DNA from: Catajapyx aquilonaris
Lineage: Eukaryota
Direction of reading: 5' to 3'
DNA: 64,000 nt
NCBI GenBank assembly: GCA_000934665.2
Contig: KZ537986.1
Span: forward strand, 1-64,000
In this document: in pieces, positions 1 through 64,000 of the stretch
Layout of the letters: the number at the start of each line of letters is the position of its first letter
Numbering within the stretch: the stretch's first letter is position 1
Notes under the pieces: generated by a model
Told to the model about the DNA's origin: nothing
Databases searched by the model: none
The model's input: the letters and a program-made list of their open reading frames with translations, nothing else
Made by a program: the position numbers and the translations under genes

Positions 1-212
1 GGGTTCGGGTGGCCGTCTAACAACGCAGCCAATAGCGAGCCCCGTTACATGACACGTGACTTTTACCCTTGTGCTCCCCTTACACCGAGTGCTGCGCAGC
101 TTTGTGAATCACTTTACACCTCTCGCTACAACCGGTTGTAAGGGGAGCGTAAAGATATGGGTGTAAATCACTTACGCGCTCGAAAGTTGCGCTCTTTTGT
201 GAATCCTCCCCC
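1..212. mobile_element. Right end of a PIF/Harbinger-like non-autonomous DNA transposon (MITE), truncated by the window start
   Basis: Ends TTTTGTGAATCCTCCCCC (reads GGGGGAGGATTCACAAAA on the minus strand) followed by TGA, consistent with a GGG-starting Harbinger-type TIR and a TNA target site. The TTTGTGAATC motif recurs internally (~101-110), and there are subterminal inverted repeats (TACAACCGGTTGTA; TTTACACC/GGTGTAAA; GCTCCCCTTACA/TGTAAGGGGAGC). The left end is not visible. Confidence 0.55.
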
Positions 213-1809
213 TGAGACGTGAGTCTTTGCATGTGACAGAGAGCAGTTACTGCGCCAGTGTAATGCTAAAAAATAAATGTTGCACTAAAATATGAGATGT
301 TGGAACACGCCGACAACAAATCAGACGAAAAAATTTGATTGCACAGGATTACTAACATTGTTGCTTGTAATTACACCCATGCATCTCGCACTGTTACACG
401 TGATTAAATATTTAAAATCGATTAGAGCAGCAAACCGACCAGGTGCGAAAGCACCAACAATGCAGCGATAAAAATCAAAGCAGAGAGAAATGAAAATCCG
501 CAGAGGTAGAAAGTAGGTAGGCACGTAGGCAGGCAGAGAGGGAGTTCCTCTGCGCAGCTCTCTGAGCACTTACAGTACCAGAGGAGGAAAGGGTGTGTAG
601 GTGGGTGGGGCCGAACCTCGCCAAAAATTCTTCATGCAATCGATAAGCCAACATCAGTTTGCAAAAGCATGCCAAAAGAGACTGCTTTTATGGAGAGGGA
701 AGAAAACAGCGCGGTTCCGTTTTTATACGGCGCCCGGGGAAACAAGTCCGGGGCCTCCAAAAACAGAGGACACACACACACGCTCGTGACAAAAAAAAAA
801 GAAAAAAAGAAAAGAGGAAGAAAGGAACACACCCCGAGGCTGGGAGACAATGCCAATCGAATCTAACCCGGACATAAATACATGCGGGACCTCTCTGTCC
901 CCCTTTCCTTATCAAAACGAGACTTAGATTTCCATGGAGGAGGTGGCCAGGGTTGTGAGTTAAAAGATTGCTGTGGCAGACGAAGATAGTTGGTAGAGAA
1001 GAGACAGAAAGAGTAAAAAAAGGAGAGAAAGATATATACGTGGCGGAGGGAGGGCAGGGAGGGTAAAAGTAATGCCAGACATGTCTCTGGACGGCACTTT
1101 GGCTTCTAATGGAACCTTTTCCCCTTGTTTCTAGGGCAGGGCCATTCTTTGGGACGCCCGACCCAGACGACTGATAGTCGGATTATGCGCTGCATTCCGG
1201 TGGCAAAAAGAATTATTTCGCGGGCAAGTCTCACTGCCATGCAAAACGACGCCCTCGTTTTATCGAATTGCTCCCTGAATAGTTTAAGTTTATGGCCCTT
1301 CTATAGCTTCAGCCGAGGGCAAAATTATTGCTCAAGAAAGAGTACGGGGCGCTTCACCTTTCTCGCCTTGCCAGCGGTGTAAAAGCCCTTCGGGGAACTT
1401 TAGTACGGCGTGTTCTTATCATCGTTACTCAGACAAAACGAACACAACGGGGGGCTGTTGTCAGGTGCGACTCCAGCGATACAGGGCCGCAATTTTGACT
1501 GAACGCTATCAAAATCAAGAGTATTGTCAGCCAAGAGACTGCAAGAACGCTCTGCTCCTTTGGCGTGTACACGAGTTTCCTCTTTTGTCTTCTGTAAACA
1601 GAAGCCGGGTAATTGTCCCGGTCGCGTCGTGTTTCCTCATGCCGTTCAAGTCGATATGACAAAAGGGAGAGGAGAAAGATCTGAATTGTGCACATCGTGA
1701 CACGTAGGAGAAAACGACTTGCACTCCTAATAAAATTCATACAAAAAGTAATACGTGCAACTTGTCAATTAACTTTCTATTATCCTGCTTTGTTACCGAA
1801 ACTGCCATT

Positions 1810-3557
1810 TTATCGACATTGTGCATAGCCATCTCGTGATCTCGTCCTGACCTCATTAGCAGATCGCTTCCGATGGTTCTTGATCCTTACGAAACAAGCT
1901 GACCCAAGGCCCCCCTCCCATTTGGTATGCAGGTGAATGACCACCGTAAACTGCGACCGCCAGCTCCCCCTTTTTGCTGGATCGCAGATGCGCTTCCTTT
2001 TCTTATCGAGAAGGAATTTTATTACCGGGTGGTGCTCAGCCATTTTGAATGACGGATTGGTGCACTTTGGCCGCTCCTGCTCTGGCGTCTGACTGACTTG
2101 GAGGTGTCTCCGGGGTTGCCTCGGCCTGGCAATTGATTTTGACTGCCACAGCTCACTTCCTTTCTGCTCAGGTGTCGTGAAAGACGAGCTCTGTTCAATG
2201 GTCACCATCCCGTAAATTGCTCTAAGTCTATCTTTTATCGCTTCTTCCAGAAATATCCAGCTGAAGCTACTGTACGGTTAAAAAAAACAACTGAAAGATG
2301 TCTGCTGTGTACAGGATATTCTAACGATAAAAACAAGTGTAACGGAATATTGCTGTGTAAGATACCAGAATGGTAATGAACAATCGTAATAATAATACTT
2401 CAAATGAAAATTTAACCCTTTTGCTGCTTCCACTGTTCTTTGGTTGCAGAAATAATAGCATCTAGCTCAAATATTAATCAAGTCCCCTTTGTATGACTTC
2501 TATTCGCATCCAATCATAATTAATTCTTCCCAGTTGAACTGGTTTTTCGTGAACTCTCGGCAAATTCAGCTTTGCACATGCTCGGAACAATTATGACTCT
2601 ATGTTACTACAACATTTTCTGACAATAAATTCAAGGTCTTTCGCTTTCATTAAATATGGATTCTTCTAACCAATCGCAGCAGCGCTCAGGAAGAATCCGA
2701 CCACAGGCGAAAAAAACTGGCTTTTCATACAAGTTATTAGGCAATTATTCATTGGTCCATCCAATCAGCATCCATATTCCACTAACCTTTCATAACATGT
2801 ATACTATGCCACAAACTTCACGTGCACATCTTAAACCCCCTCCCCATCCACGTACTGCTCACATTAAATATTTTCAAGGGTTTCTTACTCCTCTCAAAAT
2901 CCCATGGACTTGCAAGTGCTTCGAGTCCCGTAATCCTCGACTTTCAAAAACTTTCCAGTGCTCATCTTTTCTGAGCATCTCTCAAGAATTTCTAGGATCC
3001 ATTCCAAACCTGTTTGTGGTGCTTCATTCGGGAGTATCAAGGTAATCGAGACGACTGGGAAGCTTAATAAGAAAATAAAAATGCATTTGGTGAAGAAGTT
3101 GAATTACAATTACTTATAAATGAAACTATAATATTCGTTCCCCTTTCGTCGGATGGGCAACGTTTTATAGTTTCTCAAATAAAGACATGCGTAGGTCTAT
3201 TACTACTAGGATCCAAAAGCGTCATACAGCTTCCAATAAACGAAATGATCGCCATGGCAACTGCATAGGCCCGACAAAAGTTTCCAGGGCAAAACGATTC
3301 CCTCTATAACTAGCTCGAAGGAAAAATGTTAAAAAGGAAAAATCTTCAAAGTTCGCACCATGCAAAAGGGCCTGAAATCCAAAAGTCGCACTTGAACAAA
3401 ATTGCGTCATGGGCTGGAGGTCGTTCATCTCGAAATACCGGTACAGCAGGAGTCGGGAGCGCTATACAGTTAGAGCAGCTCCCAGTATCGACCCTGAACA
3501 CTGAGTTTTCCCTGATACGCTTGTACCCTTCCTTCTCCGTCTTGAAATGCATAGTTC
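1810..3557 (-). pseudogene. Possible decayed, intron-split coding remnants of unknown origin (transposon or gene)
   Basis: Three protein-like minus-strand segments each follow a plausible acceptor: ...TTATCTTCACAG|3557 (MHFKTEKEGYKRIRENSVFRV...), ...TTAAGCTTCCCAG|~3054 (VSITLILPNEAPQTGLEWILEILERC..., ends in a stop) and ...TAGCTTCAG|~2260 (WIFLEEAIKDRLRAIYGMV...KFLLDKKRKR, about 149 codons open). AT-rich spacers separate them. No domain recognised. Confidence 0.15.
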
Positions 3558-6500
3558 CTGTGAAGATAATGAGCAGAATGTATGGTGCAAATATAAGTTA
3601 AGAAAATGCAGAGAGACTGTTGTTTCCAGAATACTACAAAGATAGTACACACGGAAGCATAAGGACAGGTATCACCATTCCAGTTAGTTTCACTGGGCAT
3701 CTACTCCAAGTGTACGATACACTGTATCGGTATGTGTGAGGAGTTAATTATACACATAGCCAATCACAAAAGGATTGCAAGTTCTAAATGTTTCAACATT
3801 CAATATTATCGCCTGCAACTTGCAACCCCTTGATTGGGCATAGTGATTTCTTCAGCTGGCAATTCTTGTGCTAAGTGCCCTAGGAGTCATTCTTAATCAG
3901 ACAACTCTTGAACGTGAAGACGTTTACAGCCAGGCCGCTCGTGCCGAATAACATCTGCCTGTCGCACTTGGTGGAACACCCTGTATTGGCCAGGTCGATG
4001 GAATCTGAATATCAGAGCGTATGCAGGCTCGGATCGAAACAACATGAATAGTTCCGGGGCGAAAATCACTTGGAATAAATCTGAGAGGGGGAGGGGGTGG
4101 GGGAATCGTAGCATGGCAAAATCTGGATTCGATCCCAGGCGATCTTTACCTCCACACAATATCTATTAATCGACATTTTTGGGTTTAAGGCCACCCCACC
4201 CACGATTGTCTTTTGGACTCTCCCGGTATCGATACCAAGTTGGTGGCTCTCTCCGGGACACCCCCAGCACCTCATTCCGCACTTTGTCTCCGTCTGCGCC
4301 GTGGTCCTCCATCCCCCGGACGAATCGCCTCCCGGAACACCTCCCCATTCCGCCCTCCCGCCCGCCATTCCCTGCACCCCGGAACCCCTTTGCCTCCTAG
4401 CCATCCACCAATAGCAACCCCTTCTTTCTCTCCCTGACGTCACCTTTCATAGCCTCTCCCCACAAAACCCGCCTCCGCAACTATCGTCCCGGAGGACAAA
4501 TTGGAGATTCCGGATCTTCAAACCACCCGCCCAACCTCTTTTCCAGTGACACACAAGCGGTTAGCCTTTTCTCTCCCATACTCTTTTTTTTCCCCGCAAC
4601 TTGGACTCCGTAACTCCCAGAGTTGCGGTTAAGAGCCCTCCTATATAGTCGGCCCTGTTTGTCCCCCTACTTTTTCTCTCTCCCCCGTTTCGAGTCGCGC
4701 GGTCTCCAGAGAAAGGATAAACATCTGGAGGGTTCCGGTAGATGCCGCTTGCACTTGGTCCGGATCGAGATCTAAAAACAACGGGGCTCGTTTGTCCAGC
4801 TTTTACGCCCAGTCCCTCGCAATACTCAACGAGGCACCCGTAAATGTCTCCTAGCACTTTAGGGGCTTGAAGCGATCGCTCCGAAGCGAAAAAGAGTGCC
4901 CCCACCTTCATCCCAACCTCCCCACATTCCCTTCCACTCCTCATCCACCAACAACCCGGAATTGACTCGCAACGGGTATACACAGCATGCAACGCGGCTG
5001 CAGTACAGTAATTCCTCTCTGCCGAACAGAGGAATTAACATTTCAGGCCCATGAGCACACGCGAGTACTATTCCCGTCTGAGATTAAAACACTGACAGCG
5101 GCGAAACACAAACAGATCGATGGCTCCAGCTCTCGCGGAAAAGGATGATGAAATATAATTTCGCCTGAGCCTCATACGGACAAATCCACTTCCAAAACTG
5201 GCACGGAACCAGACGTGCATAGATTCTCTTCCCCGCCACTTCTACGCAGACATTTCACTCATTAACTTACTCGCCCCCACCCCCCATCCTGTATTATTTT
5301 CACAGTCAACACTGCGTAATATTAACCGTCCCTTTGCCAAACAACTTTCGATCCGGATTTCAGGCAGCTACTATTAGAATCTAGTGTACACAGCGTGTTA
5401 TTAACGCCTGGCTCATTGATTGTCAATTTATCACAAATCACGAGGCACGAAATGGTTAGCAATGCGAACCGATCACCTTTAGTGCATTGTTTTCACTCAA
5501 CATATATCTTTTCTTTTACCTGAAAAGTTGGTTCCCAACGGCCACAATTTTAAACGCTCGTGCTCACGGCAGTATAATATCGTTAATTGCTCAGCTGCAT
5601 AGTATATCGTCAGACAATGGAATGCAAGACCTAAATGGTCAGAGCTGTCAATTGGGACGCGATATCCATTCACAGCACGTTCCGACCTTACCGTTGTCAA
5701 CAGCATTAAACGTCGTGTGTGTATAGCGTCCTTGCTGACGCACCCTGTACATAATCCCGAAATTGATTCGCCATGTTTGCATGCAGTCTAATTATTTTGT
5801 TCCAAAAGCGTGGTAACTATAACGGAATGGTATGACTGACGCAGTTAAAAGCGACGTAATCGTTTTACTACGCGGCATAAATGAATATACACAGTTAATG
5901 CAAGTCAACTGCAGACTACTGATAAGTTGATTGGCCACTTCGAACTATTTGCTTTTAGGCAGCCAATGCCAGTGACGAGAATGATCAACGAGCATGGACG
6001 CAGGCTTTAGCGCGCTGCACATTATGCGTCCGACATGTTCCCGTGGTCAGTGTAAACCTATGTTCATGCTAAATGCATTGCAACTAGTCTATTCGTAGTC
6101 GACAGCAGCGATACTAATTCAACAATGAAGTAATACAATCCGAGGAGTGCAATAATCACGCAAAACCAATTCCTCGCTTATCATGCAGGTGGTAGACAAT
6201 TTGTCAAAATTCATCCCTAAACCTCGCGTTCCATTTTAGGCCGAGTTGCACCACCACTGCTCATACACTAACGAAGGATTACTCTTTTTTTCCATTATTG
6301 GCATCATGGAACTCGTTGCTTCCGACAATTACTAACAGGGAAAACCCGCGGTTGCCAATCAACCTCTAGTAGTCCAAGCAGGAAGGCAGATAACCTAGCG
6401 GATGTCATCACACTCTGGCCACAATTAGCCGGAAATACTGACAGCTTTCGTTACGATATACTGTACATGTTGATGAACTGCCTTCGGTGGTGCAAACCTG

Positions 6501-6760
6501 TCTCAGCGTACTTTTGGCTAACAATATTGCCACGACGTAACACACCTTACTTGACATAAAATCGCCCTGAAACCTTAGTCCTCTCAATCCTTCTCGGATA
6601 ATTAGGACTAATACGTGCGCTTGTAATAGTTCATGGCAACTTCACACATGGTAGTATGACTGTTTTAAAACTGCCGTGCCAACATTACGTAAACAGATTT
6701 CGACTGCATTACATCCGCCTTCCCGGGATGCAACAGGGGAGTGGTTGCCATCGAGCTTAT

Positions 6761-6944
6761 GGTAGCCCCTTAGATTCAGGCAACCCGGCGTACAAGAGAG
6801 CCGCACGGATTGCCAGGAAGAATCAGGATAAGGATCTCTGCGATCTGAATGGTAGGTAGCCCCTGAGTTTCAGGCAACCTGGCTCACAAGAGAGCAGCAT
6901 GGTTTGCCCTGCAGACCCAGGATAAACATGTCCGATTCCTGAAC
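6761..6944. repeat. Diverged tandem duplication, 94-bp period, two copies
   Basis: Copy 1 starts at 6761 and copy 2 at 6855, both GGTAGCCCCT...TTCAGGCAACC...ACAAGAGAGC...CAGGATAA...CTGAA. The ungapped alignment gives 68/90 identity by manual count. Confidence 0.9.
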
Positions 6945-9900
6945 ATTCACCTCAGGTGCATCAACGGCACAAAACTAGACGCAGCATATTCATCGCGACT
7001 TACTTGGCACAAGATTTTAATCGTTCTCATTGCATTTAACCTGGACATGAAGAATACTGTCGGTCACAGCTCCTCACAATGACGGGGAAGGACAAGGGGG
7101 GTCGGGGGTGGGGGAAATCAGGTATTCAGCGAGGTGGAGCGCAAATGGCGGTGCTCGGTGTGCGAAATGCGAGGCAAGGCTGAATCAATCAGCAGGCAAT
7201 CCAGAACACACCGCCGAGGACAAACCGGATAAGCCGAGGGTTGGTTCCGCTGCCTCCTTTCCCCCCGCAACCACGCATCGCCAAGCCTGCTAATGCGAGC
7301 CATTCAAGCGCAAGATTTTGCTTTTCTTGGCCACGTACGCGCCAAATTGCTTTATAGGGCCCGGGAGCTTCCTAACAAGGCGTTAATGAGAGGGATTAGC
7401 GGCAAAAGGAGGGGAAGTCGTAATTACGCCTTGGATGGACCAAGGCGCCCTCTAACCTGATAAGACTTCGACTCCTTTTTTCTCCCCCCGCGTTTCTTTT
7501 AACTTGGCTCCTGACAACCATTTTAAGGCACCTCTTTTATTATCGGGGCGGTTAAGTGAACATCAGTGTCCAATGCGCCAAGGAAACCAGAAGGCGGATT
7601 AGAAAAATGACGGTGTAATTGTCTCGAGGCTAATACCTACCGACTCCTAATTACACGGTGCAGGATTGATACGTCACAGGAGATGTGTCAGGAGGATTAT
7701 GAACGAAATAACAAAGAGCTCACGTCTTCAGACGGCTTTTCTTCTGCGCCGGAATTAAGAGCACGGCCTATGTTTGGCGAAAAAACTAATAAGGTCCCGG
7801 CTAAAAATAAGGTTTTCCCGCACGTCAGCCCTTCCACTTTGACAGGGTAAATTCCTTTATCTTTCCTTATTATTTTGCCCAACTCCCACGCCTATCTCGG
7901 TATCAATATTTAATCATACTATTTCGTCCCTCGCCTTCCTTTTTCCTTCCCTTGTCCCACCAACGACCTTCCCAAGAAACACGAGGCAGAGTGCACTAGG
8001 AGAATCTATACAAATTGTTTCGAGGCTTGAAATGATATCGCCCCGCAAGGCCTTCGCCTAATGTCTTCATTATCTACCCGTCCACAGCGCTTCTCATTAG
8101 CAAGGACCCCTGACTAATCACTTTTCTTAGGCGCGCAAAAGGTCTGCTATTTTCTGCGCCGCCATTACACGCTCGGCTCGACAAGAGATGTGGTCAAAGT
8201 TGAGATGGAGGTGAGAGAGGGACATTTGACTATAGTAGCTCCTTAAAAAGCGTGGAAATTTTTAGAAATACATTTTAAAAATGAGGGTAAGTGATGAGCG
8301 TTTCCCCCTGTCCCCTCTCCTCCTTCCAGCAGGCGCCCCTTTTTCCTTCCTTTCCCTTTTCATCGGGGGCCTCTCCATTCCCACGCTTGGGATTACAGCA
8401 GGAAATTGAGATCCAATAAAGCGGCTCCAAATGAGCCAGCGATAGAATAACAATATATCCTACCTCTCCAGCAAAGAGAGAAAGTTGCAACTGGCAACGC
8501 GTGTTGGGACCCAGCAAATGGGAGGGGAGGGAGGGATGGAAATGTCCGCTGGATTTGAATATTGGTCTCCACATGCCCATTGTCCCCAAACCTCCCAAAC
8601 TGAGATAGGTCCCCTCGGATCACTTGGATCTGTGATAGACGGAAGCGAATGAGGGAAAGAAGACCAGGCAATAAAAGCAATGTGCTCTGGGATCGTGGAA
8701 AAGGGCGAAGGTTTTCGAAGGTCACCATTCCGCCACCGGGGTAGCCGCGTCCAACAACTTTCTCCCGGCATTATATTCCTTTCTTTATGGCCCACTGAAC
8801 AAGAATGGAAGATCCCTGCACCGTGATTTGTTTTACACGATGGCGAGGGGAATTTTGTGGCCGTATAGAATTTGCAGCGGCCGCTCCATGATAAAGCAAA
8901 TTGTACTCTAATTTCAACCGCACCACAACAACCGTCCCTTCTAGTGCATTAGCTCGCGCCGCACGATAGCCTGCTCATGTCAGTAACGTTCCGCACTGTA
9001 CCATTCGTGCAGCAGGGACCATAATTCAGTGATGACGAGTGCAGTAGCAGCAGCCAGGCAGCACACAAAATTCAATGTATCCAGTAATTGCTTCCATTCA
9101 TCCACTCCAAGTGAAGCGTCATGCATCCCGTACTTCATATCCCTCCGGCAGTACTCTTCGTGACTACTGCACACAAAAGAAGGAGAGCAAATCACGTTAT
9201 TCACGCTTGGAAATCCTCAATTTTGAATCCTCCCTTTCTTCGGTTCCTAGGCGACACGAAATGGCGGCCTGGCTGGGAGAAGAAATAGGTGAGAGCCCGG
9301 GGGGAGGAAGAGGGGGGAAAAAAAAGATGAGGAAAAAGAAAAGAGAACAAAGTGAAGAACGGGAGGGTGGAAGGGGGCAGGGAGGAGGTGGAGGTGGAGG
9401 AAGAAGGGGGGAAAAAAGTTCCGTAATCCGTCTGGCTGGACGACAGGAGCGTGTGAAGATAACAGCTTTCCCAGCTCGCCTTCTCTCCTTTGCCTGCCGG
9501 ATTAATTTTGTCTCGAGGCTCATGGGTGTTCCCTCATTCCTGCTCGCACGAAACCTAAGCGGGTTAGGCCCACGCAGACCCTCCCCAACCCCCCTCAACC
9601 TCCAACCAAACTCTGTACAGAAGCTGCCTGTTCTGTTGGAATCGATACCGGACTAGGTCATACAAAGCAGGTCCTCTCCGCGAAAACGGTCTGTGCTGCA
9701 TCTCTCGGGCATCTAAGCTAACCTAACCGCGCCTTGACCCCCAACAGCCGGGTAAAAAAGAGAAGCCGCTTTTATTCCATTGCCAGACACCATCCGAGCC
9801 CAAACTCCGGGGGAATTTTCCGCCTCTCCAGAGAGTCGGAGGAGGGGAAAAAGGGAAAAGAGAAAACGAACGCCAGCGCCAACATATCAAACTCCTTTGC

Positions 9901-10954
9901 ACATCCGGAGCGACAGACCTCGCCTCTCTTTATATTTGAATTCTATTGCCGGAGTTTTTAAGAACTCAAAAAGTACTGCACAGCTCGCAGCAGGATCGAA
10001 TTTCGCTGACTGACACGGTGCTTCGGAAGGAAGGTGGGGTGCTGGGGGAGGCGGCCTGAATGGGGGAGGGAGCAGAGCAAGGGAGAACATGACTAGAAAA
10101 CCTATCAGGTGAAATGGCATTTGGCACATTCGTCTGCAGCAGCCTCGGAGAACAAAGCCAGTGTTTCTATCGGCGGAAATTGTATTTGGGGGCGGTGCTG
10201 TAGGTGAGGGGATAACAAAGACCCTGACGGCGTTTCTTTAAACGACGAATAAATTCCACGGGTCCAGAAATCTCTAAAAGTCTCCCGAGGCGGCAGCGAT
10301 AGCCCTTCTTTCAATAAGCGGGACTCCCTGAGCAAAACTAATGGAGCGTTTTCTCTGCCACTGCATCCAACTCGGCCCGAGTCATCCTTCCTTCCTTCCT
10401 TCCTTCCCCCTCCTTTCCTTTATTTTTTCCCCCCCGTTTCCCTTCACATCCGTCCCCCCCTTCCCGTGGGTCTGGAAGCAATACAGAATCAATATCTCAT
10501 AGCCAGCCAAATGCACGCGGACCTCCCACCGGGCACGAATTTTCCTATCAAACGCGAAGCGACACTTGGACCGGAGGAGCCCGAGAGGTAAAGTCAGGCG
10601 GTTGGAAAAGGGAACAGAGGGGACACTCATCCCGACTGACATCTCTGCACTTGTTCCTCACGCCTCTCTACTCTCCCCAGCCGCTCACTTTCCCCTAAGG
10701 AACACCCAAACTCAGACGGAATCCTTCCCAGGGATTCATCCCCTCCGCCCATTCCCACCACACAAGCTAACCAACTTGGCCATTACGCAGGATTCGTCTC
10801 TCTCTCTCCTTGGTACACAATACCGCAGCCAAAACACACTCAATGGCAACACTACTAGTTCCTTGTGCTAGTCGAGTGTTTCATTATTATAATTATATAG
10901 GCGGTCTAAGTTGCAATTGCAAGAAGGGAACAGGAGAAGCACATAATAGACTGT

Positions 10955-11027
10955 ATTATTCACGCTTGTCGCGCATGCGCATACCAATGTAATATTTCGA
11001 TATGACATGCACATAGGCGTGAATAAT
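10955..11027. repeat. Imperfect inverted repeat / 73-nt hairpin
   Basis: ATTATTCACGCTTGTCGCGCATGCGCATA ... TATGACATGCACATAGGCGTGAATAAT. The outer 11 bp are perfect, extending to 15 contiguous pairs with G:U on the + strand. Confidence 0.75.
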
Positions 11028-12638
11028 CCATTGCATTCCCCCCCTTTTCATCTCCAGATGTTGCATCACCCAGAAGTGCGGTGGCCTAGTGGATAATGCT
11101 TTCCCCTTCCACATCATAAGTTCTGAAATAATTGGCCTGATCGAGAATTCGTATGCACAATTGTGTAAGTGTACTTTAGAAGTTTAGATATTTCTGCCAC
11201 CTCTTAGGGTTAGTCGCTAAAATGGCAAGAAAGGAATTAAAAAGCCAGTTTGATTCAACGGTGCCACTACTCGCAGAGGACATCTCTAAAAAAATGAGGC
11301 CCTACCACCCACCACTGCACAGACACATATGGAGTTGGCCTATGCCCTTTTCCCACGCAACTTGACGCTCAGAGCTTTGCATACTGGCACTCAAGTAAAT
11401 ACACCTGCATAGAAAAGGCCGCATTAACTGTAATGTACTGTACACTACTGGACCAAACCCCACTCAAAGAGGGGGAAAAAAATACCTTTTAAATGCCCAG
11501 TGAACAAGACCTGACTTTAAGCTTTGGGGTTAGGCAGTAACATATTCCCCTGGCAAAGGATGCATAAAAACACTGCAATACTGATTCAGTGGTGATATTC
11601 AATACTCTCACATACGCACGTAAGTCACACCACGCCGGACAAGGTGCGAGAGCTCAATCCCTCTAGGCTTCGCAATACTGACGACACTTTTCCACATATG
11701 TAAATTATGTTATTCGTATATAGGGCGTTATTTGCATACAAATTGGCGGATCATGAAGGAACGGGAATCTTAGATCTGTCATGTAGCATTCTCAGTTAGC
11801 CATGCGAGACATCCCCCTTCCCCAAAATGGCGCCACGTTGGTACCATCAAGAGTCGTCATCTCGCCCTACCTCCATGGTATCTAAATTGCTAGATGGGCT
11901 GCCCCTGGGCACACACGAGTCCCGATAAAACCGCCCTCCACTAATCAAGAGACTACATAGCCTGGCGAAGCTGGCTCGAGAGCAACTTACGCGGATCGCT
12001 ATATTCAGAGTCATGCCCGGGTACAGTATCCAACCTATGCGATGGCTCGGATTTCTCAACATAGAACAACGGTCGTGTTTCTGCACTTTTCCACCATGAA
12101 TATATCATGGGATTTCCCTGACATTCTCGTCCCCTTAAGACTTAAGTGATCTGACTTAAATATAATACGGTATTTTGGCATTTGGTATTTTAGCAATTAT
12201 TTCAATTTAACAAACACCCTTCGTGTAAGTTGGATCAACATGTTGCATACACTTTTAAATGTCGCCCACACAAAACGATGAACAAGCGCCCACCAACCGT
12301 GCGCCGTGTCGGTCAAGCGCAGCAGTACAAATGCGACCATTCCACGCGACGCTTTACTGTAAATTGATTATAATCCGAAACACCCCCAAAATACACACGG
12401 GGGAGGAAAAAATCCAAATCTGTAAACGGTGCGAAGCAGTACAATGCAGCCTATCAAACACCTTCATGCGTGAGCCTTTGTATTTACAGTAGGCTACATT
12501 GTAACGCAGAGTTGCAATTATTTAATTAAACATTTGGTCATATTTTCTTGTACCCCAAGTGCGCTTGATATAAATCACATTATCACATTATGTTCTGCAC
12601 ATCAGCAAACATGGAAGTTGCTACCAGTCTAATTCGCT

Positions 12639-12640
<2 letters not shown>

Positions 12641-12684
<44 letters not shown>

Positions 12685-12728
12685 CATTATTATTATTATT
12701 GTTATTATTATTATTATTATTATCATCA

Positions 12729-12778
<50 letters not shown>
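12641..12778. repeat. (ATT)n microsatellite, about 46 units with ATC/GTT interruptions
   Basis: Directly visible; it generates the poly-Ile ORFs in the ORF track. Confidence 0.99.
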
Positions 12779-13440
12779 GGTTGGCTGGTCGGAGCTGAGT
12801 CATTTCCCCTGAGGGTGTAACTATTATAATGAACACCAACCACATTGTCATTACCATGTCATCGATTCACGTAGTGTTTCAGTAAATTGCGTTTGTACAG
12901 TGTTAACACAACCAGTTATGGCCCAGCATGGCCGAACCTATACTCCCATCTCGACCTGAGGTACTTGTGGGATATAAAATCTCTCGCTGGCTCAAGACAC
13001 CCCCCCACTTGCAGTAAGTTTCGTATCCGCTTGATATCAGATACGCGGACAGTTTCAGCCCTAATTGAAAATCAGATCCCGGCGAGGATACAATATAGCC
13101 CCCTCCCCCTCCCCCCGGTCCCTCGAAGGCACTTTTACCCCTCCTCTGTAGCCCCGGGTTGATCCAGCCTTTCCCACGAATCAGAGCCTGTCACTGAATT
13201 GCGAGTGAGTTCCTTATGGCTCAGCAGGCGAGCCAGGCTCTCAACTTTGGGCCGCCCATCCAACAGCCCCTTCACTGTTTTAGCGCCAAAGAGCCGTTTT
13301 TCACCCCATTGAGAAAGCAGCTTCGCTCTGGACACAGCTGTATAGGGAATAGCAAAGGTCGTTTCCCCACCGCCGCTGACGTCATCCGGCAACCATTTTG
13401 GATCAGAGGAGAGCTTTCCAAACAAAAATATTCGCCTTAC

Positions 13441-13530
13441 CTCGGCGCGTGACCTGAGGGCTGGATTACGCTCAAAACACCAAAAAGAAGCACGTACCTG
13501 AAACAAGAGGAGACAGTTCGTTAGTGTTAG
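13441..13530 (-). other. Candidate recursive splice site with a 57-nt cryptic exon or micro-exon (13497-13441)
   Basis: The minus strand reads CACTAAC-ACTAAC-GAACTGTCTCCTCTTGTTTCAG|GTACGT, and 57 nt after the junction comes GAG|GTAAGG. There is a tandem branch-point motif, and no AG lies between branch point and acceptor. Confidence 0.65.
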
Positions 13531-16500
13531 TGAGCAGCAAGGTATTACTAGAGGTTAAGATGTATCTTCCAGGAGAAAAATAAAAATAAAAAAAATAGCA
13601 TGAAACAAACCAGGAACGAAGTGCAACCTGTCAAACAACTGGAGCAGATACTTTCTCAAATTCCCCGTCACAATCACTAGGTGGGTAACATCCGTCTGTT
13701 CTATGAAAGAGCTATGTAAGAGACTGCGATTGACCTGAAGGAATCTGCCAAATTGAGTCTGAATAAGGACAGACTTTCTCTGCCATTTCATTGCATCCTA
13801 TGGAAGCGGCCATTTCGCAACTGGCCTGAGCAACGAGCTTAGCCGAAGCAGTTGGTAGTGCACTCTATCCTTAATTACCGTCATGACTAACTACACGTTA
13901 AAAATCCAGCAATTTGAATTCGAATACTGGCCAGGCAGCGGTGGTGCCAAATGCGCAGGAGAATACTGGCGACACGAGTCTCCCGACAGCCTTTACCTAA
14001 CTCTCTCGTTTTGCCAACCCAAAATCACCTTCCAGCCCCCCCCCCCGAGCGACGATCCCCCTTATTTCCCTCCAGCTTTTGCTTCTCCCAACGTACCGGA
14101 AACTTTCCCTTCCAACCACCCTCACACCCCCCTGCAAGCCATAGCTTAGGAATCCTACACCCATGGAAAGATTAACACCATTCTAAACAATCCCGTGAGG
14201 ATTTATATTTGGCTTGGGGCCCACTAAATCACCCTAATTAACTGGGATACGCGCGCCGAGTCGCGGCATGAATCAACCTGGCCTCTCATTGCGGTCGGCA
14301 CTCGAGTACGGAATCGGGAGTTAGTTGGAGGGAGAGAAGGGAGGGAAAAAGAGAAGAGAGGAGAAAAGCACAAGCAACCCTTTTCGTTGAGATGGCTTGC
14401 TTATACCAGCACCACCCAGGGCACCAACCATCAACCGTATACTGTTCAGCCGAACAAAGTTCCGGATACTTGCATGCGTCAGTAACCGCCGTTCAAAGAG
14501 CCATAACTGCATGTTATTCTTCCTCAACTGCCTCAACCTAACTCGATTTTTTCGATAGCTGCCGCCACATTTCCGCACCTCCTTGGGAGGTGGTGCCGGT
14601 GTCGTGACTCAGGTCCATTTTCACGTGCAATGTTTTTCTCGCCTCTAAAAACGTCCAGTTTCTTTTCCCAGCACCCCGCAAGAATGGTCGGTGGGCGGAA
14701 GAAGTCCCCGGCAGGAAGAATCGCCCAGTCACTTAGGAGGACCATTAGACGGTCCCCCGGTCCCTGCAAGCGATCGCTTCCTTCCTTCCTGGCATCCTTC
14801 CTTCCTTCCTTTCCATCCCTATACCCTATATTCTTCCCCGCTACCTCCTCCACCCCCAATCAATTACGGCAACGGAAAAACCCAACGGCATTTCAATACG
14901 GCGACTCTCCTCCTTTCAAAGTGATTTCCACGGCCAGACTCGCCTACTTTTTTTCTCTTCTTGCACCAGCCGCGACGCCATGCTCCTATTAACTGGACAC
15001 GATTGACCATTAAAGAGAGCCGACAGTAAAAATAAACTGCGTTGCAGAGAGTGGTAGCCGGGGAATGGGAGGTGGAGGGCGGGGAGGGAGGGAGGGATGG
15101 GCGTGGGAGGGATTTTCAAAAGACGAGGACTCCGAGTGGGTGAGGGAATCACTGGAATCGGAAAGCTTTTAGCATAAAACGGTCATAGGGGACGGCTCTT
15201 TATTCGGTATTAACAAATGGAATGGCCTCCTCTTTTTCCTCCCCCCTCCTTCGGGCACTCGGAGAGGACTCCGGATCCCTGTCGTGCCCATCCTTCACCA
15301 TGACACTCGCCTGCGACTACTAATATATTTTAGGGACCTTTCTAACGTAAGTCATGCAGACTCCTCCACGACTGACTGACTCTCAGGAGTGTATTTCTTG
15401 AAAATGCAGTGTGAACATGTCTTGCTGCTGCCCCGATTGCAACATTTCTACCCGGAGCGCTACAGTATTTCTACAGTAGGTTATGCATGCGTCAAGATAT
15501 TACTGCGTGGAAGAGCTATGAACAAAACTACATTAGGAAAGACCTCACAAATAGTGAGCTAGCTAACGTGTCACATAAAGTAATCCAAGTTTAGCAAGGA
15601 AACTTCTGTACATATTCATAAGATCATAAGTAAGCAGCTACATCTCCGGGCAGAAAACATTTCTTTCAATAATGGGACAAAAAGGAAGCCTACTAACAAT
15701 TGGTCTCTGGTAGGGAAGTTTGCCTTGGAAGAAAGGACCTTTGACTTCGTATACTAAAGTTTCCATTCTCGGATATTCCTGTCCTAGGTTGAACGGGCTA
15801 ATTAAATTCAGAGTAATATTACAGGTATGACTTTTGCTGCCCAAAGTAGCTGCTGTTAATCGACCTAACAGTAATGAAATACAGCTTAACTAAATCGTGA
15901 TATGTTGTGAGGGCAGTACTGTGCACCTTGTGAACTTACGTAGCTGTACGTGTGCCACCACCGCATACTTGTGAGAGTACGAGATTAACAAATCTTGCTG
16001 GGGGAGACCTGCAGCTAAATCAGATTGGCCCATTACTTCCAAAGCAGTTTATTTATCCGGGTCAATCTGGCGGAAACGAATCCCCCTTCCCACACCGATA
16101 GTTCAAGGCTTGCACACACAAAAAAAGGAGGGTTTGGGTAAGACCGGGCGGTCTCTAGACCTATGACCACCCTTGTGAAACTGCCTGGGAGGGGCAGGCA
16201 AGGGCCATTATTTCCCCGGAGCAACGCTGAATCACTTCAGAGACTGCTCAAGTGGAGTTTGCCAGTACTGCACAAGAGGGTGTATACTTAATATCCCAGC
16301 TCCCTCTCAGTCCACCCACCAAACCTTCTTACACTTGAGACCCGTCCAAAAACTTTTCGCCCGCTTCAGAAATGAAGCGGTCCACTTGCTCAGCACTCCC
16401 GAATGATTTACACCCCACCACAATTTCATTAGCATGATCATTATAACAGGAGAGCAGCGCCAGCCCATTATTTAGGCCTAATATGAATTATGACGATCTA

Positions 16501-19500
16501 TTGCCCCTCGATGTAGGTGCATCAAAGGATACACTGCGATACACAAATTGAGTATCGATTATCTTGTTATCTCCCTACAATGAGGGAGCAATCCATTCTC
16601 CGAGGTAATCGAAACACTCACAAATAGCGAATCAAATTAACGCCATCTATGACAACGGAACCATCCGTGCCGCCAATGAAACAATGCTGCTCTTCAACCG
16701 GAATTCTCCAGAGAAGTAAAATTAGATTGCCAGACTCAATTTATCAACTTCCAATATCTCCATCTCGTTCTTTTTTCTCGGAGGCACGAGAAAAAATTGG
16801 ATCATTTTCAGGCTAGTAAACAGACAAAGATCCAGAACCCTCTCGCGCAAAACCACCTTGACGTGAACAAAAGAAGGAATGGGGGAGGGGGGAAAAAACG
16901 TGTATCTATATCTCGCCAGCAACGTTCCGGGGGAGTAAATGACGACTTTATTAATGAAAGCGACGTGAATGCTTAAGCGGTGAGCACGAAGACGGTTTCA
17001 AGTTAGTTGAGCGAAACGGACAGATTTGTTACGAGGGGTTACGGCCAAGTTAAGTCCTCTCTTCCCCAGCAGAAACTGCGCCTTGAATCTCCGGGCTAAG
17101 GTGCGGAGACGACCGCATTCGTTACTCTATTTTTTTCATGCAGAAAAAAAGCAGTCTGCTCACTTCACCTAATAACTATTAAGTATGCGCCGAATTAAGC
17201 CATCTGACGATTTTTCATTTCTTCTCTCCCTCCCCCCGGAGCGCATAAAAAGATGAGGGAGCACACTAACTCTGAAATGTCTCGTGCGGACAAGGAGAAA
17301 CTATGCCGGGTAATTTGAATTTATTACTTCCTCCATTATGAGGGCATTAAGTACGATGGCTGCTTACTAAAGTGCCTTGTGTGGTTTCCGCGCCAGGGGA
17401 ATTTATTCCCCCTGTGTATTTGCGGATTCCGCACTGCTTCTGCAACCAGGTGCAAGAGGATGACTTACAACACCCAGCAGAATAAAAATGGGCGATACAA
17501 GTTAAGACCAAGGGATAGCTTCGCATCCAATATGCAGTATATTAAGCCTTGGTGACAACGACCCAGAGACGGTGCAGTAGCGAGCCGATCTGGGCTGGCC
17601 AGCAGACCTTCCTGTACCGCACGCTGGCTCTTTATCTACAAAACGGACCGAAATCCAGGCGTCGTATTGACCGACAAACCTCGTTAGCCATGCACAGACG
17701 TGAGTGTCTGCGTAAATTAATAATGCGCTGTATCCCCGCCTATGCTATTCCGCTTCCAAGAATAGGGCTACCCGACGGCTACTTTATTATTCCATCGTTT
17801 GAAATTAGCGTCCGTCTATGACAGGAGCACAAACTGGGCAAAATTTTTGCGAGTGGGCCTCACTCCTTTGTTGCCCAGCCAGGTATTTCCAGTGCTAAGG
17901 AATTATTGGCCAGCTCTGGACAAACAGCAGAACCAAAAATAAGGTTAACCGTAATTAAGGTTGTATCAAGTCAACACCTGCAATTTTGAGAGTATTTTTT
18001 CTCTCTACTAATGAAGCAAAAAATAATAATTTTTTAGGAAAACTTCATGCCTGCCTTGCCGAGCAATGACTGTAAACGGCGAACAAAAAGCAAACTTCAG
18101 ACGGGGAAAAAGTTCTTCCCATCCACAAACATGCATCGACATTCCTTGCTATCCTCCTAATTAATTTGAAAACATAAGTACAGCCGCCATCAGTACCCAT
18201 TTCCTGATTCAAAAACATTGTGCAGACGTCCTCAAAATCATTTACAGCAAAACCCCTGCCAGACCCTGGATCTGAAATCCCTGAATCAAAAATCACATGC
18301 CTTTGCAACTATCTAATCATTATCTATTTTTAAAAGGTATAATAAGAGTCCAGATGTAACAAATCCTTACGTGTAACTCAACAAATAGTCGCCTCGTTAC
18401 GAACCAAATTACGCCCTCCCGACAGGACATGCCCGTGAGTGCATCTCAAATGTTTCCAGGTCACCTCCGGGCCGGCCGCCCTTTGACATTTTGTCCCGAG
18501 CGATTACCGTCTCAGAAAATATCCCCCCGCATAGTTGCCCTCTCCTGTAGAGCGGTCTGGCTTAATTCGCCTGGCCATAGCAGCACTCCACAACTTCCCT
18601 TTTCGGAGATAGTCGGGCGTTGACGTCACCAGGCCCATCGCAATTCAAAAGTCAATAATTTTGCTGCTCCGTCCCACTAATCTTCTCGCCCTACTTGTCC
18701 CGCAAGGTAACCTATTATGCAACACTAATTACGAGAAGTTTACCGAAGCATCCACCGAAGAAGAAGAAAACGAAATGCAATCGAAAAACCGGAATCTGGC
18801 ACACAGGTACAGTGTTTTTTTTTTTCCTAGCTGGGTTTCCCTTATCACTTCCTGCAATCAGAAGGCGAGATTAAATATTTATTGAGTATCGACGCCTCAG
18901 TTATGGCGTGGAACGCGCAGCCGTGCTCTCAGCACCAATTAGGGCGCTTTGCCTGGCCTAAAACCGTTTTCCTCTGCGAAAAACAACTTACACCCAACCA
19001 AAATTGCCACCCACGTTGGCTAAGTGGTCGCAATCAATATGGTAAATGAGCGGCACATTACACACAGTATTCGTCAAATGTTTCGTAATGACGCTCCATC
19101 CAACCAGTTACCGAAATAATAATAAAGAAAAAAAATGCGTTTTCAAAATTCAGTTCCAAATTTCTAGGTTACAAACATCTGACGGGGGGTAAAATCCATC
19201 CGAGTTTAACGTGCAGTCATCACCGGCCATGCTGCTTCAGTGGTGACAGAGCAACATTAGTCATCTTTCTTATCTCCGTGGCAGTGACACATAGCAGGAT
19301 CTGTAATGTGACTGCCTTAAGCATAATCCATGCCTAAAGCCGTCACTCTCGCGGCAAAAAGGTCCAAATTCCAGGCTGTCATGGCAGAAGCAGTTGCAAG
19401 CAAACCCCCCCTTCCTATCCACGCGTGCACTTGGCCGCAGGTTTAAAATTCGGGCCTAATGACCGGTTTCTTTATCAAATTACCGCTGCGAGAGGAATGC

Positions 19501-22500
19501 CGTTCCGTTTCGGGAGCACTCTCAAAGCCGGTCTGACGGAACGGTAATGATATTCGGTAACATAGTTACCGGTAACAAAAACGGGGCCGGCAAAGTTACC
19601 GGTCCATGCCGCTGACCTCCGGCGACACAAGGCGGCAACTGAGAAGGTCGATTCTCTCAAATTCTCCCCCAAATTGATGCCCCGCTTTTGATTGGCTTAT
19701 TATGGGAACACCGAGTCAACTTAGGCCACGAGGCATTAGCGAGGGTCATACCTATTAGAAAGAAATGTCTTTTTGGTGAAATTTCATTGGACGAGATTCT
19801 TACACGGAACCTGAGAGTTGGAAGGATATGCCGTGAAGCGAAATTCAGGTCACCGACAAAATTCGCTGGCATTTCCAAGTCCGGCGGCCACTTCTGTTGT
19901 TCGTCCCACTCGCGCTGTTATGCCAAGATTTCTGGACGGAAAGTCATAAATCGGGCATGGGTGCCAGTAACCGGCATGGCGCCCACCCCCGCCGACTTCC
20001 TGCTGGAGCAAGTGGCGAATCTCCTTATACGTCATGAAGGGGGGAGGGAAAGGGGTGGAGAGAGTGGTGGTGGATGGAAGAGACGGGGGAGGGAGGTATA
20101 GGGAGGGAGGTGGGTGGGAAGCGGTCCTTTCTGCAAACATCCCCTACTCTGCGGCGAAAGAACACGGATCGGCCTCCCCCTCCAGTTTTGTCTGCCCGCC
20201 TCCCCCAACCAAGCTGAGCAAACACAGATAACCCGCTGCAAAGCGAGCTTTGTTTGATCATGCAAATGGCGGATTATGCCCGTTTGCATAAGTCAATAAT
20301 TGGCAGCTAGGCGCGGCCCCTTTGTAAAATCAATCAAAGGGGTTCAGAAGCTTTGTTGTTCCTACCTCGCACTCTTCCGCCCCCACTTACGCACCGCCAA
20401 AGGCAGGGCGACACACCCCGGGGGTCCTTATGTACTGGACCTGCGACTTGTGTGTGTGGTGTCAGCCTGTGTGTCGGTGTGTGCTCAACCGGACACGCTT
20501 ATGCTCTCTGTCTGTATTAATACTTCAGTGCACAGGAAAACCTGCTGGTGTAAACAACCGAGCTTGGGTCAGTATACCAACACCGGTGCTTGCTCTTATC
20601 GACTCGCCTGCATAGTACAAATTCTGGGAATGATGAGTGAGGGAATAATGATGGGGTTTACGCACACTGCGTATAGCAATTCCACTCACTCAGACTGCAA
20701 ATATTGATAGGAAAACTGCTGTACTTTGGGATATTGCCTGACGGTGCGCTCGATCTGGAGTACGATACGACACACCTCGCCTTCTTTGCCTATAGCCTTG
20801 AGTGGTGCCCAAGGAAAAGCTTGCAAAACTAACAAAGCACACACACATACACTGGGTGATCGAAAAGAATGTGCTCAATATGGTTAGTTAGATAAATTCA
20901 AGCAAGCTAGGCCATAATGCTACCTCGATATTGCACTACACCCTGTATGGCCCACCCCAATAATGTAATGCTCTCGGTCATTAAAAGATGGGTATCTAGA
21001 CGAAATCAAAAATTCCCCACGCATTTGTGGCCACCCTTTGCGGAGATAAAAAGGGCGATGTGAAGACGTCAAATTTTGCGTGAGCCAGGACGGCTTTGCC
21101 ACCAAGCCATATATCAATATTGTGCGGTCATTTTAGCGCTTTGTTTTGCTAATCACGCCACATCAGCCTTGTCACGGACGCAATTGGAATGTATGTGTGT
21201 TTTGCCTGGTGTAATCTGCAGACCGAATCCGGGGGCTTTCTCCAAAATTGGCCGTCGCATGCAAAATTCTCCGCAAGTTGCCCTACTAACAACTATCCGC
21301 GGTTGGTTTTGATAGTATCTGAAGTACGGAACAAGGGCTTGGAATACATATTTAACGAGTGTGTGTTTTGGTTTCTAGGCAGGTCGTTTACCCGCGAAGC
21401 CGGTAAGTATACTAACCTAACTGAGACGTCACCTCCACAGCTCAACACGGTTGGTGTTTAACGCCCTGAAAGGACACTGGCACCAAAAACACCAGCCGAG
21501 TGCCAGCCCAATGGCGGCGACAGGACCTGAAACTATGTACATGTCTTGCTTCCAGATCATCACTTGGTAACCCACGACACGTAATAACACGCAAATGTTG
21601 TCACCCTACACTGCATTATGCAGATTTGCTAATTTTTCAATCTAGCTAATTTCAAAAATCACCGCCGGGTCCAAATGCTGCTGAACTCTCCCACCACCCC
21701 GAAATCCAATTCCTCTCACTACTTATGATTTGAAACTAAATTCTGCCACTGTACGGCCATTACAGCCGCTGCAGTCCGTTTTCCACTGAACAACCGCACT
21801 GATGACATGTGTGCAGGTTAATATGGCTCTAATAACGTACGTTGTGGGAGAAGTTAATTATGGAAGCTCCACTTTCCAACTCGGAAAACAAAGCAGCTTG
21901 TGTTCCGCCATCTCATGGGATGGCTCAAAAATTACAATGCATTAGCAATTGCAGTTAGCTAATAGTTCATATATACTGCTTAACCGCACGTAGCACTAGC
22001 AATTTTTTCTGCGCATTTTTCCCTGTTTCGGGCAGCGTCCCCACCGGCTATCAAAACTTCCGCCTGGATTCATTTCCAACAGGAGGACTCACCTCCCCAC
22101 CCCCCGAAAAAAAAGAGAAAAAATCGGATTCTGGTATCGCCATAAAACCAGAAGCAATTGAACCCCGGCTGCCAACCAGGTTCGATACAACTGGTTTTTC
22201 CGGGAGTCCCAGGCTCCCCAAAGTGGACTCGGCGACGACGGCTTCCTTTTCGGAAGGTGGAGTGGAAGGGGAGAAAGCAGGGCAAGAGATGGGGTGCGGG
22301 GAGGAGTGGGCGGAGGGGAGGGGGAGGTTTAAAGAGTCCACAACTCTCAATTATTAGAGCTCTTGAAGAGCTTCCAAGGCATTATAAACAGGTACTTTGC
22401 ACGGTTAATGGGGAAAACCGAGCGGGGTGGCAGCAAAGCGGGGACCTGGTCTTTTCTCGCGGGGAGAATATTGTAATCGGACCCATTAGACCCAGGCTAA

Positions 22501-22678
22501 GAATAACCCGCCGCCGCTGGGTAATGACGAGTATCGTCTGCACTTTCCCAGAGTTATCCCGGTAGCAACCTGCTTAGCAAGCGAGCCTCCCCCGAAAATG
22601 CATGATCTCGCAAACAGTAATGATCCTTACTAAATTACTCCACACACAACACTCTGGGGGGAAGAGGGAGGGGGGGGG

Positions 22679-22816
22679 NNNNNNNNNNNNNNNNNNNNNN
22701 NNNNNNNNNNNNNNNNNNNNNNNNNNNNNNNNNNNNNNNNNNNNNNNNNNNNNNNNNNNNNNNNNNNNNNNNNNNNNNNNNNNNNNNNNNNNNNNNNNNN
22801 NNNNNNNNNNNNNNNN
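22679..22816. other. Assembly gap (138 N)
   Basis: Run of N immediately after a G-homopolymer, with more G-rich sequence downstream. Confidence 1.
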
Positions 22817-25800
22817 GATAAAGAAGAACCATTAAGCTACAAGGAGGGCGGGGGAAGAGTGAGGGAGGGGAAGAATTGGAGGGGAGAAGGGGGGGGGGGG
22901 AGAGGAGGCCTTAAGCTGTGCCTGAGATATATGGTGGTCGGACCGAATGTTAGCAAAATCCTACACGACCTGACTTGAAACATTGTAATTAGCGGCAATG
23001 GATAATAATGAAAGATGGAGAGGGTCCCGGTGGCCAAAGTGGCCGCACTTATTCACACAAGCAGGACTGGGGAAAGGGAAAAGAGGTGGGGGGAGGCTCA
23101 GGGAGGAAGGGGAATTAGCGACAATAGGGACGTGCAGAAAAAGAAAAGTTCTTTCCGAACACGATACCGTCTTAACGAGTGTCTTCAACGGAATACAGTA
23201 ACGACGGTAGTACCTCCCTAGCTGCATGTATATATTTTTATATCCCGTCTCCTCCTCGTTTTCTTCGAAATTATCCTACTTTAGAGCACATCTTTGATTT
23301 CCCTCCCATTTATCCGGTTTGAAAATCCTTTGAAGCAATGCATGGGGGAAGCCGTGGGTCCAATTTGGAAAAAAAGTAACACAGAAAGGGAGAGTCATGG
23401 TGAATGAGAAAGAAAGGGAAAAAAGGAAGAAAAAGGGAGAAAAAAACTCGTCTAACTCCCTCCACTCAAGAGCGAATAAGCTTTGGGGCTCCAAGTCATG
23501 CGCCCGCTTTTCAAATATGGCACTGGGAGAGAAACCCTGATTTTGCAGGGATTTGCCTATGTCGTCGCTTATAGGAGTTTTTGGCTGTGGGCCCCCAGAG
23601 CTCTGCCGGCTCCACTAACCTTTCAAGTTAAATAGTCCTCTACTTGAGCAGAAAAGTTTCGGCTATGGCGATAAGGGCGAGAGACGACTCTGAAAGAACA
23701 GCACGGCACACCCTTCTCCCCATCCTCCCACAACTGCTCTACATGCAAAATGGAAGGGAAATATAATCGCGACTCTGCTCGAAGCTTCGCCAGGTCTGAC
23801 CGATTATACTACGAATGATGTCAAATCAACCGCCTTCCCAGCCAGATTACATGTTTCGTAATCAGCGCCAGTCTCCGCCTAAATCACCGAAGGTCACTGC
23901 AGCACTCGACTGCAGCAGCAGCAGCACCATTCGAAGTGGGCTCAACTATCGAAAAGTGCCTAATGGAAATTTTCACAATAACTGTCCGCAATAAAACTTG
24001 ATTCACTTTGCGCACGACTTGCATGTTAGCAGAATTTCAATTCATTTTTTTCAGGCACATTAATAGCTTTCGTTGTTCAGTTTCTGACTGCCAAAAAATT
24101 AAGCGAGTCATTCCATATCATGCAAAGTAAAAAAATTAAAAATTAAAAGACAAGAACCTCGTGTATTTTTACGAGCTCTTTCAGTATAACACTTTAACCC
24201 CGAAAAATTCACCTGAGAGGCAGTGCGTCATCAAGTACTGCGTTTTATTGTTCCAAAGTGCTTGCACTCCTGCCATTTACGACTAGAACATTCCACTAGA
24301 GACGCCAAAGCAGTCATATCGCATCTGAATCTGGAGCTAATAATATTGTAGGCATTGTTACGCATTCTATGCGGCATTTTTAAATGTCAAAAAGCGTTAC
24401 GCTGTATTTGCGTGCCTTGTGCTGGGTGGACGCGTGCTTTGCATAACGCCATCCATTTATGCCATTTTTTTCTTACCCGCGCTGAATAATTCATCCGAAC
24501 ACCCAGTATGTGTCTCAATTTCGCTGTTGCCAACCATTAGCTTGACTGCAGCATCCGATGCTTCATTACGGTGCGACAAGGGCGCAAAATTCGATGGGCT
24601 ACACATGGCCGCATCAAGTGTCAATTTTTATCCCCGGACCGACAGGAATCACTCCCGAGGATGATGTGGGGAGGGGAGCAGGCCGGGAGAGAGGTGGCGA
24701 GGAATCCTCCGCATTAAAACATCGTTTCCATTCACTCCCGGCTCCCATTTGCAAAGCATCCAGGTGAGGCATTTTCCAATTCCCCCCCCCCCCCTCTCCT
24801 AAAATGATCGATGGTCCTTTTCCCTCCCACGCTCCAAAGCCTTCCTTCCGCCGCCCATATGTAACACGCATCCAAGAAGAATTACGCAACCGCTGCTGGA
24901 TATACCCCAAGTGGTGCTCCTAGCAGCGGCACCATCCTGCTTTTGGCAACCCTTCTCTCCCCATTACATTACATTCATAACCATCGTTCTGTTTATGGTC
25001 CTGCTATTACATTTTGAGGTCTGCCATTTCCTCTTCGACAATGAATCCCAATTAACGTTAACGGGACAATATGGAGAGGCGGGGCAGGGCAAAAAGAAGG
25101 AAAAAATTGCGAACGCACGTGTTCGCTCCCCTGCCGCTCGTGAACAAAATGTGTTTATTTTTACGGCCGGTTTGATGCTTCGTGGTGGGCGGAGCACGCC
25201 AAACATTGGAGGTTAATTCCCCGCCGACTCCGGTAAATACAGTTGGGAAGAGGATTACTTTTGCACCCAGTGCCGGCCTATTATCAAATCCACTATACTC
25301 CCCCGCAGTGGACTCGGAAAGCACTCGGTTTCTCCTCGCTGACAGCCCTGTTATTGGCCAGTAATACGACGGCTCCTCACAAAAGGGCCGAGGAGAAATT
25401 GATTTGTTCCAGGCTGGTCACCAAGCCACCATCAACTTCCCTCGAGCCTTCGACATACGCACAAAGGAGGGCCCTCCCAGCAGAGGCGGAAAGTGTCTCC
25501 GATCCATCACTCACCAATCAGCCACTTTCCGCAATAAAGATTTCCTGTCTCACGCGCCGAAAGACTTCTGGGTCGGGGAGATTAATGCCCCTGCTCTTCA
25601 AGACACCCGCGGCCGCATCCTTCCATGCAAAGTGTCAGCAGGTACAAGGACTCTCCTCCTTGTCCTACACCGGCATCACAATCGGATTACTCCCACTTCA
25701 GCCGGGGAAGTGAAACACCAACTTGATCGCAACCGCATCAAGGACAGATCTCCGATTGCAGATTAGACACTCCACAGAGAAAAAGGGGCCTGCAGTTCAA

Positions 25801-28800
25801 GCCTGGCCACTATCCAAGGCCCTCCAAATTTCACGACTTTTCCAGATTTTCCAGAAGCTGAAAATGGCGATATCTCGAAGCCAAACGACAAAAGTTTGCA
25901 AAGAGGGAAAACAAAATCAGACAAGGGTCATAGGGGACCACTCCTGATATTCACATCTTATAGTAGAGTACAAAAAGAACAGATTAACTGCCGCGATTAC
26001 GTGTGTTCCTAGGGTACAGTACAGTACGTACATGTAAAAAAATAACTATACGGTGAGTCGTTCATCATTACAATGTACAAACTCAACACCGAGTGAAATA
26101 TCACTTCTAGCAAATTTACGGAGGCAAAAACTATCTCATGTGCGTCAGTAAATAATGCAAAGTTGGCCTCTGCATATCCGAACCGAATGAGGCCTTCTCT
26201 ACCAGCAGAGTCAACAGTTCGGTGACTTACTCCGCACTGTCCGCAGAACATGTCATAATAACAGGCTAAGAGCCTAAATAAGAGACACATCATTCCATCA
26301 ACATTCTCTTGGGCTTCTTTTAGAATTAATTCTCTCCGCAGTTGGACCAAACCAGTCTCCGAACGACCTGTCTGACCAGACTGCTTCTGTGGAGCATTAC
26401 TTAAGTGAAGCGTGATGGAGAAGAGCGACGCAAGAGAAGCAAGAGAAGAAAAGGTGCGGCGTTTGGTCTAAGATGGAACAGCTCCTATCTCGGAAGCGGC
26501 AACTTCCGCCTCCGCCACTCGTCTGGGGCCACTCCACCACGCTCCACCGGCAAAGCAGGCGCCTTTAGCTTCCAAGCAAATCAAGCGGCAGGCAGCAGGC
26601 AGCAGCAGAAGAGAGGTGGGGGAAGGAGGAAGAGGGGAGGGGAAGGAGATAGAAAGAGGAGAGAGAAGAGACGCCCGCCCAAGAATGATCCAAGCTCACC
26701 AGCACTTCTCAATCAACCGCCTCCCTCCCTCCCCGGATAAAACTGGCTTGTGCAAAATTCCAAATCGAAGCCAAGATCCCGTGAAGAACACGGCTCTGGA
26801 GTGTTTCAGCCTCATCATTTCTGGATGAAGTCCTTTTGCACAATGGAGATGGGTAGTCGTGAACAAAACTCGCGCCGGAACGAATATGCAACAGCCAGCT
26901 TACAGTGCTTTCGCTCCCATCACATTCTTGTCCTTTATGTCCTCGGCTTCTTAAGCAGGTTGCGTTACCAAACCCTCCTATATTTCTTCATTGCATGGTA
27001 TTGTAACACGACTAAGTGATAATCTTAGGCTTCTTGCGTGGTGAGTAGGTAGCTAAAAGCATTACAATTTCTGTATGTAAATGGACGCAGCCACATACCT
27101 ACAAGCCGCTCATGCGATGCCATCAAATGCCTGGGAACTCTATCAATCATAGATTTTGTCATGCTCTGTACAGCCAAGGCCTTAACTCGAAAGTTAGCAA
27201 TTTTGCGACGTATTTACAATGTTGGAGGAAACAGAACTCCCAGAAAACCTACACCAGTAGCGAGAAAGCCCTTCAAAATTATTTCGTACATCCGAGAAGA
27301 AATCGCGTAGGAAAGCCCGCCTGCACAATACCAAGCTCCAAAATTGCACCCGATTGTCGACAATGCTTCACCATTGCAAGCGTATGAAATATATGTCAAG
27401 TGTCAGCCATTTAGAGTGCAGCATGTCTTTCCTTTTATAGTCCCGTCCCAGAGCACCCGCCCCCTCTCCCCCCTGGAAGGGGAAGGAAAAAAACTTACAA
27501 GAAACAGCAACAAAGACCAAATGTTCCGGCGACTTGCGCATCGAATTGGACACGGTCGGCCTTTTGAACGAGACGTAGGAAAGCATCCTGTCACATTAAC
27601 TTCGATTTGTCTTCGGCCTTTGGACTCTCTCCCTCTTCCGTCACGCAGAATCCACAGAAGCAACCCTCGTCCTCCTCGTCCTCCCCCCTGCCCCGCCCAT
27701 CCCCTTCGGGCTGCACGGGCGAGTTTGTTTCGATGCAGATTCCTCTTTTCCCGTTTTATTCCTGCCTGCCCCTGTTCCGGCCCCCCTACAATATCAAACC
27801 CGGCGAAAAACTCAGTGGGGAGCGGGCATGGAAGTAAGTAGTTGTCGAGCGGAGGCGTGAAAAACGAGCGGCTCCCACGAGAAACGTGGCTGCATGGAAA
27901 ACGACGCAGGGAAAAACGAAGGTGGTGTAGGAAAGGAAGGGGGGGAGGGGCAAAAAGGAGCGAAAACTCAATATGCAAGGCTTTTGCTGTTTCCAAGTGG
28001 TTCCAATTCAGCGGTAGGGGCCGTTGAAAAGTTCGACACCCCCGCATCGCCACGCCTCCCAACCCCTTATTCCCTTCTCGGGGATTTACCGAGCCCGCTC
28101 GGGTTCGCAGCATGTACCCTCCCGTGCAATCAGCTTAACCCCCTTTTTGCCAGCTCATCTCGGGACGCGGGAAAAAGCTCGCAGGTTTTTTCTCTCTATC
28201 CCCCCAAAATAAATCACAGCCACCTCACAGCCGTTGGGGGAAGCCAACTTTTGCTGAACATCAGGTCCTGTGCCTTCATACCCTCGTTTTCGGTCACCCT
28301 AGCTGCTCCTGCCCTGCAGCTAACTAGCTCTCTTCCACCCCGTGTAGGAGATGGGGGAGGGAAGGATGAGAAAAACCATAAACACTTGCCATCACCCCAG
28401 AAAATCAATAGGGCCATCGGAAACTGATGCAGTCGGCTACATGAGTGGAGGGAGAAGCAGCCCCCACCAACACTTCACCAAGGTTGCCAACAATTCCCCT
28501 ACCAACAAAAGACAACCGTAGCCTCGGGGCACTTGCGAAACCGTATCAAAACAACGGAGGTACCGGCGAGCCAACGCAATTTTACGAGGTGCCTGAGTTC
28601 AGAGTTTTGGTTCGTATAATATGCTGGCGGTTTCCATATCTCCCTCATCACACGGGAGGGCGTTACGATAATGCAGTCTGTGACAAATCCATACAAACGA
28701 GGTGATTTGTGCGTGTAGAATGCGATAAAACCATCAGCACATTAATGTCCCTTTATTAATGTCCCTGCGTCGCATCAGTCCATAAAATGTGGAATTGCAA

Positions 28801-31800
28801 GCTCAGTGCCTGGACTTTTTGATTTCCGTACATAAAAAAATTACTGTATATATGTAACGTGGCAACCCAATCAGCACCAACATGGCAACGTTGTCACACC
28901 TGGGGCACTCTTCCTTGAGCAGGGGAACAGGTGGAGCAAATGATGAGAAATGTACCTACTCGGTTCGTTCAGCTTCTAATAATCCCAACCTGACCTTTTA
29001 GCAATTTTAATAATCCTTTTTTTTTTTAAACAACTGAATCGGAGATTTGGTGTAAATCTAACACTAGTGACTACTTCCCATCGTAACAGCACAACTTCAT
29101 CCTCCTAACATCTCGATTTCAAAGTTCGATGGTTTATAGACAATTCCCGGAAACCTTTCAAGAAAAGCTCCGACTTGTGCTTTCTAACTACCAACACAAC
29201 TTCTCAGAGGATTCACCTAGAGAAGGCCCATTTTGCAACCTGACTCTTCAAAATATCGCCATGTAATCTAAATGAGCCACTCCTAAAACTTGCTAAAATA
29301 GGCCGATTTGTCACGTGACAAAAGGGATGCAGTTTTCAACACCAGAGAGACTCCCAGCCAGGAGGCTCGGGTGGGCTCTAAGCATCAGCATGGCGCATGT
29401 CCCAGGAGCACCGTACACCCCCCTCCTCATTAGATACACCTTCTCCTTCTCGAGGCATCAAAGTGACACTGCCCGTCTGCAGGATGCCAAACCGGGGAAG
29501 AGCTGATACGAAACTCATCAATGCTCATCCGGCAGCAAACGCTTGTTCCATCTTTCCACTGCGGGAGACATGAGCAAACAAAGGGAAAAATCCCTCCGTC
29601 GAGAGAAGGCTGCTGGGGGAAAGGAGAAGGGCTGAGGGGGTAAAGGGAGAGAGGTGGTGGAGGGGTAGGGAGGAAGAAAAAAAAAGAAGTCGGCGCCGAG
29701 GACGGGATTAACACTTCCCCCAGCACGAAATTGCTTTGCCTGGAGAAACGTGGTCCCTTTAGCTGCACTCTGACGAGATGAAGGAAGGCCATTATGCCCC
29801 CGTTCACACGGACTAAGAACTCCCGCTGCTAACCCGAATTTGGCTTTATATGAAGGCAATCACCTAAGTTTGCCCGGGCGGCAAGGTGAGGAGGGGGGGG
29901 GGGAGGAAGGGGAGGAGAGAAAGAAGTCTAACCGATGCTCCGTTGGAAGGTAACTTTTCCAAGATGAAATATTTCCATCGCTTTTTCCTCCCCCCTTCTT
30001 TCAATGCTCGAAACTCGCACGGCACGTCATACCTTCCCAAATCTCTTTCCCACCTCAATTTCGTCAAATTGGACAGACAGACGGGAACATCTATACAGTG
30101 TAAGAACACGTGTAAATTACTCGACGGATACAGTTATATGATATACCGGCAAGTATATCCAGTTCTGATTGACACAAGTTCCTAAACACGGGCACTCTTT
30201 TATGTAGACTAGCCAAAGAAAGCCTGATTCCGGCCTTCAAGAACGCCCGTCAACTGGGCTTCCCGGCGAACAAGAGAGGCCCATGGGTTAGCGCCCTTCC
30301 AGGATGAACGAATCTCATTGTGAGCTGTCGACTCGAGAGAAAATAATGACAACCAGTTCGCCACTACTTTAGGAATTATTCGTCGCTTTTGCTCCGACTA
30401 CCAATTTGTGCTTCCTAGTGGTCGTTATTATGCCGTCAACTGAATTTAAGATCGTAAAATTAGCAGATCGCTGGTCTTGCGTTTAATTTTAGGTGCAATG
30501 TTAACCCTCAACTGAATTTTTAACGGTGCAATGTCCCGAGGATCATTATTTTTCAGCGGATAACTGGACACGTGTTGGTCACGAAAGCCAAGCCAAATCA
30601 GACAACAACCGTGGCTGCAGGCACAAAATTATTAGAGAACTGGATTGGCCGGTTTACAAAAGCAGAAAAAAATGTGCGGAGGCGGAGAGTACAGTTTTAA
30701 ACCGCAGTGACTCCAGGAGATAGCTAAAACAGTCTAAAATTTGTACTCCTGTTGATCCTCAATATCGTTCACCTGTGCATGTAAAAATGGCCGAGAGAAA
30801 TACATTTTTCGCCTATAGACTTGCAGCTTCATACCTTTGATGTCTACAGAAACAACGAAAAACGCTCCTTTCCTTCGGTGTAATGCATGAGAAGGTTACC
30901 CCCGTAACTTACCCTTTCCCCTCCCTCCTGCCTTTTCCCCTGCTCCCAAACAAGCCTTTTCCTCCGAACGAAGTAAGGCCCTCCTGAATGGCCCTTACAA
31001 ATCAAATATGCGACGGGTTCCTATTCTTCTAAGGCAATGAGCGCCATAGAAAATCGGGCATTTGCTATTTCTTCGTCCGAGAAAACCATCGCAGGGGGAT
31101 GTTATGGCACTTTTCTTTGCCCCGAAATGAGCTGTTTTGAGTTGGCGCCCGGCCAACGTCTACTTCTGCACGGAACCGCCTCCATTGGGCTTCACCGACT
31201 TTCTCCTGCGACTTAACTCTCATCAAATTAGGCTGCGCAGGGGTGTGCTTCCAGGTTCACGATAATTCGGATGCCTTAACTACAGCCGGTGCTCTTCACC
31301 AGGATATTCCGTGTCGGCTCAGGAAAACACACTACGTCCACCCCTCTGTGGGCTTTAGCCAAGCCGTATAAAAAAAACAAGCGAATAAAAAAAACCGCGC
31401 AGGTGACGTGACACACATGAACCCAGCAATTTAATTCAATTAATGTATCTGTACACAAAATCAGGCCGTAATTAAATTCGCCGCACTGGCGTCAAACATT
31501 CTCGTAATTTATCGCTGACTTTGACATTGATGTGTTCATAATAACTGCCGAAATACAGAGCGAGGCAGTAATAACGCGATTATTCTTTCAAAATATTGCC
31601 ACAGCATAGCCCCATAACTGTTCACAGTAACCTATCGTCCTTTGCACATTTTGCACGCTGGTGTGTATAGTGTGTAAACTTGCACAACTGCACAATCGCG
31701 ATGCAGCCCCATAGAGTATGTTGCTCTCTCTTTTTTTAACCAAAAAAATTGCTCGTTTGCGAGAACTGCACTCGAAATTCAGGCATGGGAAGTATTGTTA

Positions 31801-34374
31801 AGTGCTAACATAATTTAAATCCTCTGCTGGTTGAGCTATTCAAATGTCAGTACAACTGGCTGCATGGGTTTTTTTTGTTGTTGTTTTTCTTCACAAAAAT
31901 AACAACCGATTGGTGTCCAGAAAGGCGTTTCATAAAAATACGCCTGGAATGTCGGACGCACGCTAATGAAATTCACGTGATTAAGTTGGCATTTTAAAAT
32001 GACAGCATTACTGGATCAAACTAGCAAAAAAGACCAAACCTCTTCTCACATCACATAATTTCCCAATTAAACCAGAAACAGACAATATCAACACTGATTA
32101 CCTCCCTGTAAGTTTCAATGAAATGTTATTGTCTGTTATGAGATATTATCTCAGATCTCTTGTTATTGTTGGCAACACGGGAATGGCGTGACTGATTGTG
32201 AGGTAGCTGGAAGGCGAAAGTACATCGGTTGTGGGTGCATGCACGAATAAAACAAGGCCTTCTCAAAAAATATTCCAGTGAATTCCCAACGCAAGGTTAA
32301 TGATGTACTCTTAACATATACTTTACCTCGAATATATAGCATGTACCTCCACCGTCTCCCACCCAACTCCCCCGTCACAATCACTTGAAAGCAACAGTCC
32401 TCGGAAATAAATCGGTCCACCGTCAAAATCTCTATTCCAGCATGGGCGACAGTGCCGGTCGAGTTCACCGGGTTCCGAACTCGGTTCCGGACGGCTCCAT
32501 TCTCCCAACTATCAATCGTAAATGACGCGAGTAATCTCAGGTACGCCGATAGCTCTGATTTGACAGCAGGCAGGCTCCCCTTCGGATGAAGCAGAAGCAA
32601 TGGAGGCAGCAGCAGCATCAAGCAGGTCCGCCATGTTCCTGGCCGCGGCTTTGACGGGCGCGGGGCCAGGAGTTTACGTCGAATTTAAGACCGCAATAAC
32701 ATGATAGCGTCTCGTAATAACCGGAGGCAGTGAGCCGTAGCTGGAAGTTTACGTTAACTCTGGGAGTCGTTGGGGAGCGAATAGCAGCGGAAAGAAAATT
32801 GAGTGAAATGACAAGGGCCACTACCGAGGGCGATTACACCCCGTACGAAGGGAAAGAACGGAAAAGATTGACAACGCTCTCATCCTGAAGATGGGACCGA
32901 ACCATATTCCCTCTGAAACGAATTAAATTAACGAGTATACCAACCCTCCTCCTCCTCCTCCTCCCAGGCCCCACCCACTTTCTCCTAGCCAACCTACACA
33001 AACTCCTCAGTCTCGTTCGCTCCTCGATGTTAATGGCGGCGGGTAATTTATTGTTGCTTTTAATTGCTCCCTGGCAGCAGATGTGCCTTGAGGGAATTGC
33101 GGCCCGAGCAGAAAAAGAAGGTTCGAGTACCAGCAGTGGCCTCTGAAGAGGAAAAAAAAGGGGGGGCAAAGAATCGCCATGGAAGTCGAGAAAAGGAAGC
33201 CAATTTCGGAAATGCAACCTTCCCTACTAAATACCCGTATCTCTGCAGTAATGTCTTTCGACCTAGTCTTCCGGTATTTACAATAGTCGACATTAAAGGT
33301 TAGGCATTTACAGAGCTCTCTACGGAACCACATCATGGAAATTAATATGAATTATGGCTAAATAAGTGATGCACTTAATTTCAGTTCATCAAACCTGGCG
33401 CCTCTTACCACCAGTCAATGGTATTTCATAGCCAGTGAACCTTCCGAGGAATTCAAAGCCCAGTGCAATCAGTGGCCAGATGCCATGTTTGTCCAAGTTG
33501 TATTTGCAAATATAGGGGAAAGAAAGTAGAAAACAAAAACAAATAAAAAATGCGAGGCATCCGAAGCGAAACGGGCCCCATCCCCCATCATACCTCGGGG
33601 ACTTCAATATGATTATGCGATGCCCAAAGGGTCTTCCAGGTCGAGTAAGGGGAAGGCCGCCCAACCCCCCAGAAAATAGGCAACGGCAGCGGAAACCCAC
33701 TTACCGGGAGCCCCTGCTCTCACAAAGCCAACTTGGCGCCATCCCGCTCCAACTTTGCAATTTCCTTCGATTTGCTGCATTTGAATGTCCCCCAACTATT
33801 TTAGGCGCACAATAACGGAACTATGGGTCGTTTCTTTCTTATCTCGGCAACGGACAAGAAGTTTGGTTTTATCGTGATTGTTGCCGACAGGAAAAGAGAG
33901 GCTGCGAGGCAGGCTTTATCTCAGCGACTCCTTTTGCCGACAGGGCCTTGAGTACAGAGTAGCAGGGCAGCCATCATTTTTTCCAACATTAATCCTAATG
34001 ACTCTTTCCTCCAAAAAATGGCACACGCAACTGAGGTAGTTAAAAAAAATGAAGTCAACTACGCAAAACCCTGGGTTATTCAGTTTTACATAAGAACACC
34101 GAGTTAAGGCTCATCTTCCCCCCGCGGATTACGCACCTGTTCAAATCAGCAAGGATTACCTTCATTAAAGTCCGGCGGCGGGGACTTTTGTGCCAACCAA
34201 AATTACTGGCCATTCAGGATTGACATTATTCCTGGAAAAACGGCTCTCCATTCTGGATGAGAACCCCCCCCCCCCTCTCCTCTCGCAAAGCCTGTCTGTT
34301 AGCGGCTCAACGCGTGTACTTTCCATCGGCCCCCAAAAAGAACCGGCCCTATAGACGACTCGTGATGCACTTAC

Positions 34375-34421
34375 CTCTCTCTCTCTCTCTCTCTCCCCCT
34401 CCCTCTCTCTCTCTCTCTCTC
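34375..34421. repeat. Interrupted (CT)n/(GA)n microsatellite
   Basis: Two CT runs separated by CCCCCTCC, forming a homopyrimidine quasi-mirror repeat. Confidence 0.95.
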
Positions 34422-35423
34422 CCAACCCCCGCCCCCCCTCTCTCTCTTGGAATCAGTTTTGAAATACCCCCGAAATTCAATGGAACCGTCATGAACATTC
34501 CGGCGGCATCCGGGATTAAAATCGTGCGGACTCGTGAATAACCACGCGCGGTCTAACGTTGAAACAGACGGGGATCTAAAAAGGAGCGTTTGGGCTGCAA
34601 AAGCATTCGCCAACTATTTCCATCCCTTGCAGGCACAACCCCGCATCCCCTACCTCCCCAGCCCACCCTTCCAAAATGATTAACCTTTCATAATATCTCA
34701 GCGCCAGCATCGCGTGAGGGGCACGCGCAAGTAAAAATCACCGGCCATCCAGCATCTCAACGCCGAAGGAAAATGGCCGTCTTTCCTTCTCCTTTTTTCC
34801 CCCCCTTCCATTATACCCTTCGGAAGACGCTGCTTCATTAAAATCGCCCGCCTCATTAAACCTCTGGAAAGCATTAAAACCGAATGCCTTGCTTCACCCA
34901 TTGTTTTTAGAGGAAAGGGAAGCTTACAGCACGTGCACACGAGCCAATACTGACGAAACGTCCGTGTAGCCGCTTTTTTTTCTGATGGGGGGTAAGGGGG
35001 TTGAGGGAACTGGTGGGGTCGGGGTTGGTGCAAGGTAGTCGAACTCTCCCAGTCCATCATTCCGGGCGAGGCTGGCACCAGAAACAATGGGTGCCGATTC
35101 CTCCTCGCCAGTCCCTCTCGAAACAGAAAAAGAGAGAGAGTTGGGAGAGGGGGGGCAAAACAAGAGAGCCTGATTAGTTAGTGCAAATGCCCTGTCAGGA
35201 AGACTGCATGGCAAGGATGCAGGAAACGGATTGCGCCTTTCCTGCGGAGTTTTATGGGAGCCGTATCGGGTCTAATGCCCCGTGGAAAAGGGGAAGGGAG
35301 GGGCTCCCGGGAGCAGCCGGGCACCAGATTACCCAGGATCCTCCACGGTGCACGAATTTCATCACAGTCGAGAGAGCTTCGAACAGAAATCTGAGGCAAG
35401 GGGGGGGCAGGGGCAGGTTGAGC

Positions 35424-35445
35424 GGGGTTGGGGTGGGGTGGGGGG
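35424..35445 (+). other. Canonical G-quadruplex motif
   Basis: GGGGTTGGGGTGGGGTGGGGGG: four tracts of at least four G with 1-2 nt loops. Confidence 0.8.
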
Positions 35446-38400
35446 AAGTAGACTACGATTTTAAAATTAGCTCGGCTCCGCCGACGGAATGGATTGCACC
35501 GAGGAAAATGAGCTTTCCGTGTAGGAAGAGCTTGTCGCACATAGAATATCATATTTGGAGGGATCAGTGTGTCTACCCTGACAGGGCCGTTTTACTTTTC
35601 TTGTCATGTAGGATTTGAGATAAGGCCTTAGGATTCCAAGAGAGCGCAGCCAAATCATATTTTCGGAACTACCCAATCAGCACGGTTCGGTAATTTGTAG
35701 ATTCGGATGGGGAAAGGAGGAGGGAGGTTGACACAAAGTCGAAACGTCCAATTTGTTGTTGTCTCGCATTTTCACTTCTCAAATAATTTCACGACTGATC
35801 AGCTTAGGTAAGAAAACAGGCTTCGTATAGTAATTCCTCCACTGCATACAGCCTGTAGGGTTGCTGGGCCGTCCCAGTCAAGAGACACGCCTCAGCTAGA
35901 AGGGTTACACCGAGGGGTACTCTTCCCCAGCTCTTGGGAACGCATCATGCCATCAAATTTGCGTTACACAAGTTCTAAACATATTTTTTCCCCTCCTTTC
36001 TCCGTCCCTGCCCGTGTTATAAATACATCCCAACTACCTCCAGTGCGGCACACTGACCATGTTGTAAAGCTCCCCACTGTGGCGTGGAAAAGCAGAACTA
36101 TAGCACTCCCCCGCCCCCTGTAAAAAGGGAAGCTAATTAACTCAACCTCTGGTATCTCATTAACTCATTTTCCTACCTGCACGCCATCAGAAACTGTTCT
36201 TGGAAAAGCAGCGCACGCCAGAGGCCTCAATTCTACATGCAGAATTATTCGCACATTAAGGTCCTAACCCTGCAGTATGCGCCTTTTCCCATCTCCCATT
36301 CTCATCTCTATCGCCCGCGGCGATACATGCTCGCTGAAATCTCCCCGCAGTTACCATGGAATATTTGAATACCGCGGGTGCAGCCGAAATACCCCCGGAA
36401 AACTGAAGAACTGCTCGACCCCCACAACGCACTCCACCCTCTCATGCCACTCCCTCCCTCCCTGCTTGCACCACTCTCTCTCTACCCTAGAGCTACGTGG
36501 TTTTGCAAGCCCAGAGAAAGTGCAGGTCTTGTTCTCTCCACTCCCATCCCGCACCTCCTTTTTCCCCACCCACTACGATATCTGAAAAGCAGGCACAGTT
36601 TCAAAACTTGCCCGAAAGAGAAATGACGCGGTAAGCAAACGGGATTGCTCGTTGCTCAAGTTTGCCAGGGATCGACGTACAAAGTGGGGGTATATGCTCT
36701 GGCGGCAACAGGAAGCCGGATGGAGATGTTTTGTGCAATAACACGGTTGGTATACTTCATTTCCAAGTGCCTCTAGTAATCGCTCAAGTGGGAGGAGGGG
36801 GAAGGTGGATAGGAGGAAAAGCAGATTCATAATCCCCTTCCTTGCCACGTCCCCCATTGTTGCAAGTACTTCCCCGAATAAGGGGAATAAGGAGACTAAA
36901 AAAGAACGCGCCCTCCAACTTATGCAAAGGGCCCACTTTGCCTATAGGTGCGCGCACACTAGCACCGGAGTTAACTTCCAGGCCAAAGCAAAATTTCCAT
37001 TCATCAACTTGTACATACCAGCAAGGTAAATTTAAAGTATCTCCGCTTTCTTTTCATTCAATTCCTAAGTTGTTCAGCTTCGGATCAAGTGCTGTACAGG
37101 TTCAACCAAGAAGGAAGAGTCACCGGTTTCAACACTTTCCTTCTTTTGCTGTTAGAGTTAGACAATAAACTGAAAATATTCCATTAATGGCTCTTGTGAG
37201 GTGAGAAAATCCTCCTTTCCGCGATGGTGAGCGACACAGGGAAGTACGCGACGGGACCCTAAACCTCCACCCAAGTTGCATGATTGAGTCTAATCTAGGC
37301 TCCTGTGCGACCTATAGCCCGGTCGAATCACTTTGACCGCAAAGCCACTCCCAACATATGTCCTCCACGTACGTGTTGCACCCCCATTTTCTTCCCCTTG
37401 CACACAAACCCCTCCATATTTGCAAAGGCTTTGCACCGGTCCCCTTGTGAAAACTCCCTTCCCTCCCTCCCTCCCGTCCCCTCACACACTCTCTCTCCTC
37501 CCGCGTTAATTTCGGATCGGGCGGCCTTAGCCAACTTCGGGAACCAGCCCATCTGATGCCGACAGCCCCTCCAACAAGCATAATTCGAGCACACTCGGGC
37601 GTCCTGTTAGCCTGTTACCTCCACAAACCCACGTCAATGGGAGCCAGGCCCATGTCCCTACAGAAAAGCAGGCCTTGCGGAAATTTGCAACCAGAGTAAT
37701 CTTGCACTCCCGGGGTTCCGTTGAGGGAGGGAGAGGTAGGGGGGAAGAGAAACGGCAGGATACAAATAAATTCCGCAGACTCGGAATTCAATTAGTTTAC
37801 TTTGCTTACTTTCAAGGGAGAGAGAGCCGGATTCTCCTGCCTCCAACCTCCACCCGCCCAACCTGCCCTCCCCCCTGCAGGTAAGAAATGCATGGCTTCA
37901 CCTGAGCGTCATATAGCATTTTCGGATCAACTCTTGTTCTAGCCCAAGGCTTTGGTGCGCCAAAAATTAGTCTTTGAGCACCTGAAATTTTTTTGACGGA
38001 CCAATTGGCAGCCGGGGGGAGAAAACGCATGGGGTAGGCCTAGGCGAACTTTGTTTGAACTAACGGGCCTGCCTGCATTTATTCCCAGGTGACTTTGCCA
38101 TAAATTTAACAGGCCATGTAGTGTAAAGTGCACACTGGGGCAAAGATAAACAAAAGAATTTTCAGAATTTGGCCCCAACTCACCCACCGCATACTCCCAG
38201 CATAGCAAACGCTCACGTTCGGAATAGTCCCGCGGCTAATAACTAACGAGCAGGTAGGCCTAACTAGTGCAAGTAGTTGAAAATGTCATAATTTTGTTAA
38301 AATTTTGTTAGCGAGCATTTCCTGGAAATTAAGTCAGCAGTAGTTCACCAAACTCTCTGTTGCATACGCTGCACATTAAAATTAAGAGCAACTTTGTTTC

Positions 38401-40547
38401 GAAAAAATTCTGCTCAATTCGAGTATTTTTCACTCTTGAAATAATTGCACCAACTTCTTTTGAATGAAACATTTTCCTCGGTGACATCAAAGGTCATTTT
38501 CTGAAGTACCACTTTTGCTCAAACCAAATTGAAAATTTGATCTAAAAATGCGGGTAATGAGTCAGCTCAAGGACAACGTTCTCTCGCGAGTATTGGGTGG
38601 TATACGTATTTCAAGTCTATAAAACGTGCAAAACCACTCAAAATAATTTAACACAATTAACGATTAAATGCGAAATCCTGTACAGTCGCGAGCAAAAGGT
38701 GGGGTCAGAATCTCCAACATATTCACTCTAAAATCGGTGACAGAGAATATACAGCAGGGGACATCACAATTTTGAGATACTCCGCCAAGCACTTGTACTC
38801 CCCTAGTACAATTCATTGGAGCAGGGACATGTCCCGCTCTACAGAAAACTAGTAGGAACTTCTCCTCCAGGCCCCTCTCACGATTGCATAGTCTATGTAT
38901 TTCAGTGCAATATTAATAAAAGCAAATACAATCAGGATCGAAAGTTTTGTCGATGGTAATCCCTATAATAAGTTACTACATTTCAAATGGCAAAATAATC
39001 GGAAAAATCGCGTATTTAGTTACTTTTCAACATCCACCCTGGCCCATGCAGTAGAAGCAAGAAAGATCTGCAGAGTAAACAGCATCACATTTTACTCGCT
39101 TTCCATTGTCATCATTGCGAGCGCGGCTGTTTATAACATTTCGGTGCCCCCCTTCCACGAGACCCGGGCGCTGCTTCCTACAAACCCTCGTTAGAGTAGG
39201 CGCAATGGGGAATCCAAGTTCCATCGGCGACCGTAACCAATATGTCAGGGACAGGAAAAGAGCAGTTAGAAACTCCGGAGAGGATCCGGGGCGGCCGCAG
39301 CGACCGTCCAGTTTTGCCGTCGCCCTGCAGCTTGTACGCGCCAGGCTCCGGTAGCCAGGGAAATGGAATGGCATCGACAAGGGGATTTCTATAGGCAGCA
39401 CACAGACCGGAACCAGGAGGGGGGAGGGGGGGGGGACTGAAAAGGGAAAAGGGGGTGAGCGGAGGGGGGCAGCAACCGGGCCAGAGAGAACCCACACCGT
39501 GCAAGACCTTTCTCTCTCTGTACTGTTGGAGTGCGCCCCCGCCCTCTCATTGCGTCGAAATTCGTAAACATGTCCGCCTATATACGGTCCAGTTGTTGAC
39601 AAAATACAATTGGTATCGTATTGGCGGCTCATAAATTGAGCCGGATTTCCGGAATATATTGTGTCGCTGTCAGATGGAATCGATTTCCCGGGATCTATTG
39701 CGCTGTATGCATCAATGGCCCGGAACAAGTTCGGCGGTCTCCATTTTCATGACCAATATTTGTCGCCCGATAATTAATAAATTATTGGCTAAATATCTGG
39801 GAAACTATTAATCCGCCCCCAGCCCCGCTGCACCCTTTCTGGACACCACAACAACCGAAGCGGTTTGATGCGCATTAGCGCTAGCTTCGGCTGCCTGGGC
39901 ACGTTATCTCGCGACGATTTGGAATATAACTTAACCCATTTATTTAGCTCCCCTTTCTGCAACACCTCCAATATAAATGGGTTGCGTATCAGCGCCCCAG
40001 ATAAAATGTCGCACCTTATAAACCAGCTGAACCGACTTCCATGTCATACACATGAGCAGGGTTCGACGTGTGGTTCTAACCTTAATAGCGCTGCCCACCA
40101 TTAGCAATAAAATCTACTATAGCTCCATGAAAGTTTATTGTTTGCTTTTTTTCGTCACTCATGTGTAAGACAAAGACACCCAGTCACGTCATTATCGGCA
40201 AACATTAGTGAATGAACGCAGGACTTTACAACGGCAGGGTCTAGACTCTCGAGTTACTGCATGACTATACGTATAAGTCGATGCTGTTGATAAACTTACT
40301 TCATCAACTCGGGAACATTAAAGATAGGTCGTCTCCCATAACGATCTCGGCAATTTTGCCTACTAGGGTGGGCAGCCAATTACACAGGATTAAATGCACT
40401 CGGTAGATTGTAATACACCCATAGCTGCAGCAAAACCGTCCGTTTGGTCTACTGCCGCAACAACTCGTTTAGACTACAACTCCCTCTGGAGGCATAATAG
40501 AAAGTTATAACTAGGGCCGGCAGGGCGATAAAGCAGGCTGCAGAACG

Positions 40548-40620
40548 GCCGCTTCCGGATTCGAACCCTGCAACGTCACGACCACAACGTGAAACATTCC
40601 CGGATTAACTCCTTGGCGGC
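40548..40620 (-). pseudogene. tRNA-His(GTG)-like pseudogene or tRNA-derived SINE head
   Basis: The minus strand reads GCCGC...TCACG-TTGTGGT-CGTGA (perfect 5-bp anticodon stem, GTG anticodon), then CGTTG-CAGGG-TTCGAAT-CCGGA-AGCGGC. B-box spacing is about right and the GCCGC/GCGGC acceptor ends pair, but the D-arm/A-box and T-stem are broken. Confidence 0.5.
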
Positions 40621-41926
40621 AGCAGCGGGCCAGCTTGCATGGTGAGAATCCGGGAACTGCTCTAAACTATCCGCGGCGGCGGCCCCCATCTCCTTGGCGG
40701 GCCTGAGGCGACGCGATTACCAGCCCAAGTTCGCTTGTTCCTGCAGAACACCAGTGGTATTCCGGCCTCGAGCTTTCCAGCTTGTGGTGTGATCCTACAC
40801 GCACAATCCATTCCGAGACTACTTGGTGGCGAACGACCGCAACCGCAGCCAGAGTGATTTTTGTCACGCCTTCAGAACAGCCTTCAGCTCTTACTTGTCC
40901 TTCAGCACTAGCAGCGGGAGCTATTTGCCTAGTCCTATAGCTTTCGATACTGTACAGTGTACAGTACTTGCGTAATTCCTGGCCAATTCTGCATATCCCA
41001 CCTTTCCCCTAGCCTTATTCACCCAGTCAGGAGGCAACATACTAGTAGTTACGTAAAATCGAGATTACAGTACTAACACAAACCACGGTATGTTATGAGC
41101 TGCATTGCAACGCAACCGATGCCCAACCTCTCCCAAGTTGCACGTCCTTCTAGCGCCTGTGGGTTATGCAGCGCGTGCTACAAGGGTGCGGTTGCATATC
41201 GGGCCAGGATGAAGGAAAAGTGGCTCGCCAACATTCATCCCCGGACATGGATTTCCTCTCAAAAGGACAACTTCAAACGGAGTTCAACCTATCTCTCGTT
41301 TATATGCTGACAGTAGAGTGATGTAATTGCAAGGTAGAAAGGGGCCAGTTATTGCTGTTATGCCATGAAAACTAGACTCTTTCATGTTTTACGGACCTAG
41401 AAAGAAGTGAATTGTCCCATTCCATCTGCGTTCCTTTCCTCCCTACTCTATACTGTACAGTGTAACCAACCTGGAGGCGCAAATTGACCGTGACGGAATG
41501 CTGAAGAAAGGATCCTTCCCAAAATAGATGTTGTCGCTGTGCGCCATAATTATTGGCAGAGATTGTACCGGTACTTAACAATATCAGAAGCAAAAGTGCA
41601 GCTCATTTTTTCCTATTGCGTTTATGAGTTGTGAAAATCAGAGTTTGAAATTAGATGCGAGAATTTTCAGCTTTTAAATTGGCGACAGGATTTTTTTATT
41701 ATTATTATTATTTTACAGCAGTGGTAGGCCTACATGTAAATCAAGACCAATAAATTGTTTGTGCCGCGTATTACTTGCTATACTGATATGAAATGAAATC
41801 GATGATGACACAAAACTTGTTGCACAATGTGGCAACCCTTCAAAATGGGAATTATAATGTAAGTACCGACGCGACGGTACCTTTTTTTTTTTGCTTTTTT
41901 TTGCTATACACGCTTATTTCAAAACA

Positions 41927-41976
41927 TGACTCAAAAACTCCTATGACAGGCAGAGGTTTCGAATCCTGACAGCTGC
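41927..41976 (+). pseudogene. Possible 3' half of a decayed tRNA (Ser-like) or SINE fragment
   Basis: TGACTCAAAA...GGTTTCGAATCCTGACAGCTGC resembles, from memory, the anticodon loop, T-loop and 3' end of arthropod tRNA-Ser. There is no 5' half. Confidence 0.2.
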
Positions 41977-44900
41977 TATTGTCCGGAGTAATTTTAAAAC
42001 GCCAGGCACATTTCTCATTAGACAAGGAGCTTTACATGAGATTACAGTATTAGCTACAAAGAAAAAGAAGCCAATCCGTATAAAATCAAATTTAAAAAAA
42101 TAAAAATGCCAGTCCACTGCGCGTCTATAGGGATAGGCTTTACAGCTCTTTCAAATAACCCATCATTAGGCAGTGGCAGCCGGGTGCACGCTCGAATACA
42201 ATATTGGTCTTCTCCTATAATTATGTCATTGACAGCTAATCACGCCTATAGACAGCAGCACAGCGTCGAAGGGCGCACTCTTTATTTTGTAATCGCTTTC
42301 TAAAATTAGTCGACAAAATGAAAAGTTCAGAATTAATCAGACGTGCAGGTTTTCCCCTTTAATTAAAGGACCATCTCTCCCCCTCCTTTACTCGCCAATC
42401 CAGTAATTCTTCCTCCGTGATTAATGTAAATAATTTATCCGTCGGGGAGAGAGGAGTGCGGGGAGGGGGCTGGTGGAAACAAGGATTAGCGCCGTACCAT
42501 TTCTCCCAGCTCTCCGGCAGTAAAAATGCTGTAAGATTCTTAATTCGATATCATAAAAGAATAGATCCAATTTCCCAAGGAAAGGGGAGATGCTCGCTGG
42601 CTGCCACTGCACCGGATGGCCCGGAGAATAAAAAGACCCGTAGCCAGGCTCCAATTGGCGCTGGGAGCCTGATTGACCTCCCACTGAAGACTGATGAAAC
42701 CTGCAGCAACAAAGCCGAGACCCTCAACCCAAAAAAAAGCGCTTCTCTTTTCCTCTCTGGGCCTGTGTAATTCCTTTGCCGGCCGTTTCCTTGTAGGACC
42801 AACCCTGTCCTTTTATTCCCCCCTACCACCCGGACCTCCCTCCCCCTCGCAAAGTCAGCCACCGCGACAATATTGGATGCCCTTGTCCCTATCTCATCAG
42901 TAATAAAATTCCACTTTCCGGCCCGATTGATTCCTCCACTTTAATTCCTATCTGCCCGTGCGCCCGGAACAAGAGATAAGAGCCTTCACAATGTTTCTCC
43001 GAGCTACTGCGTTATATCCTCGACTCCCAGACCCTTTTTTTTAGACTTTCTTAGAAAATTCCGCTCTTATTTGCGAGCCCGCTCCTTTACAAACATTTTA
43101 TAATTGCGCCGTTGTTGGGAGAGGAAAAAAATCCGAGCTGGAGTTTCAACTGATTGCTAATCCTGTAAATGGATTTGGCTCGGATTATTAACACATGACA
43201 TGGCGGGGTTGGGAAGCCCACGCAGGCCAAACGCTACCCTATTATGTCCTGCCACACCCTGCTTAAATTACAGTTTTGTGTTGCAGTATTCAAGAGGAGA
43301 GTTGCTACTTGTTGCAGGCTGCATCTAAGCACAGCACAGTAATTAATTCCACTTCAGGCTGACTCTGCCACTGTGCGGGTTAATTACCTCCCCCATCCTT
43401 TACGGGTCTACGCGCACCGAGCTCTACTAGCAAGTGTATACAGTACAAGACTACACTGTGAAGCCTGGCCCGCCGGGTTGGGTGGGTGGTTGGTTGGATG
43501 GGGCGGGTGGCGCCACTCAGACTACAACATATAATTGCTGGGGCCACAACACTATCTGGCCGAGTCTTTGACCGGCCTTCGTTACCATGTGTAGAGCAGG
43601 GCACACGGCGCATTGAACAAATTTTAACAACGTGTACAGTATCCCAGCGTACAAGAGGGGCGTCAGAGAGCCGATTAACCGCTCCCACGGATTACGGATA
43701 ATTCCTAGGCGAGGTAGGGGTGGGGTGTGTGCGAGAGAGAGAGAGAGAAGGGGAAAAAAATGCTGCGAGGGAACCCGATAAAGTGGGCCGCGAAACTCAG
43801 TAATCGGTGTACAAATTTCTAAATTCCATTAGCGCTTCCCAGGGATAATATATTTACTCAATTCGCCAGAATAATGTGTTTACCTCATTACGCCTGGTAT
43901 TTCGTAATTTACCGAGGTTTCATTACACTTTCATCCAACTCGTTTGCACTTTACATGACCCGCGACCATAAAGCAGGCATTTTAACAATGCCGAAAGGCC
44001 CCCGAAATTTAGTGTATTTGCTGCCCACAAATGCAGATACTTAAGCCATATATCGCGCGGATTTATGACAACGCCTCACTCAAGTTTCGCGATAAAAGCA
44101 ACTAATGGGGGAGGCAAATTATTTACAAATCTAATAATACGCAACCGCATTATTAGGAGCGGGGGTCTTCCGGGTAAGCACGACCTATAAATCTCAGACT
44201 TGGGGTTGTTGGATGTGCCAGCCAGCTTAGCCGCCAATAAATAAATCGGCAGATAAATCCGGGCACATCTACACCGGGCGACACTTGGGCTTCCCCTCTA
44301 CCTACTCTCCTGGACGCCATATTACAAAATCCTCCAAGTTGGAAAGCCACCTCCCCCCCCCCTCTCTCTCTCCATCCTCGGTTCCTCCCACCCCTGCCCC
44401 CCTCCGAACACTCCTCATCAGAGCTATAGCCTTCCGCCAACTGCCAGACGCAGGCCTCCTCAGTAAATTATGCACGCCCAGTGTATCTGGTGAAAATCAT
44501 CAGGGATTATGCAGTCTGGCAAGTGACGACCATTAGCCCCCCTCCCCCTCCCTACTCCTCCCCTCATAGCCCCCATCTACCCTCACCGCACGACCGGTAA
44601 ATCGGCTGCTTGAAATTAGTCAACCCATCAGGATTGATAGTTTCTCTGCTTAGTGCTCTCCACACCTCTCATACAGGGTTGTACGCAAAGACAGATCCAA
44701 ATTTTTCCGAAGCGGTGTCAGACAAGCCCAATGACAGCTTGGTTGCGTTTCTTAATTGGCACCCAGTAAAACGGACGTTGGTCCAGACCTGAGAGGGGCA
44801 AAATACAATCCATTTTGCTGGTGCCCACCCAAAATTGCAGGACAGTAAAACCTAGTCAGGACCGGACGTGCCAGGGGTTAAGGGTCCGTCTCGAAGCGGC

Positions 44901-45819
44901 GGCAGCTAACTCACACGTGCCCCTCCTCTCAGCAATGTCGATATATCAATCCGGGTTCGGTGGGGAACTGCCACGACCACGAATTATCGGGACGCCGGTG
45001 AAAGATTTAGGGGCCTCCGTATTATTTCCAGCTAATCTTTCATTCCGAGCGGCTCTCAACCCGAGAACCCCCCTCCCCCTCCCCCGCACCAGATCTTCCG
45101 AAAAAATGGTGCCCCGCCCGTTTTTATGACACCGTTTTCTGTCCTGGCCTCCACTTGTGGAGAATAACGCGTACCCAGCTTTTCTTCTTGCTTTTTTAAG
45201 AACGTTCCCGGGTGGCTACAAGTAGGTCCGAGGCGGTTGTCGCTTTTGTTCCGATGCTTACACTGCACTGTACTGAAGGCTTCCTGCATTGAAGGAGCCT
45301 GACAGCTGGATACGACAACCTTTCCTTTCCTGCAAATAATATGTCCCATCTTGAACCAAGTTTCCAATGCATGACAAATAAGTGCCTTCAGGTGAGTAGC
45401 ATCGCCCCCAAACTTCCACTCCCGTCCAACCACCAAAAAAAAAAAAAGATGGCTTCTGCAAGGACAGCCCTCCCAATAGTTGTGAAAGTATCGCCTGTAA
45501 AATCCCAGCAGCTGCGCCCGCCCTACAAAGAGGGCCTTGAATGCCGAGTTTCTCTACAATGGCCTCGGTTACGGAGTTTCTACTTCAGAAGCCAAACGGC
45601 CGGTCTGATGGCATGGCTCCTCTGTCGAACCATATTTTACTGCCCTTTTACGGCTTAGCAAACGGCAAGAACCTATTGGAATGTCTGCAGGGGGGGAAAT
45701 CGCCTCGTCCTCCTGCGGTCACTTCGATACCAAAGTAATTGCCTGGATACTTATCTGCATTTAGTGCTGCGGGTGGGCAATTTCGTTCGCGTATACTACG
45801 AGGGATGAAAGCCAGTCTG

Positions 45820-45852
45820 ACTCACCTAGAAAGGAAGAGAGGACACAGTTAG
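45820..45852 (-). other. Candidate recursive splice site (ratchet point), junction 45826/45825
   Basis: The minus strand reads GCTAAC-TGTGTCCTCTCTTCCTTTCTAG|GTGAGT: branch point, long AG-free pyrimidine tract, and a TAG acceptor fused to a consensus GTGAGT donor. Confidence 0.7.
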
Positions 45853-47846
45853 CTTCGTGTATACGCACACACTACGAACAGGAACATGCACACCGTTAAT
45901 ATGACGTATAACACAACAGAAGCGCTGTTTAACACTAATGTAATTAATTGGAAAGTAATTGCGAGGGAGAAATTCGCAGGTAATTCCTCCCTTGGCTTAA
46001 AGAAGGGTGGTTTCTGTGAAACTGTCAAAATTGCATTTTCTGGTGCATATCATACATATTTTTGAATTAGTTCATGCTTCCGATTGTGTTCACCTGCAGG
46101 CAATTACTTCATTGCCAATACAGGGTGATGAGTTTAGGAATAATTGATGATTGAGGCTCCTTGCGAATTCCACTGGGGAAAAATTATTACAAACCCTCAA
46201 CTTCCAAGACCAGATTTTCAGTATTCAGAGAACCCTTATTTAAAAACGCAAATTCGCTTTTTCGTCTATTACTGTGAACAACATTCGCTAAAAATTGTGA
46301 GGGTTCACTGCAAAATCGACCCTGGCAGGGATACTGTTAGCAAAAAGATAAGAAATTCAAGGTCATTACCGCCTGTCCATCCTGCTCATCCGCGACGAGT
46401 GTACAACCTCCCCTCCCACTCTCCCCCACCTGCCCTCTTCCCACTGATGCCTACAATAAATTCCTATACCCTGCCAAATTGACATCACGTGGAAGCCTCC
46501 GAACAGGTCCATTACTCGTTGTCTGCAGGACCAGCGGCTCAGAGAATGAAAATGAATGTCTCGTCACCGGGAAAGAAAAACAAGAAGGCGGGCTGGAAGG
46601 AACGAAGCGTCAGAAAAACGGAAAGAAAAATAATTCCACGAGGGAAGGAGAGGAAATGACGCATGCACAACGCAAAGGGCGGAATCATGCAGAACTTTTT
46701 TTTCTTTTTTCTTTTTGAAACGAAAGGAATTCTGCCACTCGTTTTGCTATTCATGGTATTTGCCATACAAAGGCCACGAGAAAATAGCTCCCAGCGACCT
46801 ATCCTACGGTCGCAGAAAAGAAGAGGTAGGGGAAAGAGAGAAAAAAATCTTCTCCTTAACTTGGTGTTTCCCGCAGCAATGAAACACAAACAAAACGCTC
46901 CACCGCTTTGAAGAATTCAATTACTGCGAGACTAACAACCTCACGGTCCATTTTTTCCTTCCCTGCATGAAAAGGTGAGGGCCCGACTTTATATGGAAAA
47001 AAAGGAGGTAAAAAGAGGACACGGGCTTTGTTGCCCCTCTTTCCCCCGTGCATGAGAGTTAATTTGCACCCAGGACGCCATTGTATGCTCTGCATTGTTT
47101 ATCTTGCTAACAATTAATCCTCCAAGGAAGATGAGCAGTTACCACCAACACCTACTTTGTAAACCGCCGCGAAACATGACGTTTTCATAAAGTTCGTGTC
47201 AAATAAGCTGCATAAGCTGACTAATCATCTCCAAGAACACATTTCAATTTACTGGGGTCATTCTTTAACCCCCTTCTCTCCGGAAACGCATGATCACCTG
47301 AACTAATCCCCACAAGCGATCCAAATGGTAACGATTCATAAAATAATCTCAATTGACGCTAAAAATCTCATCTCGGTTTTTTAAAAACCGCGGGTAAAAA
47401 ACTCCCTAAAGAAATTTCCATAATATATTGCCATATTCTTTGGCGATGAAAAGTCCATAACCTTGCGGGCGTGGCGTATAAAAATCTTGAAATGTCACTC
47501 TTGACGCAAATCGCTGCAAGAATCGTCGGTGACGTACCAGCCCCCACTTTCTTCTCTCCGTTAATTGCTATCATCATTCACACTGCACTGCTGAGCGATT
47601 CAACTCACCATCCATCTTATACATACTAAGCATTCCCAGCGGTGTAAAGAACAATGTTTATTTTCTTTATCCCCCCTCCCCAAACCGTGTCCCTCGTTCT
47701 CCAATGCAAATTACAATCAAACGCCAGTTATTTGGCTCAAAATAACAATGCTAATATTCATCCCATTCCCCATCATGTGAGTGAGAAGCAAACAGTTATT
47801 CTTAATACCTCACCATAATACAAAAATAATGTGAACCGAATATGCA

Positions 47847-47849
<3 letters not shown>

Positions 47850-47930
<81 letters not shown>
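47850..47930. repeat. (TTA)n microsatellite, about 27 perfect units
   Basis: Directly visible; it generates the poly-Asn ORF. Confidence 0.99.
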
Positions 47931-50900
47931 GGCATAGCTAGCAGGTTTCTCATGTCAGGAAAGAAACTATTTATATTCAGCTCCTGAATACTGTCAACCT
48001 CTCCAGAGTACAGATACACTTCACTAAGAGAAAGAAAGGCCTGTCTGAATACCAACCGAGGAAGAAATAAGAAGGAAGGGGAGGCAGCTTCAGCTCCCCG
48101 TTTCCCCAAAAAGTCGGTCGACGGCCACCAAGGGCCCATCCTAGGCTCCTTCCTCACGTTTCATGTGTAAGAGTCAGAAATGGTATATCCTCTCTAGGGA
48201 TCCACAAAGAAGATACGAGGACGGGAGTTTGCATATACGCGTCTGGCCCGGTAAAAGAGAGAGAGAGGAGGTGAAATGTATTTATAAGGAAGAGGATGGG
48301 GGGATGGGTGGGAGGGGAAGGGACCGTGACTGGGGCTGGAAACAATGTCAAGAAAGCAATTTGGTTTTTAGAGTTTTCAAGCAACCAATTTCGGTAACTA
48401 CCCGCAACTTTTATACAACAGGCACTAGCCTAGTTGAGCAGCGCCCGTCTCCCCTTACTCTTCTTCGCCCAGAAATTTCCTTCACAGCTCTCTCGTGTTA
48501 GAGAGCAGCAATTTAGTAAGGAGTTCGTGATTCTATTTCCATTTATTATGGCTCGGCAAGTGGGGAAGATTATGCATCAGACATTCTATGGATTGTGAAG
48601 TTGGAATCGAGGGATGAGAGAACACCCCCAGAGTGGTGGGTGAGGGGAGGGGGAAGATGGAGAAAAAAAAGTAAGGGAGGAAGAAAGGGAGATACCATGT
48701 TCGGATCTATCAGACAGCAGGTAATTGATCATGTCAAGTGGCAGACGCCTGAAAAACAAATCTCGCTTGAAATCGCGCCCGTTCAAACAATTACTGATAT
48801 TTTCTCACGGATTAAAAAATCTCTCCGGATAGAGAAAGAGCACAAAGCTTCCAGGTCGTACCGTGGTAGCGACAAAATAATGACACCTGAGGCGATGCTG
48901 AAAACTTTGCAGGGAACAAATAAGGGCAATTTTCATCATCGTAACGTTTCCTGGCAGGATTAGTACGTTCGTAACTCCTTAATTGCTCGGTCCCCGCCGG
49001 GCCATCGGAATGGACAGGCCGCCATCAGTCTGGCTCCTTAGGCCGGTCATAAACCCAGTGCCAATACCCCAAGTCATCCCACCTTGACACGAAGGAAACG
49101 AAAATCCGAGGCCAATCCCCCCGTCCCCGGAAACCTCCTCTTTCCTTTTTCCCCGTCCCTTTATTTGCATTGGCATAAAATCCACCTTTAAATTCCCGCC
49201 GCTGAGCCTTCCTGCTTTTGCCTCCCCCCCGAAGCCCTACCTAAGCCCCATCCGACTTTGGGATGTCTGTGATGGGGGTGGAAGGAAGAACAAAACACGG
49301 GGCTGGGGGGCCATCATCCTTCCTCTCCTGCTGCTGGAGGGAACAAAGAAGAGAAAGTCGATCCCCACGAAACGGATTTTTGCTACATGGCTCACTACGT
49401 GCGAGGGGTGTACATGACATGCCCCTCGGACAAGTTCGACGTGGGAGCGCATAAAAATCGGGGCCTCTTCCATCCCTCCCTCCCCATTCTCCCAGTCCTC
49501 CCCAGCCTCCCCAGCCTCCCTCCCAACCCCAGGACCGACGGTCACGTTGAAGGAAATCTACTGTAATGGCGCGCAGAAGCCACTCTCCGAGCATTTTTGG
49601 GCTTGCAGCCAGCCAGCCTCCGTTTGGAAGCATTAACAATCGCAGGGGTTCCATCCCCCTCACCACACACATACGCACACACCCTCACAAAAAAAAAAGG
49701 AGAAAGGAAAATCTGCTGCCCCGCCCTTATTCATCGGACAATTTGCGAGGACAGGGTTAACGCGTACGACCAGATTGGTCTTCGACCGATACCGTGACCT
49801 TAGTCTTTGCCAAAAAAAAAAAAAAAATCAAAAAAAATCGATGAGGCATATGGCTCTGAGCGGATCGCATCTGAAAGTTAAAACTTCCAGATGTTGCAAT
49901 GACATACCGTGCACTACGTCATTCCCCCAGAATAAGCAATTTTTTAAAAAAATGGAGGGGAAAAAGTGGTGACAAAAGTGAGACAAAGCAATGATGTAGT
50001 AGCCTGAAAATAATTCCCCGAAAACAATTTGAAACCGTGCAACATGTGTGTCGCTCTGCACTTTAGAGCTCGCCATGGTCAAATGACCCGATAGGCCTAG
50101 CATGCCTACAACCGTGGGTGGAGCGGGAGTAACCAAGCCCATTAGCACAGAGTCCACACAAATTCACACACACGGCACGGTACAGTAGGAATTAATCGCC
50201 ATGAACAATCACCGGTAACAAATGGAAAGGTAAACACGGGGCAAAACAGTGCGATTGCATGACTGCGACGCATGTACCGCCCTGAAATAAAAGCTCCCGC
50301 TGCATTTGAACACGTGCAGATAAATCACAGTGGGGGAAACCTGTGTGAGGATGAACTGCCGGACTGATGAAAAGCTTGTCCCTAACAGCACTTTGGCAGT
50401 GCAATCATTGTGACGCACGCTAGGGAAAACATCGGCTGCAGCTCACAAATACAACCCCTGCCCCCCAAAAACCCAGAAAAAAAAGGAATGTAATTCGCAA
50501 AACCTGCCAGTTGAGGAACGTCCGCTCTCCATCACACTGCTCCGTGTCAATTGGGTGCAAAAGTAATCATAACATTCTTGATGGGAAGGGGTTGGGGGGG
50601 CCAAAAGAGGCGTAATCAGTGCCAACCGGCGGCGCCATTCGTGACCGTGAAAACGTCCGTTTGGACGCGACGGCTCTTGATCATATGGTGGGAGGGAAAT
50701 GTGGGCTCATTAGGTGCAATTTTCATAGCTCCCAGCCGTCGTATTCAAGCGGCGCTCATTCGTCTTGTTTGTGGCTAACGTCATCTTTAGAGGAGAAAGA
50801 CGAGTCTGAGCGGCCTTTCCCAGAGATTACGGCCGCTTCTCGACGCTGACTGATTACCAGCTTTTGTCTTTTTCTGTCCTCTCGCTTATGTGCTCATGCT

Positions 50901-52455
50901 CAATTTGGGTCCATTCACAACCGACGGACTACGCGGACCTTCCGCAAGGATTCCAATCCCAAGCGATACAAGTACTCGATGCCTAATCATATTACAGACA
51001 TTTTAAAATAAATGGTACCTCACACTATAGGTCTCAAATGCGATATAAAATGACATTCGACTCAACTGAGCCATGTAACAGAGTGGGGCAAGAGAATTAC
51101 GCACAACCCAGAGTTACGCATCATGATATGGTATGTATTATGACCAGCCGACGCGACGGTCACAAAGGAATGGTTGGCCAACTAATTACAGTCATTCTTC
51201 CCCGACCAAAAAATCAAACAATAAAGTACGGCATCACCACACAACCACAACCCATGGTAAGCATATGCACAATAGGAAGCTTTTATTTATGTTCAATATT
51301 TCAAGCAGGCAGGAAATTAATAACGAATCAGCCCCACATTTACCCTAGTAATACCCTGTTTATGCCATTTGTGGGGGGTAATTCATTTGTTTCGTTGCTA
51401 GCAAATTAAATTTTTGCTCGTTTGGAAACTGGGGGCAAGGGAGAGGGGAGAGAGGAGTGGACAGAATACGAGGACAGAGAAATACACTGCAGGTGTAGGT
51501 TGGATAGTTAGGTAGTTGAATTTAGGACTCGAGCTCATTCCACATTTTTCGACGTGTGGGCAGTTTTAGGGAATTCATATTTTAAGAGCGGTTAGGATCG
51601 CTGTGAAGATGCATTTAAATATCTCCAATTACGGAAAAGAGGCAGTACAGCCTTTTAAAAAACCTAAAGCCGATACAAAACCGAAAAACGAGCTTCAGCA
51701 CAAAATACGTATCAATTGCCAAAACGGGTTCGCCAATTCTACTAAACATTTATACCAGTGATTGTCAAAATGTGGTCTGACAAGCGAGTCCCTCTGTTGT
51801 TCCACCAAGTGACTCGAAACACCGAACCTTGTCTTTGGTTCTTGCAGCCAAATAAAACTTGAAAAGTTCGCAATTCCTAATTATAAATATGCCACAGCTA
51901 AATATACCTGTCACAAGTTACAGACACCTGCAACCAAAGCCATTAGGATAACAGACGATTCACAAAACTATGTCTACAGGACACCTGTACAGGTTTAAGC
52001 GCTACAGGGGCAACTCACTGTTTACAACTAAAAACATACAACTTTCACCTACAGTGAACTGGTTAACAGTAACGCCAAGTGTGCAATTAACTTCGCCCGG
52101 TATTAATTCATTCACAGCCGTACTGTACAGTGCTTTGCTTCCACGGATTCTCTCGGCCATATTTTCCTAAACAGTATGAAACCTGTGCCACAACACCCTT
52201 CACGGCTGGCGATCATCCGGCCGTGACTTATTGTCCCACATAACAGTGCAGTGCATCAAACTAGCTTCTGGTAATTTCCAGCTGGGGCCAAAGGCAGCGG
52301 TGGAGGTTAGTCACACCCTCCTCTATTCTACCCCTCCTCCCCTGCCCCACTACCACCACACTTCCGCCCAAGCTCAGCTAAGCTGTCTTGTCTTGAATTT
52401 CGGTTACTTCACAATCGATACAATTCAAGGCAAGTAGCAAGGCCCCCGGCCTCAG

Positions 52456-52486
52456 CTCTCTCTCTCTCTCCCTCTCTCTCTCTCTC
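52456..52486. repeat. (CT)n microsatellite with one interruption
   Basis: Directly visible. Confidence 0.95.
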
Positions 52487-55400
52487 GGGTTGCTCAAGCC
52501 TCACTTTCTCCCTCCCTGGCACCGAGGACCTGAGATGGCGCTTTGGACCAAATTTAATGTAACTAACGAAGCGGAGGGGACACGTTAATTTGTATGTACC
52601 GAAGAAACGGCATTGGAGGGAAAGAGGGATGGGCGGCAGCAAAGGAGGCGGAAAGAGAAGAGAGAGAGAAGCGAAAGGAAAGACGGGAAAGGGAGAGAGA
52701 GAGAAGAAGAAGAGTAGGCCCTGGAAATAACCCCCGGGGCAATAAATCTATTTCGGATGGTGTTCAACGCCCAAGTTGCTCCTTGAGCCTTCCCTTCTTA
52801 CATAATGCAGGCATTAAAGTGAACATGGTCATGGAAAGGAGGATTGGGTGGTGGGTGGATGGGAGAGGGTGGGAGAGTTGATATATTCTAGAAATATAGC
52901 GCCCCATGTTAATGCGCTCACCAAAGCGTCGACATCGTTTTCGTCCTCCAGGATTTCTGCTTCCGAGTCACTGAGCCCTTTCAGATAGGAGGTCCCTTAC
53001 GCCCACCAAAATGCGGTACATGATGGCAGAAGTCAACGATAACTACTAGAGTGCCGGTAACGAGTGTTTCGCTCCTTTCAAAAAGTTTTCATATGGATTT
53101 GTTCCCTTGACAGGACAGCAACTTCGATAAGCAGGTGCGCAATGTCACCAAGAAACGAGTGGGAAAAAATAAGGTACAGTTTATATCAAAATAATCGCCC
53201 AGAGCTTATCATTCAGGGGGTATTTAACTCGTATTAGAGTCAACATTATGCAGGTGGTGTATTGCTCAAGTTCACAGTCAAAGAGAGGCAGAATTTGAAA
53301 AAAAAATATGGTATTGTTTACTCCAGCAACAAGTTTAAACGTCAGTGATGCACTTATGTAACAGTCTTGGCCTCAGTTCCTTATCGTGTTGGTTGTTTCT
53401 CTTTAAGGTGGTTGCTAGGGTAACCCATCCATAACACTTTCCCTCCTCTTTGACTGTGAACTTGAGACACAGGAACGCACTGTACTGTACATCGCACAAG
53501 TGCATTTCTGACTCCTTGTCGCTCACTTTGTCTCGCTATGACGGAAGATGCTGGCCTTGCTCTGAACTGCACGAGAGACGTGCAATAGAAGTTTGCACTC
53601 TATGCCCTCCCCTCCGTGTCTTCCACAAAGTTAGACTTCATACGGTGACTTAATCAACTCGGGCAATTTATTAACGGCGCCTTCAAGCAGTTATCTGAAC
53701 AGATTCCCTTTAGAAACACAATTCCCCGCCGCAGCCAAAGTTAAAAACGGGTGCAATCTTTTCACCTCTGCTTATTTCCATGGTAATTCTGGCGATAATA
53801 AATTAGGGTCCCACCCGTCTACCCAAAAGAGATAAATCCCCTTCCCAAAAGTTGCAAAGGAAGTACAAAAATCCTGGGCCAGGGAGGCAGGGTGGTGGTG
53901 GTGGTGGTGGTATCGGTGGAAGCGACAATTCAACCAGCAGGGAGGTAGTCCACAGCATCTCCCCCGCCCCCACATCTCCTCCCTCCACCTAGATTGAATT
54001 CAAATCTTATTTCCTAGTTGGGTTTTCAATGCCCATATCGAATCCGCCTTGCCATCCCGGGGGGCCCCAATTTTTATTCCACCTTCACCAAGTCTCCGGA
54101 ATCACACACATGACGAGCGTCTCAAGAGCTTATTTCCAAGCTTCCTGCTCACACGCCACAAGAAGACTGGTGGAAAGCAGGGAAAAGAGGTTAAGAAAGA
54201 AAAGAAGAGGAGGAGGAGGGAGGGGAAAAAAAGGAAGTAGAAGAGACGATGCACTGCACATACACCCGAGAAGGAACGACAAAGGGGGATGGGGAGGAGA
54301 TATAGGGAGGGAAGGCTCGCTTCCCCAAGGAAAAAAGAGACAAGGCCAAGACAAAGACGACTCATTTGAAGTTAACGAGAGGTTTTACAACGCCGATCAC
54401 GGGAAAGCTAGACTATATACAGAGTGGATTTGGAAAAGGAGGCGAAACAAACGGAATCTGGAAGCAGGAATGGACGCTTTCCTGGAAAAAGCCGAACTAG
54501 CCAGCTGTAATATACCCCTGGAGCACAGAGTGCAAACCTAAGCAGGTGGTTACACAGCAACGGTCGCGTCTTACAGAGCACAGAACGCCAAAAAATTTGC
54601 ACACTTATCCGGTATTGAAACGAGCAGCATCGGGTTAAAAAATCATACTTCTCGTTGCAAGGCTATAACAAGAGTTATCCAGCACTGAATCACCCTGAAT
54701 TTGATTTCATATCTTGTGTTGTTTATGATGACTGATGAGCTTATGTATTACTTAAACAAGGAGGGAGGACCTGTAATTGAAGCAAGCTAGAGGAGGGTAG
54801 GAAATGGTTATGAAATGGAGAATTGGGCAATGCACCAGGCTGAAAATTACAGTAAATTTTAATTGTGGAATAGCACGTTATTAATGCATGGCTTAGTGCG
54901 GCAACCCAGAAAACCGGTCCTCAGAGCTACCTAACTCCCTCTTGGTGCAGGAAACTAGAAAATAGTGGACTTTCATGCAGCGCCCCATTATGTTCACAAC
55001 CTGATCACAGAGTTAATTGCTCGCCATTAACTCATTACGCTCCGGGGCACTGTTTAGTCCTGCACTATTTAGTTTCACGTATTAAAATATGCTACAATTT
55101 TGCCTCAGTCATATAAGAGTATAGTCATTTCTAAATCGCCTGGAGCGTGTTCCTAATGTTTCACTAAATATAATGCACATAATTATAAAGTATCCAATAT
55201 CAGTTTTCACATGCATCATGAAACGATACCCCAACAAAGTCGAACAAGTATTAAATTATACTACAACATTGTTATCCCGCAAAACTACGCCGAAGTTTTA
55301 CCTTGTTAGTACTGCATTATATTACACGAAAATGAAGCATTAAGTACGCTACGTAGAACGAGCGTATCTAATCATAGCACTTTCGACGCCTGTAGACACT

Positions 55401-55520
55401 TTAAGATATCGGCTCAACATAGACGATACACAAGGGCTGGTCAAAATGCAAACGGGAAAAGTAATTTTACTGCCAGTTTGTGGATGCCGTTCGAGAGGAC
55501 TCGTATGGTAGTAAGCTACA

Positions 55521-55562
55521 TATATCGCTCAAAAACACAGAGACGCGATTTTGAGCGATATA
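55521..55562. repeat. 14-bp perfect inverted repeat with a 14-nt spacer
   Basis: TATATCGCTCAAAA (55521-55534) / TTTTGAGCGATATA (55549-55562). Confidence 0.9.
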
Positions 55563-55610
55563 GTACCTTTACGTTCAATCAGTACTTCTATAGATTTATT
55601 GTGAGTCTTA

Positions 55611-55736
55611 GGGCCGGTTTCACCGAGCTTGGTATATGATAAAACCAGGTTTCTTTAGGAAAATCCATACAAATAGATAGGGATTTTGAGAAAGAACCCT
55701 GGTTTTATCATATACTGAGCTCGGTGAAACCGGCCC
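55611..55736. mobile_element. 126-bp PIF/Harbinger (Tourist-like) MITE, almost fully palindromic
   Basis: The TIRs start GGGCCGGTTTCACCGAGCT (19 bp perfect) and match 43/46, extending to about 50/56. The flanks are TTA (55608-55610) and TGA (55737-55739), a TNA-type 3-bp target site with one mismatch. Confidence 0.88.
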
Positions 55737-58700
55737 TGAATGACGAGTTCGCAATGCACCTCAATAAGCCAAACTGGTTGATCCTTCATACTCTGCAACT
55801 CGTGCGCCTCTTCCGTCCAAAGTGCACAACCAACCAGCAGGGCGATCAGTTTCCTCCAACCTGAAGCATGAGATATCTCGCAGCCTCTTTTTCTCTGGGA
55901 TTCCTGCCTGCGCCATCACACTCAATATCAAGTGCAGTATCGAAGATGAATGAGTTTCTATAAGTTTTTACGGGAGCCGTAAATTTCAGTTAGGCGGCTG
56001 GATATTCCGCGCCTTTTTCGCCCGGAAACATGCAATAAAACTAACTCCGCCTTTGACTGCCTACGGATTAGGAACGAAGAGACAGGAATGGACCGTTTCA
56101 TATCTGATAAACACGATTACAGCCTGGCAGTAAATCTGACTTAGCCCCCCTACCTGAATGCCACCAGTTTTACGGCACGAATTACATTTTGCGAAAAGAA
56201 AATTACTTGACCAGAGAGGGCCCCCTTCACGACTGTCCAGGTTTTCAAAAAGTAAATCCCAATATCTGCACGCCAAACGTCAATTGATGCCAGAAATCTC
56301 CTCTGACCATCCACATCCCAAACTAAACCGAAAACGAGAGAAATATGTAAAGTCTCCTGCATACTCCAGGTTTTAGATTTCACTAGCATGTCCAAAATGG
56401 ACGTCCAACACAGAGCCCGATTCACTAACCGAACTTTTTTTCTTTTTTTTCTTTTTAAAAAAGCCCCTCCAGTATTTCCAAAAAAGAACACAAAAAAAAA
56501 CCCTCGTTGTTCGCATAGAGCAACTGGCAACCTGGGGGCTGCAATCCAATCCGTCCACTTTTGACATGCATAAGCCTACCCTCCGCTGTTCGGAGCTTAT
56601 GGCCAGCTCTGATTGCAGTTATCGCGTCGTATTTAACATAATGGATGAGTGTATAGGTGCGCTGGATCCATACATGACGGTCATTGACGTCGCTGACACT
56701 AAGATTAGAGGTCCCGGGAAGCATGAAAAATTTAACCACCGGCGGCACCAATTAGATACACGGGCACAACACCAGCTGGATGTTGCATAACCTCCACCCC
56801 CACCGTCCCTCCCTCCCTCAGTGATGCAGTTCCCTCCGCGCTAGCTCATAATGATACCCGTTGTTTACCGGTCACCATCTCCACAGAGAACTATAAAAGC
56901 TTGCATGGGGAGGGGGAGAGAGGATTAATCTGCACGGGCCAATCCATATACCGATTCGAGCTGGCGTGGTGTATCAATTGGGCTGTTTTCCATGGTCCGG
57001 ACGATTATCTCCAGCAGATAACCCCACCCAGGCCGCACAACTCCCATGAGCTCAATACAAACTTCCTCACTTCTCCTGGGTTTAGGCAGCAAACTGCGCT
57101 CAAGCACCAGCTCGTGCAGCAAGCATTCAAAAATCAGCCAAAATTATGTAGCCTTGCGTAGAGAGTAAGCTGAAAAACTGCAGCGCTCGCCATTGAAACC
57201 ATGAACCGGGCTAAGCCTTTTTTTATTATTGGCCAGAGTCAGATATGTGCAGGGTCATGTACGTTAGATTAGGGTGTACATAAAGCTAACGCAACAAGGA
57301 TTGAATCGCTGGGTCGCTCAAGGTGATGGATTACCGAGGTCCCTTAGATAAGGGTACTTTTATAACCAAATCGCACAGCTTCAATGATACTTGCCGATAA
57401 AAATATGCAATGTTATCTCTCTGGCACGTAAATAATCCATCAGCTCGACAGACCTGGCAATTCACCCTGTCAACTCGACATGTCCAACTCAGTGTCTCCA
57501 CGCTTGCTGTCAGCAATCGAGGGGGGAAGCCAGTACAAGTGGTTGCCAAGACAACATTGTCCTGCCTGGGACATTAGCCTGCAGTGGGCTTGACTGACTC
57601 ACTCGTCAAAAATTCGGCAATGGGTCATTTAAGACTTGCGTGTCAGTTTATACGGTGTATAAACAGATTAGAATTTTTGCCGCCTTACTGTCAATGGTTT
57701 GATCTGCAACGCACATGCGGTTAAATCGGGTTAAATGCAGTCCTTCACTTGATTCACGTTACTTATCACTTACTTTATTCTCCAGAACATTTATTTCGCC
57801 CCAACTAACTGCAGCTTTATGAATGTCTCAATTATTCTTGTACTTAACTCCGTCCATACTAAAAGGAGGGTGCAGTCAAGCAGAAATCTCAAGGCCTTCA
57901 AAAACACCGATAAACAATTTCCCGGGTGTAAAAAACTTGGCCCAATTCTTTCGCCACTCCTCGTTCTAAAAAGAATCGCTTTGAAGGGGGGATAATACGG
58001 GAGACAATTATTTGTTCAACAGTGTAATCTCAAACCTGCCCCCCTTTTTCTCTCTCTTTCCCCCCTTCCCCCGTGGGCACGAGAGGCCGGAATTTATTTC
58101 TCCTTTCCCGCCCAGATTGCCATGCGGCCGGAAGGCAGATGCACGCGAAACAAAAACCACCTATTCGGCCACAGTGCGAGTGGCCTTTCGATTTTTGATT
58201 GGTCGCGTGTTGTCCCCTCTTCCTCACGTGCAGACGGATACCTTCGGCTCCGCGGGTATATAGAAAGAAGAAAAAAACAAAAGGGGTCACCCCTTGTGGT
58301 CTAAACCACTCCAAGCACAAACAAGAGAGATTCATTCGGCGCGGCAATCATGGCGGCTATCGGCTCAGAGTGGCTCTCGAATCCATTTTCCTGACTAGAT
58401 TGAAACGTGGGCTGCTTATAATAACACTGCTGATTGGAAATGTGAGCGTTTGCTTATAACCGTGGAGGAGAGGTGGGTTTGGGGTCACGTCACGGGCGCA
58501 AAATCTATACAGTATCAACACGCCATCAAGGCGAAACCGCAGTTGTGACCACCTATAAGCATGTATAATTCATTTCCAAGGGACGACTGAAGGAAGAACC
58601 AGCGCCACTTTTCTCCCCATACTCGAGATGATTTAAAAGCCAGATATGGCAGGAACCTGGGCAACCTAGCGATAAAATGTGCACATGTGCGCTTACGCTA

Positions 58701-61700
58701 TTGAAATAATAATCACTTATAGACCACGCAGCTCACACTAAAGAGCATTGAGCCCTCGGGTATGTGCTGCAATTTGTTTTTCACCGCTAACCGCAGAGTA
58801 ATTGAGCTATTAGTTTAAAAGCCCACGAAATCCCACCCTGCTTTTAAAAAAATACCCTCATTCCGACATCACCTTCCGTGGCTATCAAAGCGAATTCTAA
58901 AATAATATAACTGCCTGCCATCCATTTTCTTACACAAACTTGTCTGCAGCGGGGTTCTGCAAGAATATTTTTGGACTGAACCGTTTTCCGCTACATGCGA
59001 CCAAAAATGTATATTAAAAATCATGCGCCGGGGCCCAAAAAAATGTACGTTGTACAAGTTTACTCGTGTGTTCAGGGCAGGTTCAGGGTCTGTTAGAGGC
59101 AGACTCGACTCCATCAATTTTCGCAGAATATTAATTCGCAACATCAACAGCGTAGGCCTGTGCCATAGCCGCCAAGATACGTTATGAAAGTCGGACGAAA
59201 CGCTGCAGTGAATTTGTACCTCCCCATAAAGTGGCCAAGTGAAACAAAGGCACTGACTAAACTATACCCAGTAAGTTAGCCCCGCCCTGTAGATAAGCTG
59301 GCTCACTCCATCTTCGACTCCATTATCCCCACCCAGGTTTACAGGGAGCATTAGGTGGCCCTTTTGTTGAGGCCGAAATTTCCCAAACTCTCCTTATCCA
59401 AGTTCCTGTAGCGATTTCCCACCGATGCGAATATCTCTCTCTTCCTCCTGCTCCTTACTCCACCTCCCCCACAATTTTCACCCTCAATCCAATCCAAGCA
59501 TTTCGGAGGTCTCGCCACCTGCCGCCCTTGCCGTGGATTTATCGTCGCAGATTAGGCCGTCACACAAGGGCTGAAGCCTCCTCCTCTAACCTTGAGTTAT
59601 GGCGTCCGAACCCGGACCAGCCTAGGAGGGGGCCTTATCAGCCCCAAAATGCCAGCGATGAGGGGGAGAACCTTCCGAGGACCACCGTCGCCAAGACTTA
59701 CATCTCTTCTCCCTGACCCTATCCTGTCTCCCTCCCCCCCCCCCCCACCTCCCATCTACCCCATTCTCTTACAAGAGACCATAGCCAAAAAAACTGTCTC
59801 CCCTTGCCTTGCACAGGCCACAAACTTCCTACCACAGGTGGTTTCTTGTCAGCTCCCAACATTAGGATACACTCCACCAATGTCACCCGCACAGACAATT
59901 TATGGAAATAAGATTTTGAATTTCAATGAAACCTAACAGATGCGCTTCTCCGCCACCCCAGTATCGACGACTATGCACTTACCGAAAACCCGTCTTAATT
60001 GAATTTCCTCACTCTTGAATCCAGGATTCCTCGTGACGTTGACAAAACGTCAACCCTGAATAACGATACTGTTCAGGTCATGGCACGACTCATTTCTTGC
60101 AGCCTTTATAAATAGAAACCTCGCCTCGGCACGTAATACTGCAAAGCTAAATATAAAACTATTTCCCTGAAACATTTTCGGTTAAATGGCTGCATTCGTT
60201 GTGTTAAAAAAAAAGATCCGCATTGTCACCTGCCAGTTTACGAGTCATTAATAAGCCGTGTCCTCTTATTACAGTGCAGTACTTCAAAGCTTTTGTAGAA
60301 GTAGAGGCGTTAGTGGCAAGCTAATGAGGCCAAGTATGAGAATATCTATCATGCTCTGTAATTTCACATTATGCAGATGGATTGACACTTGGCCAAAAGT
60401 CACTGCCCACTCTTGTTGTTTTGTGCATGATGCGAGTCTCACTACACCGACACATTTGCCACGTAACTTACGGCTAGTGTGGACTGTGAAGGATATGGGA
60501 AAGAACATAGTTGTCTTCAATAACATAAGGCCGGAAATAAGCAACATCGCAGCTGCAGTACTACTGTGTCACTCAGTCTTCATATTTAAGTAAGGGTAAC
60601 ACTGTAGTGTGTAGTTAATTAATGTGCGACATCAATAACATTGCCACCACCTCTAACATCATTTTACCGCTTCTCTTCTACATACGCATACAAATTCGGG
60701 CCAGTACAATATAACGACTTAAGTTTAAATCCTGCAAGAGTACATTTCAACATATTAAATCTGCGAAAATAGCCTCAGAGCCCTAACAATTACTCCAATT
60801 TCAAAGCTGCATGTACCATGGAAAACAACACACAATTTGAAAATCGTACATTACGTGTGACTTAACTCATATCGTGGAAACTAACATTTCTCCATGTTCA
60901 GCGATGATGGAATGGCTTATGTGTCGCCTGATTAAGCATGTCCTGCTGCCCAAAGATAGCAAACAAAATTAGCAGTGGGTGTCTTGAACATAGATAAACT
61001 CCACCATATCAAGTCGAATAACGCAATACCTGCACACAAATTCTTCAACAACTTGCATCCACAGATTTCATCCAAAGGGTAGACATATATTTACAAGCAA
61101 ATGTGCAATAATTGGCATCGCATTTCAAAGTAAGCGATGGCAGCAATTTGATCGAAGATGTTACTGCTATTAACAGAAGACTACTGTATATCTACATTAC
61201 AAATACAGCAATATCTACTGCGAGACAAAGAGGGACACCGAAGGTATTAATTTGAAACAAATCAAAGACACAAAAAAAACTTGTAGGTTAGAATTTCAAA
61301 ATTGTTTTTTCTTTGCCATTTGTGGCAAACCGAATCAGTTACATATCCGTTATTATTATTATTTGCGCAATGCTTCACGCAAGCCAGTGGTGTGTATAAC
61401 GGATGCTTAAAGTACATCCCAAAGTACTGCCACAACGGCAAAAGTTTTCCTGGTCTCTACGTTGGCATTATCATGACTATGTTTTCCAGCGTAAAACCAA
61501 CCCTAAAATCTTCCCGAGAATCGGGATTGGTGCAGAAAGTGAGCCCAAGCCACGCTAACGGTAGCAGAGGATGCAGGTATTATTAAAGCAAACGGTCGCC
61601 TTGCCCATTTACTTGGCCCACGGTCACTGCTACAGCAATGCCCGTTCCCATTAAACTCAATGGACAACGGGGCAGTGCAGCGGCAGGGACAACATAATTC

Positions 61701-62634
61701 CGGCGTAATAAAAGAAAACCACAACACACCACATTTACTTTGCAAAAGCTGAATAAACGCGGGCGAGTTGGGCTGCATCAACCGGCAAAACTGTCATCAG
61801 GGAATACGGGTAGCAAACAACGGGGGCAATATTAACCATGACCTGCTGCAAAACGCCCGTGTACAGATGGATAGATTTTGTGTTTTTTTTCCTCTCTTCT
61901 TCATATCACGGAGGGCGCCCATTTTCGATAACCAACTCGCGAGAAAATCAATCGATTATTGGTAACTTGTATGCCTAAAAAAAGAAGTATTTTTCCCGAT
62001 TTCTGGCAACCGACAGTTCACCTGATTGTTATCTTCCAAATTCACCTTCAGGGGTGCACGTCATCGACTATTGTAATAAAATAAAAAAATGCAATCCGAC
62101 AACAATCACACACTACCGTCATAAAACAGACGATAAACCTCATTTTTAGAAACACAAACCCGAAGCCCACTGCTCCACTTCTCCGCGCGCCAAAATTCTA
62201 AACAGGTCGCGTTTAATATAAACACAAGCATACAGCACCTTTAAGGATCAATGGCACGCTTGCGGCATGGCTTTCTATTCAACTCTGACCCCCCATCAAC
62301 GGTTTTTCTTCATTTGAACCAAATTGGAACCTTCTGCGAAGTGCTCCTCCCACGATAATATTTACCCCGATTAGAATCTAAAGGCTTATAGCTTTATGGC
62401 CAATAGCAGGGTCATAAAAGCAAATTATTTCGATTATGTCTGAATAATATGGGGGCTATTAATCCGACACAACACGATTGTAAGGTATTAAGTGCAAAAT
62501 TTGAGGGGGCTCCAAAAGTTCTGAGAGCCATTTCCCCCTAAGCTAAAGCATGCTGACAAACAGCAACTACTCCTCACGGTCAACTTTTCCTCCCCTCTTC
62601 CCCGCATTACTCGCATCCGCCAAATTTCCTACCA

Positions 62635-62667
62635 GTGCATGTGTGTGTGTGTGTGCGCGCGTATGTA
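62635..62667. repeat. Alternating purine-pyrimidine tract, (GT)n(GC)n; Z-DNA-prone
   Basis: GTGCATGTGTGTGTGTGTGTGCGCGCGTATGTA, 33 nt of uninterrupted alternation. Confidence 0.85.
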
Positions 62668-63160
62668 AGCTGGGTCGGTGATGCACGTGTAAATATGTAA
62701 CTTCCCGCCCGGGTGCTTCACATTCCGACAAACGGGTAAAAGAGGCCTACTACACGCCCTTGTAGCTCCGCGCAAGCGGAAAGAATTCAAACATGGTGCA
62801 TTAACCGCCACTCTGACTCATGTGTATAGATTTTTAAAAATCGATGACAGAGTCGAGGGGAAACTGAATATGTCCGCCAAAAAAGGAGTGAGATACTGAA
62901 TAAAAGTGCCCTTATCATTTGCGAAAGTGAACGGAGTTCAATAACTGCAATAGGCTTCATACACGGGACTTGCAACATGCGACAATCAGCGGTGCGACTA
63001 CTGATCATATACTGCAAATGTAAAACTGCTAACATTTTCGTAAAAAATATTTACATGAAGGCGCTCAGTGATGAGCTGCTGTACTGTACAGTCCAAAGCT
63101 AAGAGGAAAAGTAACTTCACACCATGATAGTATATGAGTAAATTCATTATTGATTGGCCC

Positions 63161-63161
63161 A

Positions 63162-63218
<57 letters not shown>
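63161..63218. repeat. (ATT)n microsatellite, about 19 units
   Basis: Directly visible. Confidence 0.99.
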
Positions 63219-63221
<3 letters not shown>

Positions 63222-64000
63222 ACATTGCATTTAAGTACCTCACTTGCAGTTTATGCCATTACTATCATTGAAATGCGTCACTAATGACCACTCACTGACG
63301 AATGAATTGTAGAGTACTGGTAAGCCCCATGTAATAGGCCCTACATAAAAGCTCACTCTCATTGTTATTTCTGAACAGAAATCATATCCCAAAGGGAAAA
63401 TGGTATCATTTCCTGGCTGCTCGCTCAGGGCATGTAATAAATGAAAACTATCTTTTCATATATGAACAAAAGTCACAAATGTGAGATTTTTCTCCAGGTG
63501 ATCCGTTATAAAATGAAATAATTGAAACAGAAACTACCTCAAAGGACATGCCCTACTCTAATATACCAGTTTCAAGAGATATACTGTATGTAATTTAATT
63601 TCGCTGAATCAAGAGACAGAACAGCAATGGAAACCTCTAGAGATGAAACTAAAAATGGTCGGCCGGCCGGCGTAAACTGCATTTAACCATCACGAAAGAA
63701 ACCTCCAGATTAATTGCGAAGGACCTGCAGCTTTATTAACTCTCGCGATATTTCATTTTCGTGAAATATTCACTATTCGTGCAGCAATAAAGGACCTTTC
63801 CAGCTAAATTAAGCGTTAATTGCACAAATCACGGACCAAGATTCACTGTTGTACTCGAGAGGAAACAAAAATTTAAAGCACATTCCGCCTCTTTGGCCAT
63901 AACCCGACAAAAAAAAAAAGCACAATTACGACAACAAAATTGCAATTAAACTGCGATTAGGAGGGAACGGAGGCATCCCGGGCATCCCAGACCCAAAGCA

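Follow-up and report, generated by a model that had tools for sequence, protein, structure and literature searches.

The question raised by this locus is whether the window, that is, the whole 64-kb stretch of DNA that was analysed, belongs to a giant intron that is removed in steps from a minus-strand transcript. The initial annotation derived this idea from two minus-strand elements of similar architecture, each consisting of a CTAAC motif, an AG-free tract and a YAG fused to a donor, and both elements were found as first described (Table 1). The two elements, referred to here as site 1 and site 2, lie on the same strand at a spacing of 32.3 kb. A distance of 23 nt from a branch A to the acceptor G is common to both, as is TT at -6/-5. 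In Drosophila, ratchet points within introns, which are recursive splice sites of zero nucleotides, were reportedly described by Burnette in 2005.

Table 1. Coordinates of the two candidate ratchet points, the putative RS-exon and the surrounding DNA in the 64-kb window.
Feature	Position	Strand	Remarks
Site 1 branch-point motif CTAAC	45848..45852	-	Branch A 45849, 23 nt before acceptor G
Site 1 AG-free pyrimidine tract	45829..45847	-	15/16 pyrimidines at -20..-5; TT at -6/-5
Site 1 core TAG|GTGAGT	45820..45828	-	Junction 45826/45825; TAG 45828-45826, GTGAGT 45825-45820; zero-length ratchet-point candidate
Site 2 tandem CTAAC	13520..13530	-	Copies 13524-13520 and 13530-13526; branch A candidates 13521 (-23) and 13527 (-29)
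Site 2 AG-free pyrimidine tract	13501..13519	-	13/16 pyrimidines; TT at -6/-5
Site 2 core CAG|GTACGT	13492..13500	-	Junction 13498/13497; CAG 13500-13498, GTACGT 13497-13492
Putative 57-nt RS-exon	13441..13497	-	Starts with regenerated donor GTACGT; open frames 2/3
RS-exon donor GAG|GTAAGG	13435..13440	-	7/9 consensus positions; 57 nt beyond site 2
Presumed transcribed non-coding (intronic or 5'UTR-intronic) DNA	1..64000	-	Skew; no Pfam family, period-3 signal or dispersed repeat

Ratchet points of the fly are defined as a juxtaposed AG|GT with a prominent pyrimidine tract, of which 196 of 197 carry TT at -6/-5; their branch points fall within -36 to -21, and the segments that they delimit range from 2.6 to 63.6 kb (Duff et al., preprint). 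The 32.3-kb segment between site 1 and site 2 falls inside this range. Both cores match the consensus at 8/9 positions, and the sequence following CTAAC at site 1 is AG-free with pyrimidines at 18/20 positions. At the level of sequence, these properties support a classification of both elements with the Drosophila ratchet points.

A common tract, AACTGT(G/C)TCCTCT, had also been noted, and this sequence is indeed present in both sites, but in a different register (12 vs 8 nt before the AG). It overlaps CTAAC at site 1 only, and a MAFFT alignment placed the two sites out of register. Because of the difference in register, the tract is to be seen as a resemblance between the sites and not as an alignment. 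A dispersed-repeat origin of the sites, which the initial annotation had named as a possible objection, was rejected, as neither the self-BLAST of the window nor the comparison of the flanks revealed shared copies. The only self-BLAST matches were a palindrome (55610-55737) and a tandem repeat (6761-6936), and the sequences flanking the two sites (2.1 kb) have only a 17-nt G-run in common.

To put the two sites in proportion, AG|GT occurs 416 times in the window (237 times on the minus and 179 times on the plus strand), and the bare core YAG|GTRAGT is present once on each strand, which is approximately the expected number. A composite filter, with thresholds that were chosen post hoc after the sites had been seen (they were set after site 2), consisted of YAG, absence of AG, at least 13/16 pyrimidines and agreement of the donor with RAGT at 3/4 positions or more, and was passed by two of the 237 minus-strand sites and by one of the 179 plus-strand sites (37880, CAG|GTAAGA). 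When TT at -6/-5 was required as well, following the Drosophila rule, two sites remained on the minus strand and none on the plus strand. The chance model consisted of 400 Markov simulations at each of the orders 1, 3 and 5 (1200 in total). On average, a simulated strand contained 0.14-0.27 sites when TT was not required, 0.03-0.055 when it was, and 0-0.0075 when a branch motif was required in addition to TT. Two or more TT-bearing sites on a strand were obtained in 0/1200 simulations. Among the 49 acceptor-like sites of the minus strand, the combination of TT and a branch motif is restricted to sites 1 and 2, and the plus strand contains one such acceptor, at 1134. These data support the view that the two sites exceed what is expected by chance, with the caveat of the post hoc thresholds.

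Site 2 is followed by a second donor sequence, and its motifs fit a putative RS-exon of 57 nt better than a point of zero length. In the model for the fly, a ratchet point is accompanied by a short cryptic exon (~50 nt) which is closed by a downstream donor. Comparison of the two donors at site 2 showed that the exon donor is perfect for GTAAG and that the ratchet-point donor has a C at +4. In a competition between these donors, inclusion of the exon might be the plain outcome.

A counterpart of site 2 is found in the Drosophila melanogaster gene mub ('mushroom-body expressed'). The core of site 2 matches the ratchet-point motif from mub intron 3L:21868425-21900444 (Pai et al., 2018, S1 table) at 24/28 positions, with 17/20 identities at -20..-1, where all three mismatches are C/T, and 7/7 at +1..+7. 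When all 416 AG|GT sites of the window are compared with the mub motif, the mean is 9.8 (sd 2.2) and the second best site reaches 17. Nine other fly ratchet motifs match site 2 at 15-18/28 positions in a hand count. The match was located by k-mer probing of the 539-row S1 table and not by row-by-row scoring; the 14-mer GTTTCAGGTACGTG occurs once in this table, in the row of mub. GTACGT can be considered a genuine fly ratchet-point donor, because AGGTACGT, representing this type of donor, occurs 11 times in the same 539 rows and because the GTACGT donor of mub has a score of 0.94, with 0.67 for the donor of its RS-exon (Joseph and Lai, 2021, Table S1). This 59-nt RS-exon (chr3L:21881734-21881792) belongs to the 5'UTR, and 12-24% of the transcripts contain it (Joseph and Lai, 2021, Table S1). 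In the fly, mutation of the ratchet-point donor has shown that the mub exon is spliced recursively. The window does not come from D. melanogaster itself: two primers for the fly mub were absent from it at up to 3 mismatches, its GC content is 47%, and the contigs of the DNA sequencing run add up to ~256 Mb. Exact 24-mers of both sites gave 0 hits in metagenome contigs. Based on the match of the core, it is probable that site 2 is orthologous to the 5'UTR RS-exon of mub, a gene which encodes a KH-domain RNA-binding protein.

Site 1 differs from site 2 in this respect. The best donor within 260 nt downstream of site 1 matches 5/9 positions and none matches 6/9 or more, CTAGGTGAGT from site 1 has 0 occurrences in the 539-row table (in which AGGTGAGT occurs 51 times), and the identity of site 1 to the mub motif is 14/28. 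It could be argued from the fly counterpart and the downstream donor, which site 2 has and site 1 does not, that site 2 alone is functional, being either an alternative 5'UTR exon of short length or an RS-exon, and that site 1 is non-functional or a decoy, in which case there would be no two-step ratchet over 32 kb. We consider this unlikely, as the motif of site 1 is stronger than that of site 2 (15/16 pyrimidines, TT, CTAAC at -23 and GTGAGT), not a single motif of its grade was present in 1200 simulated strands, and it is located on the strand of site 2 at a spacing which is typical for the fly.

The earlier statement that no recognisable coding exon lies between the sites is consistent with Pfam scans and with the absence of a period-3 signal. 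No Pfam family was detected in the ORFs of at least 60 amino acids on both strands (458/458 scanned; five sub-cutoff matches, E 0.0027-0.0091) or in the minus-strand ORFs of 33-59 amino acids (406/406 scanned; one sub-cutoff match), together 864 ORFs. A KH domain was absent among these 864 ORFs; a missing KH exon is expected if the window lies within a 5'UTR intron, but is not positive evidence for mub as the host gene. The long ORFs of the window resemble translated non-coding DNA. A period-3 coding signal was present at (ATT)n arrays and nowhere else in the window, which also contains no tRNA and no Rfam family at gathering score. The minus strand is skewed towards G over C (+0.076) and T over A (+0.062), and of the 64 1-kb bins of the plus strand, 54 have more C than G and 53 have more A than T. 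Introns of human and mouse show this polarity on their sense strand; in the present organism, a long-range skew may or may not mark transcription. Among the sequencing runs that matched 41001-51000, four were DNA runs of one sample and one was of unknown kind, with no RNA run; over 12790-22670, a DNA run gave full cover and the extra run a single 34-nt low-complexity piece, an outcome which speaks neither for nor against expression. The GC content of the window is 47%, and its CpG observed/expected ratio is 0.82, which we take not to be vertebrate-like.

Neither an exon nor a promoter was found in the window, which would also suit an explanation of the two sites as chance or relic motifs in DNA that is untranscribed or transcribed from the plus strand, for example in a gene desert. 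Rare coincidences will surface when very many windows are scanned, and there is one looser match on the plus strand at 37880. Such an origin nevertheless appears quite improbable to us, since the composite motif is far above the Markov expectation, no acceptors of the minus strand other than these two combine TT with a branch motif, site 2 matches the mub ratchet point and the strand skew is uniform. Least probable is the explanation that alternative non-coding exons simply begin at the two sites, which would then be ordinary 3' splice sites with a following GT that is never re-used as a donor in recursion. Any exon needs a strong acceptor with a branch point and a pyrimidine tract, and a 57-nt exon complete with a good donor is present at site 2. 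By our estimate, however, only ~0.5% of random exons would open with GT and at least 3/4 RAGT positions, as is the case at both of the two best acceptors, and the equivalent mub exon of the fly is recursively spliced, going by the donor mutation mentioned above.

The reading that we prefer, with an estimated probability of about 0.5, is that most of the 64-kb window belongs to a single long stretch of non-coding intron, at least 64 kb in length, which is part of a minus-strand gene and is probably removed stepwise, with site 2 as the probable orthologue of the mub exon. The initial proposal of a giant minus-strand intron thus stands in part: the ratchet-point properties, the rarity of the motifs, the skew, the lack of a coding exon and the match of site 2 to the verified RS-exon of mub agree with it, but flanking exons were recognised on neither side within the 64-kb window. 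Stepwise removal is plausible, and the order in which we infer the sites to be used on a minus-strand transcript is the following. An exon upstream, beyond 64000, would first be spliced to the acceptor at 45826, which would recreate a donor composed of the exon end and GTGAGT. This donor would then be spliced to the acceptor at 13498, 32.3 kb further on. At site 2, the spliceosome would initially define the RS-exon from 13497 to 13441, helped by the exon's own donor GAG|GTAAGG. Subsequently, either the regenerated GTACGT would be used, resulting in skipping of the 57-nt exon, or the exon donor would be used, resulting in inclusion of the 57-nt non-coding exon, and the next splicing step would lead to an exon that lies either at the low end of the window or past it.

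The suggestion that these sites extend recursive splicing to a new invertebrate lineage is weaker than originally put, as it was preceded by the enrichment reported in 2009 for mosquito, bee, beetle and sea urchin and by a site in locust. For the large introns of mosquito, bee, beetle, fly and sea urchin, the excess of RP-sites on the sense strand over the complement ranges from 4-fold to more than 20-fold, the complement containing ~0.1 RP-sites per 100 kb, and enrichment of the RP motif on the sense strand is weak in vertebrates, with ratios of 0.9-1.5 (Shepard et al., 2009, Table 2). In locust, one recursive site has been predicted and is backed by a U2AF65 immunoprecipitation assay. According to a 2026 review, recursive splicing has so far been verified in Drosophila, mouse and human, and a survey in lungfish has also been published. 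An RNA-level demonstration in another invertebrate was not found in the set of papers that we searched. New here are the putative RS-exon of site 2, with GAG|GTAAGG 57 nt further on, and its match to mub, and not the idea of ratchet points in invertebrates as such. If the sites are confirmed, they would represent a case of recursive splicing in an invertebrate other than Drosophila, one particular RS-exon would be conserved over a deep split, and the pair of sites could be used to ask how ratchet points arise when introns expand. More tentatively, the core of the mub 5'UTR RS-exon may have remained nearly unchanged since the separation of Drosophila from a distant invertebrate with a larger and GC-richer genome, so that recursive splicing of this gene would be ancient, and site 1 may have been gained lineage-specifically 32 kb upstream as the intron expanded. 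If true, the locus would illustrate how ratchet points are added in nature to introns that grow.

In comparison with known systems, both sites resemble the ratchet points of Drosophila in the AG|GT, the AG-free tract, TT, the branch motif, a donor of the GTGAGT or GTACGT type, the spacing and the non-coding setting. Relative to the RS-exon model of Drosophila, site 2 has a cryptic-exon donor, whereas none is recognisable at site 1. The likeness of site 2 to the mub RS-exon extends to an unusual ACTGT (-20..-16) and a G (-7) within the tract, to C at +4 and G at +7, as well as to the length (57 nt here, 59 nt in the fly), the non-coding character and the presumed location within a long intron. 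Unlike in a close copy of mub, however, identity is lost upstream of -20 and past +7, the upstream segment is at least 32 kb compared to 13.3 kb in the fly, and the exon donor looks stronger than that of the fly (0.67).

The microexons mI and mII of Ubx are 51 nt long and are re-spliced at their starts. As at site 2, a short cassette exon opens with a donor sequence and joining regenerates the 5' splice site, but mI and mII are coding and ultraconserved over their full length, of which there is no sign here. The vertebrate RS-exons (Sibley, 2015) are comparable in that an exon is defined by a downstream donor and two donors subsequently compete, and differ in being mostly included. Finally, the present analysis resembles that of Shepard et al. 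(2009) in predicting ratchet points from motifs alone in invertebrates other than Drosophila. Whereas that study provided a genome-wide count without individual sites, two specific candidate sites are presented here, one of which has a counterpart in the fly.

The two minus-strand candidate ratchet points, which the initial annotation had read as marking stepwise removal of a giant intron, lie 32.3 kb apart. The architecture described for both proved correct when checked in the sequence: a CTAAC branch motif has its A 23 nt upstream of the acceptor G, no AG interrupts the tract, and YAG is fused to a donor. Both sites also carry TT at -6/-5, and pyrimidines occupy 15/16 of positions -20 to -5 at site 1 and 13/16 at site 2. 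The 13-mer AACTGT(G/C)TCCTCT is present in both as described, but its register differs between the sites. A second donor 57 nt downstream of site 2 closes a putative RS-exon (a short cryptic exon downstream of a ratchet point with its own donor) and falls at the start coordinate of the annotated feature. Downstream of site 1, the best GT within 260 nt matches only 5/9 consensus positions.

Coordinates of the two candidate ratchet points and of other features in the window (a slash within a motif marks the splice junction)
Feature	Position	Strand	Sequence or remark
Site 1 branch motif	45852-45848	minus	CTAAC, then 19-nt tract
Site 1 core	junction 45826/45825	minus	TAG/GTGAGT
Site 2 branch region	13530-13520	minus	CTAACACTAAC, then tract
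Site 2 core	junction 13498/13497	minus	CAG/GTACGT
Site 2 RS-exon donor	junction 13441/13440	minus	GAG/GTAAGG
Acceptor-plus-donor look-alike	37880	plus	C-rich tract, CAG/GTAAGA
Acceptor-plus-donor look-alike	38088	plus	CTAAC at -25, CAG/GTGACT
Acceptor-like site	1134	plus	CTAAT at -25, TTGTTTCTAG/GGCAGG, no donor after
17-mer, copy 1	45069-45085	minus	GGGGGAGGGGGAGGGGG
17-mer, copy 2	13099-13115	minus	GGGGGAGGGGGAGGGGG
Microsatellite	12641-12778		(ATT)46
Microsatellite	47850-47930		(TTA)27
Microsatellite	63164-63218		(ATT)18
Inverted repeat	55608-55740		133 nt, near-perfect
Tandem repeat	6761-6936		94-bp unit, 1.9 copies, 78% match
Assembly gap	22679-22816		138 N, between sites 1 and 2

To set these sites against chance, 237 minus-strand and 179 plus-strand AG/GT sites of the window were screened. 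The bare core YAG/GTRAGT occurs once per strand, as expected for 64 kb. A composite filter (YAG; no AG in a tract that contains 13/16 or more pyrimidines; 3/4 or more RAGT positions matched by the donor) was passed by two minus-strand sites and one plus-strand site (37880), and with TT at -6/-5 added by two and none, respectively. With Markov models of order 1, 3 and 5 (400 simulations per order), means per strand were 0.14-0.27 without TT, 0.03-0.055 with TT and 0-0.0075 with TT and the branch motif; two sites with TT in one simulation (0/1200) and a site of site 1's grade (0/1200) were never obtained. These rarity figures flatter the finding somewhat because the thresholds were set after site 2 had been seen, and the excess over chance is large even allowing for this. 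Among the acceptor-like sites of the window (45 plus, 49 minus), TT together with a branch motif was found at one plus-strand site (1134) and at two minus-strand sites, which are exactly sites 1 and 2. The look-alikes at 37880 and 38088, which lie 208 nt apart and both lack TT at -6/-5, provide a control on the antisense strand and may have arisen by chance.

That sites 1 and 2 are copies of a repeat was rejected, because the window is nearly without internal repeats and the 2.1-kb surroundings of the two have only a G-run in common. The 17-mer in the table occurs only twice in the window, about 740 nt downstream of site 1 and about 385 nt downstream of site 2; on the minus strand G-runs are generally more frequent than on the plus strand (GGGGG, 205 vs 137). 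The pair could be a low-complexity coincidence or could represent intronic G-run elements near the sites.

Neither a recognisable gene nor a flanking exon of the presumed intron was found in the window. No Pfam family scored above cut-off in 458/458 ORFs of at least 60 aa or in 406/406 minus-strand ORFs of 33-59 aa, and the window yielded no Rfam family or tRNA. Period-3 signal was absent from the window outside (ATT)n arrays, its only peaks being due to the three microsatellites, which form one family. The inverted repeat would fold as RNA into a single long hairpin (-86.8 kcal/mol, z = -16.4 vs shuffles) with Rfam matches only to long-hairpin miRNA families, far under gathering scores; its appearance suggests a palindromic, MITE-like element or a locus for a hairpin RNA. 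GC content is 47% and CpG observed/expected 0.82. Four DNA runs of a single sample were the only sequencing runs found to contain this DNA, and the contigs of one of them (X1) sum to about 256 Mb at a word depth of about 25. Of 64 plus-strand bins of 1 kb, 54 have more C than G and 53 more A than T; the minus strand is thus skewed throughout towards G over C (+0.076) and T over A (+0.062). One review associates this polarity with the non-template strand and introns of human and mouse genes.

At fly ratchet points AG and GT are juxtaposed, the pyrimidine tract is more prominent, TT occupies -6/-5 in 196/197 and branch points lie mostly at -36 to -21; these points divide introns of 11-133 kb into segments of 2.6-63.6 kb (Duff et al.). 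Sites 1 and 2 show all of these sequence features, and their spacing fits the segment range. In the later model, as outlined by Joseph & Lai (2021), the downstream donor of a cryptic RS-exon of about 50 nt competes with the regenerated donor; site 2 matches this exactly and site 1, with its poor downstream GT, does not. Unusual as it is, GTACGT is a genuine donor of fly ratchet points. The S1 table of Pai et al., with 539 rows, contains AGGTACGT 11 times.

When that table was probed with k-mers of site 2, GTTTCAGGTACGTG was found in one row, the single ratchet point of a 32-kb intron of mub (FBgn0262737, 3L:21868425-21900444). Site 2 agrees with the mub motif at 17/20 upstream positions (the three differences are all C/T) and 7/7 downstream, giving 24/28 in the core and 27/37 overall. 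Identity to the mub core averages 9.8 (sd 2.2) over the 416 AG/GT sites of the window, with a runner-up at 17 and site 1 at 14/28; nine other fly motifs compared with site 2 reached 15-18/28 by hand count. Each feature that site 2 has in common with mub is rare in the 539 rows (ACTGT 6, GTTTCAGGT 11, AGGTACGTG 3). The fly site is an expressed 59-nt RS-exon in the 5'UTR, included in 12-24% of transcripts, with a ratchet-point donor score of 0.94 (Joseph & Lai, Table S1), and a 57-nt exon, non-coding neighbourhood and long intron are the expected look of a mub orthologue. Site 2 is thus likely, judged by this resemblance, to be orthologous to the mub 5'UTR RS-exon; the grade stops at likely because the 539 rows were probed by k-mer and 57 nt is typical of RS-exons generally (51-69 nt in 8/10 listed in the same Table S1). 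The window is not D. melanogaster DNA, since two D. melanogaster primers flanking the mub RS-exon are both absent from it. K-mer probing of the Pai et al. table gave no fly counterpart of site 1.

From the motifs and their rarity, both observed in the window, we infer a course in which an upstream exon of a minus-strand pre-mRNA would be spliced to 45826 and the regenerated donor re-spliced to 13498. At site 2 the 57-nt exon would be either skipped via GTACGT or included via GTAAGG, and splicing would then carry on downstream. Counted against recursive splicing are the missing cryptic-exon donor and fly counterpart of site 1, the absence of a flanking exon from the window, the looser plus-strand composite at 37880 and the post hoc thresholds.

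The initial annotation had proposed a possible extension of recursive splicing to another invertebrate lineage. In the large introns already surveyed by Shepard et al. (2009, Table 2), RP-site densities per 100 kb, set against those of the complements, were 2.20 vs 0.10 in fly, 1.03 vs 0 in mosquito, 0.81 vs 0.10 in beetle, 0.48 vs 0.12 in bee and 0.54 vs 0.07 in sea urchin. Against the background in that study, about 0.1 per 100 kb, two sites on a single 64-kb strand would have a Poisson P of about 0.002; the RP-site definition used there differs from ours. A locust recursive site has been predicted and backed by U2AF65 immunoprecipitation, and a 2026 review gives recursive splicing as documented in Drosophila, mouse and human only. 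Because the 2009 invertebrate enrichment and the locust prediction precede them, sites 1 and 2 are probably a further case of an already known phenomenon, and their chief interest lies in how deeply the core of the mub RS-exon appears to have been conserved.
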